Assembly: GCF_004010195.1 (NCBI RefSeq)
Contig: NC_057716.1
Coordinates: forward strand, 15,080,373 to 15,144,372
From: Chiloscyllium plagiosum
Taxonomy: Eukaryota
DNA length: 64,000 nt
Direction of reading: 5' to 3'
In this document: one piece after another, positions 1-64,000 of the stretch
How positions within the stretch are numbered: position 1 is the stretch's first letter
Layout: the number at the start of each line of letters is the position of its first letter
The notes under the pieces: model-generated
Database searches by the model: none
Seen by the model: only the letters and a program-made list of their open reading frames with translations
Told to the model about the DNA's origin: nothing
Translations under genes and position numbers: made by a program

Positions 1-3000
1 AGGTTAAATGCCTCAAGCATTGTGAAAACCTTGTTATCTCCAGCTCCATTTCACTATTAAAGTATTTCAAAAATGTTATCCATGATTATTTGTTGTGTTG
101 TGGCTGGCATTTCCTTGTGTTAACAGCCTCTCAGTCACTGACAGTGTGAATCCCCCCCGTTCCTCAGTCGCATGTTCACCATCCCTCACTTCATGGCAGT
201 ATGGCATCAATCCTACACCACTCCCAACAATGCAACCCATTTAACATCGACGGGAGAGCAGCCAGAGATTCCAGAAGGTGAGCTGGGATTTTGGTGGGTG
301 CAGCGGAGAGTGCAGGTTGTGTAGAGCACTCTGTAAAGTGCAGGTACAGAAACTGAGGGATCGTGGAGTTGATTACAATCTGTGATCTGATGGAGAGAGT
401 GGTGGTGATTACAGTGTTTTGGAGTTGGTGGGGTGGGGGCAGGGGATGTGGTGAATGTTTTGTGTGGAGTGATGGGATGGCGGGGGATGAGAGCTGTCCG
501 GGATGGGGTGAGGTAGTGCTGAACATTTTCCACAAGAGTGGTGTACATTACTTTAGATGCTAGTGTGATGCTCCAGCTAATTTTCTTAGTTCTGTGCTCC
601 TGAGCTGTATTCAAAGCTTGGATAAATCTGTGAAAAGAAGTTGGGTGCTAATACAGCAAACAGCCTGTGTCTGCATATTCCTGGCCATCTGATCCAACTA
701 TCATTTGGTAAAACTAGCAATAAAACATTACAAGCTCCTGTATAAATATTGTGGATGTACAATAATTAAGTGTGACCTCAGAGTCCTGAGGCACATTAGC
801 CACAAAATTGTGTCAGAGGCCTTTCTCCATAAGATAACATCATTATCTCAAAGGTTCAGTTGGCCAGGAGATACAACATGAATTGTGAATCTCGAGAACC
901 TTTTCAATTTATTCCTCTTTCTTAGCAGCAGTGTTCCCATTCTAATTTTAAGAACTTGTTGGATTTACATGCTACTTGCCATTGAATCTCTGCAGAGTGT
1001 TGGGTTCATTATTCATAATTTTTCTTTTACAATATCATAATTGTGAATGCCAGTTCAATCAATCAGCATTTCTTGGAAAAGAAAACAAATTGAAATGATG
1101 TATCTCTTTCCTGCAGGAGACTTTTGTTTTGGAATTCACAAAATGACAACTTTTAAACATTAATTTCAATCATGATAGTATTCCTCAAGAACTAATCATT
1201 CTTTCTTTCTCTTTAAGTTGAATTCACTTGACCTTGTTTCTCTGCTTCCTTATTTTACGACATGGGGTAAACCCTCCTGCTTAATTTAAAACCAGCAACA
1301 CAGAAAATATTTATCCCATGCAGTAATCTGTAGAACTTAAAATGGCCAAGAACTATTTAAAGTAAAATTAACAAATTTATTTCTTAAAGTATAACAGAGA
1401 ATAATTAACTCACAACTATTTACAAGTCCTTCCTCTAACCTATCTTATACCTTCCCTTCTATAATACTACTCTGATAAAACTCCCAATTAAGATTTACAA
1501 AAGAACACTTCTTATCTCAAAACCAGCCTGCTTTCAGTTTTCACTGAATTCCTGTCTTTTCTTCTTCTTGGGGATCCTGCTTCACAGGTTGCTGATCGAT
1601 AAAGGTACCTTTTAAGAGAGCTATTTTCAGGGCAGTATGCAGATGCATTTGGCTCGGCAGTTCTCCTCTCAACTATTCAACTTTCCCTGGTCTTATACTC
1701 CCAAAGCATCAGATTGTGTCATTAGCTTTTAAGATTATCAATATACTAAATTCAAATTTGATTGGAATTTGGTATTTTTTAGGGTATATTTTAAACTGAT
1801 TGGCCTAATTCAAATCTGTTTTGTCATTTCCTGCTACCCCAATAGCTGCAGCACATGTTACATTGTGTCTTATTGTGAACACTTGGTGCTGTCACTGCTA
1901 GCTTTTGCTCTCTCAAAGGTAATGTACATCCACATCTGCATAACACATAGAATCCATTTGTTGATCCCAGCACAAGTTCTGTTCCAATGAAAACGCATTG
2001 TCTGCTCCCTTGCTGCCATGAGTGCACATGTTCAGTAACTTTATGCAGTGAATGATCTTCAAGTTGAAAGTGCAGTATACACTCAAAGTAATGGCACAGA
2101 CCAAAGGCTGCCTCACTCTTGCAAGACCTGGCGTTATATGGTGTAGGAGTCCCAGGAGATCCGTGTCAGGTACATGTCATTCTATAAACTGTTCCCATGA
2201 CTCATCGACTGGTCTGCTGAAAATAATGCTCCACTATACCTGGAATTACTATAAAAGTTAAATATTTTAAAATAAGTGTCCAAAATTCCACAATTCACCT
2301 CATTTTCAGACTTAGTTACATTGAAAGAATGGAACAACTTTTCATATTTAACAAGAATGACTTTTATTACAAGTAATTAGACTCTAGTTATTGGTAAACA
2401 GTTATAAACTGTTAACATAAAACTCTGTATATTAAAACTCTAGTTCTCTTATAAACTTCCCCTTACACACATACACATACGGGCAGGGAGGAATAGGTAT
2501 AGGTGAAGGAATACTAGAAGGCAGTTCATTGTTTCCAATTCATGGGTTGCTGAAATTATCCTTATGATTACCATGATGGTCAGAATGTTGCTTCTCAGCT
2601 AGTTTTCTCTGGATACTTCCACTGGTTTGCAAGAGACACAAGGTAGCCAGTTTGCTTACAAAAGATCTTTGCCTTAGTTAAAATATCAACTTACCATAAT
2701 TGCTGAAGAAAAGGTGAACTGGATATGTTCAGGTGTAAAATGGGATTTGACTGCAGAAAACAGGGGAGACTGTTATCTTATACCCCACTCCAAGCTGTTG
2801 AATTACCTGAAAACCAATTACATAGTTGATGGCAGATAAGAGGCTTCTGCGATGATAACTGATTACTAGTTCATAGACTATTAAAGTTCTTGATGCCACT
2901 CAGTTGCACCTGCACAGAGAAACCCTTGGTTCCAATTCATCTGCAAGCACTTCTGCTATGCTGATTCAAATTGTTGTTTGCAAATGGTTGATTTTCAAAT

Positions 3001-3619
3001 CATACAGTGACCATTTAAAACACTGACATTAAAACATTTCTTTTTCAGTTCAGCCACAATTTTTTAAACAAACTGGCTTTTACACTGTTGTACAATACAA
3101 CAATTTTGTGTCTACATAAGCTCCACTCAATCTGATCATGTCAAGCTTCGTTGGTGATAAGGCGGAACATTTTAGGATTGAAGTGGAGAACTATGTCCAC
3201 AATTCTCCTCATAATCTTGGTGACAATGTTTGTTTGACTAATATAACTTGTACCTGATTGCTATCAAACAACATTTTGTTTCAGGTTTGTAGCTTGGGTG
3301 CCAGCTTCATAGTTATGTGTATGTTCACCAAGCTGGAAAGTTGATTTATAGACATTTAGTACCTTGTCTAGATCCTTTGGGTCCTCCTGTATTTTGTACT
3401 GTATCATGTCACCATAGTCTTACCAGTCCAAAATTCTGCTCTCTCAATGGAAAGAAGCAAATGATTTAACCTGAGGGCCACCAGACCTCAGGTAAGGGAA
3501 GAGGTTGAGAAGGAGAGTCCTTTATGGTAACCTCAAATCAGTGATGAGAATTGAACCCATGCTGTTGGTATCATACTGCTCTGTAAACCAGCAATCCAGC
3601 CAACTGAGCTAAACCTATT

Positions 3620-4075
3620 TCCAGAGCCTCCTGTGAAGCGCTGCTATACTGTGTCTTCTGGAAATTATTTGGTTCCATTTCTGCTGCTTCTGGTTGCCAG
3701 TTCCATTTGTTCATTGCAGTGGCTGATATATTGGGTCTCGGTCAATATGTTTGTTGATGGAATCCGTGGCTAAGTGCCATGCTTCTAGGAATACTCTGGC
3801 TGTGCTCTGTTTAGCTTGTGCTAGGATCGTTGTGTTGTCCCAGTCGAATTTGTGGTCCCTGTCATCTATGTATATGGCTACTCGGGACAGCTGGTCGTGG
3901 CGATTAATGGCTAGTTGGTGTTTGTAGATGAGGATTGCTAACCATCTGCCTGTTTGTCTGATGTAGCATCTTGTGCAGTCTCTGCATGGAATCTTGTAAA
4001 TTATGTTTGTCCTGCACGTGAAGGGTATTGCGTCTTTTGTTCTGGTGAGTTGTTGTCTGATCATGACTGACTGTT
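3620..4075 (-). mobile_element. Penelope-like retroelement fragment (GIY-YIG endonuclease C-terminus)
   Basis: ORF 3711..4295 contains NIIYKIPCRDCTRCYIRQTGR...HKFDWDNTTILAQ...FLEAWH, typical of Penelope endonucleases. Confidence 0.8.
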
Positions 4076-4375
4076 TATGAGCTGTCAAGAGCCTATTTTT
4101 GTTATAACTCAGTTGGCAGTAAATCACCTCAATCACCAGCTTCAAGTATTCGGGATCCTTAAGCCAGGGAACTAGACCAGTGAGCCTGATGTCGGTGGTG
4201 GGCAAGTTGTTGGATCTGATCATGACTGACTGTTTATGAGCTGTCAAGAGCCTATTTTTGTTATAACTCAGTTGGCAGTAAATCACCTCAATCACCAGCT
4301 TCCAGTATTCAGGATCCTAAAGCCAGGGAACTATAGACCAGGGAGCCTGATGTCGGTGGTGGGCAAGTTGTTGGA
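4056..4375 (+). repeat. Tandem duplication (~160 bp x2) spanning the Penelope/CR1 junction
   Basis: 4056-4214 matches 4215-4375. Confidence 0.9.
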
Positions 4376-5744
4376 GGGAGTCCTGAGGGACAGGATGTAC
4401 ATGTATTTGGAAAGGCAAGGACTGATTAGGGACCGTCAACATGGCTTTGAGCATGGGAAATCATGTCTCACAAACTTGATTGAGCTTTTTTGAAGAAGTA
4501 ACAAAGAGGATTGATGAGGTCAGAGCAGTAGATGTGATCTATATGGACTTCAGTAAGGCATTTGACGAGGTTCACCATGGGAGACTGGTTAGCAAGGTTA
4601 GATCTCATGGAATACAGGGAGAACTAGCCATTTGGATACAGAACTGGCTCAAAGGTAGAAGACAGAGGGTGGTGGTGGAGGGTTGTTTTTCAGACTGGAG
4701 GCCTGTGACCAGTGGAGTGCCACAAGGATCGGTGCTGGGTCCTTTACTTTTCGCCATTTATATAAATTATTTGGATGTGAGCACAAGAGGTACAGTTAGT
4801 AAGTTTGCAGATGACACCAAAATTGATGACACCAAAATTGGAGGTGTAGCGGACAGCGAAGAAGGTTACCTCAGATTACAACAGGATCTTTATCAGATGG
4901 GCCAGTGGGTTGAGAAGTGGCAGATGGAGTTTAATTCAGATAAATGTGAGGTGCTGCATTTTGGGAAAGCAAATCTTAGCAGGACTTATGCACTTAATTG
5001 TAAGGTCCTAGGGAGTGTTACTGAACAAAGAGACCTTAGAGTGCAGGTTCATAGCTCCTTGAAAGTGGATTCGTAGGTAGATAGGATCGTGAAGGTGGCA
5101 TTTGGTATGCTTTTTTTTATTGGTCAGAGTATTGTGTACAGGAGTTGGGAGGTCATGTTGCGGCTCTACAGGACATTGGTTAGGCCACTGTTGGAATATT
5201 GCATGCAATTCTGGTCTCCTTCCTATTGGAAAGATGTTGTGAATCTTGAAAGGGTTCAGAAAAGATTTACAAGAATGTTGCCAGGTTTGGAGGATTTGAG
5301 CTATAGGGGGAGGTTGAACAGGCTGGGGCTGTTTCCTCTGGAGTGACTGAGGCTGAGAGGTGACGTTATAGAGGTTTACAAAATTATGACAGGTATGGTT
5401 AGGATAAATAGACAAAGTCTTTTCCCCGGTGTAGGGGAGTCCAGAACTAGAGGGCATAGGTTTAGGGTGAGAGGGGAAAGATGTAAAAGAGACCTAAGGG
5501 GCAACTTTTTCATGCAGAGGGTGGTGCGTGTATGGAATGAGCTGCCAGAGGAAGTGGTGAAGGCTGGTACAATTGCAACCTGTAAAAGGCATTTGAATGG
5601 GTATATGAATAGGAAGGGTTTATAGGGATATGGGCTGTATACTGGCAGGTGGGACTAGATTGGATTGGAATATCTGGTCGGCATGGACGGGTTGGACCAA
5701 ATGGTCTGTTTCCATGTTGTACATCTCTTTGACTCTATGACTCT
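4321..5744 (+). mobile_element. 5'-truncated CR1 LINE (RT domain to 3' tail)
   Basis: PGNYRPxSL, YMDFSKAFD, SGVPQGSVLGP, KFADDTK, RTRGHRFRV, VRVWNELPEEVV; ends in GACTCTAT repeats; frameshifts and stops. Confidence 0.95.
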
Positions 5745-7254
5745 AAAACCCTAAGTAAATCACTTCAATCACCAGCTTCCAGTATTCGGGATCCTAAAAC
5801 CCTAAGTACAACATGTTACACATTAATTATTTGAGGGTTTGTGCTGCTTCACAGCAGCCCTCAATGAGAGAGGTGAACAGTTAGTTTCCGTATTTCTGGA
5901 CAATGGACCAATCAAGTAACCCTCCTCTGTGTAACTACGTGCTGAGCAGCAACATAAAATAATATTCACTAGCTGCTACATTCAGATGTAGATAATTTTC
6001 TAATCTCTGTCTTCATTAAAATCATTGGCACGAGTGTAGTTTCTGGTTTAATGCCAGTCTCTACACACGTCACCTCATGCTAATGCACTCAGTGGTAAAC
6101 CACTGATGCACACTGCGATTCATCATTCGGAATATTTCAGGGGCAGTGGAATGTAAATCTCAGCTTACTTGAGCATTTCAATACTGCTGGTTAAGTAGTG
6201 TTTGATCATTAATTTATGCTGTGTTAATGGCAAAATGACAGTCAGAAAGAACACTTGCTGGCTCTCAGTAGATTTCTGAAAAGAAACCATTGAGAGAAAT
6301 CATAGCAAATATCAGAGCTTCGTTGTAGCTGTAACTTACTCCTGACAACAGAAACCATTTAACTCTGCATGTGTAGGCGCTACATCCAGAGATTTATTTT
6401 AGTTTGGGGGATTATTGACACTTGTGGAAAAGTCAATGGTTAGAGGTTCCTGCCTTCCCGGCTCCATGACGCTCTGAGGAGGCCCAAGGTTTAATGTGGG
6501 AGGAGAACAGGGAGAAAGGGGGGAAGGTGACAAATCAAGAGAAGGCAGGCATTCAGCAGTTCGACAAGAAGAGAAAGTTCTGATGATGAACAGCTGCCAA
6601 AACAGGACTTATTTTTGATTAACAATTTCAAACAAACAACCAGAACCACACCAGACTATAATCAATCCTTGAAATGAGTAATATTGTAGCTGTAGGAGAA
6701 TTGAACAAACCTTTCTCTATTTCAGTATATTTAAATCAATCTCATACATGAAGATTGCTTGTCAGCAAGTTCCTGCTGTGTGCTAAACTTGAAATTTAAT
6801 ATTTACATCCCACCTCTTCTCACTATGCCTGATGTGTTGGAATGTGTGTAGGAATATAGCTAGAAGCCCTTTGGTCCTCAAGACAGCTGAGATCTGAACA
6901 AACAAGGCTGATGCAAACATTTATTGCCTGTAAATGGTTGGAATGTATGTTCCCACTTAAAATGGCCATTGAGTACCATCTGACATATGCCATGTAGTAA
7001 TGTTGGTCTCCAGTGACAGGAATCTTGGATGTAGCAATGTGGCGTTCTGCATGCGTTGGCGACGTTGCAACTGATGTGCTGTCAATTTCTGGCTTTCAAT
7101 GAGAGAAAAGTGGAGTTGTGATAAGCTTATGCAATTCAGCAGATGGATCACAGGAAGACAGAGACAACAGGCTGATGCTAACAGGACTTATTTTGATATA
7201 CTGAACTGCTGCGAGGTGTTGGCAACATTGAATTGTTGTCTAGCTTCACAGTCT

Positions 7255-7646
7255 TAGAGTCATAGAGTCATAGAGAAGTACAGCTTGGAAACAGACCCTT
7301 CAGTCCAACCCGTCCATGCCGACCAGATATTCCAACCCAATCTAGTCCCACTTGCCAGCACCCCGCCCATATCCGTCCAAACCCTTCCTATTCATATACC
7401 CATTCAAATGCCTTTTACATGTTGCAATTGTACCACCCTTCACCACTTCCTCTGGCAGCTCATTCCATACACGTATCACCCTCTGCGTGAAAAAGTTGAC
7501 CCTTAGGTCTCTTTTATATCTTTCCCCTCTCACCCTAAACCTATGCCCTCTAGTTCTGGACTCCCCGACCCCAGGGAAAAGACTTTGTCTCTTTATCCTA
7601 TCCATGCCCCTCACAATTTTGTAAACCTCTATAAGGTCACCCCTTG
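7255..7646 (-). mobile_element. CR1 LINE 3' fragment
   Basis: ORF 7342..7650 RGDLIEVYKI...VWNELPEEVV; tail ATAGAGTC repeats. Confidence 0.92.
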
Positions 7647-9099
7647 ACAAGCCAACTCACTGAATTTACTCAGTGTCTTCACCTCTAAAGTATTGGGTCG
7701 AATGTCAGCACGTAATTTCGTTAGAGTGGAATATGAAGTGGAAGAATGGCTGTGAATGAAGTAACCTTGAGGCAGGGAAACATAAACGGCAGAAAGTTAA
7801 AGTAAAATCCCATTTGACCTGGTGTGTGGCGTTGAAAGAGCAGTTATGACAGATTGGTCAGGCAGATTATTTGTATCATATGCCGTGAAATATATCCCAT
7901 TATTACCAATGTCTTACCGTCTTTATAGCTTGTAGTTTGCACCTCTCACAGTCCTTTAATTTTCTTTCACCTGCTTGTTCCACATTTGTCTTTGTTCTTG
8001 TCCTGTTCTTTGCCAGTGTGACATTGTGATACTCTGCAACAGTAGGAAGCTCCACCACTCACTCATTCTTGAGGAACTGCACTGTGTTTCTGTGGGGAAT
8101 GTGGGAGGTTGTTTCTGCTGCCCTGTAATGGTAAGGGCAGTACCATCTTTATGACAGGCAGCTACAGCTCAGAGGCTTTACAGTGATGCAAAGCTACAAT
8201 ACTCTGCTTCTGCAAATACTTATTCAGTTCTCCACTAAATGATGGCATTGCCCATAAATGCAACCTTTACTATTTACACACATTCCCCTCATAAGGTCTC
8301 TTTAATAGGATAGTCTGCAGGCTGGCTTCACTTGTCTCTCCGAATCAAAGTTCCTTTTTGCCATTTTGAGGAGGGTCTAATCTCAATTCATCCCTCGAGA
8401 TGTTTGGATGCTTTGTCCCCATCCTTAATGGTTGTGTTATTATAGTTTCCTCTGTATTCAGTGGAATCAAGGCACTCATGTTTCTCGGAATGGTGTTCTT
8501 CCTGTTTGGACAGGGCCTCATTTCACTTATTATAGCCTCACGATCATGGTGCCCTCTTGCTTCTCTTTTGAATGGGTGTCAGTTGAAAGTGCAGGCTTGA
8601 CTTGCTTTCTGTCACGCCTGTTCATTGTCCTACGCAATGCACATGATGTTAGTATCTGAGGAGGGAATTTGTTTCACAGCCTGCTGTCCATCAAAAGTTG
8701 GCATGGGGAGAAGCTGCACTGTAACAGTGGAGAACACTAGCTGACTAGGGTCTACTTGGGTGGCACTACTGCCTCATCAGGTACCCATGTTCGATTTCAG
8801 CCTTAAATGACTTACTGCTGTGGAGTGTGCACATTCTCTGCATGTCTGTGTGAGGTTCTGCTGGTTCGCTTCCCACAGTAGAAAGCTAACTTACCTTAGG
8901 TATAGTTAAGTGGGATATATCAAGTGAAAGGCAAGTGTATATGGTGATGATACTGTGTTGAGTAACTTGACCAAACAAATTGCATCTGGAACGCAATGCC
9001 TTACACTTTAAAATAAGAAAAATCAGGGTCTAGCCTACCTTCTTAATATGTTTGAGGGGGTTTGGTCTGGCCTGTAACAATATAAAACTGATTACTGAC

Positions 9100-10750
9100 T
9101 GCTTTTTCTTAGAGATATGTATGCCCTTGCTCATGAACATTTTCTAAACAACTGATTTGGCTACCAATCAGGACCAAATGGTAAGAATGCTCATGCCTTA
9201 CCCCCACCGACTTTTGACCTTTTGGTAACATCACCTAAAAGTCAAGAATGTATGATCTGATCTGGGATATTGTAGTCAGTAGTGTGATACCTCACATCAG
9301 AAGTAACAACATAAGGGAATGCATGGTGAAAATGCACTGAAGAAATGGTCTCCACCCATGAGTGACACGGTGGCACAGCAGTTAGCACTGCTACCTCACA
9401 GCACCAGGGTCCCAGGTTCAATTCCAGCCTCAGATGACTGTCTGTGTGGAGTTTGCACATTCTCCCTGTGTCTGCTTGGGTTTCCTCCCAGAGTCACAAA
9501 GATGTGCAAGCCAGATGAATTGGTCATGCTAAATTGCCCATGGTGTTAGTCAGGGGGGAATGGGTTTGGGTGGGCTACTCTTCAGAGGGTCGGTGTGGAC
9601 TTGCTGGGCCGAAGAGCCTGTTTCCATGCTGTAGAAAATCTAATCTGAAAAAAAAAATTAGTACCTACTTGACAAAATGGCTATTGTGGCTTGAAGAGTA
9701 AGAAAACATAATTAAATGATCAAGATGCTGACACATAACCCATACAGAATCTAACTTTTCAACAATCAAAGTGATGCTGATCAGAGGGTGTAAAAATTAA
9801 AGTATAAAGAAATTTGGGTTGGGACAATCAAAGGCTAAATGAGGAAAATGCTTAATAAGAAGGATGCACAAGATGTGTACATATAAAAGGAGAACTGTAG
9901 GATCTTTTAAGTTCACGTGGTTTGTTATTAAAGTATTTGTGTTTGAGTGCTAATTAAGAATTGGTAATGATTTCTGTAAGAGAATACTATCAAGCGATAT
10001 AATCTGCAGGTGGGCAATTCAAGTCGATAATGACCACGCACATCTTCAGGCAAGATTCAGAGGAGAAAATAGAACCTTTAAAACAAATTCAAATGTTGGG
10101 TACAGGTTAACCCACATATTATTACCGTACCGAACAAGCTAACATTTATACAAGCCTTACGTTCACCATTAAGGCTTTATAGTAGCATACGGTTGAAGGA
10201 GATATGTTACATTGGGAGACTATACATGCAACATGAATTGATACTTGAGGAATGAGTGAAGCTATGAGATTACCATTTGGGCAGCAGTGATGAAGGTTAA
10301 AGCTCAGCAGAAAGGAACAAAATTCACCCAATTAAGTTGCTGCTGAGCAGTTGAGCCAGCTAGGTAGATAGCCTCAACAGGTCCCAGACAATTGGTGACA
10401 GCAGCAGCAACTGGGTTGGAAAAAGGAAAGATGGTAGATTCTCAGAGGCTCATGGAAGAAGAGAAGAAATGGCGAGATAGTCAGGGGATGTTGTTTCGGG
10501 TAGCGAGAAAATAGGAACAGCAAGTGGAAGTGTTAAATGCCTTGTGCAAGCATCTGCATAACCTGAAACAGGAGATTACTTGACAGGGAGAGAGAGGCAG
10601 GAACAGAATAAGCTGTGGTATCCAGTATGGAAGGGTCGCACAAGATATGCCAGTGTTTGCACCCAGGTGGATGGGACTATACGAGGTAATTATGACCATT
10701 GATCTGTCCGACTGTGGATATTAGAGGAGAACCACATTGGAAACTCCACT
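9100..10750 (+). mobile_element. Degraded LTR-retroelement/ERV integrase remnant, interrupted by a SINE
   Basis: Fragments HLQARFRGENRTFK (~10041) and APRWMGLYEVIMT (~10659) resemble integrase motifs HPQSSGxVERxNRTLK and PRWxGPYxV. Confidence 0.4.
9363..9647 (+). mobile_element. HE1/V-SINE-type tRNA-derived SINE
   Basis: tRNA-like head (CACGGTGGCACAGCAGTTAGCAC...GGTTCAATTCC), V-domain core, CR1-like tail. Confidence 0.85.
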
Positions 10751-12477
10751 CGCTGCTAATTTTTAATGTTGTCTTGCAGATCTAATCTTGACTGACCATT
10801 AGAGAGTAACTAGGAAGCATCAGTTGTACCTCTTCAATAAAATGAAAGACCTAATCAGTTGCAGCCCATGCCATCTCATCTCATTGTTTGAGCCAACTCA
10901 GTCCCCATCTTTACCATAGGACCCATTTAATCCATTGGACAGGATAGTGACTACTGGCAGAGTGTTACAAAGAGCCAGCACCTTGACAGGTTGATAGATT
11001 CATACTATCGGAGTGGGCGGTCAAACCACCATATCAGTTTAATGTCTGCCCTCTGATCTCTTCAGCAGGCACTAAATTTAGGCAATTGGGAACAGAGCCA
11101 AAGGTTACAGGAAGAATAATTTATTTGTATATAAAACGGTTTGGATTTCAAATCTGCTGTGACAGTGTTGGATTCAGATTTGATCAAGACTTTCAAAGAG
11201 AATTAGACAATTATCTGAAGAGAAACGATTTGCAGCGCTACTGAAAAACTTGGTGTTGTGGGACTAACGAAATCTTTTGTTGAAGATGGTCCTTCCCTGG
11301 TACTTGTGTGGATATTGCATTATATGAATGGCATTTGCAACCTTGAAGCCCAAGCCTGGATATTGTGTACGTCTTGCTGCATTTGGACACACACTGGTTT
11401 AATGATACAAATAATGATACAAGTTAAATCTGACATAGTGCTGTCACACCCCACATCACTGAAACCCTGTCAGGTTTTCCCACTTTGGAAAGGTGTCCAG
11501 TGGTTCATGTAATCTAATTTATGTTAAGTATAGCTTCCCACTAAATTAAATGGAACAGCAAAACTCGTCTGTTTCCCTCCTTCCTCCAGCTCTTTACCCA
11601 ACTCAGACAGTAAGAGCTCCAATTCACTCCATGTAATCCATATCTCATCCTACTAATCTTCTGTCTCTGCTGATCTTTTCATCCCCAACCAAGTAGGCGA
11701 CCATTTTTGCTTAACATCCTTTTATGTGGCACCTTATCAAACACATTTTGAACATTTGAATGTGTGGCTGCTACTGTTTTTTCCTCCAGCATCCCTCCAA
11801 TGTATATCTTCCTAAAAATCTAATAAATTAATCAAACAATATTTCTCTCTCATCAAACCATGCAATGATTTATAATCATTCTATGAACACTTTGCTTAGA
11901 ATGGATTACAGCATTTTCCCAATGATGTTAAGCTAAGTGACCTGTAGATCCCTGTTTTTTCTCTCTCTTCTTACTTTGGTCAGATTTGTGACCAAATGAT
12001 CAAGCGTGAATATTCAAACATTTTGAGAAAAATTGAAAACGTTGTAAGTACATTCCCCAACTCATTCTGATTCAATATTTAATGCTCTGCTATTTCTGTT
12101 TTGTTTTTGTCTTTTATTCTGAAAATATTTGTTGAATTCCTCTGCCTTTACTTTCATCTTGTGACAATTTCTCCAGGCTTTGCTTTTGAAGGGCTAACAT
12201 TTACCATAGATATTCTCTTCAATTTCATAGATAATTCTGACAATCTGCTCTATGTTCTTAACAGGTATACGCTTGTATAATACATTCTATGTTTGATATC
12301 TTTATCAATTTTGGCCACTTTCTGCTGCTTTCTAAAATTCTCCTAATCCCCTGTCTTAGTACTATCCCTCAAACATTAAATGCAACTTATGTAATGCTAT
12401 TATTAGGCTTTTAGTTTGCATAAGACCAACCCATTTTCTCACAACGTTTTTGTAACTCAATGAAACAGATATTTGGA

Positions 12478-12935
12478 GGGGGTTCAGAAAGGATTTACAA
12501 GAATGTTGCCAGAAATGGTAATGTTTGAGTTATGAAGAAAGGCTGAATAGACTAGGACATTTTTCCACTGGAGTGTAGGAAGTTGAGGGGTGAACTTATA
12601 GATGTTTATAAAATCATGCGGGACATAGATAATGTGAAAGCAAAGGTGTTTTCCCCAGAGTGGGGGAGTTCAAAACTAGGGTGCACACTTTTAAGGTGAG
12701 AGGAGAAAGATTTAAAAAGGACATGAGGAGTAACTGTTTTACACAGAGAGAGGTTTGCATGTGGAACGAACCTACAGAGGAAGTAGGTGGATGCAGGTAC
12801 AGTTACAATATTTAAAAGACATTTGGATGGGAAACATTTTGAGGGGTATGGCCAAACACAGGCAAATGGAACTAGTTTGGTTTGGGGAAATGGACTGGTT
12901 GGACCAAGTATCTTTTTCAATGCTGTATGACTCTA
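12478..12935 (+). mobile_element. CR1 LINE 3' fragment
   Basis: RVQKGFTRMLP..., homologous to 5250-5744. Confidence 0.88.
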
Positions 12936-13157
12936 ATTTTGAAATAGTTTGAAATACTTGTTATGGACTGTCATGCTTTTTATCAAATTTTCCCATCTAG
13001 CATGAACAACATGCTCCTCACACGTATGTAATTAGTTTAAGTTTAATACTTTAGTTTTATACAGACTTATGTATGTCACTTCCACTTGTAATAAAAAGAA
13101 TGTATCCATGATCATTCATCTCTAGACAATCTTTTAGTAAGTGATCATTCATTAACT

Positions 13158-13250
13158 GATTAAGGGCTCCTGCCCAAAACATTGATTTTCCTGCACCTCG
13201 AATGCTGCCTGACCTGCTGTGCTTTTCCAGCACCACTCTAATCTTGACTC
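13158..13250 (-). mobile_element. Short Penelope-derived repeat fragment
   Basis: GCTGCCTGACCTGCTGTGCTTTTCCAGCACCACTCTAA, recurring at ~20500, ~36730 and ~55640. Confidence 0.6.
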
Positions 13251-14292
13251 CCATCATCCATTAACAGTCTTGCATTGCACAAGCTTTATAATAATCTTTT
13301 TCTAGGTTGGTCCGCTAACCTGGCCTTTGAGGAAATGAGTTCAAATGCATTCAGTAACTCATCCTGAAACCTGTTTGTGTCAATTTGACTTGTATAATCT
13401 AGATGGAGTTTAAAGATCTCCATTACAGTATCATTTCTTTTTATTATAAGCTTTTCTTATTTTCTGATCAAGATACTGTCCAACTATATAGCCACTGCTA
13501 GGGACCTTTAAACAATCCAATGAGTGTTTTCTGACTCATATTTCTTGTCTCCACCCATACTGGTTCCTTTCCTGATCTGCTCAGCCAACGCTCTTGCTCT
13601 CTCACATCTTCGTGGTTTTATTATTAGCCTGCTCCTCCTTACTAGTTTTATTTATCTTTGTGAAATGCTAAATCCCCTGGAATTAACACTTAATTAGCTC
13701 CCAACATTTTTCACCATGCTCCATGACTCTGAAGTAGGTATTAGATCGATAATAGTGTTTCTACCAACAGTGAAGTGTAAAGTGAAAGTGAGTTTTTGAA
13801 TTTCACAACCATTGTTGCACTGTGAACATCTTGAATCAGCTCCAGAACAAAGAGCAGGGAGAGTCGATTCTGGATGTTTCTAACATATTATTCTCTTCTT
13901 CCTTCCCAATAAATGCTTCTGGAAGTTAAGACAGTGGGATCAATTATGCAAAGCATTTCCTGCTAAAATTTAAAGCATGCATCCAACTAGATAAGATCCT
14001 GCAATATTCACTGTATGTATCTTCCTAAAAGGATCTGCAGGCACAGATTTAAGGACAAAGCAACCTGGTAGTTTGGAAGTCCGCAGAATGAAATAAACAG
14101 TCTTCCTATAAACCCACACATCCACCCTCACTCATCCAATTCTAGCTGTGAATCTCCAATCCTCCACCAGCCCCACCAGTCAACTGAGGAAGTTGGTCAC
14201 AGTGTGTGACAAGTTGGTTTAATCGCTGCGCCTGTCTGAACTCCAATCTAATCAGTGAAATGATAAACACCAGGAAATGTCTGCTTTATATT

Positions 14293-14298
14293 TTTAAT
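14293..14298 (-). terminator. Candidate polyadenylation signal ATTAAA of A
   Basis: About 215 nt after the stop; at the homologous position in B. Confidence 0.45.
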
Positions 14299-14511
14299 GT
14301 GATCCACAGAATACAAGATAACAACATATACTAAAGGACAGAACATTTACAAATTATCTCCCAGTTACAGTAAAATTTACAGATAGGAACCCCAGGTCCC
14401 TTCACTCCTATTAATGAACAAATAAAGTACAATTGATAACATTTTCTGTAATATGAATGAGGTCTTCTTGTGTTCAAATCAAGCTCAGCTTTTCAGAAGT
14501 TGCTTTCCTGG

Positions 14512-14538
14512 TTAGGATCTTGAATCATCATTTTGTTC
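14512..14538 (-). CDS. A terminal coding exon EQNDDSRS*
   Basis: ttccag|GAA; homologous to the terminal exons of B and C; followed by a homologous 3'UTR. Confidence 0.75.
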   Translation of the reverse strand, partial: EQNDDSRS

Positions 14539-17500
14539 CTGGAATGAACACAATCATGGTCATGGTCATTTTCAGATGAATTGAGTTCAGTATGAGTTTA
14601 GTGTGTTATGATCATGATCGAGAGACAATTCTCTGACACAAAGGTCTGGTTTATACTTACGTTTGATGACACATCAAGCAATGTTTCTGTTGACTTGCTG
14701 TTCCACTGTTAAAAACAAATTAAGATTCGTCTGCTTATTAAAGGGAATCATATCTTTCTTCTGTTATTGAGCATTGAAATTGTCTTTGGACCAAAGGTTC
14801 CTCTGATTATTAAGCCATTAGTGAGGAAATGTTATTGGTTTAAATTTACAAGGTTGACGCATGCATTATTTAAAAATACAGAGCTGTTCCACGCTTTAGT
14901 ACAATGCAATTGAATCCAAATTTCAACAGCTTATTTGTGTTGATAATATAAACAACATATATTGTCAGACTATACTCACATCTAGAGAATCCTCCATTGA
15001 TGTTTCTGTTGATTTGCCTCTCACCTGGAATATGCAGATTTATGTATTTAGTACTTTCTAAATAATCTTCATTTTTAGATTCAGCTCTAAAACAGCAGTT
15101 TAAATTATATCAAATTGTAAATAAGGTTTTACACCTGTGTTAAAATATTCAGATTACTATGTTTACATAAGGAATTCATGAGTTGTTTTGTAATTAACAT
15201 TGAATATTGGAATTATCTTCATCACGGCTTCATTATAGTGCAGAATTAGGCAATTTGGCCCATTGTGTCTGAATCAGCTGTCTGAGTGAGCGTTGTGACT
15301 TAGTGTCATGTTCCTGTCTTTTCCCATAATACTAAATATATTTCTATTTGTTTCAATTGAACCTGTCTGCATCACATTTCCATGCAGTGTGTTCGAGACC
15401 ACAACTACTCGTTGTGTGAAAACCTTTTTTATCTTATATCGTATTTGCATCTTTTTCAAATTACCTGATATCTCTGTTCTCTCATTCTTGATGCATTTAT
15501 GACCAGGGAACAGTTTCTTTCCATCTAGTTGGTCCTAACCTGTTTTGATTTTGAAACCTTCTATCAAATTTCATTTTATAGTCTTCTCCTTTCCAAGGGA
15601 AACAGACTCAATTTCTACAATCCCATGATTCTATGAACTTCTCCAATCTATTTTCATAACTGAAGTTTCTCCTCCATGAAAACATTATTGGAAAACTCTT
15701 CCACACTCTCTCAAATACATACACATTCACCTTGATGTATGGTAACCAGAACTGTATGTTGACGATCTCACTGTATGGCTTTTAAACCAAAGCTTTCATT
15801 GATTATTAAGCCAAAATGAAGAAATATTAACTCTTGCACCTTCTATTCTCTAGTCATCCATTTAATTTACTAAAAGCTCTGAGCTGACTTTATTGCGATG
15901 CAGTTAATTCCAAGTACACTTTTTTTGGATAAATCATTAAATGACAGAAGATCTCAGATGATACTCACATTTAGAGAATCCTCCAGTGAGGTTTCTGTTG
16001 ACTTGCTGTTCACCTGAATTAAGATATGGTAGAAAACTTAGCATTTTGCAAATAATCTCGATTTTTAAAATTATCTCTAAACAGAATAGTTAAATTATAT
16101 CAGATTATAAATCAGAAAGTGACAGCTCTTTTATGTTCAGAGTCTGGATTCAGTGATTCAGTGCTGGAGCAGAGAAATCCTTGCCAAACATTTCCTGTGC
16201 GCCCCAGACCCTTCTGCCCCAACGACAAACAACACACAGACAAACACAAAGTGGGACTATGGGGTCGATGGACAGACAAATGGGAGCTGACATTCTCCAT
16301 TGATGACTATGTATTTTGTCAACACTGCTAGATAATTTATATTCAATTGGATGTGGAGAATGACAGCAATGTTGTCCTCATGAAACCATCATTTTCATCC
16401 CTCCAGTTATTGGAAACTTCTCAATGTTAGAAATCAACACCATCCACTTAACATCAATCCAACAACTGAAGTTGATAACTATCGGATGTTGTGAGAGTTA
16501 GCTCATTTGTTAGGTGGTGAGAGTTTGATGCGGAGCAATGCCAACAGGATAAGCTCAATCCTTGCGCCAATTAAGATAATTTTTGGAACCATGCCCCTCA
16601 TGCTGCCCTATGGCACTAACCATCGTACACAACCCTCAGTTAATGAGCATGGTCCATGAAAAGCTAGCGAGATTAATATAAAATAATAAATACTCACATT
16701 GGGAGCATCCTCAAGGGATGTTTCTGTTGACTTGCCATTTGCCTGGAATAAAATATTCAGATTCATCAGGTTATTGCAGGGAATTAGTTTAATATTTTGT
16801 AACATATTTTGTGTTACTGAATTATAGTTAAGCGAATTAAATTTTAAATTACTACTACAATATCACATAAAATGCAATTATATTTTATTATAATATTATA
16901 ACAGAAATTATTTTAAGCCAATGATTTCAGTGATTAATAAACCATAAATTAGGGTTTATTTATGCTTAAATTTATAGGTCATAGACATGCATTTAACTAA
17001 ACGAAATACAACTACTGTCTCAGACTCTATTCTGATGCAGTTGAATCCAATTTTCGACAGTTTACATTTGTTGATAGTTATCTGACAAAAAAAATTAGAT
17101 TATAATTACATCAGGAGATTCCTCCAGTGATGATTCAGTTAACTTGCTTTCCTCCTGGATTAAAATAATCAGATTGGAATGTTTAGCATTTTGAAATGTG
17201 GAGTCAACTCAAAACAAAATCATTCAATGTCTACAGGTTCCAAATGTGGAAGTGACTACACTTTGCGTTTCCAAGTTGACAGTCAATGGCTCAGTGCTTT
17301 ACCCTTGTGAAAGGCAGTTAGCTTAGTTGGCTGGACAGCTGGTAAGTAACACCAACAACGTCGGCTCAATTCCTGCACTGGCTAAGGTTGCTGCAAACGA
17401 CTCTCCTTCTCAAACTCTCCCCTTATCTGAGGTGTGGTGACCCTCAGATTAAAACCACCACCAGTTGTGTCTCTCGCGAACAAAGGAGCAGCCTATGATC

Positions 17501-19217
17501 TGCTAGAGCTATGGGTGGAGTGGAGGAATCCTTATTGAACATCTAAAATATAGTAATAATCAACACAATCTGTGGGACTGATGGATAAATGAATGGAGGC
17601 TCTGAGTCTCCTATTGATTGAGATTCATTGTAAAAAATCTGCAGATCCATCTAGGAATGACAAATAATTAGTGTTTAGCATTGGTAAAATTGTAAGAGAC
17701 ACTGCTCTTCTAATGTCATTGCTTGTGCCTGTCCATCCCTATGGATTTCAGTTAATTTTGTCTTCAGGGAAGAACAAACTTTCTCTGTATTTGCGTTTTT
17801 GCATCAGACTGACTCCCCTGCCTTAGTATCTCAGACTAAAACAATTTGCTGTCTGATATTCCACTCTGACACATTTAGAACCTGGAGTTGAAGCATTTTT
17901 ATGAATATTTCTGATCAATAAGTAAATAATCTGACAGATTTCTAGTTTATACTCACATTAAATGATTCCTCGTTTAACATCTCCCTTGACTTAGTTTTGA
18001 CCTGTGATGAAAAGTGAATATTTCTCTATTTAGCACAGCAAACCAATGAGAAATGTAAGTTATCTGCAGTATTAAAAATCTCAAGAAGTGGATAGGTATA
18101 TTTATGAGATTACCTCATAGCTGTTTTCACTTGACTCTGAAACGTCGCTGTTGCTGTCAACAGTCTTCAAGCCTCGACACTCCACAACAACATCGACGAC
18201 CTCATCAGCAAAATATTCAACACGGCTTTTGCACAAACCTTTCTCCTGTCAAAGCAGAATTGATTAAAATTACACTCAGTAAATCCTATGATGCAACTCC
18301 CCCTCAGTACACTTGCTGGTTTGGGTGTGATAATGTGATTTTCAAACTTACCGCGGTGTTTCTGGGGCGGAAGTAACAGCTGGCATCATCAAACTCTAGT
18401 CCAGAATTCTTGGAGCAGACAGTTTCTTTCGCAGAGAATGTTAAATCCACATTGTACGACAGTTTTCCAGTGCGATGAATCTAATGAGGGAATCAGTTTG
18501 TCATTATCTGACTGCATCTAATGTCATTCAACCCTGCCTAAAAACCTGTTTCACGCATTCGTTATGACTCGACCTCACTATACTATTATTCTCTTAGCTG
18601 ACCTCCCACATCTTCCATTCCTAAAATTGAGGTCAATCAGAATTCTGGTGCCAGTACCTAACTGAAATCCAGTTCAATTTATCCCAATGCTCATTGTCTT
18701 ACATTAAGTACTAGCTAAGCAGCACCTTGAGTGTAAAATTACTATCTACTTTCAAATGTCTGCACAGTATCATCTCTCCCAACCTCCAAACTGATTCACC
18801 AGCCTAAGTGTAATATTACATTCTGCTCCTGTTTAATAATCAGTACTAAACTGCACTCAGTAATATTCTTGTAGAGTTTAGAGTGTGAAACAGACTGAGG
18901 CCAGGCCACACTTACATCCTTCACCCTTCTCCTGGTTATCCCACACAGATTGCTGGTCTCGGTGATTTGGTTCAATTTTATAACAGACGCTCTCAAAGCA
19001 TCCTTAGGGCTCGGTATTCCTGTCGATAGAGAAAAGGATAAGTTGTACAAAACATTACAGAACTCTTCAGCGAATTATTTTCCACCTCGGTGATATCTGA
19101 GTGAGTGAACCTCATTGGCAATAACTCGTTGCTTGATGAGGAGCCGCTCTCTCTCTGGGACCTACCTGAGCAGTGGACAATCTGCACTGCAGCAATGGTG
19201 AGGAGGAAGGCTTTCAT
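14512..19217 (-). CDS. spp2: SPP2/spp24-like secreted cystatin-domain phosphoprotein, paralogue A (11 coding exons, 237 aa, long acidic S-x-E repeat tail)
   Basis: Exons 19217-19166, 19019-18916, 18480-18352, 18245-18114, 18001-17957, 17154-17110, 16742-16698, 16013-15969, 15024-14980, 14705-14661, 14538-14512, all GT-AG, phase 1 then all phase 0. Protein: MKAFLLTIAAVQIVHCSG-IPSPKDALRASVIKLNQITETSNLCGITRRRVKD-IHRTGKLSYNVDLTFSAKETVCSKNSGLEFDDASCYFRPRNTA-EKGLCKSRVEYFADEVVDVVVECRGLKTVDSNSDVSESSENSYE-(6x15 aa)-EQNDDSRS*. By recall, it resembles mammalian SPP2 motifs ALSASVAKVN, MDLEFRIQETTC, CRSTVRMSAEQVQNVWVRC and the following Ser/Glu cluster. Confidence 0.82.
14661..14705 (-). CDS. A exon 10, 45-nt repeat exon WNSKSTETLLDVSSN
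   Basis: ttaacag|TGG ... AAC|GTAAGT, phase 0. Confidence 0.78.
14980..15024 (-). CDS. A exon 9, 45-nt repeat exon VRGKSTETSMEDSLD
   Basis: ttccag|GTG ... GAT|GTGAGT, phase 0. Confidence 0.78.
15969..16013 (-). CDS. A exon 8, 45-nt repeat exon VNSKSTETSLEDSLN
   Basis: attcag|GTG ... AAT|GTGAGT, phase 0. Confidence 0.78.
16698..16742 (-). CDS. A exon 7, 45-nt repeat exon ANGKSTETSLEDAPN
   Basis: ttccag|GCA ... AAT|GTGAGT, phase 0. Confidence 0.78.
17110..17154 (-). CDS. A exon 6, 45-nt repeat exon EESKLTESSLEESPD
   Basis: atccag|GAG ... GAT|GTAATT, phase 0. Confidence 0.72.
17315..17515 (+). mobile_element. Second tRNA-derived SINE family (intron 5 of A)
   Basis: GTTAGCTTAGTTGGCTGG...CAATTCC head; related copies at ~3410-3615(-), ~16497-16630(+) and ~39873-40080(+). 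Confidence 0.6.
17957..18001 (-). CDS. A exon 5, 45-nt repeat exon VKTKSREMLNEESFN
   Basis: cacag|GTC ... AAT|GTGAGT, phase 0. Confidence 0.78.
18114..18245 (-). CDS. A exon 4 (C-x17-C loop plus Ser/Glu cluster)
   Basis: Acceptor ttgacag|GAG, donor GAG|GTAATC; 132 nt. Confidence 0.85.
18352..18480 (-). CDS. A exon 3 (first disulfide loop CSKNSGLEFDDASC)
   Basis: Acceptor ctcattag|ATT, donor GCG|GTAAG; 129 nt. Confidence 0.85.
18916..19019 (-). CDS. A exon 2 (cystatin helix)
   Basis: Acceptor tcgacag|GA, donor GAT|GTAAGT; 104 nt as in B and C. Confidence 0.85.
19166..19217 (-). CDS. A exon 1: signal peptide MKAFLLTIAAVQIVHCS(G)
   Basis: ATG, hydrophobic core, donor CAG|GTAGGT, phase 1; present in all three copies. 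Confidence 0.85.
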
Positions 19218-19307
19218 TCTGCCTCTTGTGTGATCAGCTGGCTGCTTTCTCAGAGTAAAGGAGCTGCTTCTCTCTCTTGCTCTGCCCTTTCCTTGCTGCA
19301 TTCAGTT

Positions 19308-19354
19308 TTTATATCCTGCACCCCTACCACATTCAAACACTGACTCATATTTAC
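19308..19354 (-). promoter_or_regulatory. Proximal promoter of A: TATA box, RUNX, AP-1 and Forkhead motifs
   Basis: Minus-strand TATAAA 19313-19308 (~90 nt before ATG); ACCACA 19326-19331; TGACTCA 19341-19347; TATTTAC 19348-19354. Confidence 0.6.
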
Positions 19355-19589
19355 TCAGTTTTGGTGGTTCTGGACAGGGGAAGCTGTTGCCAAGAGGTTC
19401 AAATATGGACAGAGCTTCCTCCCAGTAACGTCATCATGTTTAGATTTAGTGAGATCAGAGGTTCCTCCTCAGAATGTGGAATAATCAAATGACAGAGCAC
19501 AGGAACTGGTCATCTCTAAGTGTACAAAGGCACCTTCAATCCAATGTGAATTGCTCATAGAGCTGAGCTTCCGATTATATATCTGTGCC

Positions 19590-20110
19590 ATTACTAAAAT
19601 TGCCTATTTCCATCTCTGTAACATTGCCCAATTTTACCCACGCATTACCTCATCCGCTCCTAAAACCTGAATTGTGCATTTGTTACCTCTGGACATCATT
19701 ATTCAAACATTCTCTTCACTGACATCTCACTTCTTTTTTCCCAAACCCGAAATCATTCTGAATTTTCCTGCCTAGTACCTAACACATGTCAAGTTCCGTT
19801 CACCCTCTCTTTTACTTCCTTACTTTGGCTTTCAGTTAAGCAACGCATAATTTTCAAATTACTATCCATATTTTCAAATCCTTGCTTGGTTTCAGCTTTC
19901 CCTATCTCTCTGCTCTCTTCAGCCTCCAGATTTCCGCAATTCTTTTCTCTTGGCCTCTTGAGCCTGCCAGGTTTAAATTGCTGCACCATTTAATATAGTG
20001 ATGTTATCTGCCTGGAAAATAAGCTCTAAGATTCCCTCCCTCTGTCTCACTTTCAGCCTTTAAGATTCTATGTCAACTCCATGTCTTTGAACATGCTTTT
20101 GGCCACTTGG
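19590..20110 (+). mobile_element. Old L2-type LINE 3' fragment
   Basis: Degenerate xAFVTSxxxYSNxL-encoding segment; related pieces at ~18530-18790, ~50220-50500 and ~56640-56970. Confidence 0.55.
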
Positions 20111-20261
20111 ATGCCTTTACAGGATAGTTGATCAAGATGGTCTGAAGCAGCCTGCAAGTTTTGTTAAGTTATGGGTACTGCATGAATATAAATTGTTGAA
20201 TTATTCTAATGTCATCAGTTACCAACACTCTGGATTGCCCTGGACTATCCTAGTTTTGGTG

Positions 20262-20935
20262 TGACATGCTGGCAAAATGATTAGCACTGCTGCCTCACAG
20301 TGCCAAGGACCCAGGTTCAATTCCATTCTTGGGCAACTGTCTGTGCGGAATTTGCAGATTCTCCCTGTGTCTGTGCGGGTTTCCCCTGGGTGCTCTAGCT
20401 TCCTCCCACAGTCACGGGTAGGTGGAGTGGCTATGCTAAATTGCCCATAGTCTGCAAGGATGTGTGGATTAGGAGAGTGTGCGGACTGGAGGTCAGAGTT
20501 GAGAGTGTGGTGCTGGAAAAGCACAGCAGGTCAGGTAGTACCTGGAGAGCAGGGAAATTGACATTTTGGGCAAAAGCCCTTCATCAGAAATGATTAGCCA
20601 TGGGAAATGTGAGGTTATGGGGAATGGATGGTTCTTGGTGGGATGCTGTTCGGATTGGGTGTACTGACTCATAGTCATTGAGTGTTACGGCTCAGAAATA
20701 GACCCTTTGGTCCAACTAGTCTATGCTGAACATAATCCCAAACTAAAGTAGAGCTGCCTGATCCTGGCCCATATCTGTCCATGCCTTTCCTATTCATGTA
20801 TCTATCCAAATGTCTTTTAAACATTGTAATAGTACCCATATCCACCACTTCCTCGGTAAGTCCATTTAACAAGCGAACCACCCTACGTGTAAAATAATTT
20901 GCCTCTTATGTCGTTTTTAAATCTCTCTCCTCATG
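20262..20935. mobile_element. Nested cluster: HE1-type SINE (+) containing a Penelope-derived fragment (~20495-20590) and a CR1 3' fragment (-, ~20670-20930)
   Basis: Recognisable SINE head and core; ORF 20675..20881 is CR1 C-terminus-like. Confidence 0.75.
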
Positions 20936-23020
20936 AATCAAATGGCCTCTATCTGCACTGTAAGGATTCTATGATTCATAATCAATAACTGGGAAATTTA
21001 TGTGCATGACCTCAGAAAAGTTAGTAGTTACAGTTCCTCAATAGATTCAATCTGTTAAAACAAAGGGTAGGGTCTTAGTGGCTACCCTAAAGTAGGCACA
21101 TGAAATATTTGCCGTGCCATTGTCCAGATCCCTGGTGACAATTGGAATCAGCTCCAACAGTTTTCCCTCCACTCCAATGCCATTTCCTGTCCCCAACTAC
21201 AATAATTAATGTCCAACATTTCTCCTCTCCCTAAGATCCCCTATAGGTAGAGGTGGGATCACTAATCCCCTGCTTCCTTGGCTTAACTACGGTGCCCACT
21301 GTGCTTGGCAGAACTGCTCCGGAGCAGCCGGCCACTGATTGGCCAGCGGATAATTAAGGCCAGTCAGGTGAAGGTTGAAAGCAGAGGGAGCAAGTGAAAT
21401 TAATTCTTTAATCTGTTCTGTTGGAATCACTTCTTCCTAAATCAGTCAGTGATGCAGCTATTTTTCTATTCCCTCAAGGGATGTGGACATCTTTGGCAAG
21501 GCTAGAAATGTTATTATTGCTGATCTTCACTAAACCCCTAACATAAACCACCCCCATGTTCAATATAATCAAATGGTCAGGTGCTTGAATTGCAGAATGC
21601 TTTTGACCAGTGGTCACAATGTGGGGGTGATTTGCATCCTAATTTTGCGTGACTGTGTTCACAAATGGGAACTTTGATAAAGGTTTGTTCACTTTACGAA
21701 TCTAGGTCATTGGAGCATCTATAGCCTATGCTGCTTCAATGAAGGAGCTATGGAGAAAAATTGCTGGAGTGAGCAGGCTTCTTTGCGATGTGTCCCTAAC
21801 AACAGAAACTATTCAGCTCCATCACGCGTAGGAGCTGCAGAGAGAGATTTGATTTGGCCTGGGGACTATTGACTGTGGTGTAGATATCTGTGGTTAGGCT
21901 TCCTGCCTCCTGAGTTGAGTGTAGGCCTTGGGGTTTGTGTGGGAGGGGGAGGAGGGAGGAACAGTAGCAAATAGAGAAACATTTGGGATAAACTAACATT
22001 AAATTAAGGAAAGATAAATTCCATAGGGAAACAGGTGTCAAAATCTGAACTAAATCATTCATTATATTGGTTAATAATGTGACTGTAAATGATTATTAAA
22101 ATAGGAAAAGTTACCAAATTTGGCAGATTGAAATATTTTTTAATATAGTGACGAATTTGCTAGTGAATGTTAACTGTTGCTAATTTAATTGAAGTTAGTA
22201 CATAATTAGACAAAAATGTACTCAGCACCAACTGCTATTCGTGTTTAATCTTTAATATGAAGAATTCTGAGTTTAGGGTGTAGGTTTGCTCGCTGAGCTG
22301 TAGGTTTGATATCCAGACTTTTCATTACCTAGCTAGGTAACATCATCAGTGGCGACCTCCAAGTGAAGCGAAGCTGTTGTCTCCTGCTTTCTATTTATAT
22401 CTTTCTCCTGGATGGCGTTCCTGGGGTTTGTGATGATGTCATTTCCTGTTCGTTTTCTGAGGGGTTGATAGATGGTATCTTGGTTACTGTTAAACAATAT
22501 TTATGGATAAAATGTACGTGATGGTGAGGCAGCATGCTCTGCATTGTACAGGTTCCTATGCCCGAACACAATATTAGCAAATGAGTGCCAATATCACAGC
22601 TGGTAGCCAGTTAGCCTCAACTTCTGAAAAGTTCTGATCATCAGTAACCAGGGGACAAAGGCTTACATTACCTTCTGGGAATATCATAGTCCTTGCATTG
22701 TATAGAGAGTACCGTCAGAACCAGAACCATAGTTGCAAAATCTATGGCAACCTGCTATTGAAACTCATTACATCTGAGATGGTACTAATGACCTCCCCCA
22801 CCGTAAAACAACCTCCGCCCCGCCCCCCAGGCCCCAGTTATCTATTACTACATACAGAACTATAGATGTTGATCAGTTGCATGAAAGTCATCCCAATAAC
22901 TAAAGTGACTCAAGTGGGAGCCCTGCTTGCATGACTAATACTGCTGGGTTTTGAACAGTTTTAATTATAAGCTATGACTTATTTCTTTAGCTTGCATTCT
23001 GCATTGATTAAGTTAACTGG

Positions 23021-23760
23021 GTGCTCCGGTTTCCTCACTATCCAAAGATGTGTAGGTTAGGTGAATTGGCTATGCTAATTGCTCATAGTGTTCCGGGATG
23101 TATAGGTAGGTGTATTAGTCAGGGGGAAATGTAGAGTAATAGGATAGGGGACGAGGTCTGGGTGGGTTATTATTCCAAGGGTTGGTTGGATTTGTTGGGC
23201 TGAATGGTCTGTTTCCACACTGTAGGGATTGTATGATCCTATGATTAACAACCGAACAGCTCCAGCCTACCCCCAGTTTCAAACTCTCTTGATCTCTTAC
23301 TCCTGGAAAGAATCCTATACTTTGCCTGAAAAGTGAAATAATTTCCCAATACACCGAGATTGTATTGTAGCACCTTCAACTTCAATCCACCTGTATATGA
23401 AATGCCATGAATAGGAATTCTGGCAGAGAGCAAATGTAAAGCTCCACTGAACATTTGGGGCTGCACGGAGATTCGGTGGTTAGTGCTGCTGTCTCACAAT
23501 GGCAGGGACCTGGGTTCAATTCCAGCCTTGGGTGACTGTATGTATGGAGTTTGCTCGTTCTCCCTGTGTCTGCATGGATTTCGATCCACAGTCCAAAGAT
23601 TGCCCCATAGAGTCCAGGGATGTGTAGGCTTAGTATATTAGCCATGGAAAATGCAGAGTTATAGGGAAGGGATGTAGGTCTGGGTGGGATGCTCTACAGA
23701 GGGGCAGTGTGGACTTGATATACTCAATGACCTGCTTCAACATTATAGGGATGCTATGAT
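23021..23760 (+). mobile_element. Two HE1-type SINEs (partial ~23021-23242; ~23464-23760)
   Basis: V-domain core GGTGCTCCGGTTTCCTC...CCAAAGATGTG and tRNA-like head. Confidence 0.75.
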
Positions 23761-24656
23761 TTACTGACTGAACGTTAATGCACATGACTGATGACATTAT
23801 CTTATATTTCTAAGTACATTTGTAATTCCCTGCCTTTTTTTCTCTCTCTTGCTTGCCTGTATGCTTGTGTGTCTGAATTTGTGTTGTGAGCCATTTCCCT
23901 AAGATTGGAATTCAATAATAAAACCTGCTTTGTCTTAACCCTAAAGGACTTGCTGTGAATTAGTTTTAAATTGGACTTCACAAATAGGTTTTGGGGAAAC
24001 ACACAGTCACTTATTTTTAACAGTTAAAAGAAATAAGAAATAAAGTTAGAAGTCACCCCTGTTATGGACAGGAGAACAAAAAAATTAAATTCACTTCTCC
24101 CTCTTTTTCCTGACAATAGATGCATATCATGTTTCTTCATTAATTCTGCTGGTCACACAAACTTGTATCACTGTAGGAGCAGATCCCTCAAATCTAGAAA
24201 AGTATGAGAGGGGTCTTGATGTACAGCAAGCAGAGCCAAAGATACTTGTCCAATTAGGCTTCTTGAAATTATGAAATATAGTCCAATAGTGACATGTTAT
24301 CAGGCTTCTCACTACTTTCCTGCCTGCCCCCTACCCAACTCCCCAACCCCACCTCTCCCACTGAGTGTATCTCCTGTATAAACATCACTGCAGAAGAAAG
24401 AGCCTTATTTTGTTCTCCACAAAGGGTCATTAAGCTGACTTTCCTCTTGGAAAAGCTGAACGAGTTCTTCATAAACTTAATTCAATCTACTTAGCCTGAA
24501 ACTTCATTCGGCAGAGAAAACTGTGGTGAAGATATTGTTGTCCAAATGTCTTTCAGTGAGAGCTCTGGTTCCCAGAAAGATTGACATCAATCTTCACAAA
24601 ATGAATTGGTATGAAGTGCACTTTTAAGTGGGTTGAATGGCTGGTTGTGCTGTAAA

Positions 24657-24955
24657 AACCAGAGGACACAGCTTAAAAATACGGGATAGACCATTTAGGA
24701 CAGAGATGAGGAGAAACTTCTTCACCCAGAGAGTGGTGGCTGTGTGGAATGCTCTGTCCCAGAGGGCAGTGGAGGCCCAGTCTCTGGATTAATTTAAGAA
24801 AGAGTTGGATAGAGCCCTCAAGGATAGTGGAATCAAGGGTTATGGAGATAAAGCAGGAACAGGATACTGATTAAGGATGATCAGCCATGATCATATTGAA
24901 TGGTGGTGCAGGCTCAAAGGGCAGAATGGCCTACCTCTGCACCTATTGTCTATTG
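24657..24955 (+). mobile_element. CR1 LINE 3' end (different subfamily)
   Basis: TRGHSLKIRDRPFRTEMRRNFFTQRVVAVWNAL; CTATTGT tail. Confidence 0.85.
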
Positions 24956-25404
24956 AAAGTTCAACTGAATGCATGCTTATGAACTTAACAGGGGTTTGTC
25001 CTGAATAGTTGGTAAGACATCATTAGTTCCTTGATAACTTAATTATTGTTATTGTGTTGCCTCAAAAGACTCGTGGGTGAAGCAGTGATGCACCCCCTGT
25101 GACAGCTTAAATCTGGATATTGCTATCTTATGGGCAGAGATGTAAACTGTAAAGTCAGTCTGAGCTATCAGACAGGATGATAATGATTGGTTCTGGACTG
25201 AGGAAAAGTAGAGTGTCCAAATTCCTGACATTTAAGTTGACTTTGACCAAAAAGTCTGGCCCAGATCAATATCTTCTCCTGTAGGGTCAACAATATTGAT
25301 TTGATCAAAGAATCCTGCAACTTCCAAGTCTTTTCCTTGTTCAACTTACTTAATTCTTCATTGTTCTGATGGCCATCTGTATGATTTATTTTTAAGAGAT
25401 GATT

Positions 25405-25790
25405 TTAGAGTGATAGAGTTATAGAGATGTACAACACAGAAACAGACCCTTCAGCCCAACTCGTCCCTGCTGACCCGATATCCTAACCTAATCTAGTCCT
25501 GTTTGCCAGCACTTGGCCCATATCCCTCTAAACCTTTCCTATTCATATACCCATCCAGATGCCTTAATTGTACCAGCCTCCTCCACTTCCTCTGGCAGCT
25601 CATTCCATACACACACCACCCACTGCATGAAAAAGTTGCCCCTTAGGTCCCTTTTAAATTTTCCCCCCTCTCACCTTGAACTGGAATCCCCCACCCCAAG
25701 GAAAAGACCTTGTCTATTTACCTTCTTCATGCCCTTCATGATTTTATAAACCTCAATAAGGTCATCCCTCAGCCTCCAAAGCTCTAAGGA
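25405..25790 (-). mobile_element. CR1 LINE 3' fragment
   Basis: Homologous to 7255-7646. Confidence 0.85.
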
Positions 25791-27371
25791 AAGCTACACC
25801 GCCAAACGTTCTAATGGGCCTTTCACTTAACGATCCAAATTTGCATGAATTAGTGACACAATATAAATCTTCAATGGAATGTTCCAAACCCACTAGCTGC
25901 TGTAACGGTGTTTGGATTGTGCATGTTCAGTAATGAGATCTGTGGAACAAAAAAATAGACTCCGAAGGCCACAAGGACTGAAGGAAAGTCTGCTGGGGCT
26001 TCACAAGATTACAATAGTGCATTGAGAGATAAAGTTCTCATCAGCTCTTGGAAGAATTGTGGTGGGTTGTGACACTGTGCTGGCATGGAAAAGTACTGAC
26101 CTGGAGGAGTTGGAGATCTGAGGTTGTTCTGTACCTGTGGGGATGCCACTTCCACAACGCCCATCTCAGTGCTTGCATTGGTCCTTTCATAGAATCAGAG
26201 GTCTATGACCCAGCCCAGAGATGCTGCCGCCTCAGAGGATGCCTCACTTTCCCTCACTTCTGGTATGTCTTCAAATACTTTACCTTACTTCAGTTGAATC
26301 TTCAACTCAGGAATGCATCTAGGTATTTTCTTCCCATTTGGTTGTTCAATCGTAACTAATGGTCACTATTGTTCCCTCATGTATCTTCAAGTTCCTCTGA
26401 GAGAAAGGTTGTCCACCTTGGACTTGTATCTCCACTACTGCTAACACATTGCGTTTCTGCTCTCTACATAAAGCTCAGGCCAGACTTCTTGGTACCTGTT
26501 AAATAGTGTTAATTGATGGACTGTACATGATGGTAAGGCTACAGCAGTTAACTCTGTGCTGTACAAGTTCCTATAACGTAGGAGAGTACAACTGAGAACA
26601 CAATTCATTTCAAGATATATTAATTTAACTTTATCTGTACTCTATCTATTTCAGTCTTAAAGTTCAATACAGTCTACAGTGTTTAATTGTCTGTTAGCTG
26701 TTGACTGCTCATTGTGTTTGGTTAATTCAGCCTGGAGTGGTAAATCAAAAGCAAAACCAATTAAACTGAGGCAAGCAGATGGAAACATGACAGCAGACAT
26801 TTTAGACCATTAAATAAAATTCTGCTCAGATATATAACCTGGAGTGTGCCACTTTTACATATCTGCAAAGCAGAAAACATAACTGATCCAACACCAGAAC
26901 ACTTTGAAGAAGAGAGTTCCTGGATTTTATTAACTTTTTTATTGAGAAAGTGATTCCTGATCCTGCACCTGAACAGTTCTCTGTAATTTAATGATTTGAC
27001 TACATTTTATCACAGCCCAGAGAAAATAATTTCTCTGTATCCAACCAAGCAAATCTCTTTATCACATTAACTGCCTCAATCTGATCACTCCTCAGTCCTC
27101 TATACACAAGAGAACATAACCTACCTCTCCTGGCACAGGCTTTATATTTCAGCTGTACCTTTATGTTGAGCATTAATATGGGAGAGTTAAAAATAAAATA
27201 AACGTAAATAGACTGGAGTTGGTGATGGTGGATATCAGAGCTCCACTGTATTCCAAAGTACATATCCTATGTTTTCTGAACTTGCTCTTCCTATTTTCCC
27301 ATCTGTAAACCCCAGGCAGATAGAAAATTGGGAAAGGTATAAAATTTAATTCAGTTTAATAATCACAGATT

Positions 27372-27672
27372 TAAGAATGCATACAGTGTGGAAAAAGATC
27401 AGTTGGCCCATCAAGTCTGCACTGGCCCTCCAAAGAGCATTACACACAGACCCAGCACCCTCACCCTGTCCATGTAACCCCGCATTTCCAATGGCTAACC
27501 CACCTAGCCAACCTAGCTGGACACCATGCCAATTTAGCATGGCCAATCCACTTAACCTGCACACCTTTGGATTGTGGGAAGAAACTTGAGCACCCAGAGG
27601 AAGCCCATGCAGACATGGGGAGAATGTGCAAACTCCACGCAGACAGTGCTAACCACTGAGCCACAGTGCCAC
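27372..27672 (-). mobile_element. HE1-type SINE
   Basis: Reverse-complement head and core (GCTAACCACTGAGCCACAGTGCC). Confidence 0.75.
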
Positions 27673-28414
27673 CCCAGGGCAATGTATTACCTGAGGAGGT
27701 CACACATGCTCACTGCAGGCAGGCATTGTTGATCCATCTTTATTGACATATCCAAAACAGAGAAGGCAGTGAAGAGAATAATATAACAGACTGCTAAATT
27801 TTGCAATGAGAATGAATTGCTGTTGAGTAACAATGAACATTGTTGCCTAGGTGAGTGTTGAGAATGAGGCTATCAAATTGTTAAATGTATGGACATCCTC
27901 TCAAACCCTAGGACTGACTCTGAAAAATCTCATAGGTTTTTGGGACCTTTCACAAGATGTACAGTCAATAACTAAACCCTCAGTGACTAATATTGACATT
28001 GGCTAAGATTCTACTCTCAGTGGGAGTAAATGGCCTTGCGCCAGGGTAAGCCATCACATGCTGATGATGAATTAACTCAATCTCAAGAGAAGGAAAGGGG
28101 CACTCAGATCAGAGATTAATAGTTGCTTAAAAACAATTCTCTTTTCTCTTTCCTTTATCCATATTAAGGTTTACAATCAGGAAAAGGTCATGTTTGGAAA
28201 AACTTAGTCAGTTATCTGTACTGCATTGATGTGTGAATAATCATCCTTGAGTTAGAAACATATTGGATTGGATGATATTTGTGAAGTGAAGAAGCTTTTT
28301 CTGAAGGCTCTATTACATAGCTGCTGAAGGAGATCAAGGAGTAGCATCGCTGGCAGAAATGCAAAACTATTTCAATTTCAATGATTCAGTAACAAAGTGA
28401 TCCTTTATTTAAGA

Positions 28415-29810
28415 AAGGTTGAAAGGACAAGCCCGAGGAACTACAGGTCAGTGATTCTGACATCAGTGGTGGGAAAGTTGTTGGAGAGGGATTCTGAGAG
28501 GTAGGATTTACATGCATTTTTAAGAGACATGGACTAATTAGGGATAGTCAGCATGGCTTTGTCCATGGGAAGTCATGTCTCGCAAGCTTGATTGAGTTTC
28601 TTGAGGATGTGACCAAAAGGATAAATGAGTGCAGGGAGGTAGTTGTTGTCTACATGGACTTTAATAAAGGTGCCACATGATAGACTGGTAGGGAAAGTTA
28701 GATCACATGGAATTCAGGGAGAGCTTACCAATTGGATACAAAATTGACCTGAAGGTAGGAGACTGAGGGGGGTTAGTGGAGGCTTGATTTTTAGACTGGA
28801 AGCCTGTGACCAACGGTGTTCCACAGGGATCCGTACTGGGACCACTTTTGTTTGTCACTTACGTAAATGATTTTGGTGAAAATTTAAGAGGCATGGTTAG
28901 TAAGTTTGCAGATGATACAAAATTGGTGGTAATGTATAGTGGACAATAAAGAAGATAATCTAAGATATCAAAGGGATCTTGACCAATTGACCACTGGGCT
29001 GAGGAGTAACAGATGGAGTTCAATTTGGATAAATGAGAGGTTTTGCACTTTAGTTAAACAAACAAGGGCATGACTTATGCAGTTCATTGGTGGTGTTGCC
29101 CAATGGAAAAGTTTCAGGTATGTAGCTTTTTCAAAGTTGCATCACAAGTAATCAGGGTGGTTAAGAAGGGGACCTTAAGGCAGTTAAGAAAATGCTTACC
29201 TTCATTGGTCAGACCTTTGAGAATAGGAGTTGAAAGGTCATGTTGGGGCTGTACAAGACATTGGTGAGGCCACTTTTGGCATATTGTGTCCAGTTCTGGT
29301 AGCTCTGCTATAGAAGAATATTATTAAGTTGGAGATGGTGCAGAAAAGATTTACTATGAAGTTCCTGGGAATGAAGGATGTGAGATATAAGGAGAGGTTG
29401 GATAGGCTGGGACATTTTACATTGGAGCATAGGAGATTGAGGGGTGACCTTATAGAGGTTTATAAAATTATGAGGGGCATAGATAACGTGAATAGCAAAG
29501 GTCTTTTCTCTAGGGTGGAGAGTTCAAAACTAGAGGATATATTTTTAGGGCAACAGAAGAAAGATTTAAATGAGGCATGCGGGTCACTTTTTCAGGCAGA
29601 GGGTGGTTTGTATGTGGAATAAACTGCCAGAGGAAGTGATTGATGCACATGCACTTGCAAAATTTAGAAGATAGTTGGACAACTACATGGATAGTAAAGG
29701 TTTAGTACATTATAGGGAGAATACATGCAGGTGGGATTATCTTAGCTTAGAAAACTTGGATGAGTTGGAGTGAAGGGTCTGTTTCTGTGCTGTCTGACTC
29801 TATGACTTTA
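28415..29810 (+). mobile_element. 5'-truncated, decayed CR1 LINE
   Basis: Collinear with 4321-5744 (NYR.., GVPQGSVLGP, KFADD, RGDLIEVYKIMRG); many stops. Confidence 0.92.
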
Positions 29811-30884
29811 TCATCAAGAGTCTAATTGACATCAAACCGTGATTTATGTGGAAGAATAAAAAGACAAATTCATTCTGATGGAGAAGGGTCACTCAGGATA
29901 GGTTGAAGATGCTAGAGAATGAGATGCAAGCCACTATTCAGTTGTTGGGTTTCTCGGGGTGTCAAAAATATTCTATATTTGATGTTTGCTGTCATCATCA
30001 CAGGGCAAAACTCAGGTCTTAAAGTGATTGTCTTGCAGGGCTTTGGCCTCTGCTGTATATTTTCCTTGTGGTCAGCATTAAAGGGTCATTCTTACAAACA
30101 ATGCTTTGCTCCTAATAAATCAGTGTGTGAGCTTATGTACAAAACATCTGGGTATTGGAGCATTGCCCAGCCTGAGCTGAAACCTGTCCTGAGCTACAGA
30201 GCAGGTTAATACTTGATGCCAACACACACGTTAACATTAGAGAATAGAGCAGCTTGTACTGCTTTGACAGATATCATTCCCCCTCTTCTAGATATACCAT
30301 GTAAGATGTGACACTTCGCTAACTTTACTAATGACAGTAAGGTGGAACTGTAACTCTTATTTACATGTCTTGGTACTAATTGACTGAAATTTACATGAAC
30401 AATGACAAGATACAGCACTCAAATATAAAATTCACCTGGAGCAAGTCCCATTCAAGTTTCAGGAGTAGCTTCTGATGACAATATTAGTCATAGTCAACTT
30501 CAAACATCGTCAATGCCCTTTCCTCTGAGACGATGGTCAAATTTTCTCAATATTTGATCATTGGGCTGGTATGGAAGAAAGTAACTTAGAGGTTTATGCT
30601 CGCAAAGGCAGGTGTCACTTGCATTGGGGTTGAAAGATTATCTCAGACTTGTTAAATAAAGGCAAGAGAGACAACTGTCCTGAATGAACTGATTCCCATG
30701 TAGAATGGCGACAGACAATTTGCACATCAGCCAGAGTTCTGGCAGTCATGTGCGGCAGTAATTTCTGGGTAGGTTAATGTTTCTCATACTGGACCCTCTG
30801 GTCACATTTACAGAGTGTGGATTCTGGAAAATGCAAACTGAGTAATAAATGAAATCATGTCCACCAATAGAAACTGCTCCTGAA

Positions 30885-31198
30885 GGCGGCACGGTGGCAC
30901 AGTGGTTAGCACTGCTGCCTCGCAGCGCCAGAGACCCGGGTTCAATTCCCGCCTCTGGCGACAGACTGTGTGGAGTTTGCACGTTCTCCCCGTGTCTGCG
31001 TGGGTTTCCTCCGGGTGCTCCGGTTTCCTCCCACAGTCCAAAGATGTGCAGGTCAGGTGAATTGGCCATGCTAAATTGCCCGTAACGTTAGGTAAGGGGT
31101 AAATGTAGGGGTATGGGTGGGTTGCGCTTCGGCGGGGCGGTGTGGACTTGTTGGGCTGAAGGGTCTGTTTCCACACTGTAAGTAATCTAATCTAATCT
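30885..31198 (+). mobile_element. Intact, young HE1/V-SINE with target-site duplication
   Basis: Full head, core and (TAATC)n tail; CpGs retained; CTGAAGG at 30880-30886 and 31197-31203. Confidence 0.93.
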
Positions 31199-31772
31199 GA
31201 AGGGAAAAACAAACCAGTGGAATGCATTGAGAACGAAGGAGAAAACAGCCAAAAAAATGTAGGATCTTGAAGGGCCAGCACTGTGTTGGCAAGTTGAAGA
31301 CAGAAATTCTCTTTTGGCCTGTGGCCAACTGAGAATTTACTGCTTGGTGTAAAAGTTTTCAAATGATTACTTTGACTCTGAGACTGGTGTCTCTTACAAA
31401 CTGGGCTTTGTTAAAATCAAATGCACCTTCTTAACTCATTTCCAATAACTCAGAATTCACAACTATCACATGCTGCAAGAATTGACACCAAAAGCACATT
31501 TTCCGCAGATGGTATATGAAACACTCTAATGTCATCATCCAGGAATGATAGCTCCACTTTAATAAGATTTTGCTACGTTGTTAATTAACCAACTCCCAAG
31601 TCGGGATTTAAAACTGTGAAGTTCCAGTTCCCCAACAGCTAGCAGTTGACGTGAAGAATGTGGTCACAGTGTGTGACAGGTTGTTTTCAGCACGGTCTCT
31701 CTGGACTCCCACCCAAACAGCAAAATAACAAACAACTTTTAGAGAAACATCAGGAAATATTCTCTTTAAAAT

Positions 31773-31778
31773 TTTAAT
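31773..31778 (-). terminator. Candidate polyadenylation signal ATTAAA of B
   Basis: Homologous to the signal in A within an alignable 3'UTR. Confidence 0.45.
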
Positions 31779-31980
31779 ATGGTCCACAGAGTACAAGACA
31801 ATACACACCAAAAGGTCAAACATTTACAAACTATAGAATCTTCCAATTACAGTGAAATATACAATCAGGAAGTCCAGGTTTATATATGAACAAGTAAAGT
31901 ACAATTGATAACATCTTGTTTAATTGGAGTGAGGTCTTGTGTTAACACCAAGCTTGGCTTTACAGAAGTTTCCTTGCTGG

Positions 31981-32013
31981 TTAGTGTCGAGATCCTGAAT
32001 CACCACAGCATTC
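31981..32013 (-). CDS. B terminal coding exon (frame 0 ECCGDSGSRH*; shifted frame (R)MLW*)
   Basis: ttccag|GAA; homologous to the A and C terminal exons. Confidence 0.7.
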   Translation of the reverse strand, partial: ECCGDSGSRH

Positions 32014-34662
32014 CTGGAATGAGCAGAATGAAGACAACGATCATATTCCGATAGACTGTGTTCAATGTTTTATTGTTATAGATGATCATGAACGAGAGAC
32101 AATTCTTTGGTAGAAAATCGCAGTTTTATACTCACGTTTGAAACCTCCCGCAGTGACCAGTCTTTTGATTTGCTTGACACCTGTATTAAAAAAATCAGAT
32201 TATTGATTTAATGCCAGGAATCAATGAATCATTTTGTTATTTTTCTAATCTATTAGACCCTTCTCTGAATAACATAATTCTATATTGTGACGTTTAAAAT
32301 GACGATGCAATGTTAGCTCCTTCAATTTTGAAGTTGGAATTCAGACACTCAGTACTGGAGTGGACAACTCCTCATCAAGTATCTCTCACTCTCCAGCGCA
32401 GTGATAATCAATCCAGTTTTGGAACAGTGGTACTGTGGTATTGGTGGATACACTAATGGGGAATTAGATTGTTGATCAGTTTACATTTGCTGCATACTCT
32501 CAAGAACACAGGAACTATTGAAAAACAGGAAGTGCTGGAGAACCTCAGCAGGTCTGGCAGCATCTTTGGAAAAAGAAACAGATTTAACGCTTCAAGGATA
32601 GTATGACTCTTCTTCAAAAGCCATGCTGGACTTAACATAGCATTTCTATTTCTTTCGCCACAGCCCCTGCCAGAGCTGCTGGGATTTGCCAGCACTTACT
32701 TTCAGAATCTGCATTGTTTTAACTTTGCACTGCAATAAATATCTGATAAATCTTGAACATCTAAAAGTTGATTCCATTACATTGTTCTAGTGTGAAATGA
32801 TATTCACGAGAAAGCATAAGCATCTCTACTTAGGCTTCTCTCAAAATCCTTTGACTAGCACTGGAGAAGATTCAGCAAGATTCATGTGTTTGTCTTCCTT
32901 CCCCCTACTGAATCTGGGTGATACTAAATTCAATAAAAACACCACACAGTACTGTGACAGGCTCCACACTAAACAGAGAAATCCAATTTATTGTCGACAA
33001 TAATGTTCTGGTGAAAATCCAGATATGTACTTACGTTTGTAGACTTTTGGACGAGAGGTTTTTCTGGCTTTCACCTGAATTTAAATAGAAATGTTTTAGT
33101 CCTGGAGTAGATTTGATGAAGCACTAGTTTTAGCATCACCACTAAATCAATAACCCAAAAAAAGATTAAATAATGAGATTTTAAATTGTTAGCTTTCTGT
33201 GATGCGGTGCAATGTTTCAGTGTGGAATGGCGAAAGCTTCACCAGATATATGGACAGTTCATGGTGGAACAAACATGAGTGCAGTCCTGGTACAGTATGG
33301 TCATTGGTCAAAGTATTAATGTAATAAAATGGACAGTGTTATGTTAACCTTAGATAATAAAGACTAATTATTTCCTTGAAGAGCAACAAGCAGTAATAAT
33401 ATTTCTGCGCAGACTTATAGCCAGGAGCGGCTCTGATCTTTGTTCCACTGCAACAAGGGATCGCCGAAGGAAGAGTTTGAAGATTTGAAATACAACTTTG
33501 AGTCGGACAAATCTGAGTCTGGGATAAAATGCAAAGTCAGAGATCCCATTGCCCTGGTGAGTTTAATGGTGAGGTTACCTCGATACTGTTTTCACTGGAC
33601 TCGAAGGATCCACTTCTGCTGTCAAACGTCTTCAACCCCCGACACTCCACGTCAACGTCAACAACCTCATCCGCAAAATATTCAACATGGCTCTTGCAAA
33701 ATCCTTTCGTCTGTCAAATGCAATGGGAGAGTATTAAAGTTATTGATCACAATAGCTTTGGCAATCACTGAGGGAGTTTTCATAACATAATTCATTACAC
33801 ATTCTACTTTTTATTGTATCTCAACTAGAATGCACAACGCTTTCTACCATGTAGTCAGTAAAAATAGCCCTCTCTATGACATAAACCAAGTCATACAGTC
33901 TTTTCTATCAATATGCATCACTCTTTCTATATGATATATCGATAAACATGATCTCTAATTCAGGCCACATCGTCCTTCCTATGACATAAGATCCTTTCTG
34001 TGATATTAACATGATGGTTTGGATGTGACAATGTAATTGAGAACTTACTGCAGGCTTTTTGGTGCGGAAATAGCAGCTGGGATCATCAAATTCCAGTCCA
34101 GAATTCTTGGAGCAGACGGTTTCTTTCACAGAGAATGTTAAATCCACATTGTATGACAATTTCCCTGTGCGGTAAATCTAATGAGAGGAAAACAGTTCAT
34201 GAGTGTCTGACTGTGTCTGGTGCTCTTACTCTGAGCTGATTCACCCACAGCTTAAATGTAATATAACATTCTGCTTCTGTTTAATAAGCTGTGTGGAACT
34301 ACACTCTAATATTCTTGTAGAGTTTAGAGAGTGAAAAAGATTGAGACCAGGCCACACTTACATCCTTCACCCTTCTCCTGGTTATCCCACACAGATTGCT
34401 GGTCTCGGTGATTTGGTTCAGTTTTATAACAGACACTCTCAAAGCATCCTTAGGCCTTGGTATTCCTGTCGATAGAGAAAAGGATAAGTTGTACAAAACA
34501 TTCCATAATTGTTCAACAAATTATTTTTCCACCTCGGTGATATCTGAGGGAGTGAACCTCAATGGCAATAACTCGTTGCTTGATGAAGAGTCACTCTCTC
34601 TGGGACCTACCTGAGCAGTGGACAATCTGCACTGCAGCAATGGTGAGGAGGAAGGCTTTCAT
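31981..34662 (-). CDS. spp2: SPP2/spp24-like paralogue B (7 exons; 171 aa with cationic tail if the 40-nt exon 5 is included, stop at 32002-32000; 164 aa ending at 31981 if it is skipped)
   Basis: Exons 34662-34611, 34465-34362, 34177-34049, 33710-33579, 33074-33035 (40 nt), 32180-32136, 32013-31981. Exons 1-4 have the same sizes as in A (52/104/129/132 nt) with canonical GT-AG. Confidence 0.8.
32136..32180 (-). CDS. B exon 6, 45-nt repeat-type exon
   Basis: atacag|GTG ... AAC|GTGAGT; frame 0 VSSKSKDWSLREVSN, shifted frame (R)VKQIKRLVTAGGFK. Confidence 0.72.
33035..33074 (-). CDS. B exon 5, 40-nt frame-shifting derivative of the 45-nt repeat exon (VKARKTSRPKVYK+1 nt)
   Basis: attcag|GTG ... 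AAAC|GTAAGT; splice contexts match the repeat exons of A, but the length is not a multiple of 3. Confidence 0.6.
33579..33710 (-). CDS. B exon 4 TKGFCKSHVEYFADEVVDVDVECRGLKTFDSRSGSFESSENSIE
   Basis: 132 nt, GT-AG. Confidence 0.85.
34049..34177 (-). CDS. B exon 3 IYRTGKLSYNVDLTFSVKETVCSKNSGLEFDDPSCYFRTKKPA
   Basis: 129 nt, GT-AG. Confidence 0.85.
34362..34465 (-). CDS. B exon 2 IPRPKDALRVSVIKLNQITETSNLCGITRRRVKD
   Basis: 104 nt, GT-AG, 2 aa differences from A. Confidence 0.85.
34611..34662 (-). CDS. B exon 1: signal peptide
   Basis: Identical peptide to A exon 1. Confidence 0.85.
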
Positions 34663-34752
34663 TCTGCCTCTTGTGTGATCAGCTGGCTGCTTTCTCAGAG
34701 TAAAGGAGCTGCTTCTCTCTCTTGCTCTGCCCTTTCCTTGCTGCGTTCAGTC

Positions 34753-34799
34753 TTTATATCCTGTGCCTCCACCACAATCAAACACTGACTCATATTTAC
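34753..34799 (-). promoter_or_regulatory. Proximal promoter of B (same cassette)
   Basis: TATAAA 34758-34753; ACCACA 34771-34776; TGACTCA 34786-34792; TATTTAC 34793-34799. Confidence 0.6.
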
Positions 34800-36689
34800 T
34801 CAGTTTGGTCCTGGGCAGGGGAAGCTGCTGCCAAGTGGCTGTAACATGGGCAGAGCTTCCTCCCAGTATCGTCACCGTGTTTAGGTTTGCTGGCAATGGG
34901 TTAGTTCAGAAATTTTTCAAGGCTCCTGTCCTTGTCACAGTGAGAAGATGTGACAAATGGTTATAAAGTTATATTCCTGAAATAATAATCTAAGCATTTT
35001 GTCGAATAGTCCTAGTTCAAGAGATCAAATCTCACTATAGCATCTGGGAACTTTTATGTTTGATTCATTGGTATATGTATTGAAACAATTATATTGTCTA
35101 CAAATCCTTCAGGTTCACTCAAGTTCTTTTGAGATAGAGATCTAGTTCTCTGACCTACATGTGACTTCTGACCCACAGCAATGTGATTGGCACTTTACTT
35201 CCCATTGAAAGGGCATGAATGCAACTCACTGCTATCCTCTCAAGGTAATTCGAAATGTTGATCTTTCCAGTAATGCCCAAATCCTGGGAATCAAACAAAA
35301 AAGACAAATTTGTAGAAATTCACACTCCCTTCCCTGTAGTGAACAGAGATCTACAGAGACTGATTTTCATTTTATGTTAATGAAAATTGTAGTCGGTAAA
35401 TAGCTTGTAACGCTGTATCTTGCAATAGATGGCACTCACTTAGGCTGAAATTGCATGCAGAAGACTCACCCAGCTACTTCAGGAAGATGGAATTCTAATG
35501 CTTTGATGTCCTGACAGTGTATGATAGTAATCAGGACAATTTCCTCACCAATGTCACAGAGAATGATAGGTTCCCATAGATCAGTTTGTTAATTTTATAA
35601 ATATTTTTAAAGATTGGTTTCTATGCGGAATTTTACATTTTGTTCAAAGGAATAAAGAGGTCACACACTACCTGGAAATCGAGAAACAGATTGTCATCTC
35701 CAAATGTAGATGGTAATCATGTTGTGAAATACTAAGTTTAGGCTTTTTTGGTGGAAGAATAGTTTTCTTGACTCCACACTGTGGCCTTTTGGTCGGTTGG
35801 GACACCCTCGAATGTAAAATAAAAGGCACGCAGTCTCTTCCTGTGAGGGCCACAGGAAACTTTTAGTTCCATTTGACAAATAATTATCAAATACTGTCAT
35901 AGATATTGAAAGCCCTGAAAACATGGTGTTCCTTCATGAGTTTGTGACCAAAGGTGAAAGCCTAATGGTGACTCAAAAACATTCAGCCGGATAAGTATTA
36001 AATGGTTGGATACGTTGGAATGTCACAATTAAACGGTGCAATGTAATATAAATGCTTTTAGTGCAAAAATCCATCATAAGGATTTCTCCTGCAAAAGTAA
36101 GTTCTTCCTTTAGTTGACCTGCCTTGTGCAATTATTGTCAGGGATTACAGGAATTTTACAAATATCAGCTATAATGCATTAAAAATGCAAGGAAATAGCA
36201 TATTTTCCATTGCTGTCATATTTTGTGCTGTGATTTAAACTACTTGTTAAAAAGAAAAAGCCTTGATTTTACACATATATGGAAATCCTTGCCCATTTCC
36301 TGATAGCTCACCTGGTAGAGTAGAGTACTGTTGTGGAGCGGTTACTGATCATCATTAGGCCCCTGGTTTCCTTTCCTTTGATTGACAGGTATCCTGCTTC
36401 AAGTAGAAATGCAGTTCTGTCAGCTTCAAGCCCTGTAAGCTTCTCTTACGGAAGCTAGAGACAATTTGAATGCTTGGTTTGATTTCAAAAGCTAAAATAG
36501 AAGGATATGCTGACAGAGATGGAAGTGAATAAAGATTCAAGCGCGGTGCAAACACCAACATGTTCCTGTTGAAAGAGTGGCATCAAGCAGCCGGAGGAGC
36601 CAATGGGAATAGTTGGTAAACTCTTAACTGGCAGACATGGCACAAAGGAAGATGACTGTGGTTGCTGGATGTCAGTCATCTTTGCCAGG

Positions 36690-36970
36690 TAAAAACAAGG
36701 ACTGCAAATGCTGGAAACCAGATTCTAGATGAGAGTGTTGCTGGAAAAGCACAGCAGTTCAGGCAGCATCCGAGGAGCAGGAAAAATCGATGTTTCGGGC
36801 AAAAGCCCTTCATCAGGAATAGAGGCAAAGTGCCTGCAGAGTGGATCTCTCCACCCTGAAGGCTCTCTGCCTCTATTCCCGATGAATGGCTTTTACCTGA
36901 AACGTCGATTTTCTTGCTCCTCGGATACTGCCTGAACTGATGTGCTTTTCCAGCACCACTCTAATCTAGA
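36690..36970. mobile_element. Palindromic Penelope-derived element with ~120-bp inverted arms and flanking direct repeat
   Basis: 36724-36843 is the imperfect reverse complement of ~36851-36970; GTCAGTCATCT..GC..CAGG at 36671-36689 and 36971-36991. Confidence 0.75.
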
Positions 36971-36991
36971 GTCAGTCATCTCTGCTCCAGG

Positions 36992-37930
36992 GCATCTATT
37001 CAGAAGTTCCTCAGAGTAGTATCCACAGCCCATCCATTTTCAGCTGCTTCATCAATGACCTTCCTTCCATCATAAGGTCAGAGGTGTGTATGTTCGTTGA
37101 TGATTGCACAATGTTCAGCACCATTCGTGACTCCTCAGATATTGTGTACCCATTGGCAGTAAGAACTGGACATCCATTGGTCTGAAAATTGGCAAGCAGC
37201 ATTCATGACAAGTTCAACAAGGGAGAAACTAACCATTTCCCTTGATGTTCAGTGGCATTACTATAGCTGAATTGCCACTGTCAATTTCCTGGGGGTTTCC
37301 ATTGTCCAGAAGTAAACTGAAATAGCCATATAAATACTGTGATTACTGTGAACAGATCAGAGGCTGGTAATTCTGTAGCGAGTAACTCACCTCCCGGCTT
37401 CCCAATGATATTCTACAATCTACAAAATGTGAGTTCGGAATGTGATGAAACATTACCCACTTGCTTTAATGAATGCAGCTCCAGCAACATTCAAAAGGAA
37501 TTGACACCACCCAGGACAAATCAGTCCAGTTGATTAGCACCCCATTCACCAAAATCAAAATTCACTTCCTTCACCACGGTTACACAGTAACAGCTATGTT
37601 CATCATCTACAAGATGGACTGGAGTAATTCTCTCAGGCTCTTCTGACAGCACCTTCCAACGCCATAGCCACTACCACCTTGAATGACAAGGACAACACAT
37701 ACATGGGAACACCACCACCTCCAAAATCCCCTCTAAGCCACACACCATCCTGACTTGGAACAATGTTATGACTGTTGTGGGTACAAAATCCTGGAACCCC
37801 TCTGCCACCAGCCCCATTGGTCTACCTAGACTACAATGACTGTTGTAGCTCAAGAAAGGACACCACTGCCACCTTCTCCAGGGCAATTATGAATGGGCAA
37901 TAAATGATGGCACTGTCCCCAATGTCCACA
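36992..37930 (+). mobile_element. Decayed non-LTR LINE (RT domain to 3' end)
   Basis: VPQSS..PSIFSCFINDLPSIIRSEVCMFVDDCT is RT motif-like. Confidence 0.75.
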
Positions 37931-38049
37931 TTATATAACCAAATGGAAACAATAGACTGGAACTTATCACTCCTTTTCCTCTGTTACTCTATTCTTATAT
38001 TAGATCAATCTGTCTGTCGATCTATCCATGCAGCACATAATTGCTGTGC

Positions 38050-39100
38050 CAAACATTTTTTTTAGCTTCCCTTCAGGTTTAGTCAGTAGATGTTCTTCCA
38101 CAATGTGAGTAAATGGGTAAACTGCACCACAGCAGCCTGGATGGTCTTGGTAAATCCCATGGTGTTGAATGGCTGCACAGAGGCCTTGAACAGTCCTTAT
38201 ATGAGTTAAAAGGACCTACTCTTGCAGTGGGAGATCAACTCGGGTGGTGTAGTCTCTGATGAGAATGTGCTATCCCCTTCCAGTCATGCTACAAAATCTC
38301 AGCTTGGAGGGGTGGGTTGAGCCATATGGAATGGTGTGAGGGAAGGTGTACTACTGGTGGATTCAGGAGGGCATTGAATAAGGGGAAACATGGGTTTCAG
38401 TAAACCTTCTCCAGTTGCTTGCCTGTTATAAGTGCCCTGCTGACATGAGTGGGTGTGGAGATGTTTACCCTGGTCTGGGGAGCAAGGAGGAGGTAGTTTC
38501 AAGAATACCTATGATGATGCTCTTTTTTGAGTTGAGCTGCATACTGAAAAGTTTGTGTGAGCATTCTATGACCCAGAATTCTGCAGATGGGTACGTGACG
38601 ATGTGCATGAAGGGCAGAGGTTCTTAGGGTCTTGGCCTGTGATTTCCATGAGGTCATGTTCATTTTACCGAGGAGGTTACTGTGGATTGTAACTTTTTCT
38701 GAACTTTTGTGCATGTACGTGAGGTTCTGTCAAGGGTAGTCAATGTGCTTCAGACTCTGGCTGTATTGATGATGTTCTCAGTCCAGTTCTACATCCTGTT
38801 CCATTGCAACCCTAGCTGCTCTGGTGTGTTAGTCGAACTGTCAGGGTGGGGATGAGTCTGCCCTTCATTTTCATGAATCTGATCCCAACCAGCTCCAACT
38901 GGCTTAACGCAACAAAGCAGAACCTTAAAAGAAGCTATTGAGAGATCACAGCAATCTATCCATGACAGCAGAGGCTATTCAGTTCCACATGTGTAGAAAT
39001 AACATCAGGAGCTTGTTTTGGACCAGGGATTTGTTGACAGTGGAGAACGTTGTGGTTGAGGTTTCCTGCTTCCGGGCTTCAGGAGGTGGGCCCATTGGCA
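38050..39100 (-). mobile_element. Possible Harbinger/PIF DNA-transposon remnant
   Basis: Weak TGEGLLKPMFP similarity to the Harbinger IGLLKMRFRCL motif; heavily decayed. Confidence 0.3.
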
Positions 39101-40479
39101 GGTTTTGTGAGGGGAGGGGCAGCTGCAAAAGACTTGGGAGAGGATAAACATGCATTGCTGGTCAATATTTATCCATCAGCCAAGATAATTGATTTTGTGG
39201 TCATCTAGTCAGTGCTGTTTGTGGGATCATGCTGTGTGTATATTGGCTAGCATGCTTCCCTACATATCAACAATGACCCCACTTCAAAAAAAAATTGCAA
39301 TTGGCTTTGTGACAACCCGAGGTTGTGAAAGGGCTACGTAAAGGTTGGCTTCCTTCTTAATTTGGGTCAGTTAAAGACGATCAGTGATCAAACATCAGAT
39401 GTTTCCTCAGTGAGTAGATGATGATTGGAATGCACTTGTTTAAATGGGGCTTCAACCCAAGTTAAAACTGACAATTCAAAGAAAGAAAAAGGTTATATAT
39501 GCATCGGATTTTTCACAAAGTTTCGACAAAATACTTCTTTCAAAATGTAGTCTCTGTTGTAGGAAACATGCACAAAATTTGCTCATAGCAAACTCCTACA
39601 AACAGCAGTGTAATTATACTAGATCATTAGCAATTTTTGTGATATGGACTGAGGTCTAGACACTCGGACAGTTTCCGTGCTCTTCTGCAAAACAGTCTTG
39701 CATGATCTTGGTAGAGGACAGCAATGTCTTCAGTTCTTTTTCAGAATCTGAAAACTCAGGTCGTTATGAAAATAATGAACCACAATGCTCATGGTTTGAA
39801 CAAAAGATTTTCAATTAAACAAAAATCAAAGAACATGAATTTTAATAGTGCCACTTTCTCTTAAACAGGATGAGTTAGCTCAGTTGGCTGGATGGTTGGT
39901 TTGCAATGTGAAGTAAAGCCAACAGTCTGGCTTCCATTCCAGCACTGGCTGATGATACCTTGCAGGAGTCTCATCTTCAACCTCTCCCCTTGCCTGAAGA
40001 ATGGCGACTCTCAGGTTAAATCACCAGGAGTCATCTCTCTCTAATGAGAGAGCAACTCTATGACCTATTATGACAGTGGCAAATTTAACCTAAATCCAGG
40101 GCGTACACTGAAAGAAACTTTGCCCTCCAAGAAAAGAGTGATATTGTTTGTTCATAGGTAGTTGTTTGTCGCATTAAAAAAAAGCTGTCTCCTTCCAGTG
40201 CTGATGTGTTCTTCGAGCTTCTGTTCCTAGACATGAATGTACATGTTGACCTGGGAACTAATTGATTTGATGCTTGCTATGTTCTTCATAATGTAGCACA
40301 TCTTTAAGAAGTAACCTCTTTTCCTATAACGGGTATATTGCTAGTGTACGGCTGCATATTTTTCTCATTGATGTGAAGTTTTGGAACTAAAGCTGTGGTA
40401 AGACGTTGTAGCAGTCGATTGCTTAGGATTTTGTGGAAATGTATTCTCCTCTGGCTGAATGTTCTATTGTACTTGAATA

Positions 40480-40950
40480 GCCAACACACTATGTTGTATT
40501 ACATGAATGTTTTGTGCTAAATGGAACTTGTAATGTATAATTTTGCTTGAACGTTTTTCTAGACTCTGCGTCCATTGCAGTTTGGATTGTTTTTTCTGGA
40601 GTTAGACCCTCTTTTGATTGAAGAAGTTCAATGACTGATTTATCTGAGAGAACAATGATGATTCTGCCACAGAAAGGCTCTTGCTGTAAGTTTCTATGTT
40701 GCATTATTCACTAATATATACACATCATTATGAAGTTATCTACAGACTCTCCTGGCTATTGTTACCTGCTATTGAAGCATGATCTCAGCAGTATCTTATT
40801 TGTTCTTTAAATGAAATATTGACCAAAACCTGTCAAAAGGATGTCAAAAGTAATTCATTTGTCATCAATCTGTTGTTTCTGTGACACATGATCTGATGCT
40901 TTTCCTATTTAGTCATGCTGTGTGCTAAATTGATTCAATATCATCCAAAA
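40480..40950 (-). mobile_element. Gypsy-type gag remnant
   Basis: ORF 40489..40704 LQQEPFCGRIIIVLSDKSVIELLQSKEGLTPEKTIQ resembles gag EEMIRDRIVVGIxDxxLxExLQxxxxLTLEKAI. Confidence 0.5.
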
Positions 40951-41988
40951 GTTTAGGAAATAGGCTTTCCACATTTGTCAATGCATGGATCTATGAAATA
41001 GATCTGAGAGCTTGATTTTTTTAATGTTATAAAGATTGGTACAGGTGAATTTGAAATTGCTGATTATTTTATTGATGGAACGATGATTTTTGGATTATTA
41101 TGAGCTTGTATAATACTCATTTTTGTTGTCATGTAAATTAGCAGATTGAAGTTGTTGTTGAATCTTTATAAATATTGTCAATGCAGTACTAAAACTGAAA
41201 ATTGTTAAAGTTTCTGTTGTTTGAAATTCTGTTTCAATGTAAAGTACAGTTTTCATTTATGGCTTTTGTATCAATATGATGTCTTCAGAGAAATGAATGA
41301 AAATATTCCTTTTCCAAGATGGTGAAGAATTTCCAAAAGATCTATGGGTAGAAACTTTCTCAAAATGGTTTCAATCAATAAAGACTCAGTGATTTTTGAC
41401 TATATAAAAGATGCCTTGATATAATTTTAAACAGTTTTTTTTTCTGCTTTGGAAATACGTTTGCACTGATTTCAACACTATGTTTAGTACTCTTTTTCTA
41501 TATTTCAATTTGCTGTATAAGGTTGCCAAAACTTCTTAGTTGCAGAATAAAATTTGCATTTGTAGCAGAGATCTTTTAAAGTGATAAAGGTTTTGCAGAA
41601 GGGTCACAGCATGTGAAATGTTAACTCTGGTCTCATCATAGATGCTATCAAACCTGCTAGGTTTATTCAACAATTCTGGTTTGGTTTGGTTCAGATCTCC
41701 AGCATTTGCTGTTCTTTGCTCTTTCAGTGGGTATTCAGTCCAGAGTTATCAACTTAATTTCTAGTCAAATTTTGTACTGCTGTCACTGCTTCTAAACAGT
41801 TTGTTTCACCTATTACTGGCTATAAAAAAGGCTAGTATTCAGACTTACCATTGTAAGTAATTTGCCTGCACGGGATTTCTCTTACAGAGTGTTCCATCAC
41901 AGCAGCTGCTCTACTCTGTTGATTTTCAAGTTGCTCGCTGGTCTTAAAGCTGCACTAATGACTTTTTAAAAACACAGTTATCATTGAG

Positions 41989-42313
41989 TTTAGATTAGAT
42001 TTCCTACAATATGGAAGCAGCCCCTTCGGCCTAACAAGTCCACACCAACTCTCCGAAGAGCAAGCCACCCAGACATATTCCCCTACATTTACCTCTGACT
42101 AAAATACCTAACACTATGGGCAATTTAGCACAGCTAATTCACCTAACCTGCACATCTTTGGATTGTGGGAGGAAACCAGAGCACCCAGAGGAAACCTGCG
42201 CAGACACGGGGAGAATGTGCAAACTCCAGACAGACAGTCGCCTGAGGTGGGAATGGAACCCGGGTCCCTGGCACTGTGAGGCAGCAGTGCTAACCACTGA
42301 GCCACCATGCCAC
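41989..42313 (-). mobile_element. HE1/V-SINE
   Basis: Full-length reverse complement of the 30885 element, with TTAGA-repeat tail. Confidence 0.9.
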
Positions 42314-43094
42314 CCTTTTTCCCTTCTCTGAATGGCATCAGGTTTGCTTCAATCTTCACAGCTGCCATAATTGTCCAAACAAGGGAATCACTGCACCATG
42401 TTTTATAGTGTGGTTTTATTCCACATCAATAAATTTGGGTTCAGTACAGATGGGTTGTGGAGAAAGCAAGATCAAGAACTATGTTCAGGCTTGGAATTTA
42501 TTTATAATTAAGTTTTTAACATATTAAGATAAAATTCTACAATACCTGGCATTCAGAGATAAATCAGGCTCTAATCCTACGTCTACATTATTGAAAAACT
42601 GCTTCAATGAGCTATACTACCTATTCCTAATCTGACTACTACACAGTCTCTGGATTAACAGTCTAGTGGTAATTAACAAGGACATCACTTCCCCCTAGTG
42701 GTTAACAAAGAGTTTCAAACTACTTACAGTAGAAACAGACCACTCTGCCCTATTGGTCCATATGTCTCTCTTCACATCAGCATATCCTGTCATTTAGTTC
42801 CCCGCATGTACTTATGTGGTTTCTTCTTGTACATAATTATGGAATTCACCCTAAGTACTTCTTGTGGTAGCTGGTTACATGTACTTATTATGTTCTGGGT
42901 AATAGTGTTTCTTCCTAACAGATTTATTATCGCCTATCTTATACTTATGATCTATAGTTTTGTTCTCACCCACAAGAGGAAATATCTTCTCCAAACATTT
43001 TCATGATTTTAAGGTTCTCCGCTTTCAGTTGGTTTCCAGTCTTTTCAGTATTTCCTAATAGGTTTAACCATTCAGTTCTGGTATAATTACATTC

Positions 43095-43492
43095 TGCAGG
43101 GTTGGATGTTTGAGCAATATGGAGTGGCTAAATAGGCTGAAGCTATCTTCCCTAGATTGTCGGAGGCTGAGGCGGTGACCTTATAGAAGTTTATAAACTC
43201 AGAAGGGGCATGGATAGGGTGAATAGCCAAGGTCTTTTCCCCAGGGTAGGGGAGTCCAAAACTAGAGGACATAGGGTGAGAGGGGAAAGATTTAAAAGGG
43301 AGCTAAGGGGCAACATTTTCATGCAGAGGGTGGTGAATGTATGGAGTGAGCTGACAGAGGAAGTGTTTGAGGCTGGTACAATTGCAATGTTTAAGGAATA
43401 TCTAGATGGGTACATGAATAGGAAAGATTTTGAGAGATATGGCCAAATGCTGGCAAATGAAACTAGATTAACTTCGGATATCTGGCTGGCGT
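43095..43492 (+). mobile_element. CR1 LINE 3' fragment
   Basis: ORF 43210..43494 MDRVNSQGLFPRVGESKTRGH...VWSELTEEV. Confidence 0.88.
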
Positions 43493-45584
43493 GATTCGAT
43501 TACTCTGTATTCAATCTGGTGAATAATTTTCCAGACTTCTACGTGATTTGACATTGTTTTTGTAATATGGACATCAGAACTATGCACATTGCACCAGGTA
43601 TGTTCTCACTACTACTGATACACGTTTAACGTAACTTCACTGTTACACAATTCTATTGCTCCAAACAATGAGCCCAGTGCTTTATTTGCATCTTTTTGTG
43701 TCCTTATCAACTTTCATCATCCTTTTTTAGTGATTGTTGCATCTATCCAGAAACCCATCAAACTACCATCAGCACAACCGCACCCCCAACTGATTCACAA
43801 GCTGCAATTTTCCGAGGAGCACTTGACCTGCTCATTTTTTTTTTTCAAAATGTGATACCTCACACTCAAACATACTGAAGTTCATTTGCCAATTACCAAG
43901 TTTTTAAATTTTTAACAAAATAAAATGTTGTGTATTGGATTCCTTCCTTGTAATCATATTGACCAGTTTTGTGACATTTCCTATTACTGAAATTATGGCC
44001 AGGATTTTCAATTTGGGAGTTAAAGTATGTATTATGTATCTTAGAGACCTTCCCATATTGAGATCTGGGTGGTTCAGGTGCTGTCCTGGTGAATCTTAAC
44101 AAGAAGAGGCATTTGTCTTTGATAACAATGTAGTTTATCACATGACCACCATAGGTACAAACTACATTGATTAGTTAGGTATAATTACTTAAGACTGTCA
44201 GGAGCCAGAGACTGCAAGCTCAATTTTCCAAGCAATCTCACTTCATTTTTATCGAAGGAGAGAGTTCTGAATTTCTGACAGGAGATTTTGATGAGAGATC
44301 TTTCAGAAATATGGAGTCATGCTTCCATTTTGACAGTTCTCTCAGATTGCAGAATAAAACCAAAAGAACTGTGGATGCTGTAAATGAGGAATGAAAACAA
44401 AAGTTGCTGGAAAAGGTTTTTGAGGAAAGGTCACCGGACCTGAAATGTTAACTCGGACCTTTCTTCACAGATGCTGCCAGACCTGTTGAGCTTTTCCAGC
44501 AACTTCTGTTTTTGTTCCTCTCATAGTGCAGAGTTGTCAGAGAAAGGCAAACCACGCACACCCATTCTCTTATCACGTCCGCTGTCGTATTCTGGAACTG
44601 AAAGCTTTAGAGTCATAGATAGCCACTTTGATTGTTGCTGTCAGCTGGTAACTACATCAGATAAGTGTGAGGTTAGGGTGCCAAGAGGGTAGGGAGATGG
44701 GATGCCAGGTAAGTGGCGCGTCAGCTGCAAAGGTGTCAGGGGATAGGGTGGTGAAGGAGTGAAGGGCCCAGGCATCTCTCAGGTGGTGAAGGTGGGGGAC
44801 AGTTCCAGAATGCGGGAAGTGGTGCCTGGTCCAACATGGCTGAAGGGTAGTCACATTTGAGTGCTGTACGTTATCTGGGATGGTGTAATTGGGGTTTATG
44901 TGAATTAAATATATGGTCAGTTGAATAGTTAGTTTGGAGTAAGTAACTTTCCCTGAGTAGCTAACTTGCTTAATTTCATTGGAACCCCTCAGAATTCTCC
45001 ACTTTATACGAAGACAGCCAAAGGTTCCAGGTGTCAACGAGTTGCCCAGTGGAATCTTCAATTTCCAGGGCAACTCCTTCACAGTTTTCTGAGGTGGATA
45101 TTCACAGAACCCTCATAAACAGCTCTTCACTCATTGGAAAGCCTGGAGCTATCCAAAGTAAAGCCTTTGTTGGTTGCCCTCAGGATGTCACAGAGCAACA
45201 CTAGGTGGACACAAGGTTTAGTGTTGTGCTGTCAGAGGTTGTGCTCCTGCTTGTCTGGATCAGCAGAGAAGCTGTTTTCCCAAGTAATTGCTGAGAAAAG
45301 CTCTCCCACATGTGCCATCCCCAACTACCTCTCTCAACTCCCACCCTAACATGGTGCAATTTCCATCTATCCCTGTCACTTCGCAGGACCTCCAGATCAA
45401 GCCCCAGTCATGAGTCACAGCACAGATGATGCTCTGGACAAAGGCTTCATCAACCCCAGACCGACTGCAGGCCAAGAGCAGGGATGATCCTGGCAGATAG
45501 TCTCCTCCTGCTCTTACGTTTGTATTAGGAGTCCACCCACTTTTGCACTCAACCAGTTTCCCAGTCATGTCAGTAGCTTGCCCT

Positions 45585-46050
45585 CAATTCTGTGGGCTTC
45601 TACCTTAGCTAGCAGTCACTTGTATGGGACTTTATCAGATGCCTTCTGGAAGTCCACAGACATGTCCCTGTCCATTACCTTAGTCACTTCTTCAAAAACG
45701 TCTTTATGATTTGTCAGGCATGACCTATCTGTCATGAATCCATGCTGGTTCTCCATGATTAACTGAACATTTTTAAGGTGTTAGATACCCCAACCTTAAT
45801 TATAGACTCCAACAAATTCCCCACCATGAATGTTAGGCTAACTGGCTTGTAATTCACTGGTTTCCCTCCTTTACCCTTCTTAAAAGGTGCAGAGATATGA
45901 ACAATTTTCCAATCCAAAGGGATGACTCTTGTATTTCGGGAATTCTGAAAGATTGTAGTTAGAGCATCTACAATGTGCTCCCCCACCTCCTTTAACACCC
46001 TCGAATGGAAACAGTCAGGACCTGAATATTTGTTACTCTTTAATTCTATC
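45585..46050 (-). mobile_element. CR1 LINE RT N-terminal fragment
   Basis: ORF 45759..46061 KYSGPDCFHSRVLKE...IPLDWK...FKKG...NYKPVSLT. Confidence 0.85.
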
Positions 46051-49000
46051 AATTTCCTCATTGCTGAGGTTTTGCTTACTTTTATTTATTCACTTCCTAT
46101 TTCTGACCTACCATTAATTTCTTCAGGACTTCCAGCAATCTATCCTCCTTTCCTGCTGAGACAAAATAATTACTCAACATGTCTGACAAATTTCCACATA
46201 ATCATTGAATAATTTTCAGAGAATAACATTTTATTATTTTTGCATGGGATATTGATGTCACCCTTTAATTGTCCTTGAAAAAGCGGTGGTAAGACACTTT
46301 GTTGAACTGTTGCAGTCCATTTAGTTTTGATTTTTCTGTCATAATTTGATACAAATGAGTGGCTTTCTGGGCCATTTTGCAGGTCTATAAAGAGTCATGT
46401 ACTTTGCTGTGGGTCTGGAGTGACATGCAAGTGAGGTAAGATAAAACGGTACATTTCCCTCCCTGAAGGATATTGGTAAACCAAATGTGTCATTATGACC
46501 ATCAACAACTTTTCAAATCCAGATTTTATTCATAGAATTTAAATTCCATCAGCTAGCATTGTGGAATTAACCCATTCCCCGCAAAACATGAAGCCTAGCC
46601 TTTGAATTATTGATTCATCAGCATTAATGGAACTCCACTGCCTTCCACATGATTCCCAGAGCTGGTGAAGGCAGGATTCCACCACCCCACCCACCCCCCG
46701 ACTGCTCAGCTAACAAATAGGGTAACCACCTCAATGTTAAATCCCAGTCCATAAACTGGCTTCACTTCTCAGTCTGCAAGGCTGTTTATGTATTTGACAT
46801 TTCCAACATCGGAACAAGTGAAAGCAGAATGAAAGCTGTCTGTAAATAGGACAGAGCAAGTTACTGCAAGCTGGGTTCATAGCCAGAGACAAATTGTTTT
46901 GTTTATCTATGAATGTAAATGATGGATAGGTATGGCTTGCTATTATCAGCCTGTTGGAACACGATAGCTGTGATTGAAAACCCCACAAAAGCATAGATTC
47001 TGCTTAAACAACCTGGTACAGTATCTCATGTCATGAACACAGTTATGCAATCGCTGTGACGCACGAAAATAAGAGTTGCTGGTAATATTGGCTAAAAATA
47101 TTTGGAATTGAGAAAATCAACTAAGAGGTCAGGGAATCCTTGCTGTTTGTTAAGCTATAGTACAATAGATCTTTTTATCATATCATCACATTTATCATTC
47201 CATAGGCAGCTCACGGCCGTTGGAGGTATATGGCCCACACATTGCCAAATTCCTCTCCCTTTGTTCAAGACGAAAGGTGCCACATTGAAAAAAACTCAAA
47301 AATAAATGAGGGTATTGCAAATTCAATGAAGGTAAGCTAAGATTCCGTATCAACCCCTGGTGCCAAGAATTCAATCAAGGTGAGGAATTCCAAATTTAAA
47401 CATTCTTTCAAATCTAAACCTGGCAGACTTCTTTTAATATTGATGTCAGAAAGATTCAAATTATCAAAGTTATTCTTTACAAACCTATCTGTCCATATTA
47501 TCACTTATCAAATTTTCCTCCCAACAGGCCACCATCCCTTGGACTAGATAAGAGGCTCTTATTCCTCATCTTGGAATCACTTTAACTAGGACAATAATTT
47601 CTGTCAGGAGTCTTTCCTTGGCCTGCTGCTGTTTACAATGCCATGCCAATGCCATGAAACCATCCCACACATCCCTCAACCTTACCCTCTATTCCATCCC
47701 ATGCCACTATCCATCACCAGAAGGCATCGAGGTATGGGATTTTGCATCTGGATTGGGAAGGTGAGGTTTGGAGATGTTGGTTTAAGTGCTTGATATCTTT
47801 GGAATTACTCACAGGTTCATTTAGGTCCTTGGTGTATCCCAGAAGTAATTGAGGGAATACTTGATACCACTAATTAATGACTCAGAGGCTTGGTCACATG
47901 GATTCAGTCCAGCTAGTCATATTGAGCAATGAACAAGGACATGGTTAAAGCAAAATTAATAAATGCCAATAGTGATTGATTATATGATTCTGGTTCACAA
48001 TAAGAGAAAATGGCTACAGAAAAACTAATGTCACTGATGTGATCTGAGATGACATTCATTAACAGAAACTGGGCCGTGTATTAGGTGAGCAATAAAGTCA
48101 TCAATTTATTGATCAACTTTCAATTAAACAGTGTAGAATTGCTTACAAAAAAAACATAGATGTGATCAGAACAATTCAATAAGTGCCAAACGGGAAGAAC
48201 TCTCCTTAGCAGTTATTTAACGAGTCTCAATGCATTATTTTTCCCTAAATGATGGGTGGTAGTAATTGGCTAACTCTCGGTCACACACTCACACTGCACT
48301 GGGCCAGTTGATAGTGGGACAGTGTGCACAGCTGATGTGGAGAAGCAAATCATCTGAAGTCTCACCTCCTGTGGGGATAGAATAGAGGGGTCCAATCCTA
48401 AATAAGCATCTGAAGAAGACAACCGAAGAGCAGCATATACAAATAACAGGGCATAGAACAACGATCACCACCCATTCCTTCCACATTTTTTCACTGAACC
48501 TTTGCTTCCAATGGCTGCTGTGTTGAGGCTACAGTGACTGGACTTTCCACAGCAAGGACCATTTTGTGAACTTTTTGGTAATGCCACATTAGCTCTCAAA
48601 TGATACTCATTGAAAAAGAGGGTTCTTGTTCTTTTGTATGTTCTTTTCTGAGCTGCTTGCCTATAGAAACTCCTAATGACCACTTAGGCAGAAAACTATT
48701 GCCTTTTCACTTTTCATGCATTTCCAGACCTTCTATGTATTTTCTGTTCTGATACATTCCCTTTCTATAAATCTGGAGACTGAGACAATTTGCACAGCAG
48801 GCTTGACTGGCACGTAATACCAATTTCAGGAGGAATGCTTCCAATAAGACAAGGTACAACCAAAATCCTTGTTCAACTTCCACCCATGGTACAAGGGCCC
48901 TAATCTCACAATTCACTTCCACCAAGACATTGGTAAAAGAGCAGGGATTTTCAAATTTCCATACTGGGGAAATAAAGTTTGAAGTTTCCATTTCAACTGT

Positions 49001-49348
49001 CTTTCTCCCCACTCCTGTTCTTTTGTAGCTAAAGTCCTAGACTGAGGGAATCAGGCATTAAGTGTGGCAGGCAGGTTGCTCACTCTTTGCACTAGAATTC
49101 CTATTTTAGTAGTGAAGTTAAAAGTAACATCAGTTTGAAGACTGCCAGGGAACATTTACCTTGCTGCTCATCATATGAGCATTAACATGAAAGACAATAC
49201 ATAGATGAGGACATACACAAAGTACAGAAAACTTTTGTTGTCATAACATGTTTTTCCTTATATATGAACAATATATGATAACATCTTCTTTAATCGGAAT
49301 GAGGTTGTCTTGTGTTCACACCAAGCATTTCAATCGATTCATCTTGGA

Positions 49349-49378
49349 TTAGTGTCGAGATCTTGAATCGTCATATTC
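49349..49378 (-). CDS. C terminal coding exon EYDDSRSRH*
   Basis: ttccag|GAA; homologous to the A and B terminal exons. Confidence 0.75.
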   Translation of the reverse strand, partial: EYDDSRSRH

Positions 49379-52300
49379 CTGGAATTAACAGAATGAAGAA
49401 ATGTTCATTTTCAGATGGACTGAGTTCGGTCCAAGTTAAAGTTTTATTGTTGTTGATAGTCATTATTGAGAGATAATTCTCTGATCCAAAGTCTGAGCTT
49501 ATACTCACATTTAGAGATTCCTCCATCCATGATTCCCTTGATGACATTTTCAGCTGCATTGAAATATTAAGATATTTAGCACAGGGAATCACTTTTCTCA
49601 AACTTTAAAATGATTTCCAAACAAAAGATACAAATAACTTAACGTAGAATGAGAGTAAATTTCCTCTGTTACAGATATGTGATTGTAACTCAGTGTCTAG
49701 GTGAATGGTTGTATAGAACACAACAGTTGTATTTCTACTACACTAATGTAATGAAAGTCCCAAAGTTCATTCACGGTACAACAAAGTATGACACCAAGAT
49801 ACCTTAGGAAATAGTAAGGTAAGTGACCAGAAGTTGGGTTAAAGAGGTACATTTTAAGGATTAAAGGATAAAAATTAGGTCAACAAATCGAGAGGGTTAG
49901 GGAAGGAATTCAAAAGCTTAAGGCCAAGGCAACTGAAAGGACAGCTGCAAATGCTCAAGTGATTAAAACTGGGAATGCACAACAGATATCTTGGAGGTTT
50001 GTAGCGCTTGAGGTGATTACAACATGATTAGAACGCTAGCATATAGTGTATTTGCCAGATCAATGAACTGGAATGATATGGCCTGCGATGGCTTAGTGTT
50101 TCAAAAGGCCAGTTCTCTGCAAGCATGTTTTTTAACTGTCACAAGTCCTAGAGATGACAGTGGGAACACCGTATTTGTAATAGTCATCTATTCAGAATGA
50201 TGTAGCAAGTCATTTCTATCGGGGAATCTTCCAGTTTAGCTTTGCTCCCCTGAAACATTGACTTTGAATTTGTGGTGGTGGAACATTGTGCAAATTCTTA
50301 ATGATGATGGCGTCAACCCCTCCCTCCCTTCCTCTATAAACTCTACCATCTTCACAACTCTCTGAGATATCTGTTCTCCAATTTTGACTTCTTACATTTT
50401 CCTTATTTTGGTCACTACTTAGTTTCAGCAGTTCCTTCATCTGTGAAGGTCATATGTTCTGGAACTCCTTTTCTAAAAATGCTCCTTCTATCTTCCCTGC
50501 TTCGATATAGGCTGTTGTTATATGGGTTCATTTGCTTTAGCCTCCTACTATGGTTGCTTTTGCTTTAGCGTTGAGCAACAAACATATTGGGACCAACTTG
50601 TATTTCGAGTGGACAGATAAAAGGTGGTGCAGACTAAACTGTAATCCTTGCTGTGAGGCCCATGTCATTTTGAGAGTTGTGCCATATCTGTAGAGAATAG
50701 ACAACTTTGGATACTGAGCCAGCACCTAGGCAGCACCAGCTAAGGGCTTGAGAGTTATGGGGGTGGGTGGGGAGGAATGAGGGTGAAATAGATGATCCTC
50801 TATGCAGCTGAGCTGTAAGATCAGACTGAAAGGGAAGAAGAGGAAATTCAGGGGAGGAGGTTTTGCCTTATGAATAGTTGGTACGCAGCATTTTTTGGCC
50901 AGGAAGATAATTTATGTTCATCCTAGTCTGGCAGAAATCATCATATGGTGATTTTATCATGTTGCCAGTATGTCTGCAGCAAATCTTTAAGATCCTCTGA
51001 TTGATTAATCTGAGCCTATTACCAATACATGCAGAATGTGAAAGAACGATATAATCTGTTGGTATTTCTAAATTGCAGTGGCAAATGAAAAAAGGGACGG
51101 AGGTGTCTGAAATGCATGTTATATTTCGGCTCATGACTGGGACACTGAGGCTTCCCCATGAATATCAGCTGTTAGGGGCAGGCAGTCTGCTCACCACTAC
51201 AGGTTTCTGAGCGTAATTTCTCCCCAATTCAATCCATTGCTCACACTGTAAACTAACACGTAGCAATTGTGAGTTCCATTTAACAATTGCACAGGAACTG
51301 GAAAATAGACCACACAGCAAATGCACCAAATCACGCCAACATTTAAATTTAAAAAAACACTTTGCACTCATCATGAAATTATCATCTGCTTAAACAAAGG
51401 GAAAGAGTTAGGAATAGTAAACAGGGATATCAATAGTATCAGCTGTGCTTGGTTAACTGCATAGAATTCTTTGAAAATCTAACATGTGTGTTAGATGGGG
51501 GAATTGGACTATGGAGTATGTACAGATTTTGGGAAAGTCTTTGATAAAGCTTCACAGAACACAATATCAGAAAATATTATGGAATGGAGGGGTGGGAGGA
51601 TTACATTTTGGATCTGGGCACCACTTTTATTTGTTCTGCAATGTAATGCCCTTCATTTTTGTTGTACTTATGGTGGTGGGAGAACAACAGACCAAGATCA
51701 CGTGATTAAATAAAAAAACTTCTGAAGATTGACAGCTTACCTCTTCACTGCTGTTAGTTAATTCCGATGATCCTCCATTATGACTGACTCTTGCTGATGG
51801 TTTTCTGTGGCCTTTTCTGCCTTTCGTGGGTTTGCTGTGAGGTTTCCCTCCTTGAGAAATGTCACTATGCTCTCTGTTACCTCTGTATATATCACTTTCA
51901 CTCCTCAGCCTCTCCGGTGAGTCTCTGTTACCCCTGGCCCTTTTGAACCCATGACATTCAACATCAACATCGAGTACCTCATCAGCTAAGTATTTAACAC
52001 GACTCCTGCATGTAGCTGTCTCCTGCAGAAACAAAAGCCACATTAGGGGTGAGCACTGCTGTGTGTGGTTTCCAATTCCTGAAACTTCATATCTGCTGCT
52101 GCACCGATACGACCTTGAGAAACAGATTCTGAGCCAATGGTCCTTTATTTGGACCGGTACTTTGCAAAATGACAGTGACTTTCTCTTGGATTTCTGAGAC
52201 ATTGTTGTGAAATCAAATTGCAGGTGTCAGGAGCAAACCTCGGTGGAGAAAGCCAATGGGAAGGTACAAAAAATGATGTTTGAGATTTCCCTCTTCTTAA

Positions 52301-55300
52301 GTGCCCTGAGTTTTACTCCAGTTCATACCTTTTCCAGTTAGCATAATTTTCAGGCTGTGTCAGGGAATTGCTATCTAGCACTTTGTGAAGCTTCACGATT
52401 AGGATTGACAGAATGGGTCTTCTCTTCTCCCGTTGCTCTCAGCATGTTTGGGTTAGATTCATTAGTCACAGTGTTAAGCCTGTCCACTGGCTGGAGAACT
52501 TGAGTTGGTCAGATGTGCCACAGTGGGGTGCTAAGTTTGGAGGGCAGTGGGGAGTCCTCCTATGGAGTTGGTACTTGCCACCATAGATCACAGGGTGCCT
52601 GAGCTGAAGATAGTCTCTGACTCTAGCTGGAGGGCAGGTCTACCAGGGTGGCCTGCCCACAACATTTTGCCATACCTGCAAGGGGATGCCTCTCATGAGG
52701 TTTCAGTTGACTATTCCGAATCTTCCTGGGGAAAGTTGGGAAGTTGACAGGCTTTCCACTGCGCACATTTGTACATGATTAAATGATGCCACCCATCCCT
52801 CAGCCTCAAATCATAGAACCCCAATGGTACAGAGAGAATTTGAAACTGACCATCCAGACAGCATCCCACCTTCTCCCCTTATCCCAACATTTTCCATAGA
52901 CAACCCATCAACCAGCACACCTCTGGACACTGTGGGGCAATTTAACATGGCCAATTCACCTAACCTGCACGTCTTTGGGCCGGAGCACTCAGAGGAAACT
53001 CGGACAGAACAAGGGAAAAATATGCAAACTCCACGCAGTCACCCAATGGTGGAATTGAAGCTGGCTTCCTGGTGCTGTGAGGCAGCAGTGCTGACCACTT
53101 TATCATCATACTGCCCCACCACACCCCATCCCACCCCACAATCCCCTCCCCACCCCCATGCTTCCATAGCATTTAATTCCACTCTCTGTTTTCATGCTGA
53201 CCTGAGACTCCCTGTTAGCACAAAGATGTATCCCCTGACCCTGGGCAAATATCTGGCCTCCAAGCTACTGATATCATCCTGCTGTGCATTGACCAGACTG
53301 TCTTTTGGGAGGGGAGAGATCAGGATTACCAAACCTGCAACACCAGACTTTGGAGATTTGTTGCGCAGTGTGATTCTGCTGCTGCTTTGCTGTTCCTCAA
53401 AGTTTGTCTCTAACACGCCAGGGCCTCAATTGACAATTTGCCCTTAAAAATATTTCCCTTGCTTCCAGTGATCATTAGCAAATGATGGACATCAGTAGAT
53501 GAATAACTTGGAGAGGAGATACTGGGAAAGGAGGACAGGGAGGTTCCCTGCCTTGTGTTGTTCCTCCACTCATTTCAGTTCCACTCAGAAATTGTTGGAA
53601 TAAAAATTGAAAATTGGTGCCTTCCAGTGTACACATAGAGGTGTGAGGGTGAGGGTGCTCTGACATTCCATACATAACATTTGACTCCTCAACATGAACT
53701 GTCATTCTCTCCTGGTCTTGCAGAGCTCTGTTGGCTTCTCTGCTGTCTTCTGGCTATTGGTTCATTGGTGTCAGCAATTATCAAGAGTCCCAGAGTGGGT
53801 CTAAGCCCCAACAACATCACTGACATAAATGAGAGCCAGGAAAGAGTTAACTGGATCAGTCCTCCAGTGCTCTTCAGTGATGCGTTCTATTTTTACAGTG
53901 CCAGAAAAAGGAGTAAAAATATTGACATTAGAACAAAATTGGAGATTTTCCCATGAAAACTACATCAGTGAGCACAAAACATAGATTCATGGCACCCATG
54001 ATGCTACCTAATGTGGCCTCTTGGTGTTGAAACTGCAATAATTGCATGGATGTTTAACCTTGTCGTGAAATAGAATAATGAGCCATAATTTCCAGTAATG
54101 TGCAGACAAAGCCCAAATATGAGAACTAGAATAGATTCAAATTCATAAGAATTGTCCCACATGCTTAACAACTCAAAGAATTCACAAAGTACAACTCCTG
54201 TTAACTCTGAGCATTGAAATACACCATCAACAGTAAATGGCGTTATTTCTGAAAGGAACATTCTTCTGCCTCGCCAGCACACCCAATGAGGATAAGTTTG
54301 TTTGCAGTTGCCTCCCCTCATTCACTGTAACCCACACACTTTAGAGAAATAGAAGTCCTCTGTAGGAGGCAACAGATAACCATTTCAAACTTTGAATACA
54401 TCTTGGTCACAGTGCTCAGAACAGCCAACGCAACTTCACACGGAGCTGAACACTATATAACAGCCCTGACTTTGGTGTGACAAGGCTCTACTGAATGAGA
54501 CCATTTATTCACTCTATAATGAAGAAAATATGCTGCTGATCTTGGAAAGTGAACCCATATGACCCCCTGGTTTAAAAAATAAACGTCTGGTAAATGAGGC
54601 TTGCACTCACAAACAAAGTGTTTGTCATCGTTTGGTGTATATTTCACAGCAATCCACTCACGTTAACAGGGGCAGTGAAGAAATGAAGGCAGAAATGTTT
54701 GTCTGTCATGAGCTCAGTACTTACAGCAATCTTTGTGGGCCGGAAACTGCAGCTAGAATCATCAAACTCCAGCCCAGAATTTTTGGAGCAGACGGTTTCT
54801 TTCACGGAAAATGCTAAGTCCACATTGTAGGAGAACTTTCCTGTGGGAGAAAGCTAGATGAAGGAATAGATGTTAGTTACATGCCCTCAAGAAATGTAAT
54901 TGATTATGCTCTGAGATTGATCAGTTAATGGTATAAATATATACTTATACAGATAAATACTGATAATGTCAATAAAGGGAACAAGTGGATCTGGCATAAT
55001 TAAATTTCTGGAAGACTTTGGAAAAAGTCACACACATGAGATTAATAAACAAAATCAAAATGCATGGAATGGGGCAATATAACAGCACGGACTGAGGATT
55101 GGTTAACAGGCAGACAGCAAGGATAAATGGATTATCCTCAGGTTGGCAGGCTGTGACAAATAAGATGCCACAAGGATCAGTGCTCAGATCCTATCAACTT
55201 TTCATCAATTTGTATCAATGATTTAGATGTGGGAACCAATTGTACTATTTCCAAGTTTGCAGATTATTACAGGGTATGGGAATGTGAGATTTATGGAGGA

Positions 55301-58300
55301 TTCAAAGAGGCTTCAAGCAGACTGAGTTGGAATATATAGCAGATGGAATGTAATGTGGATGAGTGTGAGGCTATCCACTTTTATAGGTGGGAGGGAGACT
55401 CAGCGTATTTCTTAAATGGTGAGAAATTGGGCAATGTTGATGTGCTAAGGTGACTTGTTCGTAAGTCACTGAAAGCTGACATGCATGTGCAGCAAGCAGT
55501 TGAGAGAGCATGCAGTGTGTTAGCCTTTATTGCAATTGCTTCAGTTGTACAGAAGACTGGTAAGACTGAACCAGCAGTATTGTGTACAATTCTGGGCCCC
55601 TTAACCAAGGAAGTACACTCTCACCATGATTTTACTGCTCCTCGGATGCGCCTGAACTGCTGTGCTGTGCTTTTCCAGCACCACTCTAATCTAGACTCTT
55701 ACCATTGAGGCAGTGCAGTGGATGATCTGCAGACTGATGCCTGGTATGGTGGATTCTCCTTTGAGGATAGATTGAAGAGACAGGGCCTGAATTCTCTAGA
55801 ATTTAGAATAATTTTTGGGTAACAAGGGCTCCAAGGATCGTGCAAAAGTATGTGTGTGAAGTAGATGATCAGCCATGATTCAGACTGGGGAAGCAGACTC
55901 AAGGGGCTGAACGGCCTACTCCAGCTCCTAGCCTCCTATGTCATTCCTGCAACACAGGAGGTTTCCTGCTCCCTGAATACCCGGCTCTCCATCAGATGAA
56001 TGGTTACGTCAGGGCCTTGTTGATGGATTTCCTTCAGGTGATTCATGGTGAGTGTTGGTGCCCTCAAAAAACTATCATGGCAGGCAACAACAGAGGATCC
56101 TCACCCAGCTCATCTCTCTGGCCAGGAGTCATTTGGACAGATTCCCAGCTCTACTGCCCTTGGGTCACTGAAGTACAATATGACTGACACATAGTGTACA
56201 TTATTAAAAATCTGTTAAAGCTATACATACTGAGAACTGAACTGTGACAAATTAGCTGATCATGAGGAAGAATTTTTGCATCCAGAGAGTGGTGAATTTC
56301 CAGAATTCTCTGCCCAAGAGGATTGTGGCACCTCAGCTGTTCAATATGCTCGAGGCCTAGACCAATAAATTTCAACAAAGTAAAAATATCAAAGACTATG
56401 TGGGTAGTGCATGAAAATAGTGTTGAAGTTGATCAGCCATGATCTAGAATTGTGCAGCAGGCTTGACAGACTGAATAGCCCACTTCTGCTTCAGTTTATT
56501 ATGTCCTTATGAATGTTGGGAGGTGGTGTACAATGCAGAACAGTATCCTTCTGCTTGAATTCTCATTGGGGTCTTAATAATATTACAATATGTGCATGTC
56601 ATGTTTGCCATGCTGAGTCTTCATTCATGCCTTTGTTATCTCTAGGCTTGGCTATTTCTAATGCTGTGTCCTAGCAGCCGCACACTATAAACTTTGCGTT
56701 CATCTCAAATTCTACCACCTCTGGTGCATTCACCCATCATTCTGTGCTTACTGACCTACATTAGTGAAGTAAGTTTTTAATTGTCATCCTTGTTTACAAA
56801 TCCCTCCAGGTCCCTATCTCTGCAATCTCTTCCAACCCTGTAACCCTCCGTGATATCTAATTCTGTTTTCATCAACTCCCACAATTATAAATCTTCAACA
56901 TTTGCAGCAGCCCCTTAAGCTTCCTGAGTCCTAAATTCTGGAATTCTCTTAATCCTCTCTACCTCTTTATCTCTCTTCCCTTTCTTAGGACGATTTGGAA
57001 AGGGGGACATACAGTGAGATCTGGGTGTCCTTGTGAACTTGTTGCTGAAAGAAGCATGTGGGTGCAGCAGGCGATGGAGAAGGCAAAGTTGACTTTCATA
57101 CACAGAGGATTTAAGTACAGAGGCAAGGATGATTTGCTGCAATTGCGCAGGGCCTTGTGAGACTACATCTGGAACGTTGTATGCAGTTTTGATCTCTTTA
57201 TCTGAAGGAGGATGTCCTGGCTATAGAAGAAGTGCAACAAAAATTTACCAGACTGATTCTTGGGATGGAATGTATGAAGAGAGACTGGGATTGGTTAGGC
57301 CTATATGAACTATACTTCAGAAGCATGAGAGGGAATCTCATAAAAACCTGTGCAATTCTGACAGGACGAGACAGACAAACACAGAAAGGATGCACATGAT
57401 GACCAGGGTGTCCAGAACCAGGGGTCACAGTCTAAGGATATTAATAGGTCATTTGGGACTGCAAGGATGAGAAATATCTTCATTGGTGAATGGTGAGCCT
57501 TTCTCTGTCAAGTGGTTGAGGCCAAATTATTGAATGCATTAAGAAGAAAATCGATGCAGTCCTTAGTGATAAAGAGCTCAATATGTTTGGAGAGCAAAAG
57601 GGAACAGGGTACTGATTTGGGTGGTCAACTATAATTATATTGAATGGTGAAGCAGGCTCGAAGGGTTAAATGGCCAATTCCTGCCCCTATACGCCATTGT
57701 TTTTATGTTTAAGGTGCTGTCTTAAAATATGCCATTGTGACCAAAGATTTAATTATCTGTCCTAAATATCTCAACATATCTAAATATCATATCATAATCT
57801 TAGGGCTGAACAGGCTCTTTGTGGTACCTCAGCTGCTTGCTGCATCACATTGCTGGTTAGGAGGAGTGACCAATGGACTCCTCTGGTTGGGGTACCCATT
57901 CCATCTTCAAACTGAATACTCTGCCCCCACCTCACCTGCATTAGACCTTCCAAAGGTCACCTCAGTCAGAAAACAGTTTGCTCCATGGTCACGAAGAGAT
58001 TAATAGGGATGCAGTGAATAGTGATAATGCAGATTGTAATTAAGAGGTTGCAATTGGTGAGGGGTGTGTGTGTTCGGCAGTTGTAGTTGGTTGGTTGTAT
58101 GAGTGGACGGTGACGGAGTGGGGACTGGGTATAATGGGGGTGTAGGTTGAGTGTGATGGAAGAGGGTTGGATGTGATAGGGCAGGGATTGGGTGTAATGG
58201 AATGGACATTGTTGTCTTTGAGTTGGGATATATGTGTGTGTGCTCTTCTCAGGAGGCGGTGGCCTGCTGAGGACAGTGTGCCACAATATTCCAATGGAGA

Positions 58301-59174
58301 CTCTGAAATGCCCAGGGAAAGATGACTTGAATAGCAGCGGGGTGTTATAATCTGCCCAGGGAGTCCATTCGTTCGAGAAACTTTGCATTAATGAACCTCC
58401 TACCTGAGGAGCTTCCCTCAGCTTCGAGCACGAGCCTCAGGAAGTAGAGTAACAGTGTGGGATCCGGGTGTGATCAACTAGATTTCAGGGATCCATCAAT
58501 CAGAGGGATTTAAAACTCCAACCTCTAATCCCTATTTATTTGCAGAATGTTAAAAAGTAAAAGCTAGAAACCAGTGATGATCTCTCAAACATACAGCTTG
58601 CGAGCAATTTCAGTCTCACTCGCAAGGGTTAATCTCATTTCCCGACTTCGATTTCAAAATTGAATTTTGAATTACGATATAAACCCCCGAACTGCGATCG
58701 CCATCAGTCTAAGTGTCATGTAACAGTCTGCATTTGTTTAATAATCCGGATGGAACTGCACTCAGTAATATTCCTGTCGAGTTTACAGAGTGGAACAGAC
58801 TGAGACCAGCACACACTTACATCTGTCACTGTGCTGCTGATGCTACGGCAAAGATGACTGATTTCACTTATTTCATTCAGCTTCATAACAGCTGCCCGCA
58901 GAGCGTCCTCAGGGTTTGGTACTCCTGTGAAGGAGAAAAGAAAATTGTGTAAAATATCCTGTTGCTGCTCAGTTTTCGACTAAGCAAGTCATTAATAGCT
59001 GAAGTGCCACGTTTTGAACTCTTCAGCGAATTATTTTCCAACCTCGGTGATATCTGAGGGAGTGAACCTCATTGGCAATAACTCGTTGCTTGATGAGGAG
59101 CCACTCTCTCTCTGGGACCTACCTGAGCAGTGGAGAATCTGCACTGCAGCAATGGTGAGGAGGAAGGCTTTCAT
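49349..59174 (-). CDS. spp2: SPP2/spp24-like paralogue C (6 exons, 213 aa, expanded basic exon 4)
   Basis: Exons 59174-59123, 58924-58821, 54853-54725, 52022-51741 (282 nt), 49553-49509, 49378-49349. Same phases as A/B, all Cys conserved, no stop codons in the spliced frame. Confidence 0.8.
49509..49553 (-). CDS. C exon 5, 45-nt repeat exon LKMSSRESWMEESLN
   Basis: atgcag|CTG ... AAT|GTGAGT. Confidence 0.75.
51741..52022 (-). CDS. C exon 4 (94 aa; C-x17-C loop, basic insert, NSSEE end)
   Basis: ttctgcag|GAG ... GAG|GTAAGC; lies within ORF 51627..52202. Confidence 0.8.
52850..53105 (-). mobile_element. Decayed HE1-type SINE in intron 3 of C
   Basis: GGGCAATTTAACATGGCCAATTCACCTAACCTGCAC...GAGGCAGCAGTGCTGACCAC. 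Confidence 0.7.
54725..54853 (-). CDS. C exon 3 LSPTGKFSYNVDLAFSVKETVCSKNSGLEFDDSSCSFRPTKIA
   Basis: catctag|CTT ... GCT|GTAAGT, 129 nt. Confidence 0.85.
55000..57710 (+). mobile_element. Several decayed CR1 fragments (~55000-55930, ~56255-56510, ~56995-57710) in intron 2 of C
   Basis: PQGSVL, SKFAD and CR1 3'-end motifs; Penelope-derived insert at ~55635-55697. Confidence 0.75.
58821..58924 (-). CDS. C exon 2 VPNPEDALRAAVMKLNEISEISHLCRSISSTVTD
   Basis: ttcacag|GA ... GAT|GTAAGT, 104 nt. Confidence 0.82.
59123..59174 (-). CDS. C exon 1: signal peptide MKAFLLTIAAVQILHCS(G)
   Basis: One nucleotide different from A/B exon 1. Confidence 0.85.
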
Positions 59175-59264
59175 TCTGCCTCTTGTGTGATCAGCTGGCT
59201 GCTTTCTCAGAGTAAAGGAGCTGCTTCTCTCTCTTGCTCTGCCCTTTCCCTGCTGCGTTCAGTC

Positions 59265-59311
59265 TTTATATCCTGTGCCTCCACCACAATCAAACACTGA
59301 CTCATATTTAC
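59265..59311 (-). promoter_or_regulatory. Proximal promoter of C (same cassette)
   Basis: TATAAA 59270-59265; ACCACA 59283-59288; TGACTCA 59298-59304; TATTTAC 59305-59311. Confidence 0.6.
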
Positions 59312-60059
59312 TCAGTTTGGTCCTGGGCAGGGGAAGCTGCTGACAAGTGGCTGTAATATGATTAAGGTTTCTTCCATTATAGCCAGATGTGCAGTTCTAA
59401 GAATGGAACATTCAGTTGCTAAACTTTCAGTCCAGAGAATTGCCTCGCCAAACGTGGGAGTAACAGGAGTATGAACTTCAATCACGTTTCGTTCTAATTC
59501 AGGCTTTAAATGATTTTAGTTTCTTCGTTCAAGTTGCCTTTTCAGTTGGAAAAAAAAAGGGGACTCTTTGCATTTGATTTTCGCTTCCCAGTCACAATAT
59601 CTCCTGGAGTTAAATACTTTCCTCCAACTCTACTGCTCTCGCCTGCCACATGATCTCATTTAGTGAGTGATGTGAATAGTGGAAAGGTTTTGGGCAGGAG
59701 CTCAGACCTTTTAAATAATCCAGCTGGTTTTGGAAGAAACGCATTATTTCTGTTATGAATCATCCCAAGATCCTTTTACGTTGTGTCTCCATTTCCCAAT
59801 TTCCACTCTTGGCTTGTGAGGATAATAGGAATGCCTATGACTTCGTGTTGTCTAGATTTTAGGTGAAATGGCTGTTATTCCACTAAAAAACAGGGCTGTG
59901 ATGCAGAGCAACTCCATCTGCTGACCAGTCTCTCGCCAGATACAAGGCTATCTTCAAGAGGGCAGCATGGTTAAATTGCTGCTGCATTCATGTATCTACC
60001 AATTCCAGATTAAACTAATTTAGATCTCTTATTCAGTGGCCTGGATGAACCCAAGTGAA

Positions 60060-60490
60060 CACTTAAAGTGTAAAGCCAGATGTTTACTGGAAAGGTAACA
60101 GGGAAATTATGGTTATGTGGACAGACTGGAGAATCTGGCCTTGCTTTCCGGAGAGGAAAGAAGCCTGAAAGGTGATTTGATCAAGGTGTTTAAAATGATG
60201 GAGGATTTGTGAAAAGGATATGCAAACAAATTGCTTCCATTGGCTGGAAGTTCATTATCCAGAGATATCAGTTGAAAGTTATCAGCCAAAGAATGACGAG
60301 CAACATGAAGAAAAATTAATTTTAATCCAATGAATTGTTAGAAATTGGAATGCATGCCTCACAGGGCAATGGACACAGATTCATTTGTCATCTTCAATAC
60401 GGAATGAGATAAAGACTTGAAGGAGAAACACATTCAGGGATATGGGGAATGGACTTGATGGGCTGAATCCCCTCCTTCAGTGTTATCCGT
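60060..60490 (+). mobile_element. Old CR1 3' fragment
   Basis: KGDLIKVFKMM...RNWNA; CR1-like 3' end. Confidence 0.6.
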
Positions 60491-61309
60491 ACCAGATTCT
60501 GGATTGATTGTAAATGAATCTAACTGCAGGGGGAGTCAGCATCCTAACATTAACCTGAACTTAGACCACTGAGCTGTGGAAAATATGGAGAAATGCAACT
60601 GGGACATTGATTTCCTGGACTCTCCCCTGATTCCATCATGTAACATGTATTCTACACACCTTAAAAACATCTTTGTTGGGCAGCCCCTCTAATTCTCCTG
60701 TGTCGACTTGCTTTCTAATTCCCCTTTCTGAGGAGTCCTGTAGGGAACTGTGCCAAAGATAGAATGTAACTTACTGTTACAATCTTGTGGGTAATTGTGA
60801 TAGCCATTCAGAACTCTGAGAAAAGTCAGCCAAGGATCATGCATGATAGAAATCTCATACGAAGTTTGAGGTCACATACCTCCAGGCCAAAGAACGTTAG
60901 TCAACAAAGGAATAATTATACTATGAAAAAAAAACATTACAAACATTGGCAAGTGGGCAAATGGGGAATGGTTACAAAGTATATGTAATTAACAATGCTT
61001 GACTACAAGAACAATCCTAGAAGCAGATGTAACTTGAATCATAGTATCCAAGAGTACAGAAGTCAAGCTTTCAGTCTGTTCACCACTCCTATTTTGTTCC
61101 CTTCTCCCACTGGACTTTTAATTTTCCAACATTTACTTTTGGACATTTAGCAACAAGATATCAAAGATATCAAACAAGAAACAAAACAATGAAGGAGCAA
61201 TGCTCCGAAAGCTAGTGCTTCTAATTAAACCTTTTGGATTATAACCTGGAGTTGTGTGACTTTTAACTTTGTACATCCCAGTCCAACACTGGCATCTCCA
61301 AATCATGAG

Positions 61310-61720
61310 TGCAGAGGGAGCATTGCACCTTGGATAGCTGGCACTGAGGGAGACCAGCACTATTGTAAGGTCAATACTGAGGGAGCACTGCATTTTCAGA
61401 GTGTCAGTACTAAGGGAGCTCTGCATTGTCAGTAGGTCACTACTGAGGCAATGGCTACACTGTTGGTCAGTCAGCACTGAGTGAGTACTGCATTGTTGGA
61501 TGGTCAGTACCGAGGAATGCTACACTATTTTATGATCAATACTAAGAGAGAGCTATAGTATTGGAGAGTAAGAACTGATACAATGCTACATTGGAGGTTT
61601 AATACTGAGGGAGTGCTGCACTGTTAGAATTTCTGTACCGAAGAGTGCTGCACTATCAATACTGAAAAGAGTGCTGCATTATCGGATGGATGGCACTGAG
61701 TGAAAATTGTACCATTGGAG
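61310..61720 (+). repeat. Degenerate ~33-bp minisatellite (ACTGAGGGAGTGCTGCACTGT...)
   Basis: About 12 imperfect units; flanked by two related repeats at ~61188-61306 and ~61735-61855. Confidence 0.75.
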
Positions 61721-64000
61721 AAGCAATTCTATTGGTGTGAGTACTCGCTTTTGAAATGCTGCTCCTTCATCAGGTGGTTATGGAGTCCTTCTAAATAAAC
61801 CTGTTGGACTATAACCTGGTGTTGTGTGATTTTTAACTCTGTACACCCCAGTCCCATAATTTCTGTATTTTGAATAAAATGTTAAATTGTGGCCCAGTTT
61901 TGTTCTTTTTGGTGGACGAAGAATAGTCTATTGTGTTATTTTGAAGAGTTCTTGGAGAGTTCTTGTTGGTATCTTGACTAATATTCATTACTCAGTCAAC
62001 ATCAATAAATCAGATTATTTGGCCATTATCACATTGTCCCTGTAATCTTACTGCACACAAACATATTGCCACACTTCATACAACAGTGACTGCACTTTAA
62101 AAGGCTTTCCTGGCCATAAAGTGCTTTGGGATACACTGAGGTTGTGAGAGAGAGAGTGAGCGCTAAGACAGTGAGAGAGCAGCCCTGAAGTGCATCCTCA
62201 TCTTATCCATGAACTGGGTGCCTGACCTGTGTGTAAGTGTCCTTAGGGCAACAGTGCAATGAAAGGTTCCAGTGCACTCCAAAGTGGAGAATTAAAATGC
62301 AGAACTATACCACAAATGGGTTAGAGATGTGGCATGATAGTGTCGTGAGACTGGTATTTGTCAGATGCCAAGCTTCATGGAATGGGGATGGGGTCCTGTG
62401 CAGTCACTGTCCATGAAGATTGCCTGCCATATCGCTGCCTGGGGTCCATGATGAAGGTCAGAGGAGCAAGCAGGAGTGGGACTCACCAGGTAATTCCTCT
62501 GATTTTCTTATTGGAAATTGCCACTCTTTAGTCTCTATCCAGCGGGCGTGAGAATAGGAAATTGAATCTTCATGAGGTGAGATTAGGTAAATATGAGATG
62601 GGAATGCATGCTAATGTACACAAATAAAATCCTCATCTCTCACTTTGAGGGAATCCCATGTTTCTATTCAGCTATAGGTGGGGATATATCGCTCTTGACA
62701 TTGAGAAGCTCTTGGTGGACATTTCATGCTATTCCCCAACTTTGTTGTCATGGCCCACATCATGCAGAGGATGGGACAATCCCAACCCTTGGTGCTGGAG
62801 GCTTAAGCATAGAAAAGCCTAGCAGTTTTCAATGTAGTTGGTGGAAAGCAGGAGTGCTGGGAGTTTGGGGATTGAAATGGTGACAGTTTAGGGATTGGGA
62901 GGAGACCCAATGTAATTTAATTAAAATGCAGAGAGACAAAGGGACATGAGAAAGAAAATCCAGTCAGTTTGAGACATAATGACTTCTATCTGTCATTAGC
63001 TCCAGCAAAAGTACAGTTTCTCTATTGATTCGCACTCCAGCACTGTACCTAGTGTCTGTTTATTATAGAGCCATCCTAAAAGAAAACACACACACTATAA
63101 GGTATGCACTGGCTCTGGGCCATTTCTCTAATCTTCTGAAATAGACTCATACTGAGTAATGCAAAAATGAAAAGCTAAGGAAATATTGTTAGAATGTTTA
63201 TCTCTCCTCACATTGTGTAAGTGGTTGGTAAATGGGACAGGAGACAGTTTTCCACCCTCCCATTTCACAGGAACATAACCTTCCGGGCAGCATTTGATTG
63301 CACTGCATAGATAACAGAGAGGCATCAGACTGGGAGCTTATCTCCTAACTGTTGAAACATTTGATAGCCAGATAATCCCTGTTGCAGCGACACTCACTGA
63401 AACAGTGTATTGGGAGGGTATGGAATTCCCCATCACAGCAGGCTGTAATGGATTTGCCAGGGAAATTGAAGGTTTCCCTTATCTGTAATACTCAGAAAAA
63501 TCAATTGATAGTGGCAAATTTGAAGACGTACTCCTATGTAACTATTTAACTGAACTCTGTTCAGTTGGCTTCTGGTTATATCAATCTCAGTACACAGCCC
63601 CTCAAGGGGCCACGGTATGAGATTCCCCCACTCTCCTGCACCACTGGGGATTCTGTGTTGATTTCTGGCCTTAATATCACAAGCGCGGTTTGATCTGCTG
63701 TTTTTTACTCGGAGAAACGGACTAATCCCTGTGGGAAGGTACATGTTAATGGGACAACAAATGAAAGATCCATTCTGGATACAGAAAGGGGACACTTAAC
63801 TCCTAAAATCTGGTAGGTTTTGGCTGGTGGGATGCTAAAATGTTAGAGATTGCAAAATACAAAGCTGCTCACTTCTGGTTTTAATGCAGGCGTGCACATA
63901 TCCCTCCTTATTTAACTGGAACCCGAGCTGGCTGAGAAAAAGGACAAAAAAAAATGAAGGGGCAATAAATTTTACCAGAACATAACAGAATTAAAATATA

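Follow-up and report, generated by a model that had tools for sequence, protein, structure and literature searches.

Acidic, disordered chains rich in S-x-E motifs, like the tail described here, are known from the alpha-s caseins CSN1S1 and CSN1S2 and from the acidic SCPPs SPP1 and DMP1. In SPP1 and DMP1, most of the acidic sequence lies in one large last exon. Caseins arose by exon duplication, with many small exons and exon skipping (PMC12470106). SCPP genes share an exon–intron plan with first coding introns in phase 0, derived from the 5′ exons of sparc-L, and phase 0 is their commonest intron phase (PMC9122587).

Secreted phosphoprotein 24 of bony vertebrates (SPP2/SPP24) has a signal peptide and a four-cysteine cystatin-like domain followed by a Ser-rich S-x-E cluster. 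The gene is single-copy, and six named proteins carry 3–6 S-x-E each, with no 15-residue module seen in them. According to PMC13188829, the protein is liver-derived and circulating, bears an Arg-rich end, and is in mammals a component of calciprotein particles; the Arg-rich C terminus is typical of sarcopterygian and lamprey SPP2 rather than universal, and is absent in most catshark duplicates. The tandem expansion of the spp2 family, its gain of S-x-E, its expression in mineralising chondrocytes and the analogy to the SCPP expansion have already been published by Debiais-Thibaud et al. 2026 (PMC13188829), who give the position of the cluster by sh3bp4/arl4c/nme9/vps8 and list XP_043550482.1—the protein of gene A discussed below—in Table S14. 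The main text of that study is silent on exons, introns, isoforms, splicing, frameshift, reading frame, modules and conversion or concerted evolution; absent from it are the exon-module origin of the tails, the frameshifted basic tail of paralogue B and the near-identical 5′ ends of the paralogues.

Gene A: a cystatin-like domain with a six-module tail

The window—the whole stretch of 64,000 nucleotides of Chiloscyllium plagiosum DNA that was analysed—bears several spp2 genes. Gene A, a shark spp2.3-type secreted phosphoprotein 24, lies on the minus strand in 11 exons (19217–14512), and the translation of this model equals P0035 (RefSeq XP_043550482.1) letter for letter. Exon 1 (19166–19217, 52 nt coding) encodes a predicted signal peptide, seen as a hydrophobic helix over residues 3–14 of the structure model, and this N terminus aligns with those of SPP2; intron 1 is in phase 1. 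The cystatin-like domain begins in exon 2 (18916–19019, 104 nt), runs through exon 3 (18352–18480, 129 nt, Spp-24 domain) and ends in exon 4 (18114–18245, 132 nt); spliced contigs connect each exon of the gene to the next. It scores 35.1 bits against the Spp-24 cystatin-like domain PF07448 (cut-off 26), and C74, C87, C100 and C118 are invariant in 56 aligned sequences. The end of exon 4 adds the ancestral Ser-rich stretch with two S-x-E, at S133 and S137, a stretch that bony-vertebrate SPP2 also has after its domain. The structure model has a pLDDT of 92–98 over residues 21–120 and of 43–56 over the tail. Its best Foldseek matches are cathelin and cystatin folds, the cathelin domain being the closest solved one, and the acidic, S-x-E-rich tail is predicted by the model to be disordered.

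Behind the domain follow six tail exons of exactly 45 nt, all in phase 0 and with AG/GT borders: exon 5 (17957–18001, ‘first’ class), exon 6 (17110–17154, middle class beta), exon 7 (16698–16742, middle class alpha), exon 8 (15969–16013, middle class beta), exon 9 (14980–15024, middle class beta) and exon 10 (14661–14705, ‘last’ class). The six phase-0 exons read by the first-pass annotation are confirmed. Its consensus, x-x-x-K-S-T-E-T-S-L-E-D-S-x-N, describes six related exons but fits exon 5 least, which is also the outlier in pairwise identity (23–38 of 45 nt among the six). The last exon (14280–14538) holds 27 coding nucleotides (14512–14538) and the 3′ UTR, along which contigs extend to about 14280. 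A module contributes 15 residues, and most modules have two S-x-E, at positions 5–7 and 9–11. From exon 4 to the stop we count 12 S-x-E, the number given before; ten of these lie in the 98-residue tail, as against 3.4 in 20,000 shuffles of the same tail (p=0.0001). With 10 K+R and 24 D+E, the tail bears a net charge of −14—calculated as about −34 with phosphate on all ten tail sites—and no Arg-rich C terminus.

All six module exons are joined in spliced contigs, which supports their inclusion in transcripts, a point named for checking in the original claim. Tail joints fall at the predicted GT-AG introns in seven of seven cases in X1, X2 and X7 and in six of seven in X3, at contig depths of 140–441. 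The source runs carry no RNA label on record; the molecules behind the contigs were spliced, since the joints fall at GT-AG introns. In X1–X3 this tail depth falls well short of the depth summed over exons 1–2, which are shared among paralogues; this speaks against the functional reading given below, although depth is a poor measure. One joint, 14515–16717 (depth 31–47, with non-canonical ends and unknown letters in between), probably stems from a contig of a paralogue and was disregarded.

Comparison with SCPPs

Gene A shares with SCPPs the S-x-E motifs and a D/E-rich region, with its 12 S-x-E and a mature pI of 4.63. Its exon–intron plan differs: intron 1 is in phase 1 and exons 2–4 encode a cystatin domain, whereas SCPPs derive from sparc-L and lack a folded C-terminal domain. 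By analogy, gene A would work like an acidic SCPP and is not a member of that family, in agreement with the likeness without kinship first proposed. The further proposal of a convergent phosphoprotein origin on a cystatin scaffold stands for the amplification of a short phase-0 exon, but not for the phosphoprotein as such, as bony-vertebrate SPP2 already has S-x-E motifs. Another parallel are elasmobranch scpp and the elephant-shark Sparc-L repeats, mineralisation genes with independent S-x-E amplification and gene conversion, which differ in being another gene with ameloblast expression (PMC9122587). Their highest density is 5.1 SxE per 100 residues (PMC9122587), compared with 10 per 100 in the last 120 residues of gene A, with different denominators.

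The module across sharks and rays

The first-pass annotation described the tail for gene A. It is no peculiarity of this gene: the module is also present in the other spp2.2/2.3 genes of the cluster in the window and recurs across sharks and rays, mostly in 1–6 copies per spp2.3 protein. One example is the spp2.2-type paralogue C (49349–59174, minus strand), with an extended exon 4 of 282 nt (51741–52022), one acidic-frame module (49509–49553) and a last exon from 49378. Among non-basic tails, 90 of 124 have a length of 15n+8 to 15n+13. Counted without a motif filter, 289 of 350 blocks have S5-x-E7 and 244 have S9-x-E11; an earlier count of 276/277 was discarded because its motif filter made it circular. 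Before phosphorylation, the tails of paralogues E and F would carry little net charge (−4 and −2), a point against the role proposed below.

Co-duplicated introns and history of the module

Flanking introns were duplicated together with the modules. Part of intron 9 (14790–14979) matches introns 6 (16911–17109) and 8 (15780–15968), and the acceptor-side part of intron 8 (15045–15125) matches intron 7 (16037–16115). Downstream of exons 6, 8 and 9, all three pairs reach z values of 5.8–10.5, attained by none of 300 shuffles; the introns that precede exons 8 and 9 reach a z of 10.5, and blastn aligns 16038–16115 with 15048–15125 at an E value of 5e-11. The intron matches named earlier thus hold. 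Across all six modules, only 4 of the 15 pairs of downstream flanks and 3 of the 15 pairs of upstream flanks exceed all 300 shuffles, so that the introns around the remaining copies have for the most part drifted apart.

The module tree groups copies by position—first, middle, last—with strong support in only 2 of 22 branches. The spp2.2/2.3 ancestor would have had one module, the three classes would have arisen before the paralogues split, and extra middle copies, common to five carpet-shark species, would then have been added in gene A. Candidate sources of the module (the 3′ end of exon 4, spp2.1 exon 5, the last exon) were rejected, as none of five targets matched clearly (p 0.04, 0.04, 0.20, 0.48 and 0.45).

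Paralogue B: the same module in a predicted second frame

The neighbouring paralogue B, overlooked in the earlier annotation, is predicted to bear a frameshifted, basic tail. It is of spp2.3s1/s2 type, with exons 1–4 at 33579–34662 on the minus strand, and its whole spliced model, based on splice sites and RefSeq models, equals P0136. Its first tail exon (33035–33074) measures 40 nt and leads from phase 0 to phase 1. The following 45-nt module exon (32136–32180) is read in phase 1, although its acidic frame is still open, and in the last exon (31981–32013) the used frame stops after four codons while the old one is open to the usual end. The 40-nt exon is thus predicted to change the frame in which the module is read, so that B would have a K/R-rich tail of net +12, compared with −14 in gene A; in the structure model, pLDDT is below 50 from residue 126 onward. 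The B module is identical to acidic copies in 28 of 45 nt, the best of 2,000 shuffles reaching 25. The resemblance of the 40-nt exon to the module is marginal (25 and 24 of 40, with 24 and 23 in the best shuffles). In both B and D, the first module would long ago have become 5 nt shorter, which would move the next module into the second frame, and the same DNA would then yield a tail of +11 to +12 without S-x-E.

Basic tails in this register are found in 31 annotated proteins from 16 shark and ray species. None of the 23 acidic module copies has a stop in the acidic frame, and 14 of them have one in the shifted frame, most commonly at position 10 (10 of 23); five basic tails, from four rays and a sawshark, end exactly at this position. 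PMC13188829 states that, apart from spp2.1, the catshark duplicates seem to be without an Arg-rich end, whereas the tails of catshark s1 (P0049) and s2 (P0154) are basic here (net +10 and +14, zero S-x-E). We considered B as the keeper of an ancestral bony-type basic tail and rejected this: the acidic frame is the one in which both outgroups, spp2.2 and elephant shark P0170, end, the old frame of B is still open, and the 51-nt phase-0 exon of spp2.1 is unrelated.

Probable gene conversion and the domain tree

A tree of the domain from 63 proteins sets spp2.1 and spp2.2 apart as long-branched groups, and gene A falls among genes that include catshark s1–s7. Basic-tail genes are scattered over this tree with 8 changes and do not form a single clade (p-AU 0.0002), so that gene conversion or repeated origins are needed. 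The 5′ ends of seven paralogues are 89–100% identical, including spp2.2, whose exon 2 is only 66–69% identical. These near-identical ends point to gene conversion among the paralogues, which can explain the scatter.

Proposed function and rival explanations

We consider it probable that gene A is a transcribed spp2.3-type gene whose six-module tail makes its secreted product a likely heavily phosphorylated, calcium-phosphate-binding protein of mineralising cartilage. Fam20C, whose recognition motif is of S-x-E type (PMC7948968), would phosphorylate the disordered tail, and the phosphorylated tail would hold amorphous calcium phosphate and limit or place crystal growth around chondrocytes, as proposed by likeness to osteopontin and caseins. 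Catshark spp2.3s3–s7, which carry acidic modules, reach 260–2708 TPM in Meckel's cartilage and close to none in blood or liver (Table 2 of PMC13188829), these genes not being one-to-one orthologues of gene A. For B and D, the basic tail likely anchors to polyanions such as proteoglycan or phospho-tails.

Module number might instead reflect near-neutral churn, in which symmetric 45-nt exons come and go freely and any tail with a few S-x-E would do as the soluble spacer of a cystatin domain that binds BMP. Copy number does vary from 1 to 6 among neighbours, paralogue P1 has two module copies without a GT donor, P2 is pseudogene-like, and mammalian SPP2 works via BMP2 binding (PMC13188829). Nevertheless, we regard this as rather unlikely: six modules are retained in the 237-residue form of five species, S5/E7 and S9/E11 persist where other module positions drift, and the elephant shark arrived at 23 S-x-E by repeating a different unit. 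The version of the first-pass annotation—a new plasma or tissue phosphoprotein with its length set by regulated exon skipping—appears quite unlikely. Symmetric phase-0 exons permit skipping, alpha-s caseins use it (PMC12470106), and here it shows only as exact 15-residue drop-outs in five of eight chosen protein pairs from RefSeq models of relatives (catsharks, a skate, a stingray). However, no skip joint is among those listed for gene A in four runs, whose contigs drop rare forms and with one joint not shown, and bony-vertebrate SPP2 already has S-x-E. The product should probably not be sought in plasma, as catshark spp2.3 genes reach 0–0.17 TPM in liver and blood and are high in cartilage (PMC13188829).

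That the basic tails arose several times, are annotation artefacts or act as cathelicidin-like antimicrobial peptides is suggested by their scatter on the domain tree, by the cathelin-like fold and by a splice model of B that comes from models rather than reads. We hold this to be improbable: all 31 basic proteins have a KQ motif at the same place in the tail, with a near-constant VYKRVKQ, conversion can account for the tree, the hydrophobic moment does not exceed shuffles in six of six tails, and the basic-tail catshark genes s1 and s2 are highly expressed in cartilage (PMC13188829, Table 2).

Beyond the probable role of gene A in mineralising cartilage, a wider account is tentative and, in our view, possible rather than probable: sharks and rays would have made an SCPP equivalent of their own out of spp2, by using one 45-nt exon in two frames, with phase-0 stacks giving tunable polyanionic phospho-tails and an ancient 5-nt deletion giving a conserved polycationic tail, both co-secreted by chondrocytes and binding each other or bridging proteoglycan and mineral to control calcification. 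Gene conversion would keep the domains alike while the tails are old and distinct, so that ‘recent independent duplications’ might partly be an artefact of domain trees.

Implications

Conversion probably distorts domain trees of the spp2 cluster, which calls for caution in their use. The basic-tail genes would split the spp2.3 clade—treated as one in the published description (PMC13188829), as far as its main text goes—into two functional classes, and with the frameshifted sister, one exon would encode oppositely charged tails, among rays as well as sharks. Cartilaginous fishes mineralise their cartilage without the SCPP set of bony fishes, and the spp2.3 genes are the published lead candidates for this task. 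The exon module would explain how phosphate-carrying capacity is varied in steps of 15 residues, and offers a natural dose series of one to six modules.

Gene A and its modular tail

A tandem cluster of genes encoding the Spp-24 domain on contig C7 of the genome (G000:C7) includes the window. Gene A, an spp2.3-type member, comprises 11 coding exons on the minus strand (19217 to 14512), which are spliced at AG/GT sites. Its spliced coding sequence of 714 nt translates exactly into the protein P0035—RefSeq XP_043550482.1, named 'secreted phosphoprotein 24-like' with the source label Chiloscyllium plagiosum. The PF07448 score of this protein exceeds the family cut-off, and four Cys are invariant in 56 shark, ray, and bony-vertebrate sequences. 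The structure model displays a confident cystatin-like domain for residues 21–120, with cathelin and cystatin as top fold matches, and a tail of low confidence without secondary structure. In a domain tree of 63 proteins, gene A is found among spp2.3 genes, separate from spp2.1 and spp2.2.

The core anatomy described in the first-pass annotation is right, and the tail is real and expressed. Exons 5–10 are the six claimed exons of 45 nt, all of phase 0, and the count of 12 S-x-E motifs from exon 4 through the stop is reproduced. The 98-aa tail bears 10 S-x-E, whereas its composition would give 3.4 (p=0.0001). Co-duplicated intron flanks were likewise recovered where they had been proposed, downstream of exons 6, 8, and 9 (z 5.8–10.5) and, for exons 8 and 9, also upstream (z 10.5). 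Other flank pairs have mostly diverged: four of the 15 downstream pairs and three of the 15 upstream ones exceed all 300 shuffles.

For transcription, contigs from four sequencing runs—at most 4 samples from 2 studies, presumed to be RNA—were placed on 13900–19400 at 90% likeness. All seven joints of the predicted tail introns are present in runs X1, X2, and X7 and six of the seven in X3, at a depth of 140–441. Since the tail joints lie at the predicted introns, the alternative that these exons are left out of transcripts does not hold. No module-skipping joint appears among the listed joints of the four runs, one joint not being displayed and contigs losing rare forms; the suggested length tuning via exon skipping thus finds no backing for gene A in these contig joints.

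The module as a family trait

The 45-nt phase-0 tail exon—the module—is a family trait found beyond gene A. When 464 kb of DNA were scanned with a profile (score >8; one such match in five shuffles of a 364-kb part), copies appeared in nine paralogues: six in A, four each in P1, E, and F, three in G, two in P2, and a single full copy in each of B, C, and D. In the spp2.2-type paralogue C, exon 4 (51741–52022, minus strand) is extended, at 282 nt, and has a K/R/G-rich insert ahead of its S-x-E end. No module is present in spp2.1, whose tail is Arg-rich: a 51-nt phase-0 exon precedes an Arg/Lys-rich last exon. This gene (G000:C7:15206231-15218746, plus strand) lies within the cluster, at the switch from minus to plus orientation. 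Two divergent spp2-like genes lie about 1 Mb off (G000:C7:14033288-14047344, plus; 14173657-14183463, minus), and no module was found by the scan in the 100 kb around them. By protein sequence only, elephant shark SPP2 (P0170) carries 23 S-x-E derived from a different 5/15-residue repeat—PMC13188829 gives 21 at one point and thirteen at another—and six named bony-vertebrate SPP2 proteins carry 3–6.

Among shark and ray proteins (P0001–P0160), 90 of 124 non-basic tails have a length of 15n+8..13, with n mostly 1–6; S5-x-E7 is kept in 289 of 350 blocks and S9-x-E11 in 244 of 350. A 237-aa form with six modules is common to five carpet-shark species. In a tree of 25 copies plus 60-nt flanks, strongly supported on only 2 of 22 branches, modules from different paralogues cluster according to their place in the tail: there are first (100/99), middle alpha (91/97), and middle beta (89/91) groups, and the 'last' copies fall on the 'first' side. 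The order in gene A is first-beta-alpha-beta-beta-last; hence, the extra copies would be beta duplicates. Modules also die, as the GT donor is gone from two P1 copies (G000:C7:15049236-15049740, minus). One of these has its donor changed from GT to TT and is extended in RefSeq P0058; in the other, sequence similar to a repeat present elsewhere in the window stands in place of the donor. Paralogue P2 (G000:C7:15075107-15079593, minus), which adjoins an assembly gap, is probably a pseudogene, its exon 2 being frameshifted and its exon 3 interrupted by a stop.

A second reading frame in basic tails

The most surprising element is a conserved frame switch from acidic module to basic tail, as read from the sequences of B and D and the predicted splicing of B. 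The first tail exon of B (33035–33074, minus) has only 40 nt, and therefore the following 45-nt exon (32136–32180, minus) is read in phase 1. Paralogue D is its twin, with a shifted-frame module after a 40-nt exon (G000:C7:15241210-15241894, plus). The spliced models match RefSeq P0136 (B) and P0146 (D) exactly. Both tails contain zero S-x-E, with net charges of +12 (B) and +11 (D), and the mature pI is 9.8–9.9 versus 4.6 for gene A.

Nucleotide identity marks the 45-nt exon of B as the module: it agrees with acidic copies at 28 of 45 nt, where the best among 2,000 shuffles reaches 25–26, and the surrounding region matches the last module, last exon, and UTR of A at 70% over 551 nt. The old acidic frame of B is still open to its usual end. 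The acidic frame is the one in which both spp2.2 (paralogue C) and elephant shark terminate, so the basic frame appears to be derived. Skipping of the 40-nt exon in B or D is predicted to restore the acidic frame.

Basic tails occur in 31 of 168 proteins (163 with anchor), with KQ at the identical tail position in all 31; by source labels, these proteins belong to 12 species of sharks and 4 of rays, and no skate is among their sources in this survey. In five of the 31, the tail stops once nine residues of the shifted module have been read; at the next position, 10, this frame has a stop in 10 of 23 acidic copies. The catshark genes spp2.3s1 and s2 are of the basic-tail type, with the shifted module doubled in s2; in Meckel's cartilage, s1 and s2 reach 1109 and 2692 TPM and the acidic s3–s7 260–2708 (PMC13188829). 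Counting against the frame switch, the match of the 40-nt exon to the module is only marginal, and the domain tree does not unite the basic-tail genes as a clade (p-AU 0.0002).

Near-identical 5′ ends

Eight paralogues share 94–100% identity over 100 nt upstream plus exon 1. The start of intron 1 follows with 89–99% in seven paralogues and 72–78% for F, and the starts of introns 3 and 4 fall to 40–82%, B/D excepted. These near-identical stretches of upstream sequence, exon 1, and intron 1 lie at 19166–19317, 34611–34762, and 59123–59274, and in other paralogues. Even spp2.2 has the near-identical 5′ end, although its exon 2 is only 66–69% identical to the others. This gradient suggests that the 5′ ends were homogenized by gene conversion, which would account for domains clustering by lineage while tails retain old classes.

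Relation to known systems and possible role

The spp2 expansion, the SxE gain, the cartilage expression, and the SCPP analogy are already reported in PMC13188829, which lists XP_043550482.1. Its main text makes no mention of exon, intron, isoform, frameshift, reading frame, splic-, conversion, concerted, or module. Among the matches listed, with subscription journals and theses outside coverage, there was no other literature on shark spp2 structure. SCPPs are defined by gene plan and sparc-L origin (PMC9122587), and gene A has neither; caseins (PMC12470106) are a parallel to its module tail. The part of PMC7814152 considered holds nothing decisive for this comparison.

S-x-E/pS is the Fam20C motif, by which caseins and SIBLINGs bind calcium (PMC7948968), and mammalian SPP2 is a calciprotein particle constituent and BMP2 binder (PMC13188829). 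What is established for gene A is its architecture, its splicing, and the conservation of the S-x-E positions; a phosphoprotein role, partly published already, is plausible. The secreted protein would likely take up to ten tail phosphates, for a net charge of about −34. The basic sisters would likely be anchored to proteoglycan or phospho-tails, which is the weakest step of this mechanism. The phosphorylated A tail would hold amorphous calcium phosphate and regulate crystal growth near chondrocytes, where nucleation and inhibition of mineral would be equally plausible effects.

Follow-up and report, generated by a model that had tools for sequence, protein, structure and literature searches.

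How cartilage is mineralised without bone in sharks and rays is an open question, with the spp2 copies as the leading new candidates. A window of 64,000 nucleotides of Chiloscyllium plagiosum (contig NC_057716.1; the whole stretch of DNA analysed here) carries three such genes, named A, B and C. The tail chemistry was claimed by the original prediction to have diversified among the copies, and it did: the tail is acidic in A, cationic in B and mixed in C. The question raised by this locus is how the cationic tail of B arose, how old it is and what it may do. Our best explanation combines an spp2 array, a mosaic gene history and a tail of B that would act as a polyanion anchor; as a whole, we give it a probability of roughly 0.7.

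Gene models and family membership

The three genes lie on the minus strand, from position 59174 (ATG of C) down to 14512 (stop of A), and the coordinates of all features are collected in Table 1. Exons 1-3 measure 52, 104 and 129 nt in each gene, and their phases and AG/GT ends match, so the splice models agree with the exon plan predicted for three same-strand genes. The cysteines are located at positions 16, 43, 74, 87, 100 and 118 in A, B and C, and the five that follow the presumed signal peptide are those expected in the mature domain. The terminal exons were also expected to be homologous, which was seen in nhmmer searches (E ~1e-29 to 1e-33) with a profile built from these same exons. 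The closest full-length relatives, P0005 of C. punctatum, P0013 of Hemiscyllium and P0024 of C. punctatum (96-99% identical), are annotation models, as are all relatives used in the comparisons. They have the lengths of the spliced models (237, 171 and 213 aa) and are 97.5, 95.9 and 99.1% identical to A, B and C, respectively; the identity of C to catshark P0037 is 77%. A haplotig or assembly artefact was ruled out by such same-length orthologues of each gene in other species.

Table 1. Positions of the spp2 genes and related features in the window.
Feature	Positions	Strand	Remarks
Gene A, acidic spp2.3 paralogue	14512..19217	-	237 aa, 11 coding exons; splice sites
Gene A, exons 1-4	19217-19166, 19019-18916, 18480-18352, 18245-18114	-	
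Gene A, six 45-nt modules	18001-17957, 17154-17110, 16742-16698, 16013-15969, 15024-14980, 14705-14661	-	
Gene A, terminal exon	14538-14512	-	
Gene-conversion tract of A	18791..19447	-	90.6% identical to B over 661 nt
Gene B, spp2.3 paralogue with shifted-frame polycationic tail	32000..34662	-	171 aa
Gene B, exons	34662-34611, 34465-34362, 34177-34049, 33710-33579, 33074-33035, 32180-32136, terminal 32013-32000	-	
Gene B, exon 5 (40 nt), derived from the 45-nt module	33035..33074	-	net loss of 5 nt; 5-nt gap in alignment
Gene B, exon 6, 45-nt module in shifted frame	32136..32180	-	with exon 5 yields the conserved YKRVKQ[IV]KR motif
Gene B, remnant of ancestral terminal coding exon	31981..31999	-	frame-0 reading ends like A and C; degraded
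Gene-conversion tract of B	34236..34888	-	DNA comparison
Gene C, spp2.2 orthologue	49349..59174	-	213 aa
Gene C, exons	59174-59123, 58924-58821, 54853-54725, 52022-51741, module 49553-49509, terminal 49378-49349	-	
Gene-conversion tract of C	59017..59333	-	promoter, 5' UTR, exon 1, first ~100 nt of intron 1

With a profile of exon 3, 124 of 138 candidate proteins were matched at E<=0.001, and every named row among the 120 matches listed was a cartilaginous-fish protein; the resemblance of the genes is therefore not due to chance. Further spp2.2/2.3-like exons were not found in the window with exon profiles or tblastn (E<0.01), a search that divergent spp2.1 or spp2.Like exons could escape. The Rfam search gave 0 matches, eight long non-spp2 ORFs gave a single Pfam match (a reverse transcriptase fragment), and no flanking gene of the set sh3bp4/arl4c/nme9/vps8 was recognised within the window. 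The predicted cluster of three is thus correct for the window but not as a total, since 8-11 spp2 copies are listed for hemiscylliid sharks (PMC13188829).

The tail of A spans 119 aa with 29 D/E and 12 SxE motifs; B and C have 3 and 5 SxE. The count of 45-nt modules proposed earlier (six, two and one) was right for A and C, but B contains one 45-nt exon and one 40-nt exon. The basic tail of C had been ascribed to the module, which was not confirmed: it arises from exon 4, longer by 150 nt (282 vs 132 nt), which holds a Gly/Lys/Arg/His-rich stretch that is only mildly basic (20 K/R, 15 D/E and 6 His in 95 aa).

That the genes are SPP2-family members of the elasmobranch spp2 array, as predicted, is practically certain. 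P0005, P0013 and P0024 scored 37.9, 35.6 and 48.5 bits with Pfam Spp-24, whose cut-off is 26; among single window exons, exon 3 of C alone reached it (26.2). The Cathelicidins family stayed below its cut-off of 21, with 14.1 bits for the relative of B and 19 bits for that of C, the relative of A being unlisted. Cysteines 74, 87, 100 and 118 are kept in 119-121 of 121 rows; four conserved cysteines are counted in PMC13188829, whereas A, B and C have a fifth at position 43 (117/121 rows). For P0013, AF2 predicts a cystatin fold (best match cystatin E/M, Z 9.6, rmsd 2.9, 98 aligned residues), and the top five structural matches of the model are cystatins (Z 8.3-9.6). The mean pLDDT of this model is 63.9, with values below 50 over residues 126-171, and Foldseek returned no match for it at E<=0.001. 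The loop with the C-x17-C spacing of SPP2, which had been pointed out before, is present at 100-118 in all three proteins and shares 8, 8 and 9 of 19 residues (A, B and C; by eye) with the bovine peptide (PMC3753320). Because Ala substitutions in the loop, either Cys included, barely altered BMP-2 binding (PMC3753320), the loop spacing alone says little about binding. The signal peptide, the single cystatin-like domain, the 19-residue Cys-bounded loop and a Ser-rich patch are common to mammalian SPP2/Spp24, but the latter is single copy, liver-derived and has an Arg-rich labile C-terminus, whereas the shark genes are multi-copy with exon-repeat tails. The grouping with bony-vertebrate SPP2 follows the published tree, as given in the accessible part of PMC13188829.

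The chondrichthyan spp2 tandem cluster was described with phylogeny, synteny and expression by Debiais-Thibaud et al. 2026 (PMC13188829). The predicted chondrichthyan expansion is hence correct, but it and the link to mineralised cartilage were already known from that publication. Judged from the sequences, A and B are spp2.3 and C is spp2.2. By eye, C matches the spp2.2 probe of that paper, B the spp2.3s2 probe, and A resembles the acidic spp2.3s7 probe; the spp2.2 probe translates to the tail of catshark P0037 (by eye), and chiPu_0012412, found among our hits, is also present in Table S14. The text of the paper and its Table S12 disagree on the similarity of s2 to the s7 probe. The 11 C rows form one clade (SH-aLRT 99; 100/96), with ten database species at one row each and catshark P0037 included. 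The spp2.3 clade holds 40 elasmobranch rows (100/98), with Callorhinchus next, apart from spp2.2, in a tree rooted on spp2.2 with no outer outgroup; A falls inside the spp2.3-type clade of the core tree. An assignment of C to the Arg-rich gill clade spp2.1 was ruled out by the probe sequences.

Origin and conservation of the tail of B

Exon 5 of B is 40 nt long instead of 45, so the reading frame is shifted through the next module and the last exon, which turns acidic SxE repeats into a Lys/Arg-rich tail. The stop codon ends at 32000, within the last exon. A profile of eight modules with their flanks, from which exon 5 of B was left out, matched positions 33096-32970 with E 0.0014, a weak homology of exon 5 to the module; without long flanks, E was 0.87. 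With exon 5 included in the transcript, the remnant downstream of the stop is 3' UTR; with exon 5 skipped, it would be coding. In the window, the old frame remains open through exon 6 and the last exon, so a transcript lacking exon 5 would encode a non-cationic form; in both catshark copies, exon 6 has a stop at codon 2 of the old frame (by eye). A sequencing error in exon 5 was ruled out by the 13-residue segment in 12 other species and by the 40-nt length in the catshark probe.

The long SxE-rich acidic tail described for spp2.3 is absent in B. According to PMC13188829, all duplicates gather SxE motifs and a basic C-terminus is found in catshark only in spp2.1 (and L2), whereas the three SxE of B are followed by 12 K/R and 0 D/E in 32 residues. 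In the main text of that paper the words exon, frameshift, cationic, conversion, concerted and lysine each occur 0 times; its text thus mentions neither the frameshift nor gene conversion. Both were also overlooked in the original prediction. The basic end is new, shifted-frame sequence, and the Arg-rich region of mammalian Spp24 is not its source. A precedent for frameshift-born tails is the euAP3 C-terminal motif of eudicot MADS-box genes, plant transcription factors in which, according to the accessible part of PMC1513400, a frameshift after duplication likewise gave a conserved new C-terminal motif.

The tail of B was found in 12 of the 22 elasmobranch species in the hit lists (12 database rows, one per species), which represent all 10 sampled orders. 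The catshark spp2.3s2 probe also carries a B-type tail (by eye). In the other 10 of the 22 species no B row was found, possibly because it is hidden in 90% clusters. The 13-residue segment of exon 5 is present in 13/13 B rows, with V at position 11 in 12/12, Y at position 12 in 11/12 and R at position 5 in 10/12. Shark and ray tails are 50-64% identical over 22 residues (36 pairs), and the net charge of the real rows is +7 to +10 over this length. Simulated independent 5-nt losses, drawn solely from the window's seven modules (735 open of 2009), gave at most 32% mean identity and a net charge of +6 at most. In module 6, four of six differences between the second catshark copy and the window are silent in the shifted frame and one of six in the old frame (by eye). 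The XBBXBX motif with uncharged X (PMC8007983; such motifs predict weakly) occurs in 12/13 B, 10/11 C and 1/96 acidic tails, but a tail motif served to choose the B rows, which makes motif counts among them partly circular, and any shifted module supplies part of the B motif by itself. A similar shifted end was seen in the Narcine isoform P0077. We regard a single old frameshift, combined with gene conversion, as highly probable.

The tail could also matter mainly as a loss of the acidic repeats, with a tolerated short end, a diffusible BMP/TGF-beta modulator unbound to mineral, and charge as a by-product of the shifted frame. The shifted frames of the modules do shed acidic residues through codon structure, and the length past the core motif varies: rays and the sawshark stop 10 residues into exon 6, and catshark doubles the module. 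We find this reading unlikely: the core motif hardly varies between sharks and rays, its changes lean towards silent ones, and none of the simulated shifts attains the charge of B.

Gene conversion and the history of the cores

The tract of A includes a segment from the promoter to the start of intron 1 (~19380-19060) common to B and C, and with B it reaches through exon 2 into intron 2. The tract of C is mostly 94-100% identical to A and B, and identity falls to 66% in exon 2. Duplication alone cannot explain a near-identical exon 1 and intron start in C, which is an ancient paralogue. The tract of B contains what we take to be AP-1-like (34792), RUNX-like (34776) and TATA-like (34758) motifs, at -130, -114 and -96 from the ATG.

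The nearest exon-1 match of the 12 B rows was an acidic paralogue of the same order in 8, a tie in 4 and the orthologue in 0; for the end of exon 4, it was the orthologue in 10. Trees were obtained for the cystatin cores after two unnamed rows had been dropped before alignment, along with 5 of 121 rows with incomplete cores and one fused model; two later trees took 44 and 45 rows of 117 cores. The B cores group with acidic neighbours of their own lineage, those of rays forming their own clade (100/95). The AU test rejected monophyly of B on the core, both with 115 rows (p 4.8e-5) and with 44 rows under a mixture model (p 3.8e-4), and the starred branches of the core tree force at least five changes. 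The B-tail tree has no starred branch. In our reading, gene conversion hides the old B orthogroup in the core phylogeny.

In PMC13188829 the spp2.3 copies are recent, independent lineage duplications that differ mainly in dose, and B-like tails would then be repeated frameshifts or annotation noise. The core tree, which groups copies by order or species, agrees with that paper; recent duplication of acidic copies is surely real too (catshark copies are 95-99% alike), and acidic modules read in the shifted frame are already somewhat basic. For the B tail, however, this account would need 7-8 separate origins of a same-length exon with shared sequence, which simulated shifts do not approach in identity, and it leaves the exon 1 and intron start shared by C with A and B. 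We therefore consider it highly improbable and treat B as an old orthogroup. The elasmobranch scpp/sparc-L pair (Leurs et al. 2022, PMC9122587) likewise consists of tandem mineralisation genes. In sharks, gene conversion has made their 5' exons alike; in rays these exons sort by paralogue, and there the B cores likewise form their own clade; the pair belongs to another family, and no shifted-frame tail is reported in the accessible part of that source.

Expression and putative function of the tail

In catshark, spp2.2/2.3 are expressed in mineralising cartilage with none in liver (PMC13188829), and mineralising cartilage is most likely the tissue of the present genes as well. The spp2.3s2 copy is among the top-expressed skeletal copies, with TPM of 2692 in Meckel's cartilage, 2378 in vertebrae and 0 in liver, as short-read counts among copies 95-99% similar (PMC13188829). 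Its TPM climbs from 266 to 1205 across embryonic mineralisation; high values are confined to cartilage, and those of blood, gill, denticles and liver are close to zero (PMC13188829). The link of these values to B is the probe label matching XM_038790375.1.

Cathelicidins also pair a cystatin-type domain with a cationic C-terminal peptide, and B could be a convergent case with a cleaved antimicrobial or membrane-active peptide. The outline is equal (signal, cystatin fold, acidic spacer, cationic end), the tail has the charge, and the fold matches include cathelin domains (Z 7.8; Foldseek ranks 5, 8 and 9, none at E<=0.001). B differs in scoring below the Pfam Cathelicidins cut-off while passing that of Spp-24, and in the skeletal expression of its catshark counterpart. 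An amphipathic helix found no support, as the hydrophobic moment of the tail exceeded that of shuffles in 0/12 rows (p 0.13-0.48), and neither did the membrane binding proposed originally. Taken together, a cathelicidin-like role is very unlikely.

Under our preferred explanation, A, B and C would be secreted cystatin-fold matrix proteins, most likely from mineralising chondrocytes, with a shared promoter kept similar across copies by gene conversion. The Fam20C-type SxE repeats of A, from tandem copying of the 45-nt exon, are predicted to bind calcium phosphate once phosphorylated, and C has a basic stretch inserted within a short SxE tail. In B, the loss of 5 nt in the first module was probably fixed once, before the shark-ray split, leaving a short putative phosphoserine patch followed by a presumably disordered Lys/Arg-rich tail. 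This tail would most likely bind polyanions, namely cartilage glycosaminoglycans or phosphorylated A-type tails, and so hold the cystatin/BMP-binding domain in place where mineral advances. It could be clipped at Lys-Arg pairs, as in the protease-labile Arg-rich C-terminus of mammalian Spp24. For the anchor function itself we put the odds at slightly below even. A further step, possible but doubtful, is that the polycation, kept since the shark-ray split and with a transcript among the most abundant of the spp2 set in mineralising chondrocytes, is the counter-charge partner of phosphorylated acidic copies and glycosaminoglycans. It would co-assemble with these partners, or mask mineral-inhibiting polyanions, and so set where tesserae and vertebral mineral form, while promoter conversion would keep acidic, basic and mixed copies co-expressed and would have hidden the orthogroup from phylogenies.

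In the published view, many acidic copies act through dose (PMC13188829). Gene conversion would distort copy-number histories inferred from the cystatin domain, and among vertebrates B would be a clean example of a tail born by frameshift and then kept by long purifying selection. If one of the strongly expressed copies is an ancient, conserved polycation, there would be a division of labour in the family, which is testable with short peptides.

Structure and family of the three genes

A six-frame motif scan and self-comparison of the window revealed a trio of related minus-strand genes, A, B and C. Models built from the DNA coordinates confirmed the same-strand arrangement proposed originally, with exons 1-3 of 52, 104 and 129 nt in each gene and canonical splice ends. 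All three proteins carry cysteines at positions 16, 43, 74, 87, 100 and 118. A search profile made from the exon-3 translations matched 124 of 138 candidate proteins; among the 120 listed, 118 were named, all from cartilaginous fishes. The best matches have the same length as our models: C. punctatum P0005 for A (97.5% identity), Hemiscyllium P0013 for B (95.9%) and C. punctatum P0024 for C (99.1%), which places the source of the window among the relatives of bamboo sharks. These three relatives passed the Pfam Spp-24 cut-off and all failed the Cathelicidins cut-off, in agreement with the predicted SPP2-like family. The AF2 model of P0013 (54-row alignment) showed a cystatin fold, with the tail at low confidence.

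Features of the window
Feature	Position	Strand	Remarks
Gene A	19217-14512	-	237 aa
Gene B	34662-32000	-	171 aa
Gene C	59174-49349	-	213 aa
Exon 2 with Cys43 (A, B, C)	18916-19019, 34362-34465, 58821-58924	-	fifth mature Cys
Partial match in intron 8 of A	15128-15165	-	to intron end upstream of module, E 5.6e-5
LINE-like repeat, dispersed fragments	4320-5749, 7251-7644, 12473-12885, 20673-20932, 25403-25791, 28429-29813, 43097-43493		one repeat, by self-comparison
ORF in LINE-like repeat	4480-5073		RVT_1 match, E 4e-21
Open frame, 201 aa	3711-4375		no Pfam match; taken by us to resemble a Penelope-type GIY-YIG endonuclease
Direct repeat overlapping this frame	4048-4214 / 4205-4375		95%
SINE-like repeat, ~300 nt	9362-9649, 30885-31201, 41984-42314, 52927-53109 and others	both	by self-comparison
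Degenerate 33/67-nt tandem array	61368-61526		upstream of C
71-nt match	61214-61284 / 61784-61854		related to the array

The tails had been predicted to consist of a 45-nt exon module, with six copies in A, two in B and one in C. The counts held for A and C; B contains one such module preceded by a 40-nt exon. Alignment of this exon to the module leaves a 5-nt gap, and the homology is weak (E 0.0014 with flanks, 0.87 without). The basic stretch of C does not derive from the module but sits in its longer exon 4. The match in intron 8 of A may be what is left of a module copy that has since disappeared.

Cys43 is kept in 117 of 121 database rows, including Callorhinchus, whereas four conserved cysteines are counted in the available parts of PMC13188829. 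It may be unpaired or dimer-linking. Read by eye, the spp2.1 probe of that paper apparently lacks it.

The shifted frame and the tail of B

Because of the 40-nt exon, translation of B continues one base out of the module frame through exon 6 and the terminal exon. The B tail has three SxE (candidate Fam20C-type phosphorylation) motifs, followed by 32 residues with 12 K/R and no D/E; the A tail, for comparison, has 29 D/E in 119 residues. Transcripts with a stop in the last exon usually escape nonsense-mediated decay. The B stop falls there, so its transcript should escape.

The B tail was present in 11 of the 23 species of the exon-3 search; searching with the tail itself brought in one skate. 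In total it occurs in 12 of 22 elasmobranch species, a count in which 90% sequence clusters could hide more, with one row each and in all 10 orders sampled. It was not found in the one chimaera sampled. Over 22 residues, shark tails share 50-64% identity with those of rays. As a null, 2009 5-nt losses were simulated in the acidic modules of this window, and 735 stayed open; their mean identity to B rows was at most 32% and their net charge reached +6, against +7 to +10 in real B rows. In catshark, read by eye from the available probe, the ancestral frame is stopped at codon 2 in both module copies, and differences of the second copy from the window are silent in 4/6 cases in the shifted frame and 1/6 in the ancestral one. 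Against a conserved shift count the selection of B rows by tail motif, the mildly basic character of shifted modules anyway, the ancestral frame still open in B of this window, and the lack of any starred branch in the tail tree, although one branch of that tree (88/88) does separate the rays from the rest. The birth of a new C-terminus by frameshift has a precedent elsewhere (PMC1513400).

Other tails were also observed. In P0051 (Scyliorhinus torazame) and the catshark spp2.3s2 probe, as far as the latter is available, the shifted-frame module is doubled into repeated Lys-Arg-bounded segments, which look like processing units. In P0116 (Rhinoraja longicauda) and P0090 (Hemitrygon akajei) the tail has a net charge of +8 and lacks the B motif; one is Lys-rich and in frame, the other has an Arg-rich end that is repeated. 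P0116 adjoins ray B cores in the core tree. Basic tails could have more than one origin. In P0077 (Narcine bancroftii isoform X3), a gene model of the acidic type, the terminal modules are read in the shifted frame, through either a separate shift or faulty annotation.

Probable gene conversion among the copies

The three genes share a stretch that runs from ~160 nt ahead of the ATG to ~100 nt inside intron 1; most of it is 94-100% identical, and the poorest 50-column windows reach 83-88%. In exon 2, by contrast, C matches A and B at 66%. A and B agree at 96% in exon 2, but identity drops to 81-85% for exons 3-4 and to 60-70% for the introns around them. For the B rows, the nearest sequence was the same-order acidic paralogue in 8/12 for exon 1 (ties 4), 8/12 for exon 2 (ties 2, orthologue 2), 6/12 for exon 3 and only 2/12 for the end of exon 4. 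In C rows the orthologue was nearest in 11/11 for exons 2-4 and in only 1/11 for exon 1 (paralogue 4, ties 6). In the core (cystatin-domain) trees the B rows were spread over the lineage clusters, which takes 7-8 changes, and tests on just 101 core columns rejected a single B clade (p-AU 4.8e-5 and 3.8e-4). Lineage-sorted cores with a shared derived tail are what gene conversion would predict. The same process is reported for shark scpp/sparc-L in the accessible text of PMC9122587. AP-1-like, RUNX-like and TATA-like motifs stand at equal offsets in the tract; motifs of this small size are frequent (0.3-1.1 per kb), and their occurrences here are not independent of one another, which makes them no more than a lead.

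The published cluster and possible functions

The tandem SPP2 cluster with divergent tails stands as predicted and is already published: the parts seen of PMC13188829 describe it, with clades spp2.1, 2.2, 2.3 and Like, 8-11 copies in hemiscylliids and skeletal expression of spp2.2/2.3 (none in liver), and by eye its probes show a C-type tail (spp2.2), an acidic tail resembling A (spp2.3s7) and the tail of B (spp2.3s2). Keyword passages of its main text mention neither frameshift nor conversion; the B tail may be drawn in its Fig. 9 without being remarked on. Neither the cationic B orthogroup with its shifted frame nor spp2 conversion came up in literature listings and abstract openings, mostly from outside subscription journals and theses, or in passages of PMC2784779 and PMC6795676. 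The text of PMC13188829 puts the similarity of spp2.3s2 to the s7 probe above 90%, its Table S12 at 79.5%. For s1 the values are 73.4% with the s7 probe and 81.9% with s2, so that catshark s1 could be another copy of B type or one that has diverged in some other way.

In the portions available, PMC3753320 reports that mammalian Spp24 binds BMP/TGF-beta, that its Arg-rich end is proteolytically processed, that truncated forms have lower affinity and that loop substitutions barely affect binding. XBBXBX, a weak predictor (PMC8007983, in part), occurs in 12/13 B, 10/11 C and 1/96 acidic tails. Catshark spp2.3s2 reached 2692 TPM in Meckel's cartilage and, at 1205, exceeded every other spp2.3 copy in the vertebrae of 8-cm embryos; these figures come from the accessible data of PMC13188829 and depend on probe label and read assignment among copies. 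A role of B as a cathelicidin-like cationic peptide is less likely, because an amphipathic signal was absent in 12/12 rows and expression, in those data, is restricted to cartilage. Judged from the sequences, A would bind mineral via phosphorylated SxE repeats, and the B tail would most likely be a polyanion binder.

Follow-up and report, generated by a model that had tools for sequence, protein, structure and literature searches.

The closest described counterparts of the gene examined here are the chondrichthyan spp2.3 clade and, within it, catshark spp2.3s2 (PMC13188829, BMC Biol 2026), which belong to the same family and the same cluster as gene B of Chiloscyllium plagiosum. In the sections of that paper available to us (several of the sources cited below were likewise available in part), the spp2.1, spp2.2 and spp2.3 copies are all described as S-x-E-rich, and a basic end is given only for spp2.1, spp2.L2 and the elephant shark; spp2.3 as described there has no basic end, whereas gene B has a basic tail that is common to sharks and rays. 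A basic C-terminus is already known in mammalian Spp24 (PMC3753320), and both mammalian Spp24 and shark spp2.1 share with gene B a signal peptide and a cystatin-like domain, as well as a Ser-rich segment and a basic end. However, the basic end of gene B consists of acidic repeat exons read in another frame, and the basic last exon of spp2.1 is dissimilar to it; furthermore, mammalian Spp24 is liver-derived (PMC3753320), whereas the catshark orthologue of gene B stands at 0 TPM in liver. Cathelicidins also share a cystatin-superfamily domain, an acidic linker and a cationic C-terminal peptide with gene B, but they differ from it in Pfam family, exon number, peptide conservation and tissue. As to mode of origin, the euAP3 motif of MADS-box genes, as presented in the accessible part of PMC1513400, is a new conserved C-terminal motif produced by a frameshift after duplication, as in gene B, but in gene B the shift is effected by a 3n+1 exon within an array of exon repeats, spans three exons and reverses the charge of a secreted protein. 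In the mutant calreticulin of myeloproliferative neoplasms, a frameshift swaps an acidic calcium-binding tail for a basic one with a new function (PMC12966597, available in part); that change is somatic and pathological and uses the other alternative frame, whereas the shift in gene B is germline and fixed across a vertebrate subclass.

The window, by which we mean the whole 64,000-nt stretch analysed, contains three minus-strand paralogues, A, B and C, which are part of a tandem spp2 cluster. A genome search with exon 3 matched nine spp2.2/2.3 copies within ~270 kb; the genome also has the more distant spp2.1, a separate gene at ~15.21 Mb (G000:C7). The features, in window coordinates, are as follows.

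34611..34662, minus strand: gene B coding exon 1, 52 nt, signal peptide (model as in P0119)
34362..34465, minus strand: gene B exon 2, 104 nt, start of the cystatin-like domain (joint 34362/34177 in run X1)
34049..34177, minus strand: gene B exon 3, 129 nt, Spp-24 domain with Cys74 and Cys87 (gene model, Pfam)
33579..33710, minus strand: gene B exon 4, 132 nt, Cys100, Cys118 and a short Ser/acidic linker, ending in phase 0 (spliced joints)
33035..33074, minus strand: gene B exon 5, 40 nt, frame-shifting from phase 0 to phase 1 (spliced, 40 letters in contig)
32136..32180, minus strand: gene B exon 6, a 45-nt repeat unit in phase 1, encoding with the end of exon 5 the core residues 150-161 (likeness to acidic exons)
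31758..32013, minus strand: gene B last exon, beginning at 32013, stop TGA 32002-32000 used (transcript contigs, translation)
To TAA 31983-31981, minus strand: old phase-0 acidic ending within the gene B last exon, overlapping the 3' UTR
31778-31773, minus strand: ATTAAA in the gene B last exon, with poly(A) at ~31758 (transcript contig)
14496..19217, minus strand: paralogue A, acidic spp2.3, six 45-nt phase-0 S-x-E exons (closest protein P0050)
49337..59174, minus strand: paralogue C, spp2.2-type, one 45-nt phase-0 exon and an acidic last exon (closest protein P0112)

The seven-exon model of gene B (52, 104, 129, 132, 40 and 45 nt and the last exon) yields a protein of 171 aa that is letter-identical to P0119, which is RefSeq XP_043550483.1; the shifted reading is thus already in public annotation, unremarked, and the accession is present in Table S14 of PMC13188829, as is the catshark orthologue. 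The protein begins with 18 hydrophobic residues (a putative signal peptide, judged by eye), matches PF07448 (Spp-24) at 37 bits against a cut-off of 26 (E 3.8e-09), has four conserved cysteines (Cys74, 87, 100 and 118) and carries a Ser-rich segment after the domain, at residues 126-139, with three S-x-E in the mature protein. An exon-3 protein search gave 118 proteins from 120 candidates, all from sharks or rays and mostly named secreted phosphoprotein 24-like, and the cystatin region of gene B groups with spp2.3, spp2.2 being split off at an SH-aLRT of 100. Gene B is a shark paralogue of the Spp24 family, of the spp2.3 type. That it might be the gill-expressed spp2.1 was ruled out, as spp2.1 lies elsewhere and the catshark orthologue is spp2.3s2. 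A PDB sequence search gave no relevant match, and a search by alignment among proteins of 416 aa and up found nothing.

A sequence-only reading of this DNA had proposed that a 40-nt exon in gene B shifts the frame and makes an acidic tail cationic, and it had predicted the junctions involved. Exon 5 is indeed 40 nt long and flanked by the canonical sites ttcag and gtaagt, and we examined transcript contigs from 8 of 22 sequencing runs (X1-X5, X7, X8 and X11; these have no RNA label on record, and their transcript origin is shown by spliced joints and poly(A)). The predicted joints 33579/33074, 33035/32180 and 32136/32013 occur together in four of the eight runs (X1, X3, X4 and X7, from three studies); runs X2 and X8 have two of the three tail joints, clean, and none is listed for X5 and X11. 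A single gapless contig from X7 begins with poly(A) at 31758 and continues across exons 7 and 6 and exactly 40 letters of exon 5 into exon 4, and no indel in exon 5 is listed in the contigs of the eight runs, which contradicts the alternative of a 39-nt exon misrepresented by an assembly error. The other alternatives, skipping of exon 5 or use of an acceptor at +7, are rejected too, as no such joint is listed in these eight runs, although contigs drop rare variants and minor isoforms may exist; in copy D, a second gene of this type, the AG at +7 is absent, and that frame would meet TGA. Raw data from the single-cell run X11 contained no reads over the tail exons in the ~2% sampled. Translation confirms the tail as it had been read, with 32 aa, 12 K/R, no D/E and its stop in the last exon, and the old phase-0 acidic ending is, as claimed, still intact in gene B.

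The mature gene B product has a pI of 9.8, compared to 4.6-5.5 for three acidic siblings, and three S-x-E, compared to 10-13 in P0044, P0046 and P0050, and it fails to show the S-x-E-rich C-terminus described for the spp2.3 clade. Its tail has a net charge of +12 and 41% hydrophobic residues. The XBBXBX heparin consensus, of the Cardin-Weintraub type and located in gene B at the exon 5/6 junction, was found in 25 of 25 cationic rows scored, yet also in 3239 of 10000 shuffles of the gene B tail, and the hydrophobic moment of the tail was reached by 2877 of 10000 shuffles; taken by themselves, amphipathicity and the heparin motif do not rise above shuffles, although the motif fits a polyanion-binding tail. 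A helix is predicted at residues 153-163 in a poor structure model (mean pLDDT 45, tail <50), and Foldseek with this low-confidence model returned nothing at E<=0.001, the best rows being chemerin and cystatins and the weak matches including cathelin domains (E 0.085-0.11).

The shift had been placed in paralogue B, and it is real there, but it is not specific to B: it occurs elasmobranch-wide. Copy D, which lies inverted ~127 kb from gene B, carries a 40-nt exon of its own that differs at ten bases, retains the same phase-1 stop as gene B and has lost the phase-0 stop, and its single change in exon 6 is silent in phase 1. Over the tail, codon changes between B and D number 2 synonymous and 7 others when read in the used frame; read in the old frame, there are 0 synonymous and 10 others, among them a stop gained and a stop lost. 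The core motif was found in 29 of 139 proteins and in 16 of the 22 elasmobranch species sampled, comprising carpet, cat, hound, basking, horn, sevengill and saw sharks and four rays, and these orthologues keep the shifted frame, not frame 0. It was not among the matches in three skates, two Mobula and Carcharodon, whose copies were sampled incompletely, so that the tail may be dispensable there or may have been missed. With one sequence per species (16 species), the 12-residue core is 87% identical overall and 81% between sharks and rays, compared to 82% and 75% for the cystatin part, which equals the conservation of the core in 30 of its 97 twelve-residue windows; identity across species is 39% over the first ten residues of the tail, and in seven spp2.2 proteins it is 42% over the acidic 45-nt exon. 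In the catshark the 45-nt unit is doubled: the spp2.3s2 probe, a sequence synthesised from a predicted transcript, reads 40+45+45 nt, by eye and with exon borders inferred from gene B, and has a TAA in frame 0 of both 45-nt units (again by eye). From these sequence comparisons, the shifted tail is to be regarded as old and selected.

What the tail does we infer from its composition and from where its catshark orthologue is expressed. That orthologue, P0132 (XP_038646303.1, spp2.3s2), reaches 2692 TPM in Meckel's cartilage, 2378 in vertebrae and 877 in chondrocranium, and lies at 0 in blood and liver, 3.2 in spleen, 2.0 in gills and within 0-3 in intestine (PMC13188829, available sections); these are catshark values, not values for C. 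plagiosum, obtained by Kallisto mapping among paralogues ~96-98% alike, so that multi-mapping is possible, and the catshark in situ probes were not s2-specific. In embryonic vertebrae spp2.3s2 rises from 266 TPM before to 1205 after the onset of mineralisation, with 33 and 774 for the acidic s7, and it is the highest spp2 in that tissue among the rows of Table 1 compared (PMC13188829). The tesseral body zone is rich in sulfated glycosaminoglycans (PMC12558651, in its accessible part), and XBBXBX is a heparin-binding consensus (PMC3029338, likewise). Taken with the sequence of the tail, this leads us to give roughly even weight to the proposal that the tail binds polyanions, sulfated glycosaminoglycans first among them, in mineralising cartilage and tethers a BMP/TGF-beta-binding domain there. 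The core would fold as an amphipathic helix on chondroitin or heparan sulfate, or on polyphosphate or the phospho-tails of its siblings; the basic tail would then anchor the cystatin domain, which binds BMP/TGF-beta, within the matrix and would neutralise polyanions locally in advance of the mineral front; calcium phosphate would be bound by the acidic siblings. A bolder version, which we offer as a tentative possibility, is that a frameshift in the stem elasmobranch made an oppositely charged twin of the cartilage-mineralising Spp2.3 proteins, which chondrocytes co-secrete with its acidic phosphorylated siblings, the charge-complementary pair setting the site of mineralisation; skates, which seemingly lack the twin, would have re-evolved a Lys-rich copy in frame.

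Alternatively, one could envision the tail as a processing cassette, in which the Lys-Arg pairs are convertase sites and removal of the tail switches BMP/TGF-beta inhibition off or frees a short signalling peptide. The Arg-rich end of mammalian Spp24 is cleaved to give forms of 18.1, 16.0 and 14.5 kDa with weaker BMP/TGF-beta binding (PMC3753320, as far as its available text goes), which offers a precedent. All 16 of 16 species moreover have the first Lys-Arg pair of the tail unchanged, and 15 of 16 have the second, but conservation is as high between the pairs as at the pairs themselves, which suits a binding surface. The furin consensus has Arg at P4, and neither gene B site has it. We thus find this explanation doubtful as the purpose of the tail, although it is compatible with polyanion binding and does not exclude it.

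The sequence-only reading had compared the architecture of gene B to that of cathelicidins, with an antimicrobial or heparin-binding tail as the options. Under such a host-defence role, the released tail would kill microbes, and the design of cystatin domain plus cationic peptide would have arisen independently. The net charge of +12, the 41% of hydrophobic residues, the cystatin-superfamily domain and the weak cathelin fold matches with the low-confidence model would all be consistent with this, and peptides with heparin consensus sequences are often antibacterial (PMC3029338, accessible part). However, P0119 gave no match to PF00666 (cathelin), two orthologues scoring 12.9 and 13.4 bits against a cut-off of 21; cathelicidin genes have four exons with the mature peptide on exon 4 (PMC3487008, available in part), whereas gene B has seven coding exons and spreads the peptide over three; and the core is conserved rather than variable (87%, compared to 82% for the cystatin part), whereas cathelicidins combine a conserved prodomain with heterogeneous mature peptides. 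The catshark orthologue is skeleton-specific, with >2300 TPM in cartilage and 0-3 in each of blood, spleen, gill and intestine (PMC13188829). In the accessible text of a review of fish immunity, cathelicidins are mentioned for teleosts only (PMC6795676), and a search for literature combining Spp24, antimicrobial peptides and sharks, outside of which lay subscription journals, found none. The cathelicidin framing is thus unsupported and a role in host defence unlikely, and the heparin-binding option is favoured. By analogy with other heparin-binding peptides, the peptide may well kill bacteria in low-salt assays; since in vitro killing is expected of many such peptides, it would not show a biological role.

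The origin of the tail by frameshift is well supported. A profile scan yielded 20 tail exons of 45 nt from non-shifted copies (a set that is not exhaustive, includes one exon from a likely pseudogene and leaves out a 42-nt exon). Gene B exon 6 is identical to these acidic exons at a mean of 24.9 of 45 positions, compared to 14.0 for shuffles, none of 100000 being as high. The 40-nt exons align to acidic units once a single gap of 5 nt is allowed, for which the best position is near the 5' end (for B and D, respectively, 4 and 1 of 1000 shuffles score as high), and a gap in that position puts nearly the whole tail in the new frame; exon 5 is thus likely, from this alignment, to be a 45-nt repeat unit minus 5 nt near its 5' end. 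Phase 0 of the acidic exons is free of stops (0/20), and phase 1 has them in 13/20. In rays and the sawshark the tail terminates at codon 10 of exon 6, a position at which 10 of the 20 acidic exons carry a latent stop in phase 1. The mean net charge of the acidic exons is +2.05 in phase 1 versus -1.15 in frame 0 (n = 20). Because their shifted frame is itself mildly basic, exon 8 of paralogue A, whose shifted frame had been put forward as a non-cationic control, was an unrepresentative one. Codons for S-K-S-T-E read K-Q-V-N-R in phase 1, one change from the conserved K-Q-[IV]-K-R.

The direction of the change is indicated by the relatives. Both spp2.1, which has a 51-nt exon 5 and a basic last exon, and spp2.2 stay in phase 0 over the whole tail; in elephant shark XP_007905871.1 there are 23 S-x-E and the end is of the acidic type, but the core is lacking; and the core is absent from 65 further representatives, bony-vertebrate Spp24-like proteins among them. 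Together these point to one shift from acidic to basic on the elasmobranch stem. No similarity in protein or DNA was found between the gene B tail and the basic tail of spp2.1, and since the tail exons are homologous to the acidic 45-nt exons and unrelated to that tail, a single old frameshift is likely. The claim that a frameshift turned an acidic S-x-E tail cationic, independently of other basic tails, is thus supported, without likeness to the spp2.1 last exon. On this sequence evidence the frameshift likely arose once, before the split of sharks and rays some 250-300 million years ago. A 45-nt unit would have lost 5 nt, exposing a latent, mildly basic frame; selection would then have fixed the core V-Y-K-R-V-K-Q-[IV]-K-R, while gene conversion would have kept homogenising the cystatin exons with those of neighbouring paralogues.

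Such conversion is suggested by the cystatin region itself. In a quick tree of 127 rows, built after 12 fused, partial or redundant ones had been dropped and leaving 59 of its 121 forks open, the basic-tailed genes fall among the acidic copies of their own lineage, so that 8 changes are needed, and constraining them together was rejected (AU p = 0.00066). As eight independent origins of one motif are implausible, the cystatin exons have likely been homogenised within lineages by gene conversion; exon 4 is 99% alike between B and D, and exons 1-2 are 92-100% alike among spp2.3 copies. The available sections of PMC13188829 read the same pattern as recent independent, lineage-specific spp2.3 duplications and contain no mention of gene conversion or concerted evolution that we could find. 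The last exons of catshark s2 and s7 are nearly identical, and gene conversion could thus have put the acidic relic there; although the relic agrees with a shift from acidic to basic, it says little about direction.

Gene conversion also bears on whether the polarity could be reversed, the phase-1 basic tail being the older, the acidic S-x-E arrays coming from the opposite shift and the likeness to spp2.3 being due to conversion. That conversion is pervasive counts toward this possibility, as does the phase of the last two coding introns of human SPP2, which is probably phase 1. Human SPP2 also has seven coding exons (PMC4602186), and outgroup Spp24s have basic ends (PMC13188829, available sections). 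We nevertheless consider it very unlikely, given that spp2.1, spp2.2 and the acidic spp2.3 copies examined are all in phase 0, that the elephant shark copy is acidic, that none of the 65 further representatives has the core and that the gene B tail is unlike the basic tail of spp2.1. Hardly credible is a neutral or artefactual tail, whether from assembly error, a skipped exon or lack of selection, despite the intact old ending in gene B, a Carcharodon model (P0138) that joins a cationic-type exon 4 directly to the acidic ending and the mere 39% identity of the first ten tail residues, because the 40-nt exon is spliced in three studies, exists in two genomic copies and has a core conserved in sharks and rays.

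We found no description of the frameshift, of its antiquity or of a basic spp2.3 subtype in the literature searched, outside of which lay subscription journals. The available text of PMC13188829 makes no mention of frameshift, cationic, cathelicidin, antimicrobial or heparin, and the basic spp2.3 variant appears to have been overlooked in it, although its Fig. 9 alignment or.fas supplements may display the basic tail. Gene B offers a clean vertebrate example of how a frameshift gave rise to a new and conserved protein motif, and the parent frame can still be read in ~20 sibling exons of the same cluster. This alters how the one recent study of the family is to be understood: of the two spp2 transcripts most highly expressed in vertebrae and Meckel's cartilage of the adult catshark, one codes for a basic protein rather than an acidic mineral-binding one, and the species-by-species grouping of spp2.3 would then reflect in part gene conversion, not independent recent duplication. 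Were the reading of an oppositely charged twin true, it would be an equivalent, natural and fixed, of the charge flip in calreticulin, and spp2.3 copies could no longer be viewed as recent, equivalent duplicates. The basic tail offers a direct and cheap test of how mineralisation of cartilage is controlled in elasmobranchs.

The two frame-shifted spp2.3 copies, B in the window and its inverted counterpart D, are unevenly alike: when window positions 33300-33750 and 31750-32200 of B were set against L002/L007 at the D locus, exon 4 was 99% alike and the flanking intron about 89-92%, with only about 76% likeness around exon 5. This is the pattern of patchy conversion between inverted copies across about 127 kb. 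Two further features lie nearby; the spp2.3 copy beside the window (L006) is likely a pseudogene:

Window 32520-32590, intron 5 of B: high-copy repeat fragment, at which many unrelated contigs and reads match.
G000:C7:15072900-15079600, a short distance to the left of the window: L006, whose exon 3 contains a TGA and whose last exon has an early stop.

Basic tails appear to have several separate origins. Among the homologous proteins retrieved, no shifted tail was found in the skates (three species; P0070, P0140 and P0141); these three have in common a Lys-rich spp2.3 copy that arose through an in-frame change. In two stingrays (P0066, P0142) one copy carries the last-exon motif as a tandem, Arg-rich repeat. 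In Narcine, the ends of models P0064 and P0143 look like the 45-nt units read in phase 1 for a second time and independently; the shift may be genuine or an artefact of annotation. The Carcharodon model P0138 places an acidic last exon directly after a linker of the cationic type, exons 5-6 having been either lost or skipped by annotation.

Basic stretches also occur elsewhere in the family. In elephant shark P0150, a short one is embedded in the acidic S-x-E repeats, so that both charges lie within one chain. Another is encoded by paralogue C, of the spp2.2 type, and is conserved in the spp2.2 proteins seen:

Window 51741-52022, minus strand: the extended exon 4 (about 282 nt) of paralogue C, encoding a Gly/Lys/His-rich basic insert.

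The spp2.1 gene has a basic last exon:

G000:C7:15210700-15218750: spp2.1 (L024, L025); its exon 5 is 51 nt long and its last exon is rich in K/R.

Because its catshark orthologue reaches 6145 TPM in gill and is present in gill and taste-bud epithelium (PMC13188829), spp2.1 rather than B is the stronger candidate for a role in barrier defence.
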